Assembly (NCBI GenBank): GCA_046563655.1
Contig: CM102289.1
Location: 5,518,001-5,582,000, forward strand
Length of the DNA: 64,000 nucleotides
Direction of reading: 5' to 3'
Origin: Yuukianura sp. NJ FZ-2021
Lineage: Eukaryota
Both the position numbers and the translations under genes were made by a program. Of this stretch, positions 1 through 64,000 are shown piece after piece; the stretch's first letter is position 1; each line of letters starts with the position of its first letter. Under the pieces are notes generated by a model that did no database searches, was not told the DNA's origin, and saw nothing but the letters and a program-made list of their open reading frames with translations.

Positions 1-1016
1 TTGCGATCTACTAAAGTGTGTTTATGAAATGTTATCTGAGGAAAATTCTGAAATGTAAGAAAAAATTGGAAAAACCTGATTAAATTTTTTGAGTTAAAGT
101 GGTTCTGTGATGGTTTTGACATGGTTTGGAGTCCATTGTGTGTGGACTAATTGACATGTGAGGTGCTAAAGGTACAAATGTTGTGATGGTCTAATAATGA
201 AGTACATTTTCAGTTCATCAGTCACTCAATCTTTGGTTTGTAACAATGGTTTTAAGGGCCTCCATCAGCTCCTGGGCAGAGATCTCTTAATTTACTCCTT
301 CTTTATCTCTTCTGATCAACCCACCACCCCAGGAGCCAACAAGTACCGTAAAACTTCTGTTAGCAGACATTAGGCCCTTAACCCCAAACCTCAACTTATC
401 TACAATAACAATACGCGATAAAATATTTTGGGATATGCGTGCCCGGGTTCGAGCAGAGCTTTTACTTGAAGCTTTACGGTACCGTGAAGTGCTTTTGGTC
501 AATTATTGTGATAAATCCAATCCGCCTTCTGCAGCCAACAATGGACTCAAGACACACGCTCCGACTTACGGCACTCACTTGAGCCTTAATTAATGCACCT
601 TTAATTAACACGGCATCAAAGCCACCTCAAGCCTAATTCAAAAGCTGTCAATCAAAGTGGCTCTTAACACCTCCATTAGGCAAGACACAAAACAGTTACT
701 CACTTTTTCCGTGACTAATTCACACTGATTTACATCTCTAAAGCCTCAATTAGAAAAAATTAATTGCAATTATTACACTTGAGAACAATGCTTGTTAATT
801 AAGTGCTTTCAAACGGTATTTGTGCAAAATATAAAAAATAACGTGATTAAATTTCAATTAACCATATTTAAAATTTCAAAATCAATTTACAAAATGTTGG
901 CTAAAAGTTTACTCTTGTCGATTTGAATAAAAATCAAGTTTGGTACAACCGCTTGAGTAAATTTTAGTTTTTTTAATGACATTTTTTTTAAATTCTGTTT
1001 AAACATATTTATTTAC

Positions 1017-1536
1017 CTGTTTCTGGTGAGTGAATATTTGCCTTGATTTTGCGTTTCAGAGGTCGGCTTCGTTCACTTTCACTTCCCGCCTGATGATGAA
1101 TAGACTTGAGATCATGACTTGGCTGACCCGAACCAAAATTTCCATAGCCGCTTAGGTGCCCAAACTGGGCAAGTCGCAAATTGGATGCTGATGATCCCGT
1201 TCCATTCAAATGCCCACTTTCACATGGGTGATGGTGGTGGTGGTTGTGCAAGTCGTAGAATCTGTTGTTGTGACCATAAATTCCAGTGCCGACGTGCGGT
1301 GCGTCATTGTTGTTGTTCTGGAGAAAGTGGTGGTGAAAGGCTTTTTCAGCACTGGCTGCTCTAATTCCCAGAATAGCGTCAATCGAGTGCAACTGCGACG
1401 CAGTATTTGTAGACGACGAATTGGACTGCGTCTGGGAAACGTTGCTGGAATTTGAATTTGGGCCGCTTTTAATCAACAAATGGCTTTTGAGATCTTCCGG
1501 CGTAACTCTACCCGATACGATACTGTCCACGGCCAT
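1017..1536 (-). CDS. Rx: First coding exon of a paired-class homeobox gene, most like retinal homeobox (Rx); the homeodomain exons lie left of the window
   Basis: The ORF MAVDSIV... contains the octapeptide/eh1 motif LHSIDAILG (Rx-type HSI[DE]AILG) plus S/N/H-rich tracts typical of a transcription factor N-terminus. It ends at a canonical donor ACAG|GTAAAT (intron starts at 1016). The homeodomain is not visible, so the orthology call rests on the octapeptide. Confidence 0.55.
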
Positions 1537-4500
1537 TTTCGAAAAAGTTTTTTTTAAAGACTTGAAATTTCCAAATCCTTATGCTCGGGGCAATAAGCTT
1601 AGTCTGTGTGACAGGAGTTTAATAAAATTCGGATTAACCCTTTCCAGGAGGAACTCTTACGAACTGAAGTGGTTGAGAGAGTGAATGGGCAACTTTTCTG
1701 GAGCGGTGAGTTTAAATCTCTAGTTTTTGTTGGGGAGAGTAAATGAGAAAGGGGAAAGGTTTTCGTTCGTGGGCTACTGGTTACTTGGAGCGACAAAAAA
1801 GTGGTGGAGGTAGTTGGGATCGAACGCTCAACGGCTTCTCGAGTGGTGGGATTTTCAAATCTGAAAGCGTCTCCTCCTTGAATACAGATGTAGCTTGGGA
1901 AGCATAAGGATTCACCACACTGTTGAACCGATTCCTTCGTTCCTACGTAAACTCCGACCACTTTCTGACTTGGACACTGGGAAAGGTGGAGTTTGGAGGG
2001 GACCAGACAACATTCGGAGAAGAACCAAACTGCGCGCGTCATTTCGAAAAAAACTGAACAAAAACGCATCTTCACCATCCCATTCTTTTTGGTTCAAATC
2101 TTATTACTCAAAGGCCACTAAACACTCTTTCAAACCTTCCCACTCTCCGCATTCTCCAGAAACCAAAAATGACTTTGAACAATAGACCACTCAACGCAAA
2201 AACAACTTTCTTCAGCATCTTTTTAATCCCATTTTGAAGCAACCAATGTTTTTCTTTTTAAATTTCAAACCTTGCGATAAAATTTTGAAAACTAAAATAT
2301 GAGATTTAATCACAGTAATTTCGTACATCCATCCCTAAAAATGGAAATTTTGTACTAATTTTTTATTGAAATCGGTAATGTTGATGACACTAACAATTAA
2401 AGAATTTTTTTTTGATGATTTCAAACAACTAATATTTTGACTAAACTTGTGAGATGAGCTGTAAATTTTAAGATGAAATTCCAATTATCCGAAACCCCGT
2501 TAGAGCAATCATCTTCCATTTGAGTCCTTCGTTAAGGGCCCGCATTCCAACTTTCAAATTTTCCGCAAAGCGTTTTCACATTTTCTTAAAATGTCATTAG
2601 TAAACATTCCACAAAATGGACAACGATTGAACCTAATATTTTTGAGGGAACGTTTAAAATATTTTAAACAGTTTGGGGTCAAATTCTTAAGGGTCATTAG
2701 AGTTTTGCCTTGGAGTTCCGGGGTCATCCTTGACTCTATTAGATTATTCAGAATCTTCGCTCTTCATCTTGATCTTTTCATCCTTGGCTACTTTAACTTA
2801 ACCTAAACTAGCCTAAACTCATCATCATACCAAACAGATTTCATCTTCAAAAACAAAGGAATTAGAACAACAAAATGCCCAAAAGTTTACAAGGAAAGAC
2901 TTTTCCTAGATTAAGTTAGGTTGTTAGGGTTTACCCAGATTAGGTTAGGTTAAGAATTTCTACAAAGAAGCGAAAATTGTTTATAAAACTAAAGAATTTC
3001 CAAAGACATAACCAAAAATAATATTATTAGTATCCTCTTAGATTTTTTGTAGATCATGCTAGATAAAAATGATGAGCGATTTGAGATGACTCAAGAGTTT
3101 AAGTGAGTTAAAATTAAATTAGATTTCCCAAGAAAAAATAGAATCTGAATCACTTCCATTATGACTGTTCACCAAGTCAGAGAATGATTTGGTTTATTTT
3201 AACAGAAAAAATGAGATCTAAAAATTGTCAATTTTCAATCAAAATCAAAGGACAAAACAAAATTACCCCGCCCCCACTTCCCTCTCTTCTGTCAACTTTC
3301 CCCTCGTGTCCTTTGATTCTTTGGTAAATCACATTGTTAATGCCCTCGTTGGTGGTAAGAACAAAAACAATTTTTGGTAATAAAATTTATGTTTCAAAAG
3401 GTTCTGTTTTAATACAATTTTTAACAAAGAAGCTTTAAAAAGTGGCACGCCCTTTGCAGAACAAGATGACATCTGTCAGATTTCCGTCCAAAATCAAATC
3501 TCCTCTCCTCTCCACCTTTAACAATTTTTAAACTCGATTTAAATCCGTTTTAGCTATGCGTCCTATGGCCTTGTTTGTTCAAAATTCAAATCTTTACATT
3601 TGGTTTTATTTTTTAAAATTTACCGCCTAAAGCTTGTTCCTATTTTTTAAACGCAAATTCAAAAAAAGTCAAGTGAGAAGGGAAAACGGCTAGCACCAAA
3701 TGTCACTTCGTGCTCAATTTTCACTTGCTGCCAAATATGTCCCATTTTTTTTCCTGTTAAAACTTTTTCAAACTTGAAATGAAAAAAAAAGGTGACAAAA
3801 ATTCGAAAAAAGAAAAACTTCTAAATAGTAATTATATACTTACCGCATTTTTGATGTAAGTTATGGCGAGGTCAACATGATGCATAAAGGCTCATTTAAT
3901 CTAGTTTTCTCATCAATTTCACAAAATTTGTTGTATTTTTTTAAAAAAAGACAGTAAGTTCATTTAACTTTTTGTACGGAATCAATTAAGGGAGTCAAAC
4001 TTCTTTTTTTTTGAAAGCAGATTAGTTCAGTGGATTTCTTGTTTTGAACGACCGTTTCTTTTCTCTGAATTCATTTAGTACAAAAAAAATTTGTTAAGCC
4101 TGGTTCGTACTGTACGTGTAGGGGTGAGTCAACTTTCTCGGACAGTTCCTTAATGATTAGTTTTCTTTTGAAGAAAGCTTTCTCGCAATACTCTTAAAAG
4201 TTTTCGGTTCTAACTCGACAGTCTACTACTTTCTCAGGGCTGCTATACAACATTTCTCTCATTATTCATTCCAATAGGGTCCTTTAGCTACAGAGTTTTA
4301 CCAAAAGCACCATTTTGGCAACAGTGAATTACTCAACAAAAATTTTCATCCACGCTTTACATTTTTTTTTGGCCTACTGAAATTTTTCAAAATCTTGAAA
4401 TAAAATTCAAAGGTAATGTTGACCAAGTTGATGTAGATCAAGTTCTGGTGTATAAAATTTGTTTCACATGTAGTTACTGAACGTGAACTCAGAAAGTGAC

Positions 4501-7500
4501 AGTTGAGCTGCTCAACCCTTCTCCCCCTTTCTCTCAAGAGTCATCAAACATAATAAACATTTCACTTTCACTTTCACATTGTTTTCGGCTCAAAGCATTT
4601 CCCTTATGCCTTTTCCAAATTCAAACTTCCCCCTCTGCTTTACAACGCTCAAACAGGCGGCAAATGGTTCAAATCCTCTCCTCCCGCTAAATTTGATTTC
4701 AACTCATCTTTCAGTGTAAGATCAGCTTTAGACAATTAATTATTGAAAAGATCCGTTTACAAAATGTTAAAATCCAAAACTGTGCACTTTCTCCTAAAGA
4801 GAAAGAAATTTCATAATTTTAACACACTAAAGTACAGATATCCAACAATTTCATTTTCATACAACAGGAATTTTCATTTTATTCTTTTTTTTTGGAGAAA
4901 GTTTTAATTTAAAATTGAATGCCTGGATTTATTTGTTGATTTAGGTAAGGAGCTAACATGTTAATCCTATTTGAGCTCATCATGGAAAGCAGCTTGAGCT
5001 AGACAGGGAACAGAGATATTTCACTTGATGGAGAACAAGACATGTTCAATCCGATTAGGCCAATTTAAGAAAGTACTACAGAACAAACGGATTACACATT
5101 TTAAAAAATCCACCTCCACCCCTTTCCCTCTTCCACAAAAACTTTTATTTTCTGTGTACCAAATTGATATTTTTTATAATTTTCAAAATTTGTGATCTTC
5201 AATCCTGTCTCTTGTCATGGAATTAAGGAGATTCCAGAGGATTTCATTTTGTTCAATTTTTTCTTACTCAAATTTTCAAAAACCTGTCAAACCAGCTCCG
5301 AAAGTTGATCTTGTTGTCTCCAATTCCTAAAATGTCATTTTCAAGACTAAAGACATGTGTAGAACATGGGGGTTGATTGCATTTATAACATTTAAGAGAA
5401 CATACAAATCAAAATCTTATTTGCCGCAAATCCAATCATTCACTTTTTCATATCAAAATGTCTAGTTTTTAGTCCAAATTAAAATTTTACAATTTGCTAA
5501 AATAAAATTTGTGGTTAAAAGTTATGCAGATTAATTGAACACGCAGTTTTTTTCCTTCGTGAGACAAATAGAAAAATATTTAGCACTTCGCTTTTCAATT
5601 CCGCTCGACTTAAAAAACCTAAATTGTTTAAGAAATTTGAAAGATGACGGCTGTAAGAAATACTTTTGCGTAGTTTGAAATTGAAAAGGCAGCGTGATAT
5701 TTTGAAAAAAAAAAATGGGAATCGGACATGAAAAATTCTTTGTTCCATTAAGTAAACAGATTTTGGAGAGAGTCAAGTACTTTGAGCTGTGAATTTGGAA
5801 TGAACTTTGTTCCAAATGAAATTGAATGGGAAAAGGGAAGAGATGAGGCAGATGCTCTTCCCAAAGGTTCAAATCAAATTAAACCAAGTGAGAATTTTCG
5901 CGCCAAGTCCAATAACCCTTTCACACTTCATTTTCACACTTCATTCAACCAGAATAAGCACAAATTAAACCGTTAACCATCATCCACTACACAAATTACA
6001 AAAAAGGAGAAATTACAATATAAAAATGAGCAGTTAGCACTTCCTTAAATGCAGCAGTAAACCATCCAAGCCACTGCATAAAATTCAAATTGAGTTTTTA
6101 AGTTCTCCCGCGAATGCTTAGCCACATTTAACATGTCCATAATTGTCAATCCTGTTTACGTTTCTAACTTTGTTACAGTTTAACTCAATTAACTCTGCTT
6201 AAATTACAATAAGAATAGTTTTGTTTAGTCTAATCAGAGTGTGTTGTCAACTGTTGAACTTTACTTTCTTAAAAAGTTCATTCAACTTTGGCAAATAGTT
6301 GAATTGTTAAATTAAAATTTCAAATCCAAAGTTCATAGTAGCCAAAAACCAAAGTCAATAAAAATTTAGAAAAAAAAAACTTCTTTTTAAAAAAAGCTGA
6401 GTTTTTTTTTCTACCTTCCGGCTCAGCTCACAAACCGGATGGTATCATTTCATAGCAAATGATACAAGAGGCAACAATTACAAAAATGGCGAAGGCGGCA
6501 ACCGGGTGACATTTTGAAAAGCTTGTAACAATTTCAACCTTGTTTGTCGGTGGTTTTCAAAAACCTTTTTCAAAAACGTTGAACAATTGAAAACGGCGGA
6601 CGGATTTGTAACCTTTGCATCTCCACAGAGGGGTTTCACCCTTAAAGTTTTTGTATAAACTTTCTTCTTTGTGCTTTAAAACCACATCCTATCATATCAA
6701 AATGCAAATCCCACTTGAAAGTTACAATAGACTCAATTCCAAATTTTTTTTTCTAAAAGTTTTTCTAAAATTCTAGTTTTAGCTCGTCTACAAGAGGTGG
6801 AACTGACACTTCCAAGGTCTGTAATCAACTCAATTTGTTACACTAAATCCTTTCCTCTTCCAAACAATTCCTGCATTTGAAACGAGAACAAAAGAAAACA
6901 GATTTTAGTTGAATAAACTTTGAAGGGAAACTACTGGATTATGACGCTAGGGCTGGAGCTGTAGGGGTATAATTTTCAGGTGGTACCCTTCAAGTACCCA
7001 GCTTTTACAATTGGTAAATATGGTACCCTTTGACATAATGGTACCCTTTACTACACTTAATCTCTAAGTTTACAAAGTTTTGTTCCCAGTGACAGACAAT
7101 ACACAACAAGGGTGATAATGAACCATTATGGTTTGTACACAGATTTGTATTTGGGAAACAGTAACTCATAAGCATCTTTCTGCTTGCATCTTCCACGATC
7201 CACGCAGTAATACTTTAAGGATATTTTTAGAACACGGTAATAGCTAACATAACTTTCGTAAAACTTTTCTTTTTGTAAGGCAGTCGAATTATTTTATTAC
7301 TCGAAAAACAGAAAACAGTAGAACTGCTAATCCCGCTTTCATTTCCTTCTTATGCAATAATAACATGCTGATTGTTAGATAATTTTTGTAGTTTAGTTGG
7401 CATTAGAAGGATACAAATGAGGTTTTCGAACGGAACCGAGAAGTAAGATTTCATTTTTCGTTTGACCCTAAGTGACCTCCTGACAAGGTCAGACGTACAT

Positions 7501-8574
7501 TCATATCATATTTTTTTTCAACTAGGAAACAGGACTGACGAAACTTACACATTTCTTGGCAAGAAGTTTATTGACGTGTGGTTTCGTTAAGTTACAGAAT
7601 GTTTGTAGATTGAGAATGTTGAAGTGGATGAGAAGTCGTGGTTCAGATGTAAAACGTTTCCGGAAAACGGAAATTTATTTTTCTTCTCGTGGTAGAACTA
7701 CAATCTTTCTCTGTTCCGGATGCATCTACAAAAATTTTCTAATTATTTCCGAAATTGACTTAGAAATCGTTTGATGATTTTTCAAATTGGCTACTTGTTT
7801 GCAAACCAATTGTTAAGTTTTGGTAAACTGTAGGAAATGAAAAAAACTGTAAACCTAAACAAGTGAAAGTATGTATAGAATGCAAAAAAGAAAAAAAAAT
7901 CGTAAAATCCAAGAGGGATGTGTGGAGCAATAAGTTGCAAAACATGGTTGTTTTGCCAGTCAGCGTAATTCTGGAAACTAAATACTACTAGAGGGAATAG
8001 CATACGCGAGTTAGTTAATTGAATTAGACAAATTCAATTAAATCTGGAGACTATGTGTGATGTGTGAATCAGGAGAGTAAGGAACGTAACTATTAATAAG
8101 TTACTACGAAAAGTAAGTGGGAGAAAGCGACTGAAGTGAACTCTACTGACAATTTCTACAAATTCTTTTCACAAAGAGAAAGTTATTGATTTCTCTACCC
8201 ACTTTCAATTCCAGGGAGAGTATGCTTTTACAAACAACACAACCTGCAAATTAAAGACATCTGATCATCCAGCTCTAAAACCCATTAAAAATATTCAAAA
8301 AAATTAATAATCATCAAACCTGTAATAAAAGTAGCAAACGCCGGTAACTTGTTTTTCATGTACAAAGCACTACTCGTAAAATTCGGTTTAATTCAGACAC
8401 AAGCAATATCGATTTGACACAATTTTCAAGGTAAGTCATCTAACATTAATTTTCAAGAAATCCAGTTAGCGGATGACGTCCATCATTAGTCAGCTTATTC
8501 GGATTCACTTGGCGCTTAATTTGAATTCTAAAATTTTAAAAATTTTAAATTAACCGCCGGAGTAGAGTACATTT

Positions 8575-9546
8575 GTATGGAGGGAGTATGGTGGCAAAAT
8601 TATTTTAAAGTTTCGCGCGTTAAAACATGTTCCGCCAATTAAAAACTAACGTTTTCGCGTATTACTTTAATGCGCGAAAACTTTTTTTAATTGCAGTAAT
8701 TTTAAATTGCAGAAAAATTTTAAACGGGAAAAAGTCTAAGCGTACGTTAACGGAACGTACGCTTAGGAAACGTACGCTTAGGGAACGTACGCTTAGAAAA
8801 CTTACGCTTAGAATGCATGTCCAATAGAAATCACATTACCAGAACTGATCAGAATTAGTATTCTGTAAATTATTATTTATTGTCTATTATTATTTATTAT
8901 CTATTGTAAACTATAAAACACTTCATTTCTCATATGCTTTGTAAGGTTTTCAAAAATGTGTAGCCCCATACAGTGTTGCTGGATATCCAGTTTTTTGACA
9001 TTGCGTCCACGGCTGGATATCCACAGGAAGAAATGGACGAATCCAGATGGGTGGAGCTTTGCCCGCGGGGTTTGAAATACTTCAATCCAAAAAACTCAAG
9101 GAATTCAAAATACCGTACAAAAACCAAGGAAATGTCGTTTTTGTAAGAGTTTTAAATAAATGCTTAATTTTAGCAATAAAAGAAACCCTTTTAAAATAAA
9201 ATAAAAGAAAAAGATCCAATAACAATAAATAATAATTTACAGAATACTAATTCTGATCAGTTCTGGTAATGTGACTTCTATTGGACATGCATTCTAAGCG
9301 TAAGTTTTCTAAGCGTACGTTCCCTAAGCGTACGTTTCCTAAGCGTACGTTTCCTAAGCGTACGTTCCGTTAACGTACGCTTAGACTTTTTCGCGCTTTA
9401 AAATTTTTCTGCAATTTAAAATTACTGCAATTAAAAAAAGTTTTCGCGCATTAAAGTAATACGCGAAAACGTTAGTTTTTAATTGGCGGAACATGTTTTA
9501 ACGCGCGAAACTTTAAAATAATTTTGCCACCATACTCCCTCCATAC
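8575..9546. mobile_element. Non-autonomous foldback/MITE-type DNA transposon with ~310-325 bp terminal inverted repeats
   Basis: Left arm 8575-8883 (GTATGGAGGGAGTATGGTGGCAAAAT...) is the near-perfect reverse complement of right arm 9222-9546. The ~340-bp spacer has no recognisable transposase. A direct repeat flanks the element: ATTT (8571-8574, 9547-9550), or CATTTG if the ends are taken 1 bp further in. Confidence 0.9.
8735..8812. repeat. 15-bp tandem repeat (GRAACGTACGCTTAG) inside the left TIR: 4 copies plus one inverted copy
   Basis: Read directly from the sequence. The right TIR carries 5 copies of the reverse complement CTAAGCGTACGTTYC at about 9294-9384. Confidence 0.85.
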
Positions 9547-10357
9547 ATTTGAACAGATGGGAAGGTTCCTATTTACATATCTTTATCACATTCTTCAATT
9601 TGCCAAATTTTTGTCAAATCCGCGTATTCACAGGAAAAGTCCTACCCCAAAAGAGAGGGCTTTTTCTTTATCCTCCGTCTTTTAGGTTGGAGTAAGGTTG
9701 AACCGGCGAGATTGTTCACTAGCAGTGTAGTCGCGCCGCGATCGCAATGAGTGCCAACTTATGTTGCCCCTTTTTGATTATGGTTAACCCTAAACTAAAG
9801 GGGCAACATAGGCTGAGTTTAGTTGCCATTTTAGCGCAGCCCCATTGCAGGCATGAGGGATGGCTGTAGTGGCTAAACCGTAAAGAGTTTACGTTTGTTA
9901 ATTTTTACTGCGACCGTAGTTTTTTCCTCTAATTACTATTCCCTTATACCGAGCGAGCGTATATTAGAGTTCCAGTTCACCTGTCACTGTCACATTTGAC
10001 TTCTCCTGGAAGTTCAGCTCCAGGAATAGTAGACTTTTAGACACCGCTGGGGCACGGCACAAGTCTACAAAAGGAGAACAATGACGGTGGAATTTTGATC
10101 AAGGGAGGGACATAACATAATGTGTTTGTTGTGCTCCTGTTCAGCTAGGACTTGATTTTGCAGGAAATCTTGGGTGGGTGGACGTGAACTGTCAGAAATA
10201 TTTGATGTCCGAACATTGTTTTGGTTTGTTACGTTGTCATTTTTTACCCGTTACCTATTGTTTCTAGGTAATACTTTTGATCTTTCGTAAGCTTTATATC
10301 CGTTTTTGTAATATTTATCTCGTTTTACAGGTAGGTAGCAGTATTTTATTCGAAGAA

Positions 10358-13300
10358 ATGGAGGCCAAGGATCCGGAGATTATTGTTTCCCTAGAAGATA
10401 GTGTCAAGAGGGCCAATCAGGAAAACTTCCTTAGAGGTACTAGTGCCAGTCACTCAATGTCTATCGGTCAACAGCATAGTAGTGGTCGAGGGGATGGAAG
10501 TTACCAGCGAAAGCCGCATTACAACAACTATAACTATCAACGAAATGGACGTCAAGGGAACAATCAGCACGGCTACAACAATGGCTACAACAATCATCCC
10601 TACAACAACGGCTACAATAATGGGAATAATCATCACCACCACCAGCAGCATAATAGTTATGGTGGTGGCGGGAGAAATTATGGCAACAACAAGTAAGACC
10701 CACGTTTATGTGTCAAATGAGGTTAGTATGACGACCTATTTGGTTCCCTTACGAAAGTATTAACGAAGCTGATATCGCCTGATACAAGACATAACGCCCG
10801 TTGTCCTTGACAGCACCGCATATTTCATTTTCAGTTGCTTTTTTTAAATCGTCTAAATTGTTGTCTTATCATCTCTTTGTGTTCAGATATTGTGTTGATG
10901 TACACTTATCGTCTAACAAGGTCGTTTAAACCTTGTCGTTTGCTAAGAACCTGAGTTGAGCTTAATACCCGACTCGCTTACGTTATCGTTGTTGTGTCTT
11001 GTCAATGTTATTTTTGTTTTAATCCTTTTTTGCTTCCTTTCCGATTTCGGCCATGTAGACGAAACTACTACCAAAATGACCATTACGCGTCCCAACAGAA
11101 TAATTATCAGCATGCTCCACACAACAATCATCACCAGTTCCGACAACACAACCAGTACAACAACTACCACCACCGCAACAATCATTACCACCAGCAGAAT
11201 CCCAACCATTACAACAATCGTCACTCTCAACCTCAGTACTCACACAGGGATCGTGAAGGAATCAATCAGCTGGAATCTGCGGCTGGAGCTGTTCTTGTAA
11301 ATACTGACGATATCTCTCCCTCTTCTTCCATTACACATTTATCATTGTCGAGGCCAAGTTCAGCAGTATCTACAGGCAGTGACAAGCTCACCGACACCAT
11401 GTCATCTGCTTCCACTTCGTCAGTTGAAGACGCCCAAGGGATTAGTCTCACCACAACACTAACAAGCGATGAAGATGGAAACAAAAGTGGAACTGCTTCA
11501 CCTTCTCCAGTTTCCACGGTCACCTTGGTTCTTGGTTCTCTTCCACTCGATGATGTCGCTGCTACTCCATTATTGAATGCAGAGTTGAAGGAAGAACCAA
11601 AAGCGAAGAATGGAATGTCGTCTCGGTCTTTTCTCAGTCTGCCCCGCGAACCCAATTCCGCAAGTAACGGAGGGACTTCATCTGATTCCCCACGAGAACA
11701 GCGTTTTCAAAACAACACTTTTGACCAGCCACATTACTACACTTATCCTCCAAATGGTCACAGTCATCCTCAGTTTAACACGCATAGAGATGGGCCTCAA
11801 ACAGCCACGTTTGATCCTCCTCGCTTTTTCAATACCCACCACCACAATCATCATCGCCGACCGGCTGAGCCACCATTTGAACTGATCTCGCCTCTCAACG
11901 GACTTCCATATTTCTTCCCCGGCTCGGCTCTTGATCCACTGCTACCTGGGCGACCATTCTTCAATCCTGGTTTCATGTATCCTGAGTTACAATTTGGCGA
12001 GCCTGGAAAACATATTATGGGTGACACTCGACGAGGACCTGGTTTGATTCCAACTCCAACTTGGAGTTGTTATGAATCGGATGTTGTAGAAGAAAATTGT
12101 CTACCGCTGCTTCCCTTTCCGGATCCTGGAAGTCCAGGGGGTCCAGGTAGCCATATCAGTGACGCAAGCTCTGGAGCGTATAAGAAAAGGTACGAAGATT
12201 TAGAGCTCATCTTTAATTCATCTTTAAATACTAATTCAAGTCAAATGGCGGAGTTTTGGAGCCACTTTTTTCAGCCAATCGATGGAGTTTTACATTTGGT
12301 CTTCTAACTTTGACACTCACACATTCCTGATCAACCCTTATTTCAAATTACTATCACTATGGTATCTGCAACCATTTTGCTTTCGCTTTGTTAACGTTGT
12401 GTTTGTCGCAGTTTTTGCTAAAAAAAAACTTTCCGGATGGGAGCTTGACATATCATTGCATTGAATCTGAATCACTATTTCTGTAATTAAATTTTTAGCG
12501 GAGTGGAGTTATTTGCAGACATTTAGTACTCCACTTTCATTCGAGTCCTAACTGTCTGCTGTGTTATTAGGATGTCTAATGGCCCGTTTGCTAATCGAAT
12601 CTCACCCAGTCCACAACACGCATTATATCGTCGAGGATGGGACAGTGGAAGGCAGTTTCATTTTGATAGTCGGGGCAACTGGAGTCAAACGGCGGGACTG
12701 GACGAATTGTGGGAAAGGTTTCACTATGTGGACGAATCTGAGAAACCGGAAGACTTGGCACCTCCAGGTCATGAGTATGAACAGGTCAGGACCTAACCTA
12801 AGCTTTACATACGTTTACTTTAAAAAATGAAAGCTAAATGGGTTTTCTTGTTTAGTTGTCGGAACAAGTATGGACGAAATTTCAGAATAACCAGCAGACC
12901 CTGGAGACATTTACCAGAAAGTGGGAACTCTGGAGAGACTTATCGGAATGCGTGCGAGTAAGTCTTCTCCTCAATTGATTTGTGGAGAAATTCAGCGAGA
13001 GAAGTAGAAGAACGTTTTATTTTCGTTTGCAGAAATACAATCCAGCATTTCACTTGGAACTGGTAGGGTCCACTATATCTGGCTTTGGCAGCAACAGTTC
13101 CGATGTTGATATGTGTCTCATCGTAAACCACCGAAATGACGTTAGTCCGCGAGCTGAAGCCATTGATCTGTTGGAGGGCCTGTGCCCTCTCTTCGAAACG
13201 ATCCCAAACTTAAAACGGAAAGACTTAATCCTGGCCAAAGTCCCCATTCTCAAACTGCGTGAAAACGTCCATGGAATTGACCTCGATATCAACGTTAACA

Positions 13301-14136
13301 ATTCTGTGGGAGTTCGGAATTCGCTCCTCCTCTATTCCTACGCCATTTGTGACTGGCGTGTGCGTCCTCTGGTTCTCGTCGCCAAGTTGTGGGCACAAGC
13401 ACAAGGAATTAATGACGCCAAATTGATGACCCTCTCCAGTTACTCCTTGGCTCTCATGGTGATCCATTATCTTCAGCATGGCGTGTCTCCACCAATTCTT
13501 CCATGTCTTCAGTTCACATATCCAGATCGGTTTGAGCAGTTGGCAGAACTGTGGAGGACGAAGAAGACGCTGTCAGACAAGGTCCCTGCTGTAGAGCATA
13601 TGGATAATGGAGAATGTCTTGGAGAACTTCTTGTAGGCTTCCTCGAGTATTTTGCAGTCAAGTTTGAGTAAGTTAACGTTTTGACATTTAGGTTGAAAAC
13701 GAAAGTGGTGCTGGGATCCGTTAACTTGAAGTTCTTTCCCTCACTTTTCAGTTATAGAACGAGCGCAGTTAGCGTACGAATTGGATCCACTATGACGATC
13801 CGATCGTGCTCAAATAACAGGGCACCGAAGAATGATGCATATCAATGGAAACACATTTGTATTGAAGGTATAATTTATTTGCTAAACGTAGATTTGAATT
13901 GTTTTGTTATGGTTTTACTTTCGTAATTTCAATTACTTCTAATTCTAGAACCGTTCGAGCTTACAAACACTGCCAGATCCGTTTACGACAAGGATTCGTT
14001 TGATCGAATACGAGGAGTGTTCTTTTCTTCGTGGCAGCGACTAGCCATTTCGCGAAATTTGGATACGATATTCCAGAGCATATCTCCAGCAGAAGCTCGA
14101 AGTATTGGAGCAAGAGCAAGACAATACAGCAACTAA
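10358..14136 (+). CDS. Gld2: Cytoplasmic poly(A) RNA polymerase GLD-2 homolog (TENT2/PAPD4 family), ~906 aa, 7 coding exons
   Basis: Model join(10358..10692,11059..12189,12571..12784,12856..12957,13033..13667,13752..13867,13949..14136). All introns are GT-AG with consistent phases, total 2721 nt. Nucleotidyltransferase motif GSTISGFGSNSSDVDMCL, AKVPILK, DLDINVNN, WAQAQGINDA, LSSYSLALMVIHYLQ and PAP-associated IEEPFELTNTARSV are present. Confidence 0.9.
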
Positions 14137-14717
14137 ATACTTACAGTTGGACAGTTATTCCAATTTATAATCTAATTTTCAATTACTACAGGGCTTCCAG
14201 TATTTAAGAATTAACGAATTAATTCTTGATTTCTCATTTTTTAAAATGTTCTGCCCTAAGTCATGTTTAGGTAAAGCTTCACAACAGTTGTAGAAGCTAA
14301 ACAGTGACTTTAGCCTCCTTGTGAGAATTTAACGCAGGCGAATGTATTTTTGGTCAGTCGAGTGTTTAGTGACTCAAGTGGAGCACTTTAGCACCAGGCG
14401 AAAGGGTAACGACTGGGATTTTCTCAACGGATTAATTTTTCGGCTTAATTATTCAACCATTCGTACATAATTAATTATCTACACCCTAATAATTGGCATT
14501 TATAACTCAAAAAATCAAAAGAAAAAATTTAAAACGAAACAAAATCTTAAAAAAAAAATAAAGGCAAACCAAAATCAAAATTTCCGGTGAAAATAATTTT
14601 TCTTTTAAAACCGTAAATTACTTTAGTATTTAGCACTATGTTTTTCGTTGGATTTCCAGCTATGAATTCCCCACTAGGTTTCTGTATATTTTTTATATTT
14701 TGCTTTTTTCAGGTTCT

Positions 14718-16079
14718 TCATTTTCCGCCAACTTCTGCAGCTCGGAACTGGACCAAGATGATTAGGTACGTAAACACTGTGGACAGAATCTAAAGCAGAA
14801 TAAAATTGATTATAATGTAATAATTTGTGCAGGATTCGAAAAATATCGAAGTTTCAAAAAATAGTGAAAGTGAAATCAGTCTTACGGTTGTGAGGAGGTG
14901 TCTGTCGATAGTAAGAAACTTGGCAGCATCTACACGAAGTGGCTCACGGTTCAGCTTGTTTGCGAACATTTGGAACTCCTGATGACACTGGAGCGATATC
15001 CGATTCGCGCTGGTGGAATACAACTTGTGTAATTCGTCTGAGATTTCCGAAGCTTCGGCTGAGAGCTGACTTCCCTCCGTTGTAATATTGTACAGAGATA
15101 CTATAAAGACTGACATTTGAAGATGCAAAGACGTTGAATCCATAACTCTGAAGTTTGAATACAGGGAAAGGAATGCGCAGACGATGATATTTAGGAAACA
15201 GAACAGACAATCGAGCAGCATACGTCGCCCAAAATAATTACTGAAGTCCTTTACTCCTGCGTCCACCTTCAGGTACAGCTTGTAGCAACTGCGCAATTCA
15301 TTTTCCAATAATCTGTTTTTTATTCGCGTCCGTTCTGACTCTGCAATTAATTCTGCATAACTAATTGTGTTTTGATTCAAGTTCCGCAGCTTCCGCTGGA
15401 TTTCCTGAAGCATTGCGACGTACACTTTAAGAAAGAAACACATCCAAATTCCTTGTCCAGCATGAAGCCACACTAGAGCAATGTTGATCGCCTGGACCAC
15501 AAGTGCAGGAGCTGAAAGCATCAATACGGTGACCCCGTGGTACATTAAGGCTGCTATCGGTATACCAGCTTTGATAACCAGGGCCAACAAAGAATTCCGA
15601 GTGGAACGCTTTAACGCTTCCAGATTACTATCCAACGCTGTGCCATTTTCGGATCCTGAAAAAGTCGTCAGAACAGCCCGAACAATGTCGGCACTCCTTG
15701 TCCAGAACTCAAGGGTAGCTTTTCTTGTCCAGATTCCATACATTCTTAAGTAAGTTCCAATCACCATAGTAAAGCCACCAAAGGTTTCCATAATCGTACG
15801 CTCAAGCCTGCCGTAGTCGCTGAAGAATGTGGCGAGCTCGTCGTAGTACAAGCACATAATGACCCACGCTGACCAGTTTGCCGCAATGATGAAACATTGG
15901 AGGCAGAAGGGAAGTGTCCAGAGTTTGGAACTGAGCTTCCCGTTGACTATACTCAAACCCAAGTAGGCGTTGAGCTGGACGGACAATACGGCATATTTGC
16001 CTACCTCTGCCAACTTCTTGGCTGAGTCAACTCGAGCCTTCCGTATTTCCGTGTAGTCTATTTTGCTAACAAGTTTCAT
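14718..16079 (-). CDS. Gustatory receptor (7TM chemoreceptor), copy 1 of 4, ~421 aa
   Basis: complement(join(14718..14789,14886..16079)). A long hydrophobic multi-TM exon is followed by a phase-0 intron and a terminal exon ILSTVFTYLIILVQFRAAEVGGK* carrying the GR signature TYxxxxxQF, preceded by AAKFLTIDR. Confidence 0.9.
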
Positions 16080-16889
16080 TGCAACTTATCCTGCTACTAC
16101 CGTGGTCCGAATTAATTGTCACAATTCCTGCAGCGATAATCACAATCAGCCTATTTACAATACGGGTATTACAATACCCGAGTTGTAACCGCGTTGAGAA
16201 GCAACATTTTTAATACAACGCAGTAACTATCTTTTGTTCCGAATTGAAATTTGACTAGTTATGTGAACGAAATTAATGTATTTAAGTGTGTTGAGTGCGC
16301 TGGCTTACAGGAACTTTGGTCTCTACGTATCCTCATTGTCTAAATATTAACTTCAACGAAGCATATCTTTTCAAGTAAATGACAAACAAATATTGGCGAG
16401 AGACTTGAAAGGTTATGAATTCAATAATTTCACAACTTTGAAAATAATAGATTCTCATTGTTCGAATCCAACATTTTATTTCGTAAAAGGAATGAAAGGC
16501 TGAAAGCTTTTTCCGAAATTAAAACTTTGCGAAGAATCTGCAATTTCTAAGAGCTTTGTAGAAGGTTCTGCTAGAACGTTGGTAAATACAACATTTGTAT
16601 TAAAATGTGTTTTCTTTGGCAAGTACATCGATTTTGAAGCCGTTTTTATTCGGTTTTTCTTTTCAAATGTCAACTGTTTCTAATTCAAGTTACGTCAAAA
16701 TTAAATGACAATCTTTTTTAAAAAATTCATTAGACGCCCAATTTTTCTGTTGAAGTTTTTCTAAATTCTTAAGAACATATCTTTTTAGCTATGTGAAAAA
16801 CTACTTAATATTTTTTTCAACTTGCAAGTTCCAACTACGAAGTTGTCTTTTGGATTTACTGCACATACTAAATATACAATTTAGTATTT

Positions 16890-18236
16890 TCAGGTTTTTC
16901 GTTGCTCTGCGTCATTTTCTGCAGCTCGAAACTGGACCAGGATGATGAGGTACGTAAACACTGTCGACAGAATCTAAGAACCAGAATCATGTAACAAAAT
17001 ATTGACATCTACAATACTTTGGATATGGTCAAAAATGAAGTTAAGTCTTACTGTTGTGAGGATGCGTCTGTTGATATTAAAGTACTTAGCAGCATCTACG
17101 CTAAGCGGATCATGGCTCAGTTTGGTTGCGAACATTTGAAACTCCTGATGACTCTGGAACGATACGCGATGCCCGATGACCGAGTACAACTTGTGCAATT
17201 CGTCCGAAATTTCCGAAGATCTAGTGGAAAGTTGACTTCCTTCAGAGGTAAGGTTGTAAAGAGATATGGCAAAAACAGACATTTGAAGATACAGAGCCAT
17301 GTAATCGGTAACTTGGAAGTTGGTATGAAGGGAAAGGAATGCACAGAGAATGACGTACAGGAAAGAGACCAGGCTATCGAGCAGAAGGCGTCCTCCGAAG
17401 CATTCAGTGAAATTCTTTACCTCCGCGTCCACCTTCAGGTACAATTTGTAGCAACTGTGCAGTTCAGTTTCCATTCGACGCATTTGCTCTAGCCCTCCAT
17501 TTGAACTGTCGTAACCTATTGTATCATTCAGATTTTTCAGTTTCCGGCGGATTTCTCGGAGCAGAGCGTTGTATATCTTAAGGAAGAAGCACATCCAAAC
17601 CCCCTGTCCAACGTGTGCCAGCTGCAAAAGCATAGCAAAGATATGTGCCGCAAGTACCACAGATGAGAACCTCGCAAAAGCCACGGAATAGTACGTGAGG
17701 CTTCCAGCTACACTAGCTAGTTGCAGTACCAGAATGAAAAAAGTATTCCGAGTGGAACGCTTCACGGCATTTAGACTCTTGTCCAACGCTGTGCCATTTG
17801 TGAATTCTGGATAACTCGTTAGAAATGCTTCGAGAATGTTGGCATTTCTTGTCCAGAACGCAAGGGTAGCCGTCCTGTTGCGGAGTCCACAGATACGCGA
17901 ATACGTACCAATGACCCCTGTAATACCACCCGCAATATCGAGAACTACTCGCTCTGTGCGACTAAAGCCAGCGTAGAATCTCGATACTTCGTCCATATTT
18001 AGCCGAGCAATGACCGCTGACGCACAGTTTGCGACGTTGATGAGAACCTGGACGCAGAAGGAAAATGTGAAGAATTTGGCGCTAAGCTTTCCATTAACAA
18101 CGCTCAGGCCTAAGTAGGCATTAAACTGAACGGCCAAGATGGCGTATTTACCGGCATTTGCCAGCTTTTTCTCTACGTCAATTGGAGATGGAGGCTTCCG
18201 CGCCTCGAGAAATGTTTTTTGGCTAGCAACCTTCAT
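16890..18236 (-). CDS. Gustatory receptor, copy 2 of 4, ~422 aa
   Basis: complement(join(16890..16973,17052..18236)). Terminal exon ILSTVFTYLIILVQFRAAENDAEQRKT*. Paralogous to its neighbours over the full length. Confidence 0.9.
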
Positions 18237-18300
18237 TGAAACAGCCTCTACTGCAGTGGGTCGAAATTATTTTCCAGTTCTAATTTTTTTTCGACCTTAT

Positions 18301-18314
18301 TGACTCAATTTATA
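18301..18314 (-). promoter_or_regulatory. TATAAA followed by TGAGTCA, ~65-80 bp upstream of the GR start codon; conserved in GR copies 2, 3 (20825-20838) and 4 (23184-23197)
   Basis: The minus strand reads TATAAA(T/A)TGAGTCA at the same position upstream of three paralogs whose surrounding sequence has diverged. Confidence 0.5.
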
Positions 18315-19395
18315 ACATGGGCTTCACTAAATTTTGTTGTCGCTCAACATGGAAGCCATCACCGCCCCGAAAACATACAAGGAAGAAGTATCTTTTGTTC
18401 CAAATTGACATTAGGCTGATTAGGTTAACGGAAAAACAACATTAACTTGCTTCCAGACCTCTCTTCATATCAACTGTTTGCAAAACCATTTCTAAGTACC
18501 CTCATTGTTTAGTTTAAACCAAGCATGTCCGTTTTCAAGTCAGCGGCAAACAAATGTTATCCGAAGACTTGAAATGTTGTCAAATTCAAACTTTTGATAC
18601 AATGAGTATTCAAGCAACATATTTATTTAGCATTATTAAGTAGCAAAATTTGGCCGCTGCTTTATGTTTTCTCCGAGTTTGTCCGCGTGTCCGGCCGGTC
18701 GTATGTCTGGCGACTACTCACAATACTATTCACCACTAAACCGATATTCACTCTCTCTTTGTCTTTACAAATTGATTCCGATTTGACCGCCACTAAAGAG
18801 CCTCCAATCAAGGTCAAATACTTTTCTTAGCGACAATGAATAAGATGACCTCTAAAAGCTTTCTTTCAGCTGTTACAACTGTGTATTTGACTAGGCCGAC
18901 ACTTTTATATCTCCGCAAAACCGCTAACACCGTTGAAAAACAAATAGCTCGTCAAAACAATTTACCATTGGAACTGGAAAAATGGTGGTGATGAAGTTGA
19001 CATTTCTGAAAGCGCTGTAGATGGTTCTGCTTAAACGTCTAAAACATTTCTATTAAAAGTACGTTTTGTTTGAAAAAATACTAACGTCGATTTTGAAGGT
19101 GTGCTTTTTATTGTGTTTTCCCTGTCACAATTCCAACTGTTTCGTATAATTACAGAAGTTACATTACAAAAAAAAATTATTTTAAACAGCCGAGCGAAAG
19201 TGTAATTTGTAATTAAAATTAGTAACTATAATTAGTAAATTCTCTTTTGTTTTAAAGAATATGGTTTCTAGAAATGCCAAACATAACGTATACGTCACGT
19301 CATTTCAAGCGGTTCTTTCCTTCAATGTCTTTGTCCGAATCTTTGCCAATTTACTGCACATTGAAATAAATCTTCCATTTCGTAATTTAGATTTC

Positions 19396-20761
19396 TCATT
19401 GTCCTCCACTACCCTCTCCAGCTCGAAACTGGACCAGGACGATTAGGTAAGTAAACAGTGTCGACAGAATCTAGAAGTAGAACCAAATATGAACAAAATT
19501 GGTAAATATAAATAGTTAGTAAAGGACTCTCCAAAAATCAAGCCTCATGAAAAATTAAGTTTAGTCTTACGGTTGTGAGGATGCGTCTGTTGATAGTAAA
19601 GAACTTGGCAGCATCTATGTCAAGTGGGTCATGACTCAGTTTGGTTGCGAACATTTGGAACTCCTGATGACTCTGGAACGATATTCGATTTCCTATGGCG
19701 GAATACAGCTTGTGCACTTCGTCTGAGATTTGCGATGATTTAGTGGATATTTTACTCCCCTCAGAGGTAATGTTGTACAGACACAGAGCAAAAACAGACA
19801 GTTGAAGGCATATTCCCCAATAATCGAAAAGTGTGAAGGTGGTACGCAGGCAAAGGAAAGCACAGAAAATGATATTACTGAAACAGACTAATCCGTCAAT
19901 TAAGAGACGTCGTCCGAAGAAATTGCTGAAGTTTTTTACCTCTGCGTCCACCTTCAAATACAGCCCGTAGCAAATGTGAATCTCTGTTTCTATCCAATCG
20001 CTTCCGGTCCATATTCGTTCTGGTACTCCTTTTTTATTTGCATAGCAATTTGTGTTCAATTCCATCAGCTTCCGCTGGATTTCCTGAAGCAGAATGCTAT
20101 ACACCTTCAGGAAGAAGCACATCCAAATTCCCTGTCCAGCATGGCCCAAAATCATACACGAAATAAAGGCCTGTGCCGTAAGTACCTTTGCTGAGAACTT
20201 CGCAATAGTCACCGAGTAGAATACACAGCCTCCTACTGCTGCAATTAGTTGGACTACAAGAACCAAAAAAGAATTCCGCGTGGAACGTCTGACGTCATCC
20301 AATTTTGTCTCTAACGCAGTGTTATTTTTTGCTGCTGGACAGCTCAAAAATTCCTGAAGAATGTCAACAGTCCTTGTCCACAACGCAAGAGTGGCTTTTC
20401 TGGTGCAGAGGCCGTAGATACGCAGATACATACCGATGGTTTCTGAAAAACTCCCGACGACATCCGTAAGCAAACGCTCAGTGCGACCGAAGTTGCTGTA
20501 GAAATTCGCGACCTCGTCATAATTGAGTCCAATGATGACCCATGCAGCCAAGTTTGCGAGGCTGATTAGACACTGGACGCAGAAGGAAAGCGTCCAGAAT
20601 TTGGAACTCAACTTTCCATCGGCTACACCCAGTCCCAAGTAGGCGTTGAACTGAACCGCCAATATAGCGTATTTACCTGCCTCTGCCAACTTTTTCGCTG
20701 CGTCAATTGGAACTGGAGGCTTCGGTGCCTCGGTAATTCCTATTTTGCTAACACCCTTCAT
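19396..20761 (-). CDS. Gustatory receptor, copy 3 of 4, ~421 aa
   Basis: complement(join(19396..19470,19571..20761)). Terminal exon ILSTLFTYLIVLVQFRAGEGSGGQ*. Confidence 0.9.
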
Positions 20762-21754
20762 TGAAACTTCTGCTGCTGCTGTGTTTCGAATTTAGTTTAC
20801 AATTCTAATATTTTTCGACCTGGATGACTCAATTTATAACAAGGACTTCACTAAATTTGGTTTCCGTTCAACGTGGATAAGTCGTGATCGCCCAGAAAAC
20901 AAACATTGTTTCATCCAAGGCAGAAGTTTCTTTTGTTCCAAATTCACATTAGGCTGATTGAAGATTAGGCTGATTAAGCTGAAACCAAAAGAATCATTAC
21001 TTTACGTTCGGACATTCCTTCAACACGTCTGTTTCGAAATGAAGTATTTCTAAAAGTACGGTGATTGTTTAGTTTAAACCGAGCGTGTCACACATATCCA
21101 AATAGAAGACAAACATAATATAATCTTCAAACCTTGAAAAGTTGTCAAATTAAAAAATTTTGACGACTTTCACTACAATGGATGTTTATGAACCATTCTT
21201 CTTTAGCTTTATTAAGTAGTGAACCTTATAGGCTACTTATTGTTTTTGTCCAAATTTGAATGTGTGTCCTACCGTCCGTGTGTCTGGCTACTGGTTACAA
21301 TACAATTGGTCTGGAACAACCAAAAATCGAAGTTGAAAAACGTCGAAAATTTGTCATTGGAAATGAAGAGATGGCGACGAAATTTGCGAAAGTTTCGCTG
21401 GAGATTCTGCTGAAACGCTTAAGACATATTTTTACTTAAATGTACGTTTTCTTTGATAAACACTACGTTAATTTTGATGCGCTCCTTTTTATTGTGTCTT
21501 TTTCTTTCTCCTCTTATAATTCCAACTGAACTGTTTGTGGTATCAATGTTACATTAAAATTAAGTTAATAAGTCTAGTCCTTCTGTATATTTTTTTTAAT
21601 TTAGAAAACATAATGTTCCAAAAAGGATAAGCATATTGTATATTCGTATACGGAACGTCGTGAAAGGACGTTTGATCTTTCAATTTCCAACTCCGAATCT
21701 TTACCGATTAATTGCAAGTGACTACAAATTTTCCAATTCTTATTTTAGTTTTAC

Positions 21755-23115
21755 TCATTGTCCTCCCTCTTTAGCTTGAAACTGGACCAGGATAATGAGG
21801 TAGGTAGACAGTGTCGACAGCATCTAGAACCGGAACCAAATATAAATAAAATCAATTAAATATTGATAATTATGATAGGATTCGTTAACAGTGAATAACT
21901 ATGAAAAGTGAAGTTTAGAATTACGGTAGTGAGTATGCGTCTGTTGATAGTAAAGAACTTGGCAGCATCTACGGTAAGCGGATCACGGTGCAGCTTGCTT
22001 GCAAACATTTGGAAATCCTGTTGACACTGGAACGATATTCGGTTTCCAATGGCCGAATACAACTTGTGCAATTCGTCTGAGATTTCCGAAGATTCAGTGG
22101 ATATTCTACTTCCGTCAGAGGTAATTTTGTAGAGAGGTAGGACAAAGACTGACATTTGAAGGCATATTCCGAGGCATTCGAAAACTTTGAAGGTGGTATG
22201 GAGGCAAAGGAATGCAGAAAGAATGATATTAAAGAAGCTGACCATAGCGCCCACTAAGAGACGTCGTCCGAACCAATTGTTGTAGTTTTTTATCTCTGCG
22301 TCCACCTTCAAGTACAGTCCGTAGCAATTGCGTAGCTCTGTTTCCATTGGTCCGCCTTTTGTATAACCTCGTCCTCCGTTTACGTCTGCATAACTGTATG
22401 TATATGTCTTCAGCTCCATCAGCCTCCGCTGGATTTCCAGGAGCAGAGCGCTATACACCTTAAGGAAGAAACGCATCCAGATCCCGTGCCCAGCATGGGC
22501 CAAAACCATGCACGCAATAAAGCTCTGGGCCAGAAGTACATCGGTTGATAACTTCGCAACTGCCACCGAGTACCACACACAGCCTGCCAATGATGCACAT
22601 AGTTGGACTAGAAGCATCAAAAAGGAATTCCGAATGGAACGCCTCACGTCATCAAGACTTTTCAAAAGCGCAGTGCTACTTTTTGTTGCTGAAGAGCACA
22701 AGAAGTCCTGGAGAATGTCAATATTCCTAGTCCACAACGCAAGAGTGGCTTTTCTGTTGCAGAGTCCATAGATACGCAGATACGTACCGATGGCTGCTGT
22801 AAAACTCCCAATGCAATGCATAAGCATTCGCTCAATCCGACCGAAGTCTGTGAAGAATTTCGAGACTTCGTCATAGTAGAGCCCAATAATTACCCATGAT
22901 GCCCAGCTTGCGACGTTGATGAGACACTGGACGCAGAAGGAAAGCGTCCAGAATTTGGAACTCAACTTTCCATGGACCACGCTAAGTGTCAAGTAGGCGT
23001 TGATCTGAACCGCCAATATGGCATATTTACCCGCCTCTGCCAACTTTTTCTCTGCATCAATTGGAACTGGAGGCTTCTGTACCTCGGTAAATTCTATTTT
23101 GCTTGCAACCTTCAT
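21755..23115 (-). CDS. Gustatory receptor, copy 4 of 4, ~419 aa
   Basis: complement(join(21755..21823,21925..23115)). Terminal exon MLSTLSTYLIILVQFQAKEGGQ*. Confidence 0.9.
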
Positions 23116-23899
23116 TGAAAGTGAAACTGCTCTTGCTACAGTGGTTGGAATTTATTTAAGTTTTCATTTATTGTGGATTGGGATGACTCATTTTATAATA
23201 TGGGCGACGCAAAAAAGAGAGAAAATTTTCTGTTTGTTTGTAAAATAGATTATCCGCCCCGAAAATAAACAGTCTCTCATACATTCTGAATTCACATTAG
23301 GGAGGTTAGTTGAACGAAAAAATACATTAATTGACTCCGGGCATTTACTTAAAAAGACTGTTTCCAAGTTATGCTCATTGTTTCACCTAAACCAAGCATG
23401 CAACATATTTGCAAGTGCAGACAAAGGTACCCAAAAACTTCTACCTATCTCCCCAACTCGAAGCTTTGACAACTTTGAAAACAATTATGCTAAAACAAAT
23501 TATTTCGTTAGTTCTCTTTTGTGCAATGTTGAAAAGTAAGTGCGCAAACTGTAACAAAAATGTCAGAGATGAAAAAATTTTATTTCCAAATTAGAAAAAA
23601 AAATTGTGATGATGAATCCGCAATTTCCAACAGCTCGATCCAAGGTTTCCCCTGAATCCCGAGATTTGCGTGATAAATCGGTTGATTTGTGAATGTGTAA
23701 CAGGGCATGACGTTAAGTCAGTTTTAGATAAAACGACGTCTTATCAGTGCGATTGTTTGATTTCGCATGACTGTATTTCAATGACAACTGCCAATTTGAA
23801 TGTTCAACTCTCAGTGAGTTCTTCTGTGCCAAAATAAAATTAGGACGGAGGAATTTTTAAATCGGTGTCTGCATTAAAAACGTTTCATAATCTGAAGAA

Positions 23900-24180
23900 A
23901 TGGGAAATAAGAATTCATACAATCTGAGTGAGGCAGATGGAGCTGTGAAGAGGATCAACCACGCCAGCGGAAAACTCAACGAAGTGCCAACGGCAGTCAT
24001 TCCCGTAAACCAACCTCCGGAAAAAGATCCGACACCTCACAGCTCTCAAAAAAGTACTGGGAATTTCAACAAAAAATCTTTAAAAAAATTAAAATTTTAG
24101 AAGAGTGTTAACTTTTGAATGAATTTGTTTTAGAAGCGAAAACTAACGATGAGAAAGACCGGGTGGAGGAAGTGAAGTAA
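23900..24180 (+). CDS. Candidate 66-aa two-exon protein with an N-myristoylation consensus (MGNKNS...)
   Basis: join(23900..24053,24134..24180) with an AT-rich 80-nt GT-AG intron. Translation MGNKNSYNLSEADGAVKRINHASGKLNEVPTAVIPVNQPPEKDPTPHSSQKKAKTNDEKDRVEEVK*. AATAAA at about 24301. No family recognised. Confidence 0.45.
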
Positions 24181-26597
24181 AAGAAACCATGAAGACTAAA
24201 ATGTTGTTTTGAGAAGATAAATAGGAATGTCATACCGAAACTGAATCTTTATCATAAGTGTGCCAAATATTTCAAATGAAGGTATTTCACAAGTAAACAA
24301 AATAAACACTGCTATTTTAGTTGTTACACTTTAGTTTTGGAGCACTTTCATTTTTGAGTGGGAGATTTGAATCTGTTAGGAAATGGCACAGCTTGAGCTA
24401 AAAATCATCATCGTGCAAGATCTAAAATCTCAAGGTTCGCATTATTACTGTTTCTGCTTTTTAGCGTAATCATACATTCATTTCCCTCCGTAATCTTACC
24501 ATGTAAATCACCTGAGTCATGTTACTTTAGGGGACACTTAAGGGTACTCTTGTGACATCTGAGGGAAAGTGACTTCGTTTTAATGTAGCTTTTACTTCCA
24601 CCCTCACGTACCGTCGTCTCGAATTTAGTGATTAACATTTGTGGTGAATGTCAATTAGAGAGAAAACAACAATGTCTGGTTCTGCAACAATTTTGGGCAT
24701 TTGATGGCACAAGGGGGCGGAAAACATGTCAAGGACTGTCATCCATTTTCACTTTCTTCATTCCCGCCATTATTTCGCTGCTGCGTATCGAGTAGGGTTT
24801 GCGCAAACGCAGAACACATCAATTTCCAAGTCATGCTTCTGTTCTTTCCAAACGCCCACGCAATTGCAACTTTTGTTTACAGCTCACGAGTCACGATGCA
24901 ATTGAAATCGACACTGATCGGATTTGACGTATTTTGTTCCCGTTGGACTACCTCGGTCTTCGATCACATCAAAGTGACAGTCAATTTATGCAAGAGTTGC
25001 ATAATTGCATTTTGTCAGTTCAGAAGGACTGAAGAAAGTGCAATCCCATCAGCCAGCAGGGAAGTGGTCTGCTCAATAGCAAAAGTTTCCAATTCACGCT
25101 GCGGGAATTTTAGAAAATTCGACTTTCGAAGTTTTCAAAATTTAATTTCGGACAATCTTGAGCGAAAGTTATCCTCCAATTGATTGTTCAGTCAGTACAC
25201 TCCGGAAAATCAGTTGATTGAACTCTGGAATGTTACAAATAAAACGATGGAAAAAATTCTTTTGTTCTATTTTGGTGGAAAACAAAAAAATATTTCCGGT
25301 TGGACACTCATCGCGTAAAACGAGTCACCCATTACATGAATCATTTCGAAAAAGAAATTAAAAATAAAACATTTTTTTTTTTCGAAATTTCGGAATTTAA
25401 CTAAATGTTTGCAGTAGTAGTTTAAAGTTAAGTAATTTAGTTTAGTTTTATTTAATGCCCCAATGACATTGCAATGTCAATATTCAAAAACCATGAAATT
25501 GGCCAAATTATTTTGAGCAAACCGGTGAATAAATTGGGCGCGTCGAATTGCAAGGATTGTTGATTTTTTTTTGGCTGGCAATTAATTTTATAACGAACAT
25601 CCCAAAAAATTCCTTCTACAGAAAAAAATAGTAAAAGTAATGAACAAATTTAAATCATGAAAAACATTTCGAATTTGTACATAACGGTGGTAGGAAACTC
25701 TTAAGCTACTTTTTACACCAAAATCTTAATTTTTATTCTCATCTGTACGTGTGGACGAGATTTTCACGAATTCAGCACGCAACATTCACTTCGTGCATGC
25801 GCATTGCTTTTATTATTGAAATTGCTCTTATGCATTTCCTGTATTTTCAAACAAAGAATTGAAAAAAAAAATGAAAGCCGCAAGCATTTTTGATCTTCAG
25901 TTTGTCACTCTCGGAGATGCTGTTGATGACAGTTGCAGTCATTTGCATTTGGTTTACTCAGGAACATCTTCGAAGTGTCTACTATGACGCAGTGGCGGGG
26001 GGAACTGAACTCTGTAAAAAAAAGAATCCATTTGTTGGGAAATGTGTATCTAACAGTTACATTCCCTAACTGTACCTTCCTCCTCTTAAGAGCACAACCA
26101 TTGTTGCACACCAACAATAATCCACCGAACTTACAAACACTTCGTCAGTCACTCCGGCTCCACCGTCCAACGCACGCGCATACTCCCATGGAAGTAACAA
26201 TAAGGGCTTGACAACAATTGCCTAAGGACCCTTCGGCCTAGAGCACTTCAAGTTAATGTGTTTGTGTTGTTGAAACTGTTTGTCACACCTCTACGGTTCA
26301 TGCACGTCGGCATGTCAGTGGACTCCGATTGGCCAAGTCATTGTCTCTGAGTTGGTGACACAGTGGAAGTGGACCTTGTCCATTGAGCAATCGCTTTCGT
26401 ATGCGTAGAGTGACATGCTAAGCAGAAGCGGAACTAGGAAATTGCAGGGTATCGTGATGCCATTGCCCAAGAGGTAAGTGAGGTCACATTGACTTTGAGT
26501 TTGACAGTTTGAAGCTGGGTCACCACTTCCTCGCAGAAGGCGTTTGGAAGGCGCATGTGTAAAGTCATTTTTGGCAAGGTGCAAGGTCGTCGTCCTA

Positions 26598-29500
26598 ATG
26601 GCTTGCTGTGGGCGGTCTAAAATTTGTTCATTGATTGTGTCCAGGTTTTCGGAATTGGTGGCTCTCGTGTCCGTGTCCACCACTGTCTTCTTGTTCTTTC
26701 ATACCCAAGTTCTCAATTCACGCATCGAACAGATCCAGGGAATCCTCACTGCATCAGCCTCCGGCCTCTCTGCGCATGCCCCAAGTCAGTAAATTTCTTA
26801 AACAAATGTAAAACAAACATTTCCAATACAAAATTTAACCTAATTGACTAATTCCTAACGGAAATTTAAAAAAAGTTGAGTAATCGTGTTGATGATGTTT
26901 AAATTTGAATCAGTAATAATCCACGGTTTCTTGCCATGTTATTATGGAGCATAAGACTTACCGGTTACAAAATTAGCATCAGTTTGCATTGTTTGTGCTC
27001 AGAAGCAGTACAATGTCCGTTAGGTTTGACTTTGAAATTGGCTTGAATTGCTAATTGTGTTGCACGGTCTGATTGCAGATGGGTTGGGGGCTGGATCCAG
27101 ATCAGACAAACTCATTGAAGTCAACGCAGGCGTTAGTCGATTCACGATCATCAACCAAAAGGTAAATCTTCAACTGCTCTACATTTTTGCAAAAACAAAC
27201 GAAAAAACGAAATCTTCATTTATATTCACACGCCGAAACCATGGCCACACCCTCCTTTGTCCCTGACAATTCAATTACTGAAAGTCATGAACTTTATCTG
27301 CCGTGTCAAAACAAAAAGACTGACAAAAAGAGACGTTTTTAGTTCGCAATTCTAAATTTAAAGTTGTCAAATAGAGTTTCTTGAGGAAAAATCTGGGTTA
27401 CCAAATTAAACATTAGTGGTGTGAATTTTGGCGTGAGAAAATTCTTCTAAGTCATTGTCAATTGAATTCCGTCTGCTTCTCTGCTTCTGCGTCTGAATTC
27501 TTTCAAGCGTTGCATTTGGTGCCATATGATAAATGGTCAAATCAAATAGAAACCTGCAGATTTTCCCTCTTGTTTGAAAAACGGAGGACTTTTTCTTAAA
27601 ACCTAAAATTTGAAATTAAATTCGACTTACGTTTGTCCTTGAACAATGGCATGTCAATGTCCCTTGTGCACTTGGGTGTTAAGTTTTTGTGTCCACGTTT
27701 CGTTCAAGTCGTTGATCCCATGCTAAAAGAAGGATTCAAATTAGGCATGGCACTCAGGGTGGGACAATTCAATGCTAACAGGCTTTATTACATGCATGGG
27801 TAGAGGGATGAGACGGAAGAAGATGCGACGGAGCAGCCAAAAAGATTTGCGAAATCGGACTTTTTGCGTGACAATGGGATTACGATGTTTTGCAAAGACT
27901 CCAAACTTTGCGTCTGCGCAATCTCGAAACTAGATCTTGAAACTGCACAAGTCAATTGGGCTCATCAAACGAGGAAACAGACTCCTTCCAATTTCATGCC
28001 TCTTGTTCCGTCTCACCGGCAAAATCTTCTTTTTCAGTAACTCCTTTTAATTTTTTCTGTGCAAATATTTTCAAAACGTTTTTTATGGTTGCAGTACAAT
28101 GTGACTGCGCTGAACCGAACTGGCGATGCTGGGAAGGAACTGCTGTTCTTCAACAGGGTTCCGAAGGTGGGCAGTCAGTCAATGATGGATCTCCTGCAGC
28201 GTCTGGCGTCCAGAAATCACTTTACGTTCCACAGAGACGGAACGCAGAAAGTGGAAACAATTCGACTCACTTACTATGAAGAGAGTCGCCTCACTACGAT
28301 GATCAACATGTTCACACCCCCTGCATCCTATGTCAAGCACACTTGCTTCACCAATTTCACTAGGTAAGGTCAGAGGTCAAAGGTCAGTTGGAATGCCAAC
28401 CTATGCTAACCTAAATATCAACAGACATGGCTACCCAATGCCCATCTACATCAACCTGGTGAGAGATCCCATCGAAAGAGTGATCTCATGGTTCTACTAC
28501 ATCAGAGCACCGTGGTACATCATCGAAAGAAAGCAAGCATTCCCTGAACTCCCACTTCCGCATCCCAATTGGCTGAAAAAAGTAATTAATTTTTCAAAAT
28601 TTAATAAAAAGAAAGTTCAAAGTTTTTGATAACTAAAAAATTTCTCTCTCAGGATTTTGAAACTTGCGTGCTGAGTGGAGACCGTGAGTGTCTTTTCATT
28701 CCTGGCGAAATACATGACGGAGTAGGTGACCACCGACGTCAAGCCATGTTTTTTTGCGGACACAATGAAAAGTGCATGTAAGTTTCCTTTCCTTTTGGTA
28801 CAAAAGAAGATGACGAGTAATGTGAAACTGGCGCTATGCTCTGAATTTTTACAAAGAAAAGGAAACAAACTGTGCTTGAAGCATTAAGTCTATTAATAGC
28901 CCACGGAAGATTAAAGAAGCTTCAACACACTGTAGGGTGCCGATGTGATTCCTGACTAATTTCCCTCCTCCGTCGTGTTGTAGTTGATGAGTATCTGACG
29001 TATGACATTTCACACCCTCAACAACAGATACTTCAACACCTTATTCTTACCTGAACTACTTCTGCTTGACAAGTTTCTCACGAAACGTATTGTTCATCAA
29101 AGGAAATCAATTGGTACAAAAGCTACTAGAAAAAGAACACATTTCACTCCATGCCAATTTCGAGAAAGAACTTCAACTCCTCAATTACCGAGAATGTACA
29201 AAATATGTAGGTCGCTTTACATTAGAGCATGTTCAGGACAGAGACTTAAAATGAGGGAAGAAACAGTAAAGTGCGGCAGAAAAGTGCTTTCGGGCACAAT
29301 TTTTATGTTCAGAGGATGTGAACATTCTTGTACATTTTCCTAGTATGTTAAATTATGATTGGGTCTGACCTTCTGAAAAAATTTAGGACCTACTTTTTAA
29401 AAATTTCTTTTTCTTTTTTTAATTTGGGAAATTTTGTGAAAATTATAACTTTGTATAAAACTTTTTTTTTGCACCAAAGGAGAAAAGTGTTCGTGGCCAT

Positions 29501-30070
29501 TAATATTGTTGATGAAAAACAATCATTAAATTTCTTTTTTTTAAATTTGTTCTACTTCACTTTAATTTATTTGAATGTTCATATGTTATGAATTGTAGGG
29601 AATTCAATGGCGAGTGGGGAGTACAACGTGCGAAGCGGAATGTAGATGAGCACTACGCCGTTGTCGGAATTCTGGAAGAAATGGATATTACGCTTCAAGT
29701 AATGGAGAAATACGTTCCCAAATTTTTTACTGGAGCCACACAGTTGTACTACGGTCAGTTACTCAGAATAAAATGAAAAATATGAATTTTTAGATTCATA
29801 AAAATGAGCCGGCATAAGCACCTAAACCTTTTTTTTTTAGTAACTGACTCAAATTTTTTTTCTTGTTTAATAGACAACCTCGCAGTGATGCAGAAGATCA
29901 ACAAGAACATGTACAAACCTCCGGTGTCTGAATCCGTCAAAAACATCCTGAGGAAGAACTTCACGCGGGAAATTGAATTTTACGAATTCTGTAAACAACG
30001 GCTCCATAAGCAGTATGTGGCAGCGATTCAGCTGGAGGAAGAGCAACGTCACAATGCAGCAGCAGGTTAA
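26598..30070 (+). CDS. pip: Pipe, heparan-sulfate 2-O-sulfotransferase-like Golgi type II membrane protein, ~390 aa, 7 exons
   Basis: join(26598..26784,27079..27161,28095..28363,28425..28581,28653..28777,29599..29753,29874..30070), 1173 nt with consistent phases. The N-terminal anchor SELVALVSVSTTVFLFFHTQVLNSRI resembles Pipe. PAPS-binding motifs FFNRVPKVGSQ and INLVRDPIERVISWFYY, plus FFCGH, YAVVGILEE and EIEFYEFCKQRL, are present. Confidence 0.9.
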
Positions 30071-30536
30071 ATACAACGCAAACGCAGATTTAACCATGAT
30101 ATTTTTAAGTAAACCAAAAAAATATGGGGTGATGACATTTTAGTTACCAAAAACAATGCACTAATAATTAAGCAAGGATTAGGTTAACCTAATTAAGAAT
30201 TATAAAATGTAAATAATAATTATTATCATTATTAGATACATATATATTACATCATGAATTATTCATGTATGTTAACGCTAAATCTTTAGTTTACCCACTC
30301 TCATTTCCACCGTTTTGTAAACACAAAAACAACTGTGATTTCAAAATAAGTCAAATATTCCATTTTCACCAATAAAACCAATCAGTATTTATTCAATTCA
30401 AATGCAAATGTTTCCAGATTGACCAAAAAAAAATTTTTCATATTGATCGCCTTGTACCTAAATTTGCTCGGAAATGGTTAATGTCGAACCTTGACCATCA
30501 GATATTTAAACCTACTAATTCACTATATAATTGTGT

Positions 30537-30550
30537 TTTATTTTTTTATT
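30537..30550 (-). terminator. Two AATAAA poly(A) signals 60-70 nt downstream of the NRPS stop codon
   Basis: TTTATT on the + strand at 30537-30542 and 30545-30550. Pipe has its own + strand AATAAA at 30371-30376. The region is very AT-rich, so chance matches are possible. Confidence 0.45.
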
Positions 30551-30608
30551 TATGTTAACTGTAATAATATATTGCTATAATTTGTATACCATCAACATTA
30601 ACATACCT

Positions 30609-33600
30609 TTATTCGTTAGATAAATCCATCGCCTTAGCCACAATTGAGCACACACGTAAAAGCGGTTCTTTTGATTTAATCCAGCTCACGTGATCTGGAA
30701 TTCCGTACAAACGAATGCATTTCTCAGGAACAAATAGTTCCAAATTGTTAAACTTTCTTTCTCGCGCAAAGTGTTGCGACACTTCTTCATCCTCAAGCCC
30801 CGCCTCCCCTTTCAACAACACAACCTTCGTATCTTTCAAAATTTCCTCGGAAAGTGGTTTCGGATAATACTCGGCTACAATTTCTTCTCCCTCTCTCACT
30901 GGAATTCCAATCTCCCGCAACGTATCTCCCAAAGCAAAAAATGAATCAACGATTACCACACTCGACACTTTGTCTCCACCCACCAAAAGTTGACGCGCAA
31001 TTTCAAATGCTATCATTCCCCCTGAACTCCATCCGAACAAGTCGTACGGGCCTTCCGGTTGAACTCGTTTCATGTGCACAATGTGCAATTTCGCTGCAAA
31101 TTCTAGTGTAAGTCCCTTGATATTTTGGGGATTGAATTTGGTCAAATGGGAGTAATAATTGTTAAACAAAACCAAATCACGTGACCCACCCAATTGTGGA
31201 AGTAGCGTTCCCAAATAGTTTTCAGCCCCACCGTTTCCTGGCGGGAACAAAAATGCTATTGGTTTTTGAATTTCATTTTTTCCCGGGCAAAACACATAAG
31301 GCACAAAATCTGGAAAATCACTCATTGTGCTGGAAGGTTTTGCTTGAATTTGTGCTAATTTCAAAATGACAGTCTCCAGCGAATGTACCAATTCAGCTAA
31401 TAGCCCATCTTCCGCGCCAAGTAATTTGATTTGAATTGCATCTGTATTGTCCAATACCAAAATTTCAAAACCGCTGTTCAAATCTGTCTGATTCTTCCCG
31501 CCAAATTCTACAACACTGTTTGTAAACCGCACGACGACATTCGGTCGACGGACATTTGCAAAGCTGAAACCAATTCCATCATCCGGTACATAACGCAAAC
31601 TTTCTTTTGTAAATACCAAAGCATCCTCAACTGAATCGTGACATGACGATAGCAGAACCGGGTAACTCACTTCAAAATTTCCCGCAGTATTTTCAAATCT
31701 CTTCGACCGTTTGCCTTCGCTTACCAAAACTACGTTCTGAGTGCATCCAAATTTTTTAGTTAAAACGCACGACATCGCTGTAAGAAAAATGTCTCTCATT
31801 TGAACGCCATTTAAAAACGACACGCCCTTCCTCAAAGCAGTACTCAAAGATGACGATAGTACAATACTTTCAACGCCGTTGGACTGCACATGGGCAAATG
31901 TTGGTTCTGAGCAATTTTGCATAATTTTCGCCCAATAGGAGCCGTTGCGTTGTGCAGCAGCTTCTCTTAGCAAAATCCATGTTCGATAATCTTCTTTTGG
32001 AGTAGTTGAACCACGACCTTGGTCAAGGAAATGGAAGAATTCTTTCAATAAAATATTTGCGGTAACTTCATCTGCAAGAAATGAAGCCAGGGTAAATCGA
32101 AAAGTGGATTCATTTTGTCCCAAACTGCAAGTCAATGTCAATGACCTCTTCGGTTCGATGGAATTACTCTCTGGCAATGGATGCGGCAATACCACAAGTG
32201 GCACTCCGCGCATGCTCTCATCGTAAACTAAATCTGAACCTTCCAGATAAAAACCAAGCACGTCAAAAGTCTGTTCTAGATAATGAACCGCGGCTTCTAC
32301 ACTCCTGAGGTCAATCGGAATCGGTCTGGTGCTGGTGAGGTGAATGACGTTTCTCTTCGAGGTCAACTCCAGAGGAGCCGAAACACGAGTAAAGGCAGCA
32401 ATTGATGCTGGACTCACATCCAATCCCGCTTGTTCTTTCAGGACAAACGCACAGAGGCGACTGATCGTTTTATGTTCAAATACATCCTTCACGGAAATAA
32501 TTATGCCCGTTCGCTCTTTAATTCTGCTGACTAAATTGATTGTCTTGATACTGTTCCCGCCCAATTCAAAAAAGTTTGTGTTTAGCCCAATACTGTCCAC
32601 TGGCAAATCCAAAACTTGAGCCCAAATCTCAACTAGCCCTAATTCAAACTCATTCTTCGGTCTGGAAGTATCGAGGTCACTGACCTCAAATTTTGGTTCT
32701 GGAAGAGCCTTCCTGTCCACCTTTCCATTGGGCCTTAACGGAATCTTCTCTAATTTGATCAGGCACGCTGGAACCATGAAATCTGGCAATTGAGCACTGA
32801 GCATGCGTAGTATCTCTTTAGCTGAAAATCCTGACCCTGCGACGCAGTAACCTACAAGCGTGTCTCCCTTTACGTCTACAACACAATCCGACACTGAAGG
32901 ATGTTTGGCCAATGCCGTTTCTACCTCAGACAATTCTACCCGGAAACCACGAATGTTTGCTTGCAAATCAGCGCGTCCCAAAAATTCCAACTGCCCCGCC
33001 AAAGTCCACCGTGCCAAATCGCCTGTCCTATAAAGACGTTCTCTCCGACCACTTGAAAATAGGACTTCAATAAAGGCTTTCTTCGTTCCCGCTTCGTTGT
33101 TCAAGTACCCCCTAGCCAAACCTACTCCACCAATGAACAGTTCCCCAACGGCCAGAGGTGGAAGAATAGCCAAGTTTCTGTCCATGACGTAACAGGATAC
33201 ACTGGGAATCGGAGATCCAATTTCAGATACGCTGTCAGCATCCACCCATTTTCCGGTGGCTGCAACTGAAATTTCAGTGGGACCGTAAGAGTTGTACAGT
33301 TTGACTCGAGAGAGCCAATAGCGAGCTGCTTCTACATTACAAGCTTCCCCACCGAAACTGATTCCTTGGAGCGCCGGGTAATTCAATTTTGGTAATGTTG
33401 GAATTACTGCTGGAGGGAGATAAACAAATTGAATTTTGTTTTGGTCAATGTAAGTTCCGAGGGCATTCGGATTGAGTCGGGTATTTTCGGAAAGAAGATG
33501 AGCTACACCTCCTTTACTCAGCGGACCAAATGCTTCGAACAGAAATGAGTCAAAGGCGTATGAGCAAAATACAGAGCTGACCACAGGGGGGTCATTGACC

Positions 33601-36600
33601 TTCGTAGCTAAGAATGAATCGGCATAAGCAGAAACGGAGTTGACAATTCCGCAATGTTGCAATAAAACGCCTTTAGGTACGCCAGTCGTTCCTGAAGTGT
33701 AGATACAGTAAGCTAAGTCAGTATCTGTCATGTCAGGAGGCGTCCAGTGTTGGTTGGGAAGTTGACCTATGACATCTTCCAAGCAAATCAGTTGACATCC
33801 TTGCAGAACTGAACTGGACTCTTGTCTTTTGTTTGTCACGACAACTTTAGTCTTTGTGTCCTTGATGATGTATGTGATTCGCTCAACTGGAAACGTAGGA
33901 TCGACAGGAACAAACGCTGCGCCAGCCTTCATTATACCCAGCATTCCTACAAACACTTTTTCGTCTCGATCTGCCACCAAAACAACCAAATCTCCTTTCA
34001 AAATTCCACTAGAAGTCAATCTCTGGGCAAGAACGTTTGCACGCATGTCCAATTCCCTGTAACTCAAAACCTCATTTTCATACACAACTGCCGCTGCATC
34101 GGGACACTTCTGAACAGAATGTTCAACAAGCCCATGCAGTGTTGTTGGTGCAGAGGGCATGCGTGGACGCGATGGAGTCATACCCCACTCCTCTGTGATT
34201 TTTCTGTAAACCGGAGTAGTTACCAATTCCAAACTACGCATTTCCTTGGAGCCATTTTCGGCCATTTGTTCCAAAATTTTGACAAAAGTTGAAGCCATGT
34301 TGGTCATGGCCACTTCAGTGTAAGAAATAGAATCGTAAAGAAAACGGAGTTCAATGACTTCCTGCCTCTCCCATGCAAAAACGACTAAAGGATATTCCTG
34401 TTTTTCAATTCCCTTGTCACCTAGCGGAATAAAATTGAACTTTCCGTCACTATTTTGACCTAATTGCCGAGTAGGGAAATTTTCAAAAACAAAGATCGAG
34501 TCAAATGGCGGTCCAGTTTTGTTGGAAACAGCAGACAAATGAACATTTGACCTAGCATTGATTTCAGCCACTTCTTTCTGTAGCGTTCGAATAGCGTCCA
34601 TGAGCGTCCCACTCTCATCACGACAATGTTCAACAATGGCAGGTAAAGTGTTGATGTAAAGGCCGACTGATTTGTCAATTCCAGGAATCGACAGACTTCT
34701 GCCGGAAACAACCGTACCTACTACAGTGACATCCGAAGTACCAAAAACATTTAAAATTTTGTGCCAAGCGTAAAGTAAAATGGAGCTGAGTGTAACTTCA
34801 GCTTTTCTGGACATTTTTCGGAGCTTGTCTGACAGTTCAGCTTTTAGTGTCAGAGGAAGTTCAACAGAATCATACAAAGTGGAACCTACTTTTCGTTGAA
34901 GTTGGTTAAGATTAGACGTGTTTAGACCTACAAGGTCGTTGACCTCACCAATTCGACCAATCTGGTTTTTCCAGTAGGTCAAGTGCTCCTGTGCAGATTC
35001 TTGCAAGAACTTTTGTGTCCTGAGGTACCCAAAATCGAGTTCCACTTCCGGAACGGATCCTTCGACTAAACTATTGTAAAATTTTGTTACAGTTGATAAA
35101 AGAATGGGTAGTGACCATCCGTCCATGATGACGTGGTGGTAGCTAAACAGAGCAGTGTAAGAATCCTGCGCAGTTTGGATTAAATGAACTCTAAACAATT
35201 GACCTTCGTCTAATTTGAACAATCTTTTCTTGTCACCTTCGCTGATTAGTCTAATTTCCTGTTCGTGCATGTCAGAGGTCAAATTTGAAATGTCAATGAA
35301 CGCAAAGTCAAGATCGGGTGAAGAATCGATGACCTGCAGAATTGTTTCTTCTTCCCAGGCAAAACGCAAGCGCAGTGCCGGAAATGCCTTCATGGCTACA
35401 ACCCACGCTTGTTTGAAATGTGTTGGATCCAGTTCTCGCTCGTACTTCCAACCAATTTGAAAAGAGTAACCGTCAGTAGCCTCAGAACCATTCAGAAGAA
35501 AGTTGTAAATGAAACCAGTTTGAAGACTGTTGGCAACAAAAATTGCATCGACTGAATGTTGACTACGTAGACGCTCCAAGTATGAAGTAGAGCAGTACTG
35601 CGTAGGAATTTCGTAAGATTGGAGGTCAAAGGCTGATGGCTGGTCTGGAGGAGGTGGCGGAAGGTCAATTTGGTCTGGTTCTTCTAGATGCTCTGCTAAA
35701 GCCTTGATTGTTTTAAAATCAAAAATATCTTTGGGTGTAATTGAGACATTCAAAATTTGACGGCACAATTCTGCTAACTGAATACTCACAATACTATCTC
35801 CACCTAATTGAAAGAAACTGTCGGTTATACCAAATTCTGATTGGTCCAGATTTAAAACTTTACTCCAAATTTCATGCAAGTCTTCTTCGAGATCCGTTCG
35901 AGGCAAAACTATTTCAGACTCAGTTTGAAATTGCGGTTCTGGAAGTGCTTTCAGATCTACTTTTCCGGTGACAGCCAATGGGAATGCAGAAAGATGGACA
36001 AGGGCAGATGGAACCATGTAGTGCGGCAATTTAGCACTCAAATACTCAAGAATCTCAGAATGTGCAAGTGGAAGTACAGAAGTGTAGTAAACTACGATCC
36101 GTTTTGAACCACTAATTTCTCTCACTTGCGCAATACAAGCAGAAATCTGCGGATAGGAAGCCAAACTAGACTCAATTTCACCCAATTCAATTCGAAAACC
36201 ACGAACTTTGACCTGAGTATCAACACGACCAACAAACTCCAAGTTCCCATCCAACGTCCATCGAACAAGATCACCAGTACGATACAAATTCATTGGATCT
36301 TCCCCTGCAAAAGAGTGAGTGATGAAAGCCTTTTGCATTTCGTCTTCACGATTCAAATAACCCCGCCCAACACCTTTCCCGCCAACCAACAATTCACCAA
36401 TGGCCAAAGGAGGCAGCAGAACCAAATCCTCATTCACAACAAAACAAGTGACATTGTGAAGTGGTTTGCCAATGTCAGACACACGTTCATCTTCAACCCA
36501 CTTTCCGGTGGCTGCAATACTTGTTTCGGTGGGGCCATAAGAATTGTACAAACGGACGCGAGTAGTCCAGTATTTGGCTACACCCACAGGAATTCCATCA

Positions 36601-39600
36601 CCACCAAAAGAAATTGTTCTGAGAGAAGGAATGTCAATTTGCGGCAGATTTGAAAGGAGAGCAGGAGTGAGGTAGAAATTTGTGATGGATTCTTTTCGGA
36701 AGTATTCGGAGAGGAGATGAGTGTCTTTTCGGGTAGTTTCGGAAAGGAGATGAATGCAACCACCACGAGTCCAAGGACTCCAAACTTCCATCAGAAAAGC
36801 ATCAAATGCGTATGAGCAAAAAACAGTGGATCGAATGTCGCTGTCTCTGTTTCCAAAAATGTCATGTGCATAAGAGTAGATTGTGTTGACTGCGCCTGCG
36901 TGATGGACGAGCACTCCCTTGGGAACTCCTGTTGTTCCTGACGTGTAAATGCAATAAGCAAGCGAATTGGAAGTCCCTCTGCCCAGCCTTTCTTTGTTTT
37001 CCAAACTTATTTTGACTTGTGTTTCTTCCGAATCGATGGAAATTACCTTAACATTTTCCGAATCAAAAGCCGAATGTTTCCTGTGTTTGTCATTGGTCAA
37101 AACAACCTCAACTCCTGAATCCTGCAAGATGAATTTGATTCTTTCCGCGGGAAGATTCAAATCAATTGGAACGTAGGCAAAACCTCCCTTCAAAACCCCG
37201 ATCATTCCAATGAGCAAATCTTCCGTTCTTTCCAAGAATAGTCCAACTAGTGACTCTGATTTGACACCGAATTTAGCCAAGTAATTTCCTAACTGATTTC
37301 CCCGTTCATCGATTTCTCTAAAGGTCAATGATCCCTCACTAGTCACTAATGCAGTCCTATCCGGGTATTTCGTAGCGGCCTCTTCCAGAATTTCGTGAAG
37401 CGTTTCTGGAGCTCCTAATTCTTTCCATTCCGTTTCCCACCCTGCACGCATGATTTCAAACTTTTCGTCCTTAAGCATTTCAAGCCTACTACAATTTCTG
37501 AGTGGTTCTGTAACAATTTGTTCTAGAATTTTCATAAAAGTGGCTCCTAGATTTTCAATGGCTTCTACTCCAAAGAGGTCATTTGAGTAATGAAGGTCAA
37601 TTTGCAGAGTGTTTCCACGTTGATGGACGAGAACAACCAATGGATAGTCGAATTTGTCCACAACGCCCTCTAGTGTTGGACGTAACTTAATTCCTGTCGT
37701 TTCACTAACGTTGGTTGGATAATTCATAAACGTGAACAAGGAATCGAAGAGTCTTTCTCCCTCTTTTTGCAAACTGGACAAACTCACATTCGTTTTTGAA
37801 CTCATTTCGGTAAAGTGATTTTGTAGCTTCTTGATTCCATCAACAAGCGAACAAGTTTTATATTCCGAATGGTCTACAATCATCAGCAAAGTGTTGACGA
37901 ACAAACCGACTGCCGTTTCCATATTGTTGATTTCCGGAAGATTCCGGCCGTTAACGACCGTACCGCAGACGGTAACAGAACTTGTACCGAAAGTTTTTAA
38001 AATTTTGTGCCAAGTAAATTGCAAAATGGCGTTCATCGTGAGTCCTTCTCGTCTGCTCAGTTGATTTAACCCTGCCGCCAAATTCCCTTCGACAAATAAA
38101 CTCTGTACTTTGGAATCCATGACACGACGAACTTGACTAATCTGTGTCACTCTCTGAGCTAAATTTGACGGCACGAGACCAAGCAACTCATTCCGTTCTG
38201 AAATCCTTTCTAATTCTCCTTCCCAAAAGTCCTTGTCAGCCTCGAATTTACTCTGAAGGAACTTCTGTGCATGAACGTAGGTTAAATCAGGTTGTTGACC
38301 TTGAACATTTTGGCCTTTCAGAATAGCATCATAACTTTCATGAACGATAGTCAGCAGCGGAACAATTGACCAACCGTCTAAGATGGCATGATGGTAGTTG
38401 AACAAACAACGAAACAATCCTGGACCTAGACGAACCAACTGAATTCGGAATAACCCGCCTTTTTCCAAAGAAAATAATTCACGTCTGTCTTGTTGCTGAA
38501 GTTGGACAAATCGAGAAGACGGGTTCTCTAATTGGCTGAAATCGTGGAATCGAAAATCGACTGATTCATTTTTGGAAATTATTTGGATCAAGTTGTCATC
38601 CCATGAAAAGCGAAGTCTCAAAGCTGGACATTTTTTGGCAGCAACATGCCATGCTGTTTTCAGCACATGCGCATCTACTTCCATATCGTACCGCCAAATC
38701 ATTTGTTCCATATACGAATCATCGCCATCTCCCTGTTCAGCTACACCCTGCTGATTCAGTGCATGGTAAATGAAACCCCGTTGTAAACTGTTCGCCAAGA
38801 AAATTCCATCGATTTCTCCCGCGCTTTCAATTTTTCTCAAAATTTCGTCGGAAACAATTCCTCCAAAATTGTTTTCTCTGTTGTATGGATCTAAATTGGA
38901 ATTAAAATTTGAAATTGCAACTGCACTTGTCGAATCAATATTTTCGCAAATCCTACGAATCGTTTTGTACTCCATGATGTCCTTCACCGTAACAACAATG
39001 TTCAACTGCTGCCTCACTCTGCCTACAATTCTAATGCTAACAATACTGTCTCCACCTAACGAGAAAAAGTCAGTGTCAATTCCAATTTTGGCAGTAGAAA
39101 TCCTAAGAACCGAACTCCAGATTGAAACCATTTGAACATGAAGTTCCGTCTCCGGTTCAGCAGTGGCGGTACTTTCAAAATCAGGATTTGGTAGAGCTTT
39201 GCGATCAATTTTAGCCGAAACTGTTGTTGGAATTGCATCAATTTTAACAAACACAAGTGGAACCATGTACTCTGGCAGGTCTTGTCTCAGATGACCTTTG
39301 AGCACCTCTGGGTCAATGACCTCTCCAGCGACATAGTAGAAAATCAAAGTCAATTTCCCAAGGTCACCCCCAAGCGGTCTTGCATCAACCACAACTCCAG
39401 TTAGTCCAGGAAATTTACTTCCCACAACCTCAATCTCACTCAACTCAATTCTAAACCCATTGACCTTGACCTGCGTATCTCTTCTTCCGTAAAATTCCAA
39501 TTCTCCAGCTAAATTCCATCGTGCCAAATCCCCAGTTGAGTACAAACGGAGACCACTTAAAGCGTTGTCCAGAAATGCTGCTCTTGTCTGTTCCGGTTTG

Positions 39601-42600
39601 TTCAAATAGCCTCTCCCTACTCCAACTCCAGAAGCGTACAACCCTCCAGGGGCAAACGCTGGAAGTGGTCTAAGGTAATCGTCTAAAACAAAACAGCGCA
39701 TGCCTGGTAGTGCTTTTCCGATTACCCAAACTTCTGCTTTCTGAGTCAGCTCTTTCGAGGTCAAAATGATACTAGTTTCTGTTGGACCATAAAAGTTGAT
39801 AAGTTGGACTTTGGATGTCCAGTAGGCAGCGACATCTTGGCGACAACTTTCTCCGCAGTACGAAATGACCTTGAGATTTGGAAAATCCATTTTCGGCAAT
39901 GTTTGAAGCAGTGAAGGAGCAATGTACAAGTAAGTAATGAGATTCTTCTGTAGGTAATTTCCGAGTAACTCCGGATCTTTCCGAACTGGGTCAGATAGAA
40001 AGTGGATCGTTCCACCACAGAAAAGTGGTCCAAAGATTTCCACCACAGAGAGGTCAAACACAATTGCTGAGGTCACGGTAGCTCGAATCGGAACGTTAAG
40101 TTGGTACTGCTGTGCAAAAGCTCTGATGGAATTTACTACCCCGGCTTGGCCCAGCAAAACTCCCTTGGGTTTCCCAGTACTTCCAGAAGTATACAAACAG
40201 TAAGCAAGTGGATCTCGCTCACAGCGTATGTTCAAATTGTCACGTGACATGGACTTTACCCCATGTAGAACTTCCTGGGAGTCTACTAGAAGTAGAGTTG
40301 GCGGAGATTCCCAAGTACTTACAATGTCTTTCAGTTTCTGCACATGCGTAGAGTCTGTCAAGATGAGTGAAAGTTTCGAGTCTTCTAAGACATACTGTAA
40401 CCTGCCTGTCGGATAGCTCGTGTCAATCGGAAGATAAGCTCCGCCCCCTTTTAATATTCCCAGAATACCCACCACCATTGTTTCGTTCCTTTCTAAATAA
40501 AGTCCAACCAAAGGATTTTCATCTGATTTCAAATTTCCCGCCAATTGTAAATACCTCGCCAACTGATTGGTTGCTCCGTTCAACTCGGAATAAGTAAACT
40601 CTTTCTGTTCAAAAACAAGCGCCAAATCGTCCGGATGTTTTTGAACTGTCAATTCAAAACAACCAGAAATTGTAGTCGGCTCAACCGACTTCGGCAAATC
40701 ACAAATTTCAAAATTTTGGACAAATGAAATTTCCTTTACAGTTTTAGCCGAATCAAATGCAATTTGGTTCAAAATGTGCACAAAAGTTTCTTGTAAACTC
40801 AAAATTGCCTCGTCAGTGTAAATTGACCTTGAGTAGTTAACCTTGACCTTAAGTCCCTCATCTTCCCAACCCATCAGAACTATAGGATAGTCAATACTCT
40901 CATGAACACTTTCAAACTGTGCTCTGAGGTCAACCACTTTGTTACCAGATGCTGGCTTTGGATAATTTTCGTAAATAACTAAAGAGTCAAACAGTTTAAT
41001 GCCCTGAGGTTGTATTTTGGCCAAATTGATGCTTGATCTTTGACTTATTTCGGCCGTCTTTTGATGAATTGCTTTAATAGCATCTACGATTGATTGCTTA
41101 ATTGACTTTGTCTGATCTACTACTAGAGGAAGCGTGTTAATGAAAAGTCCAACTGACGATTCGATTCCAGCTACCGGCATTTCACGACCGGAAACGACTG
41201 TACCAGTGACAGTAGTCGAACAAGAGCCAAATACAAACAAAATTTGATGCCAAGCAAATTGAAGAATAGAGCTCAACGTGAGGTCATGTTGACGTGCCAA
41301 CTGATTCAAAGCAACTAAGCAATCCTTGTCCAACTGTATCTGCAGGTCAGCTCTTCCCGATTGACCGGTTTGACCCGAATGAGGTTTCAAGCCTAAAAGG
41401 TCATTGACCTGCGTCACTTGGCTCACTTCCTCTCTCCACCAATCCAAATGATCAACTCTATGCTGTTGTAAATACTTCTGCGCAGAAGTGTAGCTCGCGT
41501 CTGGCACGACCTCTAGCTTAATTCCTTCTCGTGCTGCGTTGTAGTGAGCATGAACAGCTCCAAGGACAATGGGAAGTGACCAACCGTCGAGAATCGTATG
41601 ATGAGAACTAAAAATGCAGTGAATCAAGTTTTGGTTCTCTCGGATGAAATAAATTCTAAAAAGCCCACTTTCTTTTAAATTGAACAATTCTTTACGATCT
41701 TCATTTTGAAGTTTGTGGAGAGCTGATGCTTGCTTTTCTAAGCTCAAGTGACTGTGATCGACCAATCGGAAATCGGTGTCTACCGTTTTGTCTATAATTT
41801 GAACCAGTGAATCTTCCCAGGAAAAGCGCAGACGCAAACTCGGAAATTTCTGGGCAGCGAAAACCCAAGCTGCCTTAAATTTTTGATGGTCCACATCAGT
41901 CTCGTATCTCCAAACCTGTTGCACAATGTACGCATCTTCCTCACCTTCAATTGGATTCAAAGTTCTGTAAATAAAACCTTCTTGCAAACTGTTTGCCAAG
42001 AACACGCCCTCTACCTCTCCTCTGCTCTGAATCTCATTCAAAATTTCTAAAGTCACGACGTTATCAACATCAGACGGAGTTAAAAACGTTCTGTTAACTG
42101 AATCACAGTGATCGGCAATGTCAACCAAACATTTCTCCAAGGTTGACCCCACTAGCTCCACCGGCAGTCGGCGTGAACCAATCACAAAGCTCAGAAATCC
42201 GTTCATCACTGAAGCAACAATTGACAAATCGCCAACAGAATTTCCATCTTCCGGGAATGTTAAATGACCCAAAAACTTAGCCAATTTCCACTCACTTGCC
42301 GGATCAGAATCTGCCGACGTTTGGTTAGATTTTCCTACATACTGACCTAAGTAATTGAATGATGTTGATGGTAACGGCAATTGAGGATCGTTGTAACCAA
42401 AAAGCGCGCCAAATCCAATTCCTTTGTCTGGAATTGACCTGAGTGTTTCTTTGACCGACACGATTGTTTTGTCAGTAGAGGCAAACGCTTCTAACGGAAC
42501 TGGAAACATACTGGTGAACCAACCAACAGTTCTGCCTACATCTACTCGTTCATCAATTTCTTCCCTGCCGTGGCCTTCCAGAAGAACAAAATTTCTGTTT

Positions 42601-45600
42601 CTGTTTTCAAGTTTTTGTAGAGTCATTGCCAATGCTGAGAGCATGAGGTCATTCACCTCTGTGTGATACACCCCATTGCATTTCCTTACAAGCGAATCTG
42701 TCAAGTCTTTGGACAAAGTCACGGTGACATGTGACCAATTTGCAGTGACCAATGGAATGCAAGGCGGAATTTGTCCAAGGAAAGAATTCCAGAATTCTTT
42801 CTGCGACGAATGTATAATGCCATAATTTTTGATAACCTCTACCCACTGTCTGTAGCTGGTTCCCTTTTGTCCTAACTGCTTCTGCGCATAGATGCTACTC
42901 AGATCCTCCATGATAATACGCCAACTTACGGTGTCACCAAGCAAATGATGGAAAGCACAGAACAGGCGACACTTTCCGTCAGAAAAGCCATGCAAATAGC
43001 CAAATGAGGTCAATAGCCCTGTTGCAAGGTCAAAGTCACTTTGCCATGCGCGAAATATTTGGGACAAGGTGTCGTTGGATTCGTCAGCAGTAATGTTCAG
43101 TCCCAATGTTTTCACATCCAGAATTTTAATTTTGATGTTCGGAATGCAGGACTCGTAAGTTTGAAATGGAAATTTAGAAAATGAAAGTCTAAGAGAATCG
43201 TGAAATTGAAACAATTCAGTAACGGATGATTTCAGGCGAACTATGTTAAGTGCAGGAACGTCAATTAAGAACGAGTGATTCCAGAAACTGGGTTGTTTTA
43301 AATTCAAATTGAAAAACCATTTTTGTATTGGCAAAATTTCAAATTCTCCGCTCAAAATTCCTTGCTCGGAAAGTTTCGGTACAACTTTGGATGATGAATT
43401 ACGAGACAAACCTTCACAAATTCTGCGAACCGTTTTCCACTCAAAAACGTCTTTGACATTCACTGTTAGACCAAGTTGCGACCGTATTCTGCCTACAACT
43501 TGAATGTTGGAAATGCTGTCACCACCCAATTGGAAGAAGCTGTCAGTCACACCAAACTGTTCAACGGGAATTCCAAGGACACTGCTCCAGATTTTGTGAA
43601 CTTCGACCTCAAGCTTAGTCTTGGGAGCAACTCTATCCTCATCAGTTGAAAATTGAGGTTCGGGAAGTGCCTTTCGATCTACTTTTCCAGTGACAGCCAA
43701 TGGGAATGCATCAAGGTGTGCAAGGGCTGATGGAACCATGTAGTGCGGTAATTTAGCACTCAAATATTCAAGAATCTCAGAATGTGGAAGTGGAACTGCC
43801 GAGGTGTAGTAAACTACAATCCGTTTTGAACCACCAATTTCACGCACTTGAGCAATACAAGCAGAAATCTGCGGATAAGAAGCCAAACTAGACTCAATTT
43901 CACCCAATTCAATTCGAAACCCACGAACTTTGACCTGCGTATCAACACGACCAACAAACTCCAAATTTCCATCCAACGTCCATCGCACAAGGTCACCAGT
44001 ACGATACAAATTCATTGGATCTTCCCCTGCAAAAGAGTGAGTGATGAAAGCCTTTTGCATTTCGTCTTCACGATTCAAATAACCCCGCCCAACACCTTTC
44101 CCGCCAACCAACAATTCACCAATGGCCAAAGGAGGAAGCAAAGCCAAATCCTCATTCACAACAAAACAAGTGACATTGTGCAATGGTTTCCCAATGTCAG
44201 ACACACGTTCATCTTCAACCCACTTTCCGGTGGCTGCAATACTCGTTTCGGTGGGGCCATAAGAATTGTACAAACGGACGCGAGTAGTCCAGTATTTGGC
44301 TACACCCACAGGAATTCCATCACCACCGAAAGAAATTGTTCTGAGAGAAGGAATGTCAATTTGCGGTAGATTTGAAAGGAGAGCGGGAGTGAGGTAGAAG
44401 TTTGTAATGGATTCTTTTCGGAAGTATTCGGAGAGGAGGTGAGTGTCTTTTCGGGTAGTTTCGGAGAGGAGATGAATGCAACCACCACGAGTCCAAGGAC
44501 TCCAAACTTCCATCAGAAAAGCATCGAAAGCGTATGAGCAGAAAACGGTGGATCGAATGTCGTTGTCTCTGTTTTCAAAAATGTCATGTGCATAAGAGTA
44601 GATTGTGTTGACTGCGCCTGCGTGGTGGACAAGCACCCCTTTGGGCACTCCTGTTGTTCCTGACGTGTAAATGCAATAAGCAAGCGAATTGGAAGTCCCC
44701 TTGCCCAACGTTTCTTTGTTTTCCAAACTTAGTTTGACTTCTATTTCTTCCGAATCGATGGAAATTACCTTAACATTTTCCGAATCAAAAGCCGAGTGCT
44801 TTCTGTGTTTGTCATTGGTCAAAACAACCTCAACTCCTGAATCCTGCAAGATGAATTTGATTCGTTCCGCGGGCAGATTCAAATCAATTGGAACGTAGGC
44901 AAAACCTCCCTTCAAAACCCCGATCATTCCAATGAGCAAATCTTCCGTTCTTTCCAAAAACAATCCAATGAGTGACTCTGATTTGACACCGAATTTAACC
45001 AAGTAATTTCCCAACTGATTTGCACGTTCATCGATTTGTTTGAAGGTCAATTCGTGCCCTTCAACTACCAAACCTACTTTTTCTGGCCACTTTTCTGAAG
45101 CTTCTTCCAAAATTCCATGAAGTGTACCTGGAGCACAGAAATCTTTCTTTTCTCCTCTACCAAACTCCAGAACTTTTTCCAAATATGAATTTGCCAAGAA
45201 ATTGAGTGAACTGGGTTTCGTCAAAGGCGTTTTCGCCACTTGGTTTGTAATTTCTCCAAAAACGTGCGCCATTTGATCAACTCCTTCAGCAGAATAAACT
45301 GCCTCAGAGTGGTTTATAATCATTTCAAATCTCCCTCTCGTTTCCCACGCTGTCACTACAAGAGGATAGTCAAGTCTCTCTGTCACTTTTTTGAAAAATG
45401 GATACAGTGCTGGTTTTTGTTTGTAACTGGCATTTCTTGGATAATTTTCAAAAACGAAAATATTTTCAAAAAGTCTTTCACCAGGAGGCTGAAGTTTTGC
45501 CAATTGCACATTTGTTCTTGAGTTCAATTCTGTCAATTTTGCCTGCAAATATTGAACAGCCTCAAGCAAATTTCCGGAAAGCTGATTGTGGTCCACTACT

Positions 45601-48600
45601 AAAGGCAAAGTGTTAATGAACAAGCCAATTGCCGTTTCAATTCCAGCCAATGGAATATTCCGACCTGACGCCACTGTCCCTGTGACGGTGACCTTTGACC
45701 TACTGAATACGTGAAGAGTTTTGTGCCACACAAATTGCAAAATTGCATTTAGTGTAACGCCTTTTCCACGCCCAAGTTCTTTTAATTTCAAAAACGTTTC
45801 TGGATCTAAATTGAATCGAATTTCCCGCGTTGTGGATTTGAGTACTGGAGCTGGAGGCCGTTGCTGCAAATTTGTTGAAATCAAGCCACTAATTTCCTGT
45901 CTCCCTTCTGAAATCATTCCAACTTGCTCCCGCCAGTAGCCCAAGTTAGACTCCATGTGATTGGCCAAATACTTTTGAGCAGTAATGTAACTGAGGTCAG
46001 CAGGGTCACGTGGGATGTCACCTTCGACCAATCTGGAATAAGCCACATGAACTTCCGTAATGAGCACGGGAAGTGACCATCCATCTAGAATTGCATGATG
46101 GAAACTCAACATTCCCGTGTACTCTATGTCCGACTCCCGCATCAAATAAATTCTAAACAACTTTCCCGCGCTAAGGTCAAACAACTCCCTCCGATCTGCT
46201 GCTATGATTTCATCTGGAGTGAGGTCTGTTGACCTTTGACCTTCCCGCAGATCAAAGTACCTAAAGTCAAATGAACTTTCCTTGTCTACTATTTGAAGCA
46301 GTTGATCTTCCCAGTCAAATCGAAGTCTGAGGGCTGGATGTCGCCGTACAAGGTCTAACCAAGCTTGGACAAAATAGTCGAGATTGACTTCCTGATGATA
46401 CTTCCAAATTTCATGGACAATGTAACTGTCGTCAATATTTTCTTGCATTTGGGCCAAAGCATGATGGATAAAACCTTGTTGCAAATTATTAGCCAATAGA
46501 ATCGCTTCAAATTCTCCCTTCTTTCTGATTCGTTCAATCGTTTCAGCACTGATATTCAAAACAATGTCATTTATATCATTGACCTCTCCATGAACTTTGA
46601 CCTCGCGGTTAGCCCAAACTGAATCCATTAACCTCTCAATTGTTTGATACTCAAAAATATCTTTCACGGAAACATCAAATCCTAAAACTTCCCGCATACG
46701 CCCTGCAATCTGAATGCTACTGACACTGTCACCTCCCAATTCAAAAAAGTTGTCTGAAATTCCAAAAGCGTCGACAGAAATGCGTAAAACAGAAGCCCAA
46801 AGTTCTCTCACTTCTCCCTCAACTTCGTTTCTCGGCAAATCAATTTCAGTTTTTCCAAAAAATCCTGGCGCTGGAAGTGCCTTTCGATCCACTTTTCCAC
46901 CAATCGTGAGTGGAAGGGCTTCTAAACGTAAAAATCTCGATGGAATCATGTAAGCTGGAACATAATTACGCAGATGATCTTCCATGTCTTTTTGTAAAAT
47001 TTCGTTTTCAAGTGTTGTGTAATAAGCTACCAAGTATTTTGTTGCAACGTCTGTCGCTGTTTCACCTTCCCTAACTTTTACTGCAACGGTGCACTGCTCA
47101 ATCCCTGGGAATCTGCGCAGATGAGATTCGATTTCACCTAGTTCGATTCTGTAGCCTCGAATTTTGACTTGCAAATCTACACGTCCAACGTATTCTAACT
47201 TTCCATCTAAACGCCACCGCACTAAATCTCCTGTCCGATACAACTTGGAATGTTTCCCTTCAGAGGCTTGCTGTTCCGTTTGAAACGGATTTGAAACGAA
47301 CTTTTCGGCGGTAACTTTTGGTTTGTTCAAATATCCGCGGCAAATTCCCTCTCCACCGATACAAAGTTCACCTAAAGCCAAAATTGGAACTTTTTTAAGT
47401 TGTGGACTCAGAACATGAATGGAGACGTTTGTCATTGGTCGACCAATCACCGCAGCGTCATCTGCCACCAGTAGATGCTCTGTGTCTACACATGAAGTTT
47501 CGGTCGTTCCGTGGTAGTTGTAAAACCGAACTTTGGGTGCCCACACATCGGCAACACTTTGTGGACAACCTTCACCTGAAAACACAATGACCTTGAGCGA
47601 TGGATACGGAATGGGAGGCAGTGTTGCCAAAAATGCTGGTGGAAGGTACATGTGTGTGATTTCCTGTTGCAGCATGTACTCACTGACGAGTCGTGCGTCG
47701 TGCCGAGTCGTTTCACTCAAAAGATGAACCGAACCTCCGACAAACCAAGTTCCAAAAATTTCCAGCACTGATGCATCGAACATGTACGAAGTGAAAGCAG
47801 TTTCTCGAATGGTGTGCGCCTGTGCATTGGCAAAAATTGATGAATAAGATCTCAGTGTGTTAACTACTCCACCATGTTCGACGAGAACCCCCTTGGGGAC
47901 TCCTGTTGTTCCGGAAGTGTAGATGCAGTAACACAAATCGTGTCGACCAATCGGAAGATTCAAATTTTTGATTGGTTCCTGGCTGACTTTTGTTTGAAAC
48001 TCGTGTGAATCTACTGCAATTGTCGTAATTTGTGGCCTATCAATTTCAGCTAATCTGTCCAAGTGCTCACTATTCGTCAGAATCAGCGGAACTGCTGTGT
48101 CGTCTAGAACATACTGTAATCTGTCTGTTGGATAATCAGTTGCAATTGGAACATAGCCTGACCCTGACTTAAGAACAGCCAACATGGCCACCAACATGTT
48201 CTCATTTCTGCTCATGTAAAGACCAATAAGCGGAGATGGTTTGACCTTAACTCCACCGCGCATGCGCACCAAGAAACTCGCAAGCTGATTGGCTCTTGCG
48301 TTCAGTTCGGCATAGCTCCATCTTGTAGATTCAAAAACAACTGCCTCCAAATCCGGATTCTGCGCAGTCACGCTTTCAACGACTTCATGAATCGTAAAAG
48401 GAGCTACAAAAGGAATCGATTTTTCAATACTAAACGCCTGTAAACGATCAAAATTGGCGCCATCAACAAGATTCAAATTTGAAACCGACAAAGTTGGATT
48501 CTGGGCAACTTGAGACAAAATTTCCATAAATGTTGAAGTAAAATTTTGCATGACCGGAGCCGAAAATAAATCTGCCGAGTAAACCAATTTCCCTGCAACT

Positions 48601-51600
48601 ACACCATCGATTTCACCGGCAACAAAAACTAAAGGATAGTCAAATTTTTCAACTCCGCGTTCAAATTCAATTGACAGTTTCGAATTTTTTGATTTTTGTA
48701 CTGGAAAACTTTCATAAACAAAAATTGAATCAAATAATCTCTCTCCACTGCCAGCCTTTGAATGAAGTTGTGCCAATTGTGAAGCACTTCGAGAGTTGAG
48801 TTCTGCTATACAATTTTGTACATTTGAAATTGCCTCCAAAATGGTAAAATCTTTCAAACTGTCATGATCAATAACCAATGGCAGCGTGTTAATAAAAAGC
48901 CCGACACAATTTTCAACCCCTTGTACCGGAATATTTCGACCTGACACGACTGTACCGACCACTGTGACCTCTGCTGTTCCAAAAACTTGCAGCGTTTTGT
49001 GCCATGCGTATTGGAGGACCGAGTTGATCGTGACGTCACTTTGGCGGCAAACCCGGTTCAATTCAAAACTTAGTTGCTGAGTAATTGGAAACGTAAATTC
49101 TGTTGGTGTCTGAACAACCTTTTCCTTTGCAATTGCAGAAACTCCAGAAATATTGTCACTAACTAAACCTACAAGTTCAGATCGTTCTGAAATGAGTCCA
49201 AGTCTGTCTTCCCAGTATTTTGCATCGTCATTTGCAACTTCCTGAATATATTTTTGAGCATCAAAGAATGTCAATTGTGGGTCAACGTTCGGATGACCTC
49301 CTAATTCTAGCAAAGCATAAGTGTCATGGACGTAGTTGAGTAAAATAGAATTTGACCAACCATCTAAAATGGAATGATGAGTGCTAAAAAGACACCAAAA
49401 TTCACTTTCTCCTGTTTTGACCAAATAAATTCGAAATAGTGGTCCATTTGCTAAGTCATAAGGTTCCGCTCTGTCGTTTTCGGCAATCGATGCCAATTTT
49501 GTTCGTCTATCGTCGTCACTCAAGTTTGTCAAATTGAGGAACCTAAAGTCCAGTGGCGGTCCATTTTTAGAAACTACTTGGACAATTTCACTCCTCCAGT
49601 TGAAACTAAGTCGCAGTGATGGAAACTTTCGTTGTGCACATGCCCAAGCTTTCTTGTAAGATTCTAAGTTAATTGCAGCACGATAAGTCCAAATACCTTG
49701 AACAACGTATGAGTCATCTCCACCCCGGAGAGCATGAAAAACAAAACCAGCTTGTAAACTATTTGCTTTGAAAATGGCCTCCACCTCCCCACGTTCTTGG
49801 ATGACCTTGAGGTCACTCAAGCTTACTACACCTCCAACATCAGTCGAACTCAAGTAACTCCTGCCTTGACCTAGACAATGTTCTACAATACCTTTCAATT
49901 CATCCTCAAAAGCCTTTGTCAACCTATTAGAATCAACTTCTTCAGAAACTGACCGAACATTGATCGATACTTGACCGTTAACAACTGACACTGAAATTGA
50001 AACTTCTCCAGGAATGGGATTTTCCGGATGAGTTGCAACTCCCGCCAACTCAATTCCGGCAAACCGAACGTGATCGGAATCTGAATCAGAGGTCGTTGAC
50101 CTCTCAGCACTAAATTGACCTAAGTAATTGAAATGTATAGCAGGAAGAGGAGGAGTTTTGTAGCCATAAGTAAGTCCATAGCCAATCCCCTTGTTCGGAA
50201 CAGACCGAACCGAATCTTTTGTTTTTTGAATAGTTTCGCCGATATTTTCCGGTTCATTCTCAAGTTTGAATGGAAACATTGTAGTGAACCAACCTACTGT
50301 TCGACTAACATCTAATCCACCTCCAATGTTCTCTCTACCGTGACCTTCTAAAGTAATCCATGTTTCGGTTTTTGAGGTCACAGAGGTCAGTGCCCTGGAC
50401 AACCCACTTAACAAAATTTCAAAAGTCTCAGTTCCGTAGGTTTCATTTGCAGAACGAAGAATGGCATTAGAAATGGATTGACTCAGGGTCATTTTGGAAC
50501 TGGTCGGCACAACTCTGTTGCTGCCGGATTTTTCTAAAATTTCCGAATCATTCAAAAATTTAGACCAATAGTCTTGTTCGTTATTTTTCTTAGAATAATT
50601 TTTGCTTTCTGAAATCCATTGTCTGTAGGAAGTTCCTTCTGGCTCAATCGCTTTTCCTTGAAATAGAGTATTCAAATCCTGGATAATTACGCGGGCACTG
50701 AAAGTGTCGATGATTAAATGATGAAAAGCAAAGAATAGCCTAGCAGATCCATCTGGAAAACCGTGGACGTACCCCAGGGAGTAGAGTGGACCCTGCTCAA
50801 GGTCAAAGTTCGACTGCCAACTTGTGGCAATTTGTTTTAGCTCGTCTTCGTCTTTAACATTCTGAACATTCAAAATTTTAAGTGATTTTAACCCGCCAAC
50901 GGTTTTCACTTTCTGCTGCGACGCTTTAAGATCAAAACGCATGCGCAGTGCGGGGTGTACTTTTTCTATTTCCCAAATTCTTTCAACTAAAACGCCCAAA
51001 TCTGTCGGTGGAATGCGAAGAACGAAAGCCTGGTTCCAGTGAGCGGGAAATTTAAAATTCAAATCAAAGAACCAACTTTGAATGGGCAAAAGCGAAAACA
51101 GTTCATCGTCAGAGTAAATTACTTTTGGTGCCAAAGTTTCAATTTTTGTCTTTTTCTGTTCTCCCGCCAAATGAGTGGCAATTGCCCGAATTGTTTTAAA
51201 TTCAAAAATGTCTTTTACGGTCAACGGAAGTCCTAATTCATTTTGAACTTTTCCAGAAACTTGGATGCTGCCAATAGAGTCACCGCCGAGGTTGAAAAAC
51301 GTTTTGGTTGTGCTAATAGACTGTGGCGCCAAATTCAAAATTTTGGACCAAATTTGAACTAGAGCGACCTCTAACTCATTCTGTGGTTTCCCTTCAGCGT
51401 CAACTTCATCTGAAAATTCCGGTACTGGAAGTTTACTTCTGTCAACTTTTCCTATGCCGACCAATGGAATGGCAGGAATCCGCACTAAGCAACTCGGAAT
51501 CATGTACTCAGGTAATCGGATTTTCAAAAAGTTTAAAATTTCCTGCTCTTGCAAAATTTTTTCAGAAACGTAGTAACCAACCAAAAATTTCACTCCTTCA

Positions 51601-54600
51601 TTATTCTCTTCGCTCCTTCTTACTTTCACATCCACCACTGCTTCATCTACTCCCGGAAATCCTACCAATCGCTGCTCAATTTCCTGCAACTCAATTCGAA
51701 ATCCGCGCAATTTAACTTGTGTATCCACCCGACCAACGAATTCCAAATTGCCATCTTCTGTCCACCGAACCAAGTCACCTGAACGGTACATACTGCCAGC
51801 TCCGAACGGGTTCGGAACGAATCTTGATTCGGTAAGTTTCGGTTGATTTAAATACCCTCGGGCCACTCCGATTCCACCAATGAACAGCTCTCCAACAGCC
51901 AGAGGTGGAACTGGCCTCATAAATTGATCCAAAACATAACATTTATAGTTAGGGTGTGGCCGACCAATCAAATTGAAATCTCCCGCACAAACTCTTTTGC
52001 ACGTCGCACTCATGGTGGCTTCCGTGGGGCCATAAACATTGTACACATCGACTTCTGAACACCAAAAGTCAGAAACAAACTGACTCAGAGCTTCTCCACC
52101 GCAGATAATTCCACGCATGTGTGGCAAAAGTCCTTTCTCTCTTGGAAACGAACCGAGCATAGCCGGAGAAATGTTGCCGAACTGAATTCGGTTTTGTTGA
52201 AGATACTTGACGAGTAACGTTGGATCTTTTCTGACTTCATCACTAACGACATGGACCGTATGCCCTCTGAGAACTGGTCCAAACAATTCTAATGCAAAAA
52301 CGTCAAATTCATAAGGACTTAGAGCTGTTGTACGCAAGTGCTCTTCTGTGTCATATAGAAATCCGTATGCCAATGCACCATTTCTCCCACTTTCATGTTC
52401 GACTAAAACGCCCTTGGGCACTCCTGTGGTTCCAGAAGTGTAAATGCAGTAAGCCAAATCGTTTTGGGAAGGAGTAGGCAGGAGCTGTGAATTTTCAAAA
52501 TTTTTCAAATTTTCCAAAATCAAAATTGGTGGCAATTCTAAATCACTCAGATTCAACTTTTGCACCATTGCGATACTGGTTAAGATGACTTTTGGTTTAG
52601 CGTCCTGGACAATGTATGATACTCTGTCCATTCCTTGGTCTACACTAATCGGCAGAAAAGCGGCGCCAGATTTCAAAACTCCAAGTAATGCCACGACGCA
52701 TGAGTGACTCCTTTCAAAAAACAAACCAATCAGATCATCGGCCTCAACGTTATAAGAAAGCAGCGCCTGTGCAACTTTGCTAGCTTCAAAATTCAATTCT
52801 GCGTAAGTCAAAGTTTCGCTTTCAAAAACAATCGCAGGACGTTCAGGAAATTTTGCCACTACTCGTAAAAATTCGCTCACAAGCGTTTCTTTCCCAATAG
52901 CTCTATTCTCCGTTTCGTTCCAAATTTCAATTATTTTTTCATAATTTGTCTCATTCAAAAATTTCAATTCATTCAACGGTTTTTCCAGGATTTTCAGTGT
53001 ATTGCTAAGAATTTGTTCAAAAGTTGCCAAAATCCTGTTAATTGAATCGGTTTCAAAAATTTCTCCGGCGTAGCCTAGCAACAATCGAATTTTCTTTTCC
53101 CGTTCTCTCTCGGCAGCTAACATACTCAAAGCATAGTCCAACTTTTCCTCCGTTCCAATAAATTTGACCTTCAACTTTTCTGAGGCTTCGGTGACATTCA
53201 TGTCAGGGTAATTTTCAAACACAAAAAGCGTGTCGAATAGTCTCTCGCCTTGTTTCTGCAGTCGACCTAACCGTACATTTGCTTTAGCGTTCATTTCAAT
53301 CAAAGATGTTTGAATTGCTCTAATTTTGTCAATGACCTTCATTTGACCTTGACCTGCGTTTGACCCGTGGTCAACAACAAGTGGAAGTGTGTTAATGAAC
53401 AAACCAACGCTGCTGTCGATACCATCAATGGGCAACTCCCTTCCAGAAACCACTGTCCCTACAACTGTTATTTGTTCAGTTCCATACAAATGGAGTACTT
53501 CGTGCCATGCGTACTGCAGGAGAACACTTAAAGTCAGTTCATGTCTACGACATGCATCTTTCATGTCATCGTAAAGGTCACCGGAAATGAACAATTCTTT
53601 TTCGACACGATTTTGAATTCGACGGACATCAAAAAGTGACGTTCGCCTTCCAGGATCTGAGTTTCCAAAGAAACCAACCAATTCATTTCTCCCATTGACT
53701 TTAGTCAAAGTTTCTCTCCAGTATTGCTCATGTTCGTGTGCATGTTCCTGTAAATGCTTCTGCGCAGCTGGATATGCCAAGTCAACTTTGTCCAAAATAC
53801 TTAACCTTTGACCTCTACAAAGCTCTTCGTACGTTTGATGTAAAGCTCTCAGCAGAACAGGTCCACTCCAACCGTCTAGAATTGCATGGTGTGCAGTGAA
53901 CAGCGTCGTGAACAAATTTTCCCGCTGCTGAATCAAGTGAACTCTAAACAAAGGCGCCGAATTCAAACTAAATTCATCTTTCCTGTCTTTCTTTCTCAGT
54001 GAATCCAACTTTTCCCGCCAAATATTTGGTTCCTCTCCCGACCAATCCAAAATTCGCCAGTCAATAACCGCTTCTTTATCAATTATTTGAAACATTCCCT
54101 CATCAGATCCCCACGAAAAGCGCAAACGCATACTCGGAAAAGCTTGGACAACTTTAGTCCATGCTGACCTCAGATGACCCAGGTCAAGTTGACAGTGATA
54201 TTCCCATAAAAATTGATTAATGTAAGAATCGTCCTCGTGACCTTGATGTAAATGGTGGTAAACAAAACCTTCTTGCAGACTGTTTGCTTTGTAAACTGCC
54301 TCTACCTCTCTGTTTTCCTGCAACTTCTCCAGTTCGTTCCAGCTCATCACCCAACTGACGTCACTCAGCGATAGTCGGCTGCGATTGGCCGATTCCAAGT
54401 GAGACGCAACCGATGTAAGTTCAGAAGCAATCAAATTTCCTACCTCATCTGCGCCCATTTCCAAACAAGTTGAAACTGTAAAATGCAAAGCGCCCTCTGC
54501 CGCATAACTCAAAATTGCAACAAGATCGGCTGGAACATCCTCCCGATGCATCGTCACTCCCGCCTTGTCTCCACACATTTTCCATTCTCTGTCTTCACTG

Positions 54601-57600
54601 CTTTGACCAAAGTGGCCCAAGTGATTGAACGTGATTGGTGGAAGGGTGTCACGTGAGTAGCCCATCAGTGGTCCAAAACCTATGCCCTTGTTTGGAACTG
54701 CTCTCAAAGCGTCTTTAACTTTTCGAATAGTTTCTCCAGGATTCGAACCCACTGCCAGACAAACTGGGTACATCGACGTAAACCACCCGACTGTCTTACT
54801 CACATCTAATCCCTCAACAATTTCCTCTCTCCCGTGACCTTCCAAAGTCACATACTGATTGGTTGACCCTGGAAAAATGATTTTTAGAGCAGAAGCTACC
54901 CCTGACAAGAGGAGGTCATTGACCTCAGTGTTGTAAATGGAATGACCTGTTCTTAAAAGAGTTTGTGACTGTTCAATTGGCAAAGAAAAGTTGACCTTTG
55001 ACATAACTTTTTTCAAGGGCATTTCAATCCTGACTTTTTCATGTTCCTCAACCAAATCCTTCCAGTATTTCTGTTCCCCCAGGGGGAGCTGTTTTCCATA
55101 CTTTTCAATTGCAGTAACCCATTGCCTGTAGCTCGTTCCCTTTTCACCCAATGACTTTCCTTGGTACAAAGTTTCAAGGTCATCGACCAGTATCCTCCAA
55201 CTCACAGCGTCAACAATCAAATGATGTAAAGCGAAATGGAGTCTACTAGTGCCATCTTTGTAGCCCTTAATCAGTCCAATGTTCCACATGGGGCCACACC
55301 CATAGTCAAAGCCAGACTGCCACGAAGTAAGAATCCGCTGCAAGTTTTCCTCAAATTTTGAACTTCCCTCTTTATATTCCAAATTTGCGAGGTCAATGAC
55401 CTTTAACCTTCCAAAACCTAACCTCTCCGAAATTTGGGGAAAGTACTCTTGTTGTAAATTTTTGGAATCGAAAGTCATTCTAAGCACATCGTGATGACAC
55501 TCTAGCAGAGCAATGCTGCTGGCCAATCGTTCTACGTTCAAGGCCCCCTTGCAGTGAACTACAAAAGCTTGATTCCAGTGATGTGGCCAAGTATGCTGAG
55601 AACCAAAAAACCAGCGCTGAATCGGCAGTAGTTGGAATCTGCCAGTCAAAAGCCCCTGTTCCCCCTTGACCCCCTTCGTGAGGTCAATGACCTTGAGACA
55701 ACCAGAGTCCGCCAATCGCTTGATACATTTCTGCTCAAAGATGTCTCTCACGGTCAATTTCAAACCAAGTTCCTTCTTAGCTCTACCGACAATTTGGATG
55801 CTCAAAATAGAATCCCCACCGAGTTGAAAAAACGAACTATTAATTCCCAGGTCACTGACCCCAAGCACTTCCTTCCAAATTTTAACCAATCCCTGTTCTG
55901 CGGAATTTCTGGCGGGAATTACTTCCTCTTCGACTTGAATTTCAAAAGTAGGGCGCGGAAGCCCTTTTCGATCAACTTTCCCGCCAAGCGTCAGAGGCAG
56001 CGACTCCAAGCGGACAAAAATTGAAGGAACCATGTACGCTGGAAGACAACTCAAACAATGTTCTTGCAATTCAGTTTCATCAATTCCTCCCTCTGAAACA
56101 TAATATCCTATGAGTACTCCAGAAGTCGTATCACGCAGAATCCGTTCTACTACAATCGACGCAGCCTCACTAATCCCCTGAAATCGACAGATAACTTCCT
56201 CCACTTCGGCCAATTCTATTCGAAATCCTCTGATGTTCACCTGAAGATCACGTCTTCCAATGTACTCTACATTTCCTTCACCAATCCACCGCATCACGTC
56301 TCCCGTTCGATACAACTTTTCTCCTTTCCCGCCAAACGGAGATTGCACAAAGTTTTTTGCCGTTTCGACTGGTTTGTTCAAATACCCTCCGGCTACACCA
56401 ACTCCACCGATGTACAAAACACCCAGTGCACCCACAGGTACTGGCCGCCTAAATTCGTCCAATAGGAAGAAAGCCTCGTTCGGTAGAGGGCGTCCAATGA
56501 CATTTGCGAAATCATCTGTAATTTGATTGGCTGTGTTGACTACACTAGATTCAGTGGATCCAAACATATTGTAAAAACGTAATTTCTGGGACCAGTAACG
56601 CGTGAGTTCTGCTCCACACGGTTCTCCACTTATAGCAATGGCTTTGAGGGAAGAATAATTTTTCCTAGGAAGTGTCGCTAGTAGGGCAGGCGGGAAGTAA
56701 GCGAAATTGATCTGATGCAAGTCAATGTACTCTGATAAAAATGTGGGATCCAGTCGCTCTGTCTCTGTTAGCATGTGAACTAAACCAGCACCAGCGAGGG
56801 GAGTAACTATTTCAATAATTGAGGCATCAAAGACATAAGACGTCAAAAATGGACAATTCGGCTTCTCCGATCCGAAACACGGTGTCATAATGGAGTCTAC
56901 GACGGCAGCTACTCCTGAATGCTTCACCATTACCCCTTTGGGCTCTCCTGTAGTTCCAGAAGTGTATATAACATAAGCTAACTTATCGGCAGTATCTCGG
57001 AAATTGTCGGCTTCTTTCGGCATTGTTCGTAAATCATCGATTTCGCGCGGAGTGCCTACCGTTACAACTGTTTCACTAATTCCTTCTTCTACGCTCAAAA
57101 TTTGAATCGAAATGGACTCATTTTGACAAATTGATGTTAAATTCTGAACGTGTCGCTCGTGCGTCACTAGTACGCGTGCTCCAGTGTCTCTCAGAATGTA
57201 CCCGATTCGTCCAGAACCCGATGCCGGGTCAATCGGTACATATGCTGCTCCAAATTTCCAAGTACCCAGCATCCCGACAACCATTTCAAAACTCCGTTCC
57301 AAAAACAATGCCACAAACTGCCCCGCACCGACTTTCCTCAACCTATCAGCCAAAAGCTCCGACTTTCTCCCGAGCTGGCCATAACTCATTTCTTTCCCGC
57401 CAAAAATTAAAGCCGTTTCATTCGGCTTCGTATCAACAACTTGCTGAATCCTGTCAAAAACTGACTCCATCGGTGGTGGTGGACCTTCAGTACGGCTCCA
57501 GTCGTTTAAAATTTGGCGCGAACAAGATTCAGAAAGAAATTGGACAGAACTTGAAGGTTGGTTCCAAAAAGTCGGAATTTGAGCTAAGAGAACTTCCAAA

Positions 57601-60600
57601 GAGCCCAAAGCCCCCTGAACTGCTGGTTCAAACAGTCTATCTCCATCGTACAACAGCTTGACCTTTAGCCCAAGGTCAAGTTCATAGGCAATTAGAGCCA
57701 ATGGATAGTCGAATTGACCAAAAACGTGATCCAGAAGCAACTCCCACTTCAACTCACTCTCTACCTCTTTCTGTGGAAAATTCTCGTAAGCAAACAAAGT
57801 ATCAAACAACCTTCCCCCATCAGGAGTAAGTTGAGCCAATTGAACACAACTTCTGGAATTCATTTCAACCAAATCCAACTGAATCTGTGTAATTACCTCA
57901 GCCAAAATTCTACTTCCTTTCTGCTCATGCCCAACTACTAAAGGCAAAGTGTTGATGTACAAACCCACTGACGACTCCATTCCCGCCACTGGAATGTTCC
58001 TTCCACTCACAACAGTTCCTGTCACGGTAGTTGAAGCCAAACTGTAGAGATGGAGTACTTGATGCCAAGCCCATTGCAGGAAAGCAGTCATTGTCATTCC
58101 ATGTTTCTGTCCAAAGCGTTTCAAATTTTCGAAAATTTTGAAATCAATTGTTACGCTAATCTCCTTCGGATTCAAAACTTCCCGCATTTCGGCAATTTTC
58201 TTCTGCGGTTGTGAACTTTTTGGAAACAGAAACCCACTCAACTCCATTCTTTCACTGATGGAAGCTACAATTTGGCGCCAGTAGGTCAGATGATCTTCCC
58301 TATGAGAATGCAGATACTGCTGCGCAGAAAAGTAAGCTAGGTCTACGCACATGTCATGTGACACTCCAGAATAAATTTTGTGAACTTGATTAATCAAAAC
58401 TGCCATGCTCCAACCATCTAAAATCGAATGATGAGCACTGAACAAGCAATACATTCCTTCGAGTGTCGAAATAAAGTAAATTCTAAACAGTGGTGCTTTG
58501 TCTAATTCAAATCCTTCTGCTCTGTCTTTCTTTTCAATTTCTGAAATTGCATCTGAGTTTTCCAAATTTGAAATTTGGCGCCAATCAAGAATGCCCACTT
58601 TTGAAATTACTTGGGTCACATCCGAACTCCAGTCAAATCGAAGTCTAAGAGTGGGGTAAAGGTCAATGACCTTTGACCAGGCTTTCTTTAGTCTTTCTTC
58701 GTCTACATGCGAAGTATATTTGATCAAAAGTTGTAACAAGTAAGACTGATCAGTTTCACTGGCTCCGAGATGATGAAAAATGAAACCTTGTTGTAAACTG
58801 TTCGTTGGAAGTCGGATTTCAGGTGCTTCCAGGTCAACTCCGAGGTCAAGAAGGTCATTGACCTCGGTTTCTGTTGACTCAAACGCTAAAGCATCACTTA
58901 GAGCCTCAATCGTCTTGTATTCAAAAATATCTTTCACTTTAAGTGTAATTCCATACCGTTGTCTCAGAAGAGCCGAAATCCGAATGCTACTGATACTGTC
59001 ACCTCCAAGCTGAAAAAAATTGTCTGAAATTCCAAAATCTGTTTCTGAAATTCCTAAAACCTCGGCCCAAATTTTCAAAAATTTGACCTCTATATCATTT
59101 CGCGGGTCAATCCTTATACCTTCACCGACAAAATCTGGTTGCGGAAGAGCTTTGCGATCAATTTTGCCGCCAACCGTGAGTGGCCAAGTTGTCATGCGCA
59201 CAAGTTTCGTGGGAACCATGTACGCAGGTAGCATTTTTTCAAGGTGTTTCGTAACTTTGGCGCCATCTACCTCGTCCAATGGACTTAAATAGTAACCAAC
59301 TAAAATTTTAGTCGTGACCTCGCCCATGACCCGCTCCCTAGCCTCCACCACGGCCTCTTCAATTGCGTAGTATGAAACCATTGCATGCTCAATTTCACCT
59401 AACTCTATTCGGTAGCCCCTAATCTTCACTTGGGTGTCAGATCTTCCGACATATTCCAAATTTCCATCCAGTTGACGTCGAACTATGTCACCAGTCCTGT
59501 ACAGCCTGTCGCCATCGTGAAACGGACTGGGAATGAATTTCTGTGCAGTTATTTCTGGTTTGTTCAAATAACCTCTGGCAACTCCCAGCCCACCGACACA
59601 CAGTTCACCCAGAGCCAGAAACGGGCATTGCCTGCCATATTGGTCCAAAACGTATGCAGACACGCCCTCTAGCGGTCGACCAATCACACGCACGTCCTTG
59701 GCTTTTCGAATTCTGGCGGCTGTATCAACACAACTCAATTCCGTTGCTCCATGAAAATTCCAAAAATCAACTCTGTCTACCCAAAGAGCAGCGACTGCTT
59801 CTGGACAACTTTCTCCCGAAAAAACAATTGCTTGGAGTGAGGGGTAGTGAATTGGGGGAAGTGCTGCTAGAAATGCTGGCGGGAAGTATGCGTAAGTGAT
59901 TTGATTTTGAAGCATGTAGTCACTCACGAGCTGAGCATCATGACGCTGAATTTCACTCAACAAGTGAACTGATCCACCGTTAAAAAGAGTTCCAAAGATT
60001 TCCAAAACTGATGCATCAAACATGTAAGAAGTGAAAGCTAGTTTTCTAATGGGAATTCCCGGAACAAAAATGTCAGAATACGACAAAAGCGTGTTAACCA
60101 CGCCCCTATGTTCAACTAACACGCCTTTCGGCTTTCCGGTTGTTCCGGAAGTGTAGATGCAGTATGCAAGTGAAGTATTACTTTGAACCAAATTCAAATC
60201 AGAATCATTTTGGCGCCTCAGCTTTTCACAAATTTCCTCCACAGTTAGTAGTTCTTGTGGTGCTTTTTGGCTTAAGAGTTTTTCAAGTCTAGACACATGA
60301 CTCTGATTGGTTATAATCAGTGTCGTAGCAGTATCGGATAAAATGTAGTCCAGTCTTTCGTTAGGTGAATTTGTGTCAATCGGAACATAGGCTCCACCGG
60401 CCTTTAGAACTCCAATCATGCACAAGATCATAAACTCATCTCGCTCCAGAAATAGACCAATCAGTGGATTTTCTTGGCCTGGAACAGCTGATTGGACAAT
60501 CCGAGCAATCTGATTGGTCACTTTGTTGAGCATAGAGTACGTATAAGATTTGGAACCAAAGACAAGAGCCTCTGACTCTGGATTTTGTTTAGCTTGTCTC

Positions 60601-63600
60601 TCAATGAAATCATGAATGTTTTCAGTAGGAGTAGAAAATTTGGCAGGAAAATTTGAAAAATCGGCATTATTTTCTGCCAGGATCAAATCAGATGACAGAA
60701 CAGTCGGCGTCTGCGCCAAGGCTTCCACAACTCGTTGAAAAACACCAAGAACGTTGTTGATTGGTCCTTCCTCAAACAGCAAAGAATCATAGCTGAATTT
60801 GACACGAAGTGACGATGAAAGTTCCATAACGGACAGCAAAAGTGGATAGTTGACCTTCTCTACCACATCGATCAGGCGCATGCGCAGTTCCTCGTTTTTC
60901 TCAAACCCAAGCATGTCTGGGTAATTTTGGTAAACAAAAATCGTATCGAAAATTCTCCCGCCAGAAAAGAAATTTGAAATGTCTGCAAGTCGAGCTGTAG
61001 AATGAGCCTCAGCTTCAACAACTTTTTCCTGCACTTTTCTTACAGAATCAACCAATGGGAGAGGATTAGCATGCTCAACAATAATTGGCAAAGTATTGAT
61101 ATAAAGACCAACTGATTCGTCGATTCCACCAATCGGAAGAGACCTACCAGACACCACTACACCTACCACGGTTGTCGTTGTTGTACCAAAAATTTGTAAC
61201 ACTTTATGTAAAGCATATTGCAACATGGCACTCATAGTCACGCCATGTTCCTTTCCCGCCATTTGAAGTTGCTCTAAAAGTTTCCCGGTAAATTCAAATT
61301 CAACTTCCGCAAATTCCTCAACTTTGTTCACCTCATTCAAAGAAATTGCTTTTGACCGATTTGTAAAAAATCCTGGAAGTTCATTTCGCTCTTCAACTGT
61401 ACTAAACTCTGCCTTCCAGAATTCAAGATCTCCAAGTTGCCTCTCCTGAGTTAACTTCTGGGAATAAAAGTAAGTCGAATCTTGACCCAAGGTCAACTGC
61501 TGCCTGCCTACCAGTTGCGAATAAACTTTGTGCAAATTCGTCAACAGTACAGGAATACTCCAACCATCTAAGATGGCATGGTGAGAAGTAAAAACTGCAC
61601 GAAATCTATCCTCAGCCAATTCAAACATCGTAACGCGAAAGAGCGGGCTTTTATTCAATTCAAATCCGGCAGCACGATCAGCTACTTGGAATTTTTTGAA
61701 ATCTTTTTCCATTTCTGCGGAGGTCAAATGTCGCCAATCCAACTGACACCAGTCAAGGTCCGCCCGACTGTCAATGATCTGCACCAGTTCTTCCCAGCCA
61801 AGCCGCAGGCGCAGAGTGGGATACTTCTCGACACAAAGTTCCCAGGCTCTGCGCATGTGCTTGAGGTCAATTGCAACTCCGTATTCCCAAATGTACTGCA
61901 CCAAGTATGCGTCATCTCCTTGTTCTTGCCTCATCCAATGAGAAATGAATCCCTGCTGAAGACTATTGGCGCTAAAAACGGCTTCTACTTCCCTCTTTTC
62001 CTGAATCCTATCCAAATACTCTCCTGTAACCACGTAACCTACATCACTCGGGGTCAAATAAGTTCTGTCTGTTGACCTCAAAAGGTCAATGACCTCTTCA
62101 AGTGCCTTTTTCATGTAAATTTCAAACTCTACGCTACTTTTCACTCTAAATCCCATCCGATCTCCAAAAACTCCACCAACTACAGAAAGTACCGGATCAG
62201 TTGATTCATTTGCAGGATGAATAGTTAATCCTGGAGAATCTTCTAAGATTGACCAATCGTCGTTCGACTCTTTGCTCCTCCCACTCATTACACCCAAGTA
62301 GTTGAACAATATTGGCGGGAGAGGAACAGACTTGTCGTAGCCAATCAAATGACCGTATCCGAAGCCATGCGATGGTATGGCCCTCAGCGATTCTTTTGTA
62401 ATTTTCAAAAGTTGAGCCAAGTTTTGTGTTCCAGCGATCTCCAATTTCACCGGAAACTTGGTTGTAAACCATCCAACAGTTCTGGAGTGGTCAACCGCCC
62501 CTATGTCTTCTCTACCATGCCCTTCAAGTGTCACAAAAAATTCGGTGGAAGGAAACGCCCGTGACAATGCCAGTCCAAGAGCAGTTAGCAGAACATCGTT
62601 CATTTCCGTATGATATACTCTGTGGGCATCAGACAACAAAAATGTCGTTGCAGCCTCGTCTAACGTAAAAGTAGCTTCGATTGCCGGTTTAGTGCCAAAT
62701 TCAATTTTAGAGTTCATTGACCCCTGGGTCAACTGCTTCCAGTATGTCAGTTCTTCCGGATGGTCATTGGCATAACTCGAGCATGCGTCGACCCATTGTC
62801 TGTAACTTGCTGTTTTTGGACCTAGACTCTGACCATGGTAAGCCGATTGCAGATCTTCCAGAATAATTCTCCAGCTAACTGCGTCTACAACCAAATGATG
62901 AGCAGCGAGGAACAATCTGGCTCTTCCAGAATCATATCCATGAATGTAGCCTACAGTAAAGACACGCCCTTTTTCAAGGTCAAAAGAATCCTGCCAAGAT
63001 GTTAAGATTTTGCCCAACTCTGTGTCATTCTTCACTTTTTTGATATCAAGTACACGCAGCATGACCAATCTCGCCTCATTGTACGTCTGACTCTGTTGAC
63101 CTTGGAAGCTGGACCCCAGTATATCATGATGAGCCAAAACAGCGTGCAGTGCAGTAACTAATTTTTGTTTTTCCAGCGCTGGAACGTCAACAAGAAAAGC
63201 CTGATTCCAGTGCCCGGGAATTTCGAATTCTTTGGACCAAAACCAAGATTGAATTGGCAGTAGCGGAAAAGTGCCTTTGAGAATTCCAGTTTCACCAGAG
63301 AATTTGATTGGTTCAAAAGAATTAACATGGCAGAAGACATTGTCCGTTAGAGCCTGAATCGTTCTAAAGTCAAAAATATTTTTCACAGTTACGGAGAGCT
63401 GAAGTTGTTGGCGCATGCGTCCTGCTGCTTGGATACAAAGAATGCTGTCTCCACCCAAATAGAAGAAACTGTCTGTGATACCAACCGATTCCACTGGAAT
63501 TTTGAGCAACCCTGACCAAATTTCAGCAATGTCCAGCTCTGTTTGATTTCTCGGAGCCACTCGGACTCTTCCTTTCGTCACCAACTGAGATTCGGGATTC

Positions 63601-64000
63601 GGCAATTGTCGCCGATCCACTTTTCCGCCAGGAGTAAGTGGGACTTTGTCAATTTGGACAAACAGGGTAGGAATCGCATATGACGGTAGATGTCTTCCCA
63701 GTTCGATTCTCACTTCCTCTTCGTTTTTTACTTTTCCAACGTAGTAACCAATCAGAATCGTTCTTTCCTCTCCGTCATTGTTTTTACGCCCTTTGACCTC
63801 TACAACTGCTGCGTCAATTCCTGGAACGAGCTTCATGAAATGTTCTACCTCGCCTAACTCAATTCGAAATCCGTTGACCTTGACTTGAAAGTCTTTTCTG
63901 CCTACAAATTCCAGTTGACCTGTTACGCAGTCGCGGAAAACAAGGTCACCACTCTTGAATAATCTACCATTCCTGCCTACTTTTTTGTCCTCTTCAGTCT
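30609..64000 (-). CDS. Giant intronless multimodular nonribosomal peptide synthetase, ACV-synthetase-related, 5'-partial: (A1)-T-E-C-A2-T-C-A3-T-E-C-A4-T-E-C-A5-T-C-A6-T-E-C-A7-T-C-A8-T-C-A9-T-E*-TE
   Basis: The frame stays open past the listed ATG at 63836 to the window edge (…FKSGDLVFR…GRKDFQVKVNGFRIELGEVE, A-domain motifs). Approximate motif positions: T cores GG(D/N)S at 63450, 59000, 55815, 51280, 46730, 43520, 39050, 35800, 32555. A3 motifs YTSG(T/S)TGxPKG at 60140, 56950, 52425, 47905, 44650, 40180, 36930, 33685. C motifs HHxxxDGWS at 61570, 58425, 53880, 49370, 46090, 41595, 38385, 35130. E motifs HHLxxD (with downstream EGHGRE and TVGWFT) at 62890, 55215, 50715, 42940. TE GWSSGG at 31025. 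Confidence 0.97.
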   Translation of the reverse strand, partial: TEEDKKVGRNGRLFKSGDLVFRDCVTGQLEFVGRKDFQVKVNGFRIELGEVEHFMKLVPGIDAAVVEVKGRKNNDGEERTILIGYYVGKVKNEEEVRIELGRHLPSYAIPTLFVQIDKVPLTPGGKVDRRQLPNPESQLVTKGRVRVAPRNQTELDIAEIWSGLLKIPVESVGITDSFFYLGGDSILCIQAAGRMRQQLQLSVTVKNIFDFRTIQALTDNVFCHVNSFEPIKFSGETGILKGTFPLLPIQSWFWSKEFEIPGHWNQAFLVDVPALEKQKLVTALHAVLAHHDILGSSFQGQQSQTYNEARLVMLRVLDIKKVKNDTELGKILTSWQDSFDLEKGRVFTVGYIHGYDSGRARLFLAAHHLVVDAVSWRIILEDLQSAYHGQSLGPKTASYRQWVDACSSYANDHPEELTYWKQLTQGSMNSKIEFGTKPAIEATFTLDEAATTFLLSDAHRVYHTEMNDVLLTALGLALSRAFPSTEFFVTLEGHGREDIGAVDHSRTVGWFTTKFPVKLEIAGTQNLAQLLKITKESLRAIPSHGFGYGHLIGYDKSVPLPPILFNYLGVMSGRSKESNDDWSILEDSPGLTIHPANESTDPVLSVVGGVFGDRMGFRVKSSVEFEIYMKKALEEVIDLLRSTDRTYLTPSDVGYVVTGEYLDRIQEKREVEAVFSANSLQQGFISHWMRQEQGDDAYLVQYIWEYGVAIDLKHMRRAWELCVEKYPTLRLRLGWEELVQIIDSRADLDWCQLDWRHLTSAEMEKDFKKFQVADRAAGFELNKSPLFRVTMFELAEDRFRAVFTSHHAILDGWSIPVLLTNLHKVYSQLVGRQQLTLGQDSTYFYSQKLTQERQLGDLEFWKAEFSTVEERNELPGFFTNRSKAISLNEVNKVEEFAEVEFEFTGKLLEQLQMAGKEHGVTMSAMLQYALHKVLQIFGTTTTTVVGVVVSGRSLPIGGIDESVGLYINTLPIIVEHANPLPLVDSVRKVQEKVVEAEAHSTARLADISNFFSGGRIFDTIFVYQNYPDMLGFEKNEELRMRLIDVVEKVNYPLLLSVMELSSSLRVKFSYDSLLFEEGPINNVLGVFQRVVEALAQTPTVLSSDLILAENNADFSNFPAKFSTPTENIHDFIERQAKQNPESEALVFGSKSYTYSMLNKVTNQIARIVQSAVPGQENPLIGLFLERDEFMILCMIGVLKAGGAYVPIDTNSPNERLDYILSDTATTLIITNQSHVSRLEKLLSQKAPQELLTVEEICEKLRRQNDSDLNLVQSNTSLAYCIYTSGTTGKPKGVLVEHRGVVNTLLSYSDIFVPGIPIRKLAFTSYMFDASVLEIFGTLFNGGSVHLLSEIQRHDAQLVSDYMLQNQITYAYFPPAFLAALPPIHYPSLQAIVFSGESCPEAVAALWVDRVDFWNFHGATELSCVDTAARIRKAKDVRVIGRPLEGVSAYVLDQYGRQCPFLALGELCVGGLGVARGYLNKPEITAQKFIPSPFHDGDRLYRTGDIVRRQLDGNLEYVGRSDTQVKIRGYRIELGEIEHAMVSYYAIEEAVVEARERVMGEVTTKILVGYYLSPLDEVDGAKVTKHLEKMLPAYMVPTKLVRMTTWPLTVGGKIDRKALPQPDFVGEGIRIDPRNDIEVKFLKIWAEVLGISETDFGISDNFFQLGGDSISSIRISALLRQRYGITLKVKDIFEYKTIEALSDALAFESTETEVNDLLDLGVDLEAPEIRLPTNSLQQGFIFHHLGASETDQSYLLQLLIKYTSHVDEERLKKAWSKVIDLYPTLRLRFDWSSDVTQVISKVGILDWRQISNLENSDAISEIEKKDRAEGFELDKAPLFRIYFISTLEGMYCLFSAHHSILDGWSMAVLINQVHKIYSGVSHDMCVDLAYFSAQQYLHSHREDHLTYWRQIVASISERMELSGFLFPKSSQPQKKIAEMREVLNPKEISVTIDFKIFENLKRFGQKHGMTMTAFLQWAWHQVLHLYSLASTTVTGTVVSGRNIPVAGMESSVGLYINTLPLVVGHEQKGSRILAEVITQIQLDLVEMNSRSCVQLAQLTPDGGRLFDTLFAYENFPQKEVESELKWELLLDHVFGQFDYPLALIAYELDLGLKVKLLYDGDRLFEPAVQGALGSLEVLLAQIPTFWNQPSSSVQFLSESCSRQILNDWSRTEGPPPPMESVFDRIQQVVDTKPNETALIFGGKEMSYGQLGRKSELLADRLRKVGAGQFVALFLERSFEMVVGMLGTWKFGAAYVPIDPASGSGRIGYILRDTGARVLVTHERHVQNLTSICQNESISIQILSVEEGISETVVTVGTPREIDDLRTMPKEADNFRDTADKLAYVIYTSGTTGEPKGVMVKHSGVAAVVDSIMTPCFGSEKPNCPFLTSYVFDASIIEIVTPLAGAGLVHMLTETERLDPTFLSEYIDLHQINFAYFPPALLATLPRKNYSSLKAIAISGEPCGAELTRYWSQKLRFYNMFGSTESSVVNTANQITDDFANVIGRPLPNEAFFLLDEFRRPVPVGALGVLYIGGVGVAGGYLNKPVETAKNFVQSPFGGKGEKLYRTGDVMRWIGEGNVEYIGRRDLQVNIRGFRIELAEVEEVICRFQGISEAASIVVERILRDTTSGVLIGYYVSEGGIDETELQEHCLSCLPAYMVPSIFVRLESLPLTLGGKVDRKGLPRPTFEIQVEEEVIPARNSAEQGLVKIWKEVLGVSDLGINSSFFQLGGDSILSIQIVGRAKKELGLKLTVRDIFEQKCIKRLADSGCLKVIDLTKGVKGEQGLLTGRFQLLPIQRWFFGSQHTWPHHWNQAFVVHCKGALNVERLASSIALLECHHDVLRMTFDSKNLQQEYFPQISERLGFGRLKVIDLANLEYKEGSSKFEENLQRILTSWQSGFDYGCGPMWNIGLIKGYKDGTSRLHFALHHLIVDAVSWRILVDDLETLYQGKSLGEKGTSYRQWVTAIEKYGKQLPLGEQKYWKDLVEEHEKVRIEMPLKKVMSKVNFSLPIEQSQTLLRTGHSIYNTEVNDLLLSGVASALKIIFPGSTNQYVTLEGHGREEIVEGLDVSKTVGWFTSMYPVCLAVGSNPGETIRKVKDALRAVPNKGIGFGPLMGYSRDTLPPITFNHLGHFGQSSEDREWKMCGDKAGVTMHREDVPADLVAILSYAAEGALHFTVSTCLEMGADEVGNLIASELTSVASHLESANRSRLSLSDVSWVMSWNELEKLQENREVEAVYKANSLQEGFVYHHLHQGHEDDSYINQFLWEYHCQLDLGHLRSAWTKVVQAFPSMRLRFSWGSDEGMFQIIDKEAVIDWRILDWSGEEPNIWREKLDSLRKKDRKDEFSLNSAPLFRVHLIQQRENLFTTLFTAHHAILDGWSGPVLLRALHQTYEELCRGQRLSILDKVDLAYPAAQKHLQEHAHEHEQYWRETLTKVNGRNELVGFFGNSDPGRRTSLFDVRRIQNRVEKELFISGDLYDDMKDACRRHELTLSVLLQYAWHEVLHLYGTEQITVVGTVVSGRELPIDGIDSSVGLFINTLPLVVDHGSNAGQGQMKVIDKIRAIQTSLIEMNAKANVRLGRLQKQGERLFDTLFVFENYPDMNVTEASEKLKVKFIGTEEKLDYALSMLAAEREREKKIRLLLGYAGEIFETDSINRILATFEQILSNTLKILEKPLNELKFLNETNYEKIIEIWNETENRAIGKETLVSEFLRVVAKFPERPAIVFESETLTYAELNFEASKVAQALLSYNVEADDLIGLFFERSHSCVVALLGVLKSGAAFLPISVDQGMDRVSYIVQDAKPKVILTSIAMVQKLNLSDLELPPILILENLKNFENSQLLPTPSQNDLAYCIYTSGTTGVPKGVLVEHESGRNGALAYGFLYDTEEHLRTTALSPYEFDVFALELFGPVLRGHTVHVVSDEVRKDPTLLVKYLQQNRIQFGNISPAMLGSFPREKGLLPHMRGIICGGEALSQFVSDFWCSEVDVYNVYGPTEATMSATCKRVCAGDFNLIGRPHPNYKCYVLDQFMRPVPPLAVGELFIGGIGVARGYLNQPKLTESRFVPNPFGAGSMYRSGDLVRWTEDGNLEFVGRVDTQVKLRGFRIELQEIEQRLVGFPGVDEAVVDVKVRRSEENNEGVKFLVGYYVSEKILQEQEILNFLKIRLPEYMIPSCLVRIPAIPLVGIGKVDRSKLPVPEFSDEVDAEGKPQNELEVALVQIWSKILNLAPQSISTTKTFFNLGGDSIGSIQVSGKVQNELGLPLTVKDIFEFKTIRAIATHLAGEQKKTKIETLAPKVIYSDDELFSLLPIQSWFFDLNFKFPAHWNQAFVLRIPPTDLGVLVERIWEIEKVHPALRMRFDLKASQQKVKTVGGLKSLKILNVQNVKDEDELKQIATSWQSNFDLEQGPLYSLGYVHGFPDGSARLFFAFHHLIIDTFSARVIIQDLNTLFQGKAIEPEGTSYRQWISESKNYSKKNNEQDYWSKFLNDSEILEKSGSNRVVPTSSKMTLSQSISNAILRSANETYGTETFEILLSGLSRALTSVTSKTETWITLEGHGRENIGGGLDVSRTVGWFTTMFPFKLENEPENIGETIQKTKDSVRSVPNKGIGYGLTYGYKTPPLPAIHFNYLGQFSAERSTTSDSDSDHVRFAGIELAGVATHPENPIPGEVSISVSVVNGQVSINVRSVSEEVDSNRLTKAFEDELKGIVEHCLGQGRSYLSSTDVGGVVSLSDLKVIQERGEVEAIFKANSLQAGFVFHALRGGDDSYVVQGIWTYRAAINLESYKKAWACAQRKFPSLRLSFNWRSEIVQVVSKNGPPLDFRFLNLTNLSDDDRRTKLASIAENDRAEPYDLANGPLFRIYLVKTGESEFWCLFSTHHSILDGWSNSILLNYVHDTYALLELGGHPNVDPQLTFFDAQKYIQEVANDDAKYWEDRLGLISERSELVGLVSDNISGVSAIAKEKVVQTPTEFTFPITQQLSFELNRVCRQSDVTINSVLQYAWHKTLQVFGTAEVTVVGTVVSGRNIPVQGVENCVGLFINTLPLVIDHDSLKDFTILEAISNVQNCIAELNSRSASQLAQLHSKAGSGERLFDSIFVYESFPVQKSKNSKLSIEFERGVEKFDYPLVFVAGEIDGVVAGKLVYSADLFSAPVMQNFTSTFMEILSQVAQNPTLSVSNLNLVDGANFDRLQAFSIEKSIPFVAPFTIHEVVESVTAQNPDLEAVVFESTRWSYAELNARANQLASFLVRMRGGVKVKPSPLIGLYMSRNENMLVAMLAVLKSGSGYVPIATDYPTDRLQYVLDDTAVPLILTNSEHLDRLAEIDRPQITTIAVDSHEFQTKVSQEPIKNLNLPIGRHDLCYCIYTSGTTGVPKGVLVEHGGVVNTLRSYSSIFANAQAHTIRETAFTSYMFDASVLEIFGTWFVGGSVHLLSETTRHDARLVSEYMLQQEITHMYLPPAFLATLPPIPYPSLKVIVFSGEGCPQSVADVWAPKVRFYNYHGTTETSCVDTEHLLVADDAAVIGRPMTNVSIHVLSPQLKKVPILALGELCIGGEGICRGYLNKPKVTAEKFVSNPFQTEQQASEGKHSKLYRTGDLVRWRLDGKLEYVGRVDLQVKIRGYRIELGEIESHLRRFPGIEQCTVAVKVREGETATDVATKYLVAYYTTLENEILQKDMEDHLRNYVPAYMIPSRFLRLEALPLTIGGKVDRKALPAPGFFGKTEIDLPRNEVEGEVRELWASVLRISVDAFGISDNFFELGGDSVSSIQIAGRMREVLGFDVSVKDIFEYQTIERLMDSVWANREVKVHGEVNDINDIVLNISAETIERIRKKGEFEAILLANNLQQGFIHHALAQMQENIDDSYIVHEIWKYHQEVNLDYFVQAWLDLVRRHPALRLRFDWEDQLLQIVDKESSFDFRYFDLREGQRSTDLTPDEIIAADRRELFDLSAGKLFRIYLMRESDIEYTGMLSFHHAILDGWSLPVLITEVHVAYSRLVEGDIPRDPADLSYITAQKYLANHMESNLGYWREQVGMISEGRQEISGLISTNLQQRPPAPVLKSTTREIRFNLDPETFLKLKELGRGKGVTLNAILQFVWHKTLHVFSRSKVTVTGTVASGRNIPLAGIETAIGLFINTLPLVVDHNQLSGNLLEAVQYLQAKLTELNSRTNVQLAKLQPPGERLFENIFVFENYPRNASYKQKPALYPFFKKVTERLDYPLVVTAWETRGRFEMIINHSEAVYSAEGVDQMAHVFGEITNQVAKTPLTKPSSLNFLANSYLEKVLEFGRGEKKDFCAPGTLHGILEEASEKWPEKVGLVVEGHELTFKQIDERANQLGNYLVKFGVKSESLIGLFLERTEDLLIGMIGVLKGGFAYVPIDLNLPAERIKFILQDSGVEVVLTNDKHRKHSAFDSENVKVISIDSEEIEVKLSLENKETLGKGTSNSLAYCIYTSGTTGVPKGVLVHHAGAVNTIYSYAHDIFENRDNDIRSTVFCSYAFDAFLMEVWSPWTRGGCIHLLSETTRKDTHLLSEYFRKESITNFYLTPALLSNLPQIDIPSLRTISFGGDGIPVGVAKYWTTRVRLYNSYGPTETSIAATGKWVEDERVSDIGKPLHNVTCFVVNEDLALLPPLAIGELLVGGKGVGRGYLNREDEMQKAFITHSFAGEDPMNLYRTGDLVRWTLDGNLEFVGRVDTQVKVRGFRIELGEIESSLASYPQISACIAQVREIGGSKRIVVYYTSAVPLPHSEILEYLSAKLPHYMVPSALAHLDAFPLAVTGKVDRKALPEPQFSTDEDRVAPKTKLEVEVHKIWSSVLGIPVEQFGVTDSFFQLGGDSISNIQVVGRIRSQLGLTVNVKDVFEWKTVRRICEGLSRNSSSKVVPKLSEQGILSGEFEILPIQKWFFNLNLKQPSFWNHSFLIDVPALNIVRLKSSVTELFQFHDSLRLSFSKFPFQTYESCIPNIKIKILDVKTLGLNITADESNDTLSQIFRAWQSDFDLATGLLTSFGYLHGFSDGKCRLFCAFHHLLGDTVSWRIIMEDLSSIYAQKQLGQKGTSYRQWVEVIKNYGIIHSSQKEFWNSFLGQIPPCIPLVTANWSHVTVTLSKDLTDSLVRKCNGVYHTEVNDLMLSALAMTLQKLENRNRNFVLLEGHGREEIDERVDVGRTVGWFTSMFPVPLEAFASTDKTIVSVKETLRSIPDKGIGFGALFGYNDPQLPLPSTSFNYLGQYVGKSNQTSADSDPASEWKLAKFLGHLTFPEDGNSVGDLSIVASVMNGFLSFVIGSRRLPVELVGSTLEKCLVDIADHCDSVNRTFLTPSDVDNVVTLEILNEIQSRGEVEGVFLANSLQEGFIYRTLNPIEGEEDAYIVQQVWRYETDVDHQKFKAAWVFAAQKFPSLRLRFSWEDSLVQIIDKTVDTDFRLVDHSHLSLEKQASALHKLQNEDRKELFNLKESGLFRIYFIRENQNLIHCIFSSHHTILDGWSLPIVLGAVHAHYNAAREGIKLEVVPDASYTSAQKYLQQHRVDHLDWWREEVSQVTQVNDLLGLKPHSGQTGQSGRADLQIQLDKDCLVALNQLARQHDLTLSSILQFAWHQILFVFGSCSTTVTGTVVSGREMPVAGIESSVGLFINTLPLVVDQTKSIKQSIVDAIKAIHQKTAEISQRSSINLAKIQPQGIKLFDSLVIYENYPKPASGNKVVDLRAQFESVHESIDYPIVLMGWEDEGLKVKVNYSRSIYTDEAILSLQETFVHILNQIAFDSAKTVKEISFVQNFEICDLPKSVEPTTISGCFELTVQKHPDDLALVFEQKEFTYSELNGATNQLARYLQLAGNLKSDENPLVGLYLERNETMVVGILGILKGGGAYLPIDTSYPTGRLQYVLEDSKLSLILTDSTHVQKLKDIVSTWESPPTLLLVDSQEVLHGVKSMSRDNLNIRCERDPLAYCLYTSGSTGKPKGVLLGQAGVVNSIRAFAQQYQLNVPIRATVTSAIVFDLSVVEIFGPLFCGGTIHFLSDPVRKDPELLGNYLQKNLITYLYIAPSLLQTLPKMDFPNLKVISYCGESCRQDVAAYWTSKVQLINFYGPTETSIILTSKELTQKAEVWVIGKALPGMRCFVLDDYLRPLPAFAPGGLYASGVGVGRGYLNKPEQTRAAFLDNALSGLRLYSTGDLARWNLAGELEFYGRRDTQVKVNGFRIELSEIEVVGSKFPGLTGVVVDARPLGGDLGKLTLIFYYVAGEVIDPEVLKGHLRQDLPEYMVPLVFVKIDAIPTTVSAKIDRKALPNPDFESTATAEPETELHVQMVSIWSSVLRISTAKIGIDTDFFSLGGDSIVSIRIVGRVRQQLNIVVTVKDIMEYKTIRRICENIDSTSAVAISNFNSNLDPYNRENNFGGIVSDEILRKIESAGEIDGIFLANSLQRGFIYHALNQQGVAEQGDGDDSYMEQMIWRYDMEVDAHVLKTAWHVAAKKCPALRLRFSWDDNLIQIISKNESVDFRFHDFSQLENPSSRFVQLQQQDRRELFSLEKGGLFRIQLVRLGPGLFRCLFNYHHAILDGWSIVPLLTIVHESYDAILKGQNVQGQQPDLTYVHAQKFLQSKFEADKDFWEGELERISERNELLGLVPSNLAQRVTQISQVRRVMDSKVQSLFVEGNLAAGLNQLSRREGLTMNAILQFTWHKILKTFGTSSVTVCGTVVNGRNLPEINNMETAVGLFVNTLLMIVDHSEYKTCSLVDGIKKLQNHFTEMSSKTNVSLSSLQKEGERLFDSLFTFMNYPTNVSETTGIKLRPTLEGVVDKFDYPLVVLVHQRGNTLQIDLHYSNDLFGVEAIENLGATFMKILEQIVTEPLRNCSRLEMLKDEKFEIMRAGWETEWKELGAPETLHEILEEAATKYPDRTALVTSEGSLTFREIDERGNQLGNYLAKFGVKSESLVGLFLERTEDLLIGMIGVLKGGFAYVPIDLNLPAERIKFILQDSGVEVVLTNDKHRKHSAFDSENVKVISIDSEETQVKISLENKERLGRGTSNSLAYCIYTSGTTGVPKGVLVHHAGAVNTIYSYAHDIFGNRDSDIRSTVFCSYAFDAFLMEVWSPWTRGGCIHLLSETTRKDTHLLSEYFRKESITNFYLTPALLSNLPQIDIPSLRTISFGGDGIPVGVAKYWTTRVRLYNSYGPTETSIAATGKWVEDERVSDIGKPLHNVTCFVVNEDLVLLPPLAIGELLVGGKGVGRGYLNREDEMQKAFITHSFAGEDPMNLYRTGDLVRWTLDGNLEFVGRVDTQVKVRGFRIELGEIESSLASYPQISACIAQVREISGSKRIVVYYTSVLPLAHSEILEYLSAKLPHYMVPSALVHLSAFPLAVTGKVDLKALPEPQFQTESEIVLPRTDLEEDLHEIWSKVLNLDQSEFGITDSFFQLGGDSIVSIQLAELCRQILNVSITPKDIFDFKTIKALAEHLEEPDQIDLPPPPPDQPSAFDLQSYEIPTQYCSTSYLERLRSQHSVDAIFVANSLQTGFIYNFLLNGSEATDGYSFQIGWKYERELDPTHFKQAWVVAMKAFPALRLRFAWEEETILQVIDSSPDLDFAFIDISNLTSDMHEQEIRLISEGDKKRLFKLDEGQLFRVHLIQTAQDSYTALFSYHHVIMDGWSLPILLSTVTKFYNSLVEGSVPEVELDFGYLRTQKFLQESAQEHLTYWKNQIGRIGEVNDLVGLNTSNLNQLQRKVGSTLYDSVELPLTLKAELSDKLRKMSRKAEVTLSSILLYAWHKILNVFGTSDVTVVGTVVSGRSLSIPGIDKSVGLYINTLPAIVEHCRDESGTLMDAIRTLQKEVAEINARSNVHLSAVSNKTGPPFDSIFVFENFPTRQLGQNSDGKFNFIPLGDKGIEKQEYPLVVFAWERQEVIELRFLYDSISYTEVAMTNMASTFVKILEQMAENGSKEMRSLELVTTPVYRKITEEWGMTPSRPRMPSAPTTLHGLVEHSVQKCPDAAAVVYENEVLSYRELDMRANVLAQRLTSSGILKGDLVVLVADRDEKVFVGMLGIMKAGAAFVPVDPTFPVERITYIIKDTKTKVVVTNKRQESSSVLQGCQLICLEDVIGQLPNQHWTPPDMTDTDLAYCIYTSGTTGVPKGVLLQHCGIVNSVSAYADSFLATKVNDPPVVSSVFCSYAFDSFLFEAFGPLSKGGVAHLLSENTRLNPNALGTYIDQNKIQFVYLPPAVIPTLPKLNYPALQGISFGGEACNVEAARYWLSRVKLYNSYGPTEISVAATGKWVDADSVSEIGSPIPSVSCYVMDRNLAILPPLAVGELFIGGVGLARGYLNNEAGTKKAFIEVLFSSGRRERLYRTGDLARWTLAGQLEFLGRADLQANIRGFRVELSEVETALAKHPSVSDCVVDVKGDTLVGYCVAGSGFSAKEILRMLSAQLPDFMVPACLIKLEKIPLRPNGKVDRKALPEPKFEVSDLDTSRPKNEFELGLVEIWAQVLDLPVDSIGLNTNFFELGGNSIKTINLVSRIKERTGIIISVKDVFEHKTISRLCAFVLKEQAGLDVSPASIAAFTRVSAPLELTSKRNVIHLTSTRPIPIDLRSVEAAVHYLEQTFDVLGFYLEGSDLVYDESMRGVPLVVLPHPLPESNSIEPKRSLTLTCSLGQNESTFRFTLASFLADEVTANILLKEFFHFLDQGRGSTTPKEDYRTWILLREAAAQRNGSYWAKIMQNCSEPTFAHVQSNGVESIVLSSSLSTALRKGVSFLNGVQMRDIFLTAMSCVLTKKFGCTQNVVLVSEGKRSKRFENTAGNFEVSYPVLLSSCHDSVEDALVFTKESLRYVPDDGIGFSFANVRRPNVVVRFTNSVVEFGGKNQTDLNSGFEILVLDNTDAIQIKLLGAEDGLLAELVHSLETVILKLAQIQAKPSSTMSDFPDFVPYVFCPGKNEIQKPIAFLFPPGNGGAENYLGTLLPQLGGSRDLVLFNNYYSHLTKFNPQNIKGLTLEFAAKLHIVHMKRVQPEGPYDLFGWSSGGMIAFEIARQLLVGGDKVSSVVIVDSFFALGDTLREIGIPVREGEEIVAEYYPKPLSEEILKDTKVVLLKGEAGLEDEEVSQHFARERKFNNLELFVPEKCIRLYGIPDHVSWIKSKEPLLRVCSIVAKAMDLSNE
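35930..45052. repeat. Near-identical ~1.4-kb direct repeat (about 35930-37330 and 43652-45052, offset 7722 bp) covering A domains 8 and 6
   Basis: Long runs of identical DNA. The shadow ORFs at 36126/43848, 36578/44300 and 36967/44689 all repeat at an offset of 7722. Confidence 0.92.

Follow-up and report, generated by a model that had tools for sequence, protein, structure and literature searches.

A putative horizontally acquired nonribosomal peptide synthetase of at least nine modules in an arthropod chromosome

Introduction

Multimodular nonribosomal peptide synthetases (NRPSs) are typically microbial enzymes. To our knowledge, modular NRPS chemistry was long thought to be absent from animals, the known exceptions being the nemamide genes, the springtail ACV synthetase (ACVS) and the rotifer clusters. 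ACVS comprises three modules in the order A-T-C-A-T-C-A-T-E-TE within about 3,700 amino acids, and its gene clusters with that of isopenicillin N synthase (IPNS), a 2OG-Fe(II) oxygenase.

In a 2023 survey, antiSMASH NRPS regions of 44–63 kb that are not ACVS were reported for Folsomia candida, Holacanthella duospinosa and Tetranychus urticae, and contamination was judged unlikely (PMC10531068). In bdelloid rotifers, horizontally acquired NRPS/PKS genes are reported to be induced by a fungal pathogen (PMC11258130; PMC10531068).

The NRPS analysed here lies in a stretch of 64,000 nucleotides of Yuukianura sp. NJ FZ-2021 (hereafter, the window; contig CM102289.1, positions 5,518,001 to 5,582,000). 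Like the regions flagged in that survey (PMC10531068), it is found on an arthropod scaffold. The rotifer genes are described as multimodular synthetases of bacterial type that reside in the chromosomes of animals (PMC11258130; PMC10531068), as the present one would, and the rotifer and springtail NRPSs are precedents for it. A preliminary description of this DNA regarded the animal-made peptide as undescribed. This holds in part: non-ACVS NRPS regions had already been flagged in springtails and a spider mite, but the parts of the survey used here give no description of them (PMC10531068).

Results

Reading frame and module organization

The NRPS is encoded on the minus strand at positions 30609..63998, in an intronless open reading frame of 11,129 codons plus the stop codon (30609-30611), which is open on the 5' side at the window end. 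The frame is uninterrupted for more than 33 kb, as had been claimed: the only stop in 30609..63998 is the terminal one, whereas about 693 stops would be expected over 11,129 codons from the strand base composition, and the remaining two frames of the same strand contain 647 and 741 stops. The second-longest of the seven open reading frames of at least 300 amino acids in the window encodes 437 amino acids. Because the first ATG within the window (63836) falls within the A domain of module 1, the gene starts upstream of the window. The frame has no intron across 33 kb, and adjacent genes in the genome carry introns; an intronless 33 kb would also fit a recent arrival or a chimeric join.

Pfam profiles matched the NRPS in 12 Condensation (C), 10 AMP-binding (A) and 9 PP-binding (T) stretches, all far above the cut-offs and with some domains split, and in 1 Thioesterase (TE) stretch; self-seeded phmmer resolved eight C, eight complete A, nine T and one TE domain. 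The visible order, in which E is an epimerase domain and E* a decayed epimerase-like domain, is [A]-T-E, C-A-T, C-A-T-E, C-A-T-E, C-A-T, C-A-T-E, C-A-T, C-A-T, C-A-T-E*-TE. Both methods thus bear out the earlier count of at least nine modules, as eight full modules and the A-T-E end of a ninth. By its repeated C-A-T modules and its catalytic motifs, the predicted protein is a type-I modular NRPS.

All modules lie on the minus strand. The partial module 1 (62004..63998) consists of the C-terminal end of an A domain (residues 1-130, with motif A8), a T domain (157-221) and an E domain (235-665). Module 2 (58887..61985) comprises C 672-1112, A 1133-1630 and T 1640-1704. Module 3 (54324..58820) comprises C 1727-2163, A 2185-2695, T 2704-2766 and E 2790-3225, and module 4 (49794..54302) has the same composition, with C 3233-3689, A 3711-4205, T 4213-4277 and E 4295-4735. 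Module 5 (46617..49781) is made up of C 4740-5186, A 5208-5722 and T 5730-5794, and is followed by module 6 (42024..46508), with C 5831-6276, A 6298-6792, T 6800-6864 and E 6885-7325. For modules 7 (38937..42011) and 8 (35685..38810), the domains are C 7330-7765, A 7782-8282 and T 8290-8354, and C 8397-8849, A 8872-9366 and T 9374-9438, respectively. Module 9 (32445..35549; C 9484-9934, A 9959-10447, T 10455-10518) is 62% identical to a metagenome protein, P0376. The E domains belong to visible modules 1, 3, 4 and 6 of the nine, where the preliminary description had placed them.

Catalytic motifs and terminal domains

The motifs of C, T, A, E and TE domains are defined in the NRPS literature. 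HHxxxDG was present in 8/8 C domains, the phosphopantetheine serine motif in 9/9 T domains, and A3, A8 and A10 in all eight complete A domains. A5 and A7 were also found in these eight, in variant form in A2, A3 and A5 for A5 and in A4 and A7 for A7. The N-terminal second His motif of dual C/E domains was only partly present, in C3 and C4. Eight A-domain specificity codes were extracted with the use of published motif anchors.

The post-T domains of modules 1, 3, 4 and 6 all carried HHxxxD, PIQxWF, EGHGRE and GWFT..P; the exceptions among the E motifs were a variant FNYLG in E3 and an unmatched P..G.G[YF] in E1. TIGR01720 was matched by all four, with E values of 1e-12 to 1e-18 but scores below the curated 74.2 bits, and by neither of the two ordinary C domains tested. 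By their position after T, the TIGR01720 region and the motifs, these four are predicted E domains. Judged from the motifs, every catalytic site of the NRPS appears to be intact except in E*.

E*, which had been overlooked in the preliminary description, is located between the last T domain and TE (31299..32381, minus strand; residues about 10540-10900). Its active-site HH is replaced, PIQxWF and EGHGRE are lost, and its Pfam Condensation score of 27.2 bits is under the 30.6 cut-off. It aligns with an E domain that is intact in an NRPS of Rotaria socialis, shares 23–24% identity with the E domains of its own protein, and has the E domain of TycB3 as best PDB fold match, in a low-confidence model. 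These results point to E* being an E domain by predicted fold and homology, yet one that lacks the catalytic HH and EGHGRE. P0376 carries the same decay; because it is common to this 62%-identical protein, the decay would be old and tolerated.

The TE release domain (30612..31253, minus strand; residues 10916-11129) scored 61.1 bits with Pfam PF00975 and contains a GWSSG serine motif at residues 10989-10993. The structure model of E*-TE had a mean pLDDT of 66 and was poor over the E* N-lobe, so that trust in it is limited to the TE part, which had a pLDDT of 75–94 and a fold like those of the NocB and Pks13 TE domains (TMt 0.6–0.7).

Relatives and C-domain phylogeny

The best matches in three protein searches were bacterial NRPSs of 27–39% identity; among these best matches there was no microbial protein above 39% and no close arthropod protein. 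In the representative-library search, the 150 best matches were all giant multi-module proteins, in which A-domain scores sum; because such proteins fill the best 150, this search is blind to orthologues at 50–60% identity. The 60 best of 158 PDB sequence matches included LgrA, TycA/B and SrfA-C. The closest relative was P0376, with 62% identity over 1,713 residues, a metagenome protein of uninformative amino-acid make-up, which could come from a microbial donor lineage. A metagenome locus scan, in which the contig of P0376 was not retrieved, gave relatives at 28–32% (L006-L009).

In a tree whose references were nine proteins chosen from the NRPS's own matches, with fungal and ACVS domains left out, 8/8 NRPS C domains and the C domain of P0376 formed one clade (UFBoot 98 / aLRT 96). 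This clade was nested within the bacterial post-E ('after-epimerase') C clade (100/99) and adjoined C domains from two proteins, one of Chryseobacterium lactis and one unnamed (98/97). All eight C domains are therefore of the 'after-E' type, including the four that have no upstream E domain. The chirality D-L-D-D-L-D-L-L-(L) that had been proposed does follow from the E placement; because C domains without an upstream E are also of the 'after-E' type, it calls for more caution than this placement suggests.

Like the tyrocidine, bacitracin, gramicidin-type and Chryseobacterium NRPSs, the present protein shows C-A-T-(E) logic, canonical motifs and C domains of the post-E clade. It differs from bacterial synthetases with in-line E domains in its identity to them of at most 39%, its apparent residence in an animal genome, its single open reading frame of more than 33 kb, and the post-E type of every C domain, even those following modules without E. 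The R. socialis protein (P0377; A-T-E-TE) has the E-TE terminus and the TE motifs in common with it and is 29% identical over 1,226 columns. This identity is low and the rotifer belongs to another phylum; moreover, the rotifer E domain is intact, whereas E* here is decayed.

The searches also bear on ACVS. No ACVS was found among the 60 best of 158 PDB matches, and the matches of tblastn against plasmids for ACVS, at about 27%, were confined to NRPS/PKS termini, of Salmonella and others. The metagenome protein search that gave P0376 had a length range that excludes ACVS, and the E-TE motif pattern scan used residue sets that do not admit the variant motif of ACVS. A three-module Francisella locus (L005) was considered as a stand-in for ACVS and rejected: its architecture is ACVS-like, but no 2OG oxygenase is adjacent, the two 2OG oxygenase matches of that genome being on other contig numbers (C25 and C8), of which the C25 match also falls past the length of the L005 contig.

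Duplication within the gene

Two A domains share a tract of 1,554 nucleotides on the minus strand, at 35775..37328 in A8 and 43497..45050 in A6, with a spacing of 7722. The two copies are 90.7% identical in nucleotides and 91% in amino acids, whereas the other A-domain pairs are 36–53% identical. The 145 differences in 1,554 nucleotides are distributed 31/26/88 by codon position, and dN/dS is 0.09–0.20. These results show that the internal A6/A8 duplicate is under purifying selection. The same residue is predicted to be loaded by A6 and A8. Identity between modules is 33–43% for C and 38–41% for E domains. The contig word depth, which is not a copy number, doubles at 36.0-37.3 kb, coinciding with the A6/A8 duplicate.

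Flanking genes, composition and residency

The nearest gene is an intron-bearing, pipe-type heparan-sulfate 2-O-sulfotransferase (HS2ST), the 3' exons of which lie on the plus strand at 28041..30070, convergent (tail to tail) with the NRPS. Two of its exons matched HS2ST1 in PDB 3f5f/4ndz (E values of 2e-8 and 1.8e-4), and a third matched Pfam Sulfotransfer_2 with 22.6 bits. The gap of about 540 bp given in the preliminary description is a spacer of 538 bp between the pipe stop codon (30068-30070) and the NRPS stop codon (30609-30611), with a GC content of 25.8%. Two AATAAA hexamers (30537..30550, minus strand) are located 61 and 69 nt past the NRPS stop; they are consensus matches only, in AT-rich DNA.

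Farther away, four tandem single-ORF gustatory receptor genes (7tm_7; 407–429 residues; E values of 1.9e-13 to 1.6e-8) occupy 14790..23151 on the minus strand, their nearest Atlas clusters being Arthropoda gustatory receptors. Exons of a Gld2-type non-canonical poly(A) polymerase (MTPAP-like central domain and PAP_assoc) lie at 12979..13923 on the plus strand. Gld2 and the gustatory receptors were thus recovered as named earlier. The homeobox gene that had been listed with them was not: there was no Pfam match for it in 109/124 flank frames, and no homeodomain helix-3 motif in any frame of 1-30600. Out of 124 stop-to-stop flank frames with 55 residues or more, the Pfam scan covered 109, the other 15 being minus-strand frames between 11022 and 14140. 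Among these 109 frames there was no bacterial-type gene, no PPTase or tailoring gene in the 30 kb of flank, and no IPNS-like 2OG oxygenase; this flank is the 3' side of the NRPS, and its 5' side is outside the window.

The base composition and codon usage of the NRPS match those of the host flank. The NRPS has a GC content of 0.428 and a GC3 of 0.389, and the six host ORFs have values of 0.44–0.465 and 0.39–0.51, respectively. The RSCU correlation is 0.56 between NRPS and host and 0.49 between host and host, and the dinucleotide distance is 0.050 from flank to NRPS and 0.058 between the flank halves.

Contigs of a run from a separate study (X5, organism B) lie on both the flank and the NRPS and are about 4–8% diverged. 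A noncoding flank piece (27031-27663) showed 25 substitutions and 19 gaps; among the pieces listed for the NRPS, divergence was 4.6–7.6% and six of seven were gap-free. Both marks of a resident acquired gene, amelioration of composition and presence in a related host, were thus observed. Contigs of three runs fall in the bin that holds the pipe-NRPS spacer, one contig is contained within the spacer (joint 30436>30472), and a contig of run X1 bridges the pipe stop codon (29866-30234). No contig bridging the NRPS stop at 30609 was found among the pieces listed, which are short Logan contigs with 1,804 further pieces beside them. The word depths of X1 and X2 contigs, which are not copy numbers, were comparable in magnitude between flank and NRPS.

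Discussion

We consider it likely that the locus is a bacterial-type type-I modular NRPS that was horizontally transferred into the arthropod germline and kept intact there. Because the best matches and the C-domain tree are bacterial, with no known source, we infer that the transfer was from bacteria. Each A domain would adenylate one alpha-amino acid and load it onto the phosphopantetheine arm of its own T domain, the T domains having been primed by a host PPTase. The C domains would couple the residues in order, and in visible modules 1, 3, 4 and 6 the residue would be converted to D by the E domain. E*, after the last T domain, would be catalytically dead and is probably structural only, and the terminal TE would free a peptide of at least nine residues via hydrolysis or macrocyclisation. 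Also inferred are that the animal expresses the gene, what peptide results and which chirality it has. The predicted integrity of the NRPS, together with its apparent selective maintenance, suggests that a peptide containing D-amino acids may be a product of the animal itself.

The preliminary description had traced the gene to ACVS, and an NRPS that descends from a springtail-type ACVS, grown from three to at least nine modules by duplication within the animal lineage, would explain several features. Both are foreign NRPSs in soil arthropods (ACVS in a springtail), with the same T-E-TE terminus, which is T-E*-TE here, and the TE block PPGxGGAExY ... FNN ... GPYxxxGWSxGG resembles, by eye, the ACVS alignments in the part of the PMC10531068 supplement that we compared. 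The monophyly of all C domains is compatible with growth through module duplication, and A6/A8 shows that internal duplication or conversion occurs. We nevertheless regard this origin as unlikely, and the claim of an expanded ACVS-related gene is unsupported, as the likeness extends only to the terminus and the TE motifs. The E-TE terminus and its motifs are also found outside ACVS, in five bacterial loci, next to which no 2OG oxygenase was seen, and in the rotifer NRPS, and no match named ACVS was present among the 120 best in a range of 2,035–6,475 residues, which includes the length of ACVS. In contrast to ACVS, the NRPS has at least nine modules and at least 11,129 residues, four additional E domains with motifs that appear intact, a predicted dead terminal E, and no IPNS-like neighbour among the flank frames scanned. 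Its eight specificity codes appear unlike those of ACVS, and the identities between its C, E and A domains indicate that the modules are old.

The habitual occurrence of multimodular NRPSs in microbes, the absence of introns, and a metagenome fragment as nearest relative are what one would see if the NRPS came from a bacterium or fungus in or on the animal and had been joined to arthropod DNA by the assembler; the 5' side beyond the window and the NRPS stop codon, bridged by no contig among those listed, leave room for such a chimera or contaminant. However, GC, codon usage and dinucleotide signature are indistinguishable from the host flank, and the spacer is AT-rich, with AATAAA hexamers shortly past the NRPS stop. 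The spacer bin holds contigs of three runs, a second study and organism has flank and NRPS at similar divergence, and the best matches of three large searches include no microbial protein above 39% identity, which makes such a join improbable. The host-like composition also bears on whether the NRPS is resident but silent or dying, that is, a recent foreign insertion that is not expressed or not activatable. The lack of introns, the lack of a PPTase or tailoring gene in those frames of the 30 kb flank that were scanned, and the decay of E* would suit this state, to which we give little credence: 11,129 codons are stop-free, every catalytic motif outside E* is intact, and dN/dS between the A6/A8 copies is low. 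In addition, the listed NRPS pieces of organism B are gap-free in 6/7 at a divergence at which the noncoding flank piece has 19 gaps, and the decay of E*, common to P0376, would be old and tolerated.

The preferred reading, a transferred bacterial-type NRPS kept intact in the germline, can be extended, tentatively and with some doubt, to an arthropod that makes a possibly macrocyclic peptide of at least nine residues, several of them D, by means of a megasynthetase that is encoded in a single exon, has been domesticated and exceeds 11,000 residues. Its modules would all derive from one 'after-epimerase' C-A-T-E unit, and germline conversion of A domains would be ongoing under purifying selection. 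If this is true, the protein would rank with the largest biosynthetic enzymes that animals encode, and its chemistry, defensive or antimicrobial, would be of a sort not known in arthropods. Animal NRPS chemistry would then extend to long peptides with D residues, of which the source would be the animal and not a symbiont, and peptide discovery by LC-MS would gain a concrete target in the locus. It would also allow study of how an animal expresses a bacterial gene of 33 kb, phosphopantetheinylates the product and preserves the gene intact. Two of the observations bear on the evolution of NRPS assembly lines: the C domains are all of the post-epimerase type regardless of a preceding E, and an E domain that is predicted to be dead is conserved before TE.

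Results

On the minus strand of the window, a single NRPS frame of 11,129 aa occupies 30609..63998 and is open in the 5′ direction at the window end; 7 ORFs reach 300 aa, and the one ranking second in length comprises 437 aa. The sole stop in its translation is the terminal one, whereas ~693 would be expected in 11,129 codons from the base composition of the strand, indicating that the frame is not a product of chance. The two other frames of the minus strand contain 647 and 741 stops. Since the first ATG in the window (63836) falls within the C-terminal part of an A domain, the gene starts upstream of the window.

Pfam searches of the protein in three pieces detected 12 Condensation, 10 AMP-binding, 9 PP-binding, and 1 Thioesterase stretches, and phmmer seeded with the NRPS's own domains detected 8 C, 8 complete A, 9 T, and 1 TE. 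Numbered from the 5′ side, the modules are arranged as [A]-T-E, C-A-T, C-A-T-E, C-A-T-E, C-A-T, C-A-T-E, C-A-T, C-A-T, C-A-T-E*-TE, where E* denotes a decayed epimerase-like domain. The length and the domain map thus bear out the uninterrupted frame of at least nine modules proposed in the preliminary description.

The four post-T domains are epimerases: all of them matched TIGR01720 (E 1e-12 to 1e-18, though below the curated cut-off), which neither of two ordinary C domains tested did, and all contain PIQxWF, HHxxxD, EGHGRE, and GWFT..P. HHxxxDGWS is present in all eight C domains, the serine motif in all nine T domains, and GWSSG in the TE domain. In the eight complete A domains, motifs A3, A8, and A10 are retained throughout, and motifs A5 and A7 were also found in each, the former as a variant in modules 2, 3, and 5 and the latter in modules 4 and 7. 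The A5 variants (aa 1414, 2477, and 5494) read NFHGATE, NMFGSTE, and NYHGTTE, respectively, compared to the usual NxYGPTE. The motif names follow the NRPS literature.

In addition, ~400 aa, overlooked in the preliminary description, separate the last T domain from TE. Sequence and a structural model identify this stretch, E*, as E-derived: it gave a sub-threshold Pfam Condensation match (27.2 bits), is alignable to the E domain of a Rotaria socialis NRPS, which is intact, shares 23–24% identity with the NRPS's own E domains, is closest to Atlas clusters of Condensation+Thioesterase proteins, and has the TycB3 epimerase as its top PDB fold match, with a model pLDDT of only 66. The catalytic HH, EGHGRE, and PIQxWF are all missing, so E* is a dead E domain. 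The same motifs are lost from the terminal E domain of P0376, a metagenome protein fragment 62% identical to the NRPS. The decay is therefore old, and E* is presumably retained for structure. By alignment consensus, the counterpart of E* is intact in five bacterial relatives and the rotifer protein.

The A domains of modules 6 (43497-45050) and 8 (35775-37328) share a 1,554-nt tract with 90.7% nucleotide and 91% amino acid identity, whereas all other A-domain pairs exhibit 36–53% identity; the tract was recently duplicated within the gene or homogenized by gene conversion. The 145 differences in the tract are distributed 31/26/88 by codon position, with a dN/dS of 0.09–0.20, so that both copies have been under purifying selection since that event. 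The duplicate also explains why contig depth doubles at 36.0-37.3 kb. The specificity codes of the two domains, read with motif anchors from the literature, are identical, which makes it probable that modules 6 and 8 incorporate the same amino acid. Near-identical codes, at 53% identity, are also shared by the A domains of modules 2 and 5.

The top full-length relatives of the NRPS are bacterial NRPSs with 27–36% identity, from Catenovulum, Chryseobacterium, Brevibacillus, Xenorhabdus, and Photorhabdus, together with bacitracin BacC, and no microbial protein exceeded 39% identity among the best matches of three large searches. A search with the terminal E*-TE region returned one close relative, P0376 (62% over 1,713 aa), followed by the Rotaria socialis protein (26–29%). 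When prokaryote genomes were scanned by pattern, the E-TE terminus turned up in five loci (23–29% identity), from Francisella, Psychromonas, Legionellaceae, a Bacteroidetes MAG, and a Proteobacteria MAG, and no 2OG oxygenase adjoins these loci in the surroundings examined. The Francisella sp. SYW-9 locus (L005:224-11626) encodes a 3,801-aa three-module NRPS with a T-E-TE end, which is how an ACV-synthetase-like tripeptide synthetase is built; its first A domain has Glu where Asp235 is usual. This genome contains two 2OG oxygenase matches, but on different contigs from the locus (C25 and C8), so neither adjoins it.

An HMM of the NRPS's C domains gave far higher scores to bacterial post-E C domains (188–544 bits) than to bacterial C domains that follow T or are protein-initial (54–251 bits). 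When 49 C domains were placed in a maximum-likelihood tree, with references from nine proteins chosen from the NRPS's own matches and comprising neither fungal nor ACVS domains, all eight C domains and that of P0376 formed one clade (98/96), which was nested in the bacterial post-E clade (100/99) and adjoined post-E C domains of Chryseobacterium lactis and one unnamed protein (98/97). Given the single clade and the 33–43% identity between C-domain pairs, the modules seem to have arisen long ago from a single unit of the C-A-T-E type. The C domains of modules 3, 6, 8, and 9, now without an upstream E domain, are still of the D-donor type. Therefore, while the four epimerases stand as placed in the preliminary description, the chirality string D-L-D-D-L-D-L-L-(L) drawn from them is a hypothesis and not a reading.

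The NRPS stop lies tail to tail with exon-sized pipe/HS2ST frames on the plus strand (28041-30070), recognized by heparan-sulfate 2-O-sulfotransferase matches: two exons match PDB 3f5f/4ndz at successive chain positions (E 2e-8 and 1.8e-4), and a third matches Pfam Sulfotransfer_2. The spacer of 538 bp, in agreement with the ~540 bp estimated earlier, has a GC content of 25.8%, with AATAAA at 61 and 69 nt past the NRPS stop. Beyond pipe/HS2ST, the flank also contains, as had been noted, a Gld2-type poly(A) polymerase gene and gustatory receptors, namely four tandem 7tm_7 ORFs (14790-23151), each uninterrupted and 407–429 aa long. The closest Atlas clusters of the gustatory receptor are arthropod, and none of the four exact sequences was found in a 15-billion-protein collection. 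Neither the homeobox gene claimed previously nor any bacterial-type gene was found in the 109 of 124 listed flank frames scanned. Directly upstream of the Gld2-type exons, a 450-aa frame (10955-12307) with no Pfam match may be a disordered N-terminal exon of that gene.

The GC (0.428) and GC3 (0.389) of the NRPS lie inside or beside the interval spanned by six host ORFs, its codon-usage correlation with the host is 0.56 versus 0.49 among host ORFs, and its dinucleotide distance from the flank is 0.050 versus 0.058 between the flank halves. Five public sequencing runs from two studies contain the stretch, and the contigs of four (X1, X2, X3, and X5) were compared. In X5, from organism B of the other study, the flank matched in one piece with 25 substitutions and 19 gaps in 629 nt, and the NRPS in seven listed pieces with 4.6–7.6% difference, six of them gap-free. 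One X5 contig lies inside the spacer and one X1 contig crosses the pipe stop; the runs are present as short contigs only, and none of those listed bridges the NRPS stop. At 25513-25937, contigs of X2, X3, and X5 carry the same 17 letters instead of 423 bp; the host flank is polymorphic for an insertion or deletion here, the 423 bp being perhaps a small mobile element in the window's haplotype. At 32500-44000, several contigs of X2, X3, and X5 link distant NRPS parts, including the organism B joints 32576>43663, 36957>43893, and 37115>43168; in X3, one contig of 24.7 kb contains many joints. Their source could be another NRPS in the genome, paralogous or with shuffled modules, or artefacts of the assembly graph where motifs repeat.

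Discussion

The preliminary description derived the NRPS from ACVS. Compared by eye with the ACVS sequences in the PMC10531068 supplement, the NRPS is alike in its T-E-TE terminus and TE motifs; however, both features are also found in bacterial and rotifer NRPSs that are not ACVS, and the module number differs. In addition, no IPNS-like neighbour was found in the visible flank frames scanned, and no ACVS-named protein was among the best 120 matches in the suitable length range. In our judgement, descent from ACVS is unlikely.

The NRPS is probably a horizontally acquired bacterial-type gene that is resident, intact, and selectively maintained in the arthropod genome. PMC10531068, a survey of 1,059 animal genomes, reports springtail ACVS, an NRPS of F. 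candida termed the 'second NRPS', one from H. duospinosa that is not ACVS, and an NRPS clade comprising T. urticae and H. duospinosa; PMC5490193 describes three NRPS clusters in F. candida, and PMC11258130 the induction of rotifer NRPS/PKS genes by a fungal pathogen. In the open full-text literature searched, no description of an arthropod NRPS with at least nine modules and in-line epimerases was found. The product of the NRPS would be a peptide that has nine or more residues and includes D-amino acids, with a presumed function in the animal. The NRPS joins the animal NRPSs of foreign origin, among which it stands out by its size and integrity.

Follow-up and report, generated by a model that had tools for sequence, protein, structure and literature searches.

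Can a protein-coding sequence of foreign origin carry a second code, written at the level of DNA? The question is raised by a stretch of 64,000 nucleotides (hereafter, the window) in which the initial annotation noticed repeated copies of the palindrome AGGTCA-N-TGACCT (IR1; AGGTCANTGACCT) inside the coding sequence of an NRPS gene. This palindrome is the high-affinity EcR/USP (PAL1) element, and the EcRE of hsp27, for example, is of the IR1/PAL1 type. It should be noted that the gene lies on the minus strand, which had not been stated and is immaterial to a palindrome.

According to the ORF list, the NRPS gene is a single intronless ORF (30609..63998, minus strand) of at least 33.4 kb (11129 codons or more), whose 5' end the window does not include. 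The product, of at least 10 modules and more than 11,000 residues, matches the Pfam families Condensation, AMP-binding, PP-binding and Thioesterase, and its domain map reads (A)-T-E-C-A-T-C-A-T-E-C-A-T-E-C-A-T-C-A-T-E-C-A-T-C-A-T-C-A-T-...-TE. The catalytic motifs are intact (8 HHxxxDG, 9 carrier-domain serines, 8 A3, and GWSSG in the TE domain). The closest protein relatives are bacterial, at an identity of 41% or less; the modules are 37-47% identical to one another, and the ORF contains just a single long internal duplicate. On the same strand an AATAAA, the likely poly(A) signal of the gene, is found at 30545..30550, 59 bases past the TAA stop. Nearby are four 7tm_7 chemosensory receptor ORFs and a GLD-2-like ORF, whose best named relatives are nearly all from arthropods (identity 46-54%). 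Horizontally acquired animal NRPS genes are known from springtails (ACVS and other NRPS), Tetranychus, Holacanthella and bdelloid rotifers (PMC10531068), and are, like this one, of bacterial type, multi-module and integrated among animal genes; the portion of that paper covered here does not mention an embedded regulatory motif for them, and the three-module ACVS is far smaller than the present protein.

Palindromes within the NRPS coding sequence

Perfect IR1 copies are present at exactly the eight coordinates previously named, and nowhere else in the whole 64 kb. They are located in an A-T linker (32674..32686, encoding EVSDL), within a C domain (41398..41410, QVNDL), on the conserved E-domain motif TEVNDLLL (54913..54925), in a T-E linker, where the palindrome overlaps the extended half-site TCAAGGTCA (55681..55696, KVIDL), in a T-C linker (58852..58864, EVNDL) and at an E-C boundary (62083..62095, EVIDL). 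The remaining two overlap a one-mismatch DR1, forming a three-half-site composite at 55390..55409 (AGGTCAATGACCTTTAACCT) and another composite at 58660..58679 (AGGTCAATGACCTTTGACCA). The additional half-sites reported beside 58852 are visible in the sequence, with two further TGACCT at most 35 bases away. Variants with R and Y at the outer positions were likewise recovered (GGGTCATTGACCT at 33589..33601, with the same class at 39310-39322 and 55849-55861), giving a total of 11 copies of RGGTCANTGACCY against 0.01 expected. One-mismatch copies occur, as claimed, at 34933..34945, 42646 and 50090, and also at 32135 and 50384. Altogether 16 IR1 sites with at most one mismatch were counted against 0.12 expected, all within 32135-62095 and so inside the NRPS ORF, and 100 dinucleotide shuffles gave 0.00 perfect copies against the 8 observed.

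Within this one minus-strand ORF the 11 core palindromes share a codon phase, xAG GTC ANT GAC CTx, and specify the peptides (E/K/Q/G)V(N/I/S)D(L/P); 9 of them have A or T at the centre. The protein was also compared with 120 bacterial homologues, in which the IR1-capable pentapeptide [EKQ]V[NIST]DL occurs 0.64 times per equal length, against 10 times here (about 16-fold). Two of these 10 lie on T[EQ][VI]NDLL, a motif native to E domains, which in bacterial E domains already contains QV or EV in 95 of 292 instances. Apparently, the amino-acid sequence itself has been bent toward motif-compatible peptides.

Excess and layout of the half-sites

Under 5000 shuffles preserving protein and codon usage, 0.083 perfect IR1 are expected (maximum 3), and under 1000 shuffles also preserving dinucleotides 0.50 (maximum 4). 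The density observed is thus not reproduced by codon-shuffled controls, nor is it matched by microbial homologues: 45 bacterial NRPS ORFs (482 kb) contain 0 palindromes, and their half-sites stand at 1.08 times expectation. The half-site AGGTCA/TGACCT occurs 110 times in the NRPS ORF, against 22.2 expected from the protein-preserving shuffles and 39.1 under the dinucleotide-preserving null, and no hexamer is more over-represented than AGGTCA (z 17). Measured against the positions that the protein permits, the NRPS gene realises 110 of 296 (37%), the bacterial ORFs 208 of 3081 (6.8%) and the neighbouring host ORFs (about 3000 codons) 4 of 46, three of these four belonging to a single tandem triplet at 28367; for whole IR1 units, 8 of the 11 capable positions in the NRPS ORF are realised. 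The rest of the window (30.3 kb) has 13 half-sites, about 12 being expected by a rough base-composition estimate of chance. With the AGGTCA class set aside, palindromes in general are not in excess (13 vs 10.9 for 6-N-6). The overall enrichment of the half-site, beyond the palindrome alone, had escaped the initial annotation, and the pattern is stronger than was first described.

This excess is distributed over the reading frames, AGGTCA being raised in every allowed one (9, 34 and 19 copies in frames 0, 1 and 2 vs 1.4, 4.5 and 4.8 expected) and TGACCT in frames 1 and 2 (13 and 35 vs 2.3 and 9.3). The two orientations have in common the extended form R-AGGTCA-A, despite their differing coding contexts: R is found at -1 in 46/62 AGGTCA and 42/48 TGACCT, and A at +1 in 39/62 and 28/48. 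Half-sites are clustered (29 gaps of 30 bases or less vs 10.3 expected) and, as a histogram of their positions indicates, spread over the entire gene rather than confined to one module. The palindromes, as had been proposed, and the half-sites as well occupy mostly non-homologous positions, with 90 domain-located sites at 75 distinct alignment positions; the copies at 54913 and 42646 do coincide with the E-domain motif that is conserved. Of the single-base variants, 18 in number, two are clearly raised, with a z above 3, namely GGGTCA (2.1x) and ATGTCA (about 1.8x), and TGGTCA (1.36x) and AGTTCA (1.26x) are weakly raised. That the strongest is GGGTCA fits RGGTCA; AGTTCA is a variant tolerated by natural EcREs, while ATGTCA is not classical.

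Allowing at most one mismatch, three layouts stand out, namely IR1 (16 vs 0.95 expected), DR1 (9 vs 0.14) and DR0 (6 vs 0.66), each of the remaining 24 layouts tested having at most 4 copies. The direct repeats noted near 45690 and 46230 turned out to be perfect DR1, one at 45689..45701 (reading AGGTCA A AGGTCA along the sense strand, which is the minus strand) and the other at 46230-46242. A perfect DR0, AGGTCAAGGTCA, is found on the same strand at 39461..39472 and a second DR0 at 53344-53355. The monomeric extended half-site TCAAGGTCA has 13 copies against about 1.0 expected, ten of them sense (38296..38304, and starting at 39461, 39866, 40824, 47588, 49802, 53344, 54238, 55688 and 63875; 0.55 expected) and three antisense (50797, 55174 and 62974; 0.49 expected); a sense bias is seen also in DR1 (8 of 9). 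Outside the NRPS gene, the only dimeric site in the window is the tandem triplet AGGTCA G AGGTCA A AGGTCA (two perfect DR1; 28367..28386, plus strand), 2.2 kb past the NRPS 3' end. IR1, DR1, DR0 and TCAAGGTCA make up the classic nuclear-receptor repertoire, and these favoured layouts are consistent with reading by such receptors.

Possible readers of the array and competing explanations

The original proposal is supported in part. Its core, the idea of a foreign gene inscribed with a second code at the level of DNA, survives both the protein- and the dinucleotide-preserving nulls; the signal is found in all allowed frames and in both orientations with equal flanks, and is absent from the bacterial NRPS genes (45) as well as from the host ORFs nearby (about 3000 codons). 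Our leading reading, held tentatively, is that the NRPS exon contains a selected array of candidate nuclear-receptor response elements, and the pattern suggests an exon that may double as its own hormone-responsive switch. A horizontally acquired ORF would have been reshaped by selection, mostly at synonymous and partly at amino-acid sites, into an array of RAGGTCA half-sites arranged as IR1, DR1, DR0 and TCA-extended monomers, plus E2F-like sites. Host nuclear receptors of the AGGTCA class, we infer, would dock on the gene body; for IR1 we take the candidate to be EcR/USP, for DR1 USP, HNF4 or Svp, and for TCAAGGTCA and DR0 FTZ-F1, HR39, ERR or HR4. In this way the intronless exon of 33 kb could serve as its own enhancer, responsive to hormone or stage, or as a chromatin-opening platform, and the array would read a physiological signal for which moulting hormone is the obvious candidate. 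If this is true, a gene that came with neither host regulatory DNA nor introns would have gained regulated expression.

It is also conceivable, though rather unlikely, that the elements are indeed selected at the DNA level but read by another DNA-binding protein or by the chromatin or replication machinery, outside any hormone- or moult-coupled transcription, so that a 33-kb foreign exon is kept open, insulated, replicated or amplified. The number of sites, more than 100 and extending along the whole gene rather than forming a single module, is far above the needs of a normal enhancer, so that something beyond classical enhancer function may operate. In addition, the E2F-like GCGGGA is co-enriched in all three frames (29 vs 5.2 expected). 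An E2F-like word GGCGGGAA, often inside TTGGCGGGAAA, occurs 15 times in the ORF (for example at 57394..57401, minus strand), 11 times sense and 4 antisense, and the enrichment of this mostly sense-strand motif means that the signal is not purely a nuclear-receptor code. However, the E2F-like words are not placed near half-sites (median distance 225 vs 152 at random), the favoured layouts coincide exactly with those of the nuclear-receptor family, and such a grammar is not known to us from any other family of proteins. The E2F-like enrichment was not part of the initial annotation.

We consider it improbable that the words reflect a general tendency of the host's genome or lineage, or else some neutral process such as codon-context or k-mer preference, biased mutation or conversion. 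Unrelated, eukaryote-looking metagenome contigs do carry repeat families built around the IR1 palindrome and GGTCAA-like words, so the word can abound for other reasons, and the dinucleotide-preserving null takes up part of the signal, lifting the expected number of half-sites from 22 to 39. Against this stand the neighbouring ORFs (about 3000 codons) and the rest of the window, which do not share the excess, and the ordinary frequency of other palindromes; moreover, mutation bias would not yield the IR1, DR1 and DR0 spacings or the realisation of 8 of 11 IR1 positions.

Still less probable is a role in the mRNA, with AGGUCA(A)/UUGACCU acting as words bound by proteins or small RNAs, or as defective U1-binding or decoy splice-site words, by which a 33-kb intronless transcript avoids cryptic splicing and premature polyadenylation, or gets exported. 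RNA-level tuning of the ORF is clear: on the sense strand the poly(A) words AATAAA (1 vs 7.4 expected) and ATTAAA (7 vs 16.9) and the donor-like words GGTRAG (3 vs 12.9) and GGTAAA (1 vs 13.1) are depleted, while antisense TTTATT is not; judged from sequence, this depletion is a eukaryotic adaptation of the NRPS gene. AG|GTCA also resembles a crippled splice donor, and there is some sense bias (62 AGGTCA vs 48 TGACCT, besides that of TCAAGGTCA). Yet the reverse complement is almost equally enriched, with equal flank preferences in motif orientation; the gain of AGGTCA (+51) dwarfs the losses of the donor-like AGGTAA (-7) and AGGTTA (-4); the preceding codon has moved toward xAG, not away from it (42/79); entire IR1 units are realised; and a 1-base loop cannot form an RNA hairpin.

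Finally, the palindromes might be explained as a side effect of an NRPS peptide motif that is conserved (xVxDL), as a result of shared module descent or as chance. This is scarcely credible and, as far as sequence analysis goes, refuted: the single frame and similar pentapeptides of the 11 palindromes, and the native E-domain motif beneath two of the capable ones, would favour it, but the protein-preserving shuffles, the palindrome-free bacterial ORFs, the mostly non-homologous positions in modules of limited identity and the enrichment of the half-site in three frames all speak against it. Several other enriched words of the ORF, CTGCGCAG, CGCATGCG and CCAATCA, do coincide, in a single frame, with conserved peptide motifs, so shared codon choice at homologous positions can beat the shuffle null.

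Comparison with known regulatory elements

With respect to the IR1/PAL1 elements of EcR/USP, a pair used by arthropods, of which the NRPS host is most likely one, the NRPS copies are identical to the idealised palindrome, and R precedes the half-site. Known EcREs, however, are imperfect and come singly or in small numbers, in promoters, introns or flanks, whereas here a coding exon has 8 perfect and 8 near-perfect putative sites among about 100 further half-sites. Vertebrate FXR/RXR IR-1 elements, in the literature covered, have the identical 13-mer AGGTCAATGACCT, but they serve a bile-acid receptor system that one would not expect in the present host, and the sharing only indicates that IR1 is a general layout of nuclear-receptor heterodimers. 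As for the other layouts, TCAAGGTCA is the extended monomer half-site of the FTZ-F1, HR39, ERR and SF-1 class, and DR1 and DR0 are read by USP/RXR, HNF4, COUP-TF/Svp and GCNF/HR4; the putative NRPS sites share the sequence and spacing of these receptor sites, but sit in coding sequence. In the literature searched, no comparable embedded motif array was found. The nearest likeness is with "duons" or exonic enhancers, in which transcription-factor sites are embedded in coding exons as scattered single sites: here too, the choice of codons, and apparently of amino acids, seems constrained by an overlapping putative DNA-binding motif, but in the NRPS gene the motif family occupies 37% of the permitted positions over 33 kb.

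The NRPS gene and its neighbourhood

The right half of the window is filled by an uninterrupted reading frame on the minus strand (30609-63998), which comprises at least 11129 codons and whose 5' end lies beyond the window. Pfam assigns Condensation, AMP-binding, PP-binding and Thioesterase domains to its product, and the domain map, after a cut first A domain, runs T-E-C-A-T-C-A-T-E-C-A-T-E-C-A-T-C-A-T-E-C-A-T-C-A-T-C-A-T and closes with a terminal TE. The protein keeps its catalytic motifs intact, with HHxxxDG present 8 times, the carrier-domain serine motif 9 times and A3 8 times, and with GWSSG in the TE; these motifs, GxSxG included, together with the repeated C-A-T modules and the terminal thioesterase, place the gene among the NRPS. 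Its modules share 37-47% protein identity with one another. In a protein search with a 541-residue query, the closest relatives among the best 120 of 3067 significant matches were bacterial or metagenomic, with identities of 41% or less. A protein-based scan of metagenomes found no relatives of the gene; contigs of a second, related organism, from a public run that contains about a quarter of the sampled words, span the region at about 93-95% identity. The public runs listed with such words include no RNA run.

The left 30 kb of the window has a low coding density. On its minus strand (14790-23115), four intronless ORFs in tandem, each of 407-429 residues, encode a 7tm_7 chemosensory (gustatory-type) receptor domain; one of them was searched for homologues and matched just two metagenome proteins, both distant (36% identity). 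The left part also holds a GLD-2-like nucleotidyltransferase ORF, whose best named relatives come, with few exceptions, from arthropods (insects, crustaceans, a millipede and a spider, 46-54% identity); the single best E-value belongs to a trematode record. No match to Rfam was found within the window. Because the protein relatives of the NRPS are bacterial and the 7tm_7 and arthropod-like GLD-2 neighbours lie on the same contig, the gene is taken to be a bacterial-type NRPS integrated into a genome that is most likely that of an arthropod.

Eukaryote-type expression signals accompany the bacterial relatives and the linkage to animal genes, as in a horizontally acquired gene of an animal genome. 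An AATAAA lies 59 bases downstream of the stop codon, and on the sense strand of the ORF both poly(A) words (AATAAA 1 vs 7.4 expected, ATTAAA 7 vs 16.9) and donor-like words (GGTRAG 3 vs 12.9, GGTAAA 1 vs 13.1) are scarce, with no depletion of the antisense word TTTATT. This loss of sense-strand words fits a gene that avoids cryptic poly(A) signals and splice donors and, together with the AATAAA after the stop codon, one that has long resided in its host and is expressed there as eukaryotic mRNA.

IR1 palindromes and half-sites against null models, homologues and neighbours

The initial annotation had placed eight perfect copies of the IR1 palindrome AGGTCANTGACCT, in which the half-sites AGGTCA and TGACCT face each other across one base, in the NRPS exon. 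All eight were recovered at exactly those positions (starting at 32674, 41398, 54913, 55390, 55681, 58660, 58852 and 62083), with none elsewhere in the 64 kb and 0.00 in dinucleotide shuffles of the window. The number rises to 11 if the ends tolerate either purine or either pyrimidine (the core palindromes), and to 16 at one mismatch or fewer, compared with 0.12 expected, all of them within 32135-62095. The 1-kb stretch at 54.9-55.9 kb alone contains three perfect IR1 and one near-perfect copy. The sequences agree with the EcRE consensus RG(G/T)TCA-N-TGA(C/A)CY, an inverted repeat with a one-base spacer, and IR1 is the dominant layout. All 11 core palindromes share the codon phase xAG GTC ANT GAC CTx.

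The excess was evaluated against shuffles of the coding sequence. In 5000 synonymous-codon shuffles, which keep the protein and the codon usage, 0.083 perfect IR1 were expected (maximum 3) and 22.2 half-sites, AGGTCA or TGACCT (maximum 41), while the gene carries 8 and 110. In 1000 shuffles that also fix the exact dinucleotide counts, a null that soaks up part of the very signal under test, the expectations were 0.50 (maximum 4) and 39.1 (s.d. 5.1), respectively. In 300 synonymous shuffles AGGTCA was the most over-represented of all hexamers in the ORF (62 vs 10.3) and TGACCT the fourth (48 vs 11.5). The excess appears in every codon phase that the code permits: AGGTCA occurs 9, 34 and 19 times in phases 0, 1 and 2 (1.4, 4.5 and 4.8 expected), TGACCT 13 and 35 times in phases 1 and 2 (2.3 and 9.3 expected). 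It should be noted that a shuffle null can be beaten by codon choice at homologous positions, since CTGCGCAG, CGCATGCG and CCAATCA/TGATTGG are enriched in one phase on recurring peptide motifs. These words and TTGTCCA were considered as DNA-level signals and discarded, being largely confined to one frame on the peptide motifs SAQ, LRMR, ANQ and LIG.

Codon choice follows the motif also in its context. Among the 79 [KEQ]-V-Axx tripeptides, 42 have xAG in the first codon, and 34 of those 42 continue with GTC, a codon that accounts for 19% of Val overall; D-L dipeptides are written GAC-CTN in 41 of 96 cases, with a T preceding 35 of the 41. This shows positive choice, not avoidance, in both contexts. 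Avoidance of cryptic donors as the force driving Val to GTC was rejected, as about 11 copies of AGGTAA and AGGTTA are lost while 51 of AGGTCA are gained, and xAG is over-represented where avoidance would make it scarce.

As microbial controls, 77 bacterial NRPS loci were fetched with an alignment of the eight A domains of the NRPS, and the 45 whose longest plus-strand ORF reached 6 kb were analysed (482,025 bases), the 32 with shorter ORFs being left out. The motif density of the gene under study is absent from them: half-sites number 208 vs 192.9 expected (ratio 1.08, highest single value 2.3), and the 482,025 bases contain no perfect IR1 and no core palindrome. The comparison can also be made as the fraction of positions at which the protein permits the hexamer and the DNA carries it. 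This fraction is 37% in the NRPS (110 of 296), 6.8% in the 45 bacterial ORFs (208 of 3081) and 8.7% in 11 neighbouring ORFs with 2989 codons (4 of 46), where three of the four half-sites belong to one tandem triplet. The 30.3 kb of the window outside the NRPS hold 13 half-sites, and a rough estimate from base composition gives about 12 by chance.

The protein itself is bent toward the motif. Its hexamer capacity is 26.6 per 1000 codons vs 19.2 in the bacterial ORFs, and [EKQ]V[NIST]DL, the pentapeptide able to encode a perfect IR1, occurs 10 times; 120 bacterial homologues contain it 47 times in 823,325 residues, or 0.64 per equal length. Eight of the 10 pentapeptides are written as a perfect palindrome and the other two are one base off. 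Considering all phases, 8 of the 11 IR1-capable positions are realised, and independent half-sites at 37% each would yield far fewer. Two of the 10 pentapeptides fall on the native E-domain motif T[EQ][VI]NDLL, as had been claimed for a conserved motif of these domains. In bacterial E domains QV or EV is already present in 95 of 292 instances of this motif, so that at those two sites codon choice alone sufficed.

The claim that the sites are mostly non-homologous is borne out by the domain alignments, in which the 90 half-sites of the A, C, E and T domains occupy 75 distinct positions. Half-site density peaks in linkers and in E domains (15 per 1000 codons each) and in C domains (12), and falls to 4.9 in A and 1.7 in T domains, as expected if sites build up where the protein tolerates them. 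Recent module duplication was rejected as the source of the motifs: self-BLAST revealed only one long duplicate (1411 bases, 94% identity), and the three half-sites in this single 1.4-kb pair gave no power.

Dimer layouts, flanking bases and candidate readers

The signal bears the marks of being recognised on double-stranded DNA. When half-sites are oriented by the motif, their flanks are alike in both orientations, though the coding contexts differ greatly: of the 62 sense and 48 antisense half-sites, 46 and 42 are preceded by a purine (-1), and 39 and 28 are followed by an A (+1), respectively. Among the 18 single-base variants of AGGTCA, only GGGTCA (2.1x) and ATGTCA (1.8x) are clearly raised (z >3); TGGTCA (1.36x) and AGTTCA (1.26x) show a weak rise, while the others stay at or below about 1.2x. 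The half-site family therefore tolerates R at position 1, with core variants at 1.3x or less, ATGTCA excepted, and it combines this with fixed dimer spacings.

These spacings were examined for direct, inverted and everted repeats at spacers of 0-8 bases, with at most one mismatch over the two half-sites. Three layouts stand out: IR1 (16 vs 0.95 expected), the direct repeat with one spacer base, DR1 (9 vs 0.14), and the direct repeat without spacer, DR0 (6 vs 0.66). Each of the remaining 24 layouts has four copies or fewer. In two composites, at 55390-55409 and 58660-58679, a perfect IR1 is fused to a DR1. Half-sites are also clustered, with 29 gaps of 30 bases or less vs 10.3 under random placement, and the 9-mer TCAAGGTCA occurs 13 times in the ORF (sense 10 vs 0.55 expected, antisense 3 vs 0.49). 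Inverted repeats of the form 6-N-6 number 21 vs 10.9 expected, eight of the 21 being of the AGGTCA class; after removal of this class no excess is left, and a general palindrome-forming mutation was rejected.

The idealised EcR/USP element is an IR1 of AGGTCA, and both EcR and USP are present in arthropods. The readers of DR1 are USP/RXR, HNF4 and COUP-TF/Svp, and those of DR0 and TCAAGGTCA belong to the GCNF/HR4, FTZ-F1, HR39 and ERR class. Judged by sequence, the preferred layouts correspond to a nuclear-receptor grammar. In published work, the exact IR1 13-mer also serves as the FXR/RXR IR1 element.

The NRPS is also rich in words of a second family, (T)TGGCGGGAA(A). GCGGGA occurs 29 times vs 5.2 expected, with 12, 8 and 9 copies in the three phases, where the peptides differ (AG, GG, RE), and GGCGGGAA is found 11 times on the sense strand vs 0.96 expected and 4 times on the antisense strand vs 0.44. 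The form TTGGCGGGAAA lies mostly on the sense strand (for example at 57394-57401, 56326-56333 and 55978-55985). We take GCGGGA and GGCGGGAA to resemble E2F sites (TTTSGCGC / GGCGGGAA), so these are putative E2F-like words. The 45 bacterial NRPS ORFs show no excess of GCGGGA (134 vs 143.6 expected). A positioning of the E2F-like words relative to the half-sites was looked for and no linkage was found.

The motif pattern is thus real, highly non-random and DNA-level. The proposal that a second, DNA-level code is written into a foreign gene finds backing in the null models, the excess in all phases and on both strands, the motif-poor bacterial homologues and neighbours, and the bent protein. From these motif statistics and this grammar we infer receptor binding, the identity of the receptors and the signal that they would read. 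Host nuclear receptors of the AGGTCA-reading class would dock on the gene body, and the NRPS exon would act as an enhancer of its own, responsive to hormone or stage, or as a chromatin-opening platform; in our judgement this has slightly less than even odds. A gene arriving without host promoter architecture or introns would gain regulation in this way. The coupling to EcR/USP and moulting, suggested by the initial annotation, is plausible as a specific reading, and the moulting hormone would be the obvious candidate signal, because IR1 and FTZ-F1-type sites both belong to the moult cascade. More tentatively, it is possible to hypothesize that the animal, through synonymous and some non-synonymous changes, has recoded a megasynthetase of bacterial origin and antibiotic type into a self-contained, multi-receptor hormone-response array (IR1, DR1, DR0, FTZ-F1-type and E2F-like). 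The exon would then work as an enhancer of its own gene, with peptide output gated by the ecdysone/moult cascade or even by hormone-triggered local gene amplification.

Other explanations have to be weighed against receptor binding. The motifs might be read, still at the DNA level, by some other factor that serves chromatin or replication in general. The sheer number of sites and the co-enrichment of E2F-like words favour this, but we consider it rather unlikely. It is improbable that a host-wide compositional habit or a neutral process is responsible: neighbouring genes are motif-poor, the dimers follow a spacing grammar, and palindromes in general are not in excess. Still less credible is a role of the motifs in the RNA: the gene is clearly tuned at the RNA level, but the signal is strand-symmetric and the palindrome behaves as a unit. 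A peptide motif, shared descent or chance can practically be dismissed, being rejected by the synonymous shuffles, the non-homologous positions, the multi-phase excess and the bacterial controls.

Hormone-response elements and exonic transcription-factor sites are known kinds of element; what differs here is that such motifs are packed to an extreme degree into the coding sequence of a megasynthetase gained by horizontal transfer. We found no literature linking ecdysone response elements or AGGTCA motifs to NRPS or to acquired arthropod genes, and the consulted passages of a survey of animal NRPS genes mention no such motifs (PMC10531068). If receptor binding is true, a horizontally acquired gene would have gained regulated expression through a grammar written into its codons, and a probable antimicrobial or defensive peptide pathway of an arthropod would be tied to the hormonal cycle; the multi-receptor array would then represent a new way of bringing foreign genes that lack promoters and introns under the endocrine control of a host. 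The pressure appears strong, as about one third of the permissive positions carry the motif and the protein is measurably bent. The gene would also offer a clean natural test of a contested question, the extent to which transcription-factor binding constrains coding sequence, with the bacterial homologues as a motif-free baseline. Even if the readers are not nuclear receptors, the signal needs explaining, as it is the strongest hexamer bias of the gene, strand-symmetric and with defined dimer spacings.

Other sequence features of the window and of other contigs

A metagenome search with a two-palindrome DNA pattern returned 26 loci, which were tandem or dispersed repeats and included no NRPS relative. 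Eight metagenome contigs are AT-rich and non-coding-looking, with repeat families around AGGTCA(A/T)TGACCT; GGTCAA-like words lie near the palindrome in these repeat contigs (for example at positions 670-760 of contig L103), which are unrelated to the NRPS.

The word GTCTTG is missing from the sense strand of the NRPS (0 vs 10.6 expected). Two A-domain segments, at 35920-37329 and 43642-45051 (26670-28079 and 18948-20357 of the CDS), share 94% of their bases over 1.4 kb and differ synonymously in 53 codons and non-synonymously in 21, and every other module pair is far more diverged; this points to a recent duplication or gene conversion. Both segments contain the same 33-base tandem duplication (36691-36753 and 44413-44475). 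In contigs of both organisms, 50302 is connected to 62505 through an identical stretch of 28 letters, so that 12.2 kb is left out; this may represent a shorter NRPS paralogue or a structural variant.

The sole dimeric AGGTCA sites in the window outside the NRPS are three tandem half-sites on the plus strand, AGGTCA G AGGTCA A AGGTCA (28364-28386), 2.2 kb beyond the 3' end of the gene and right behind a GTAAG-like donor. They sit in the region of a plus-strand sulfotransferase-like frame, and the peptide ...NLVRDPIERVISWFYY comes next. Finally, two arrays of 15-base units in opposite orientation, CGTACGCTTAGGGAA and CTAAGCGTACGTTTC, lie at 8741-8811 and 9294-9379 with about 480 bases between them, and resemble the inverted termini of a small mobile element.
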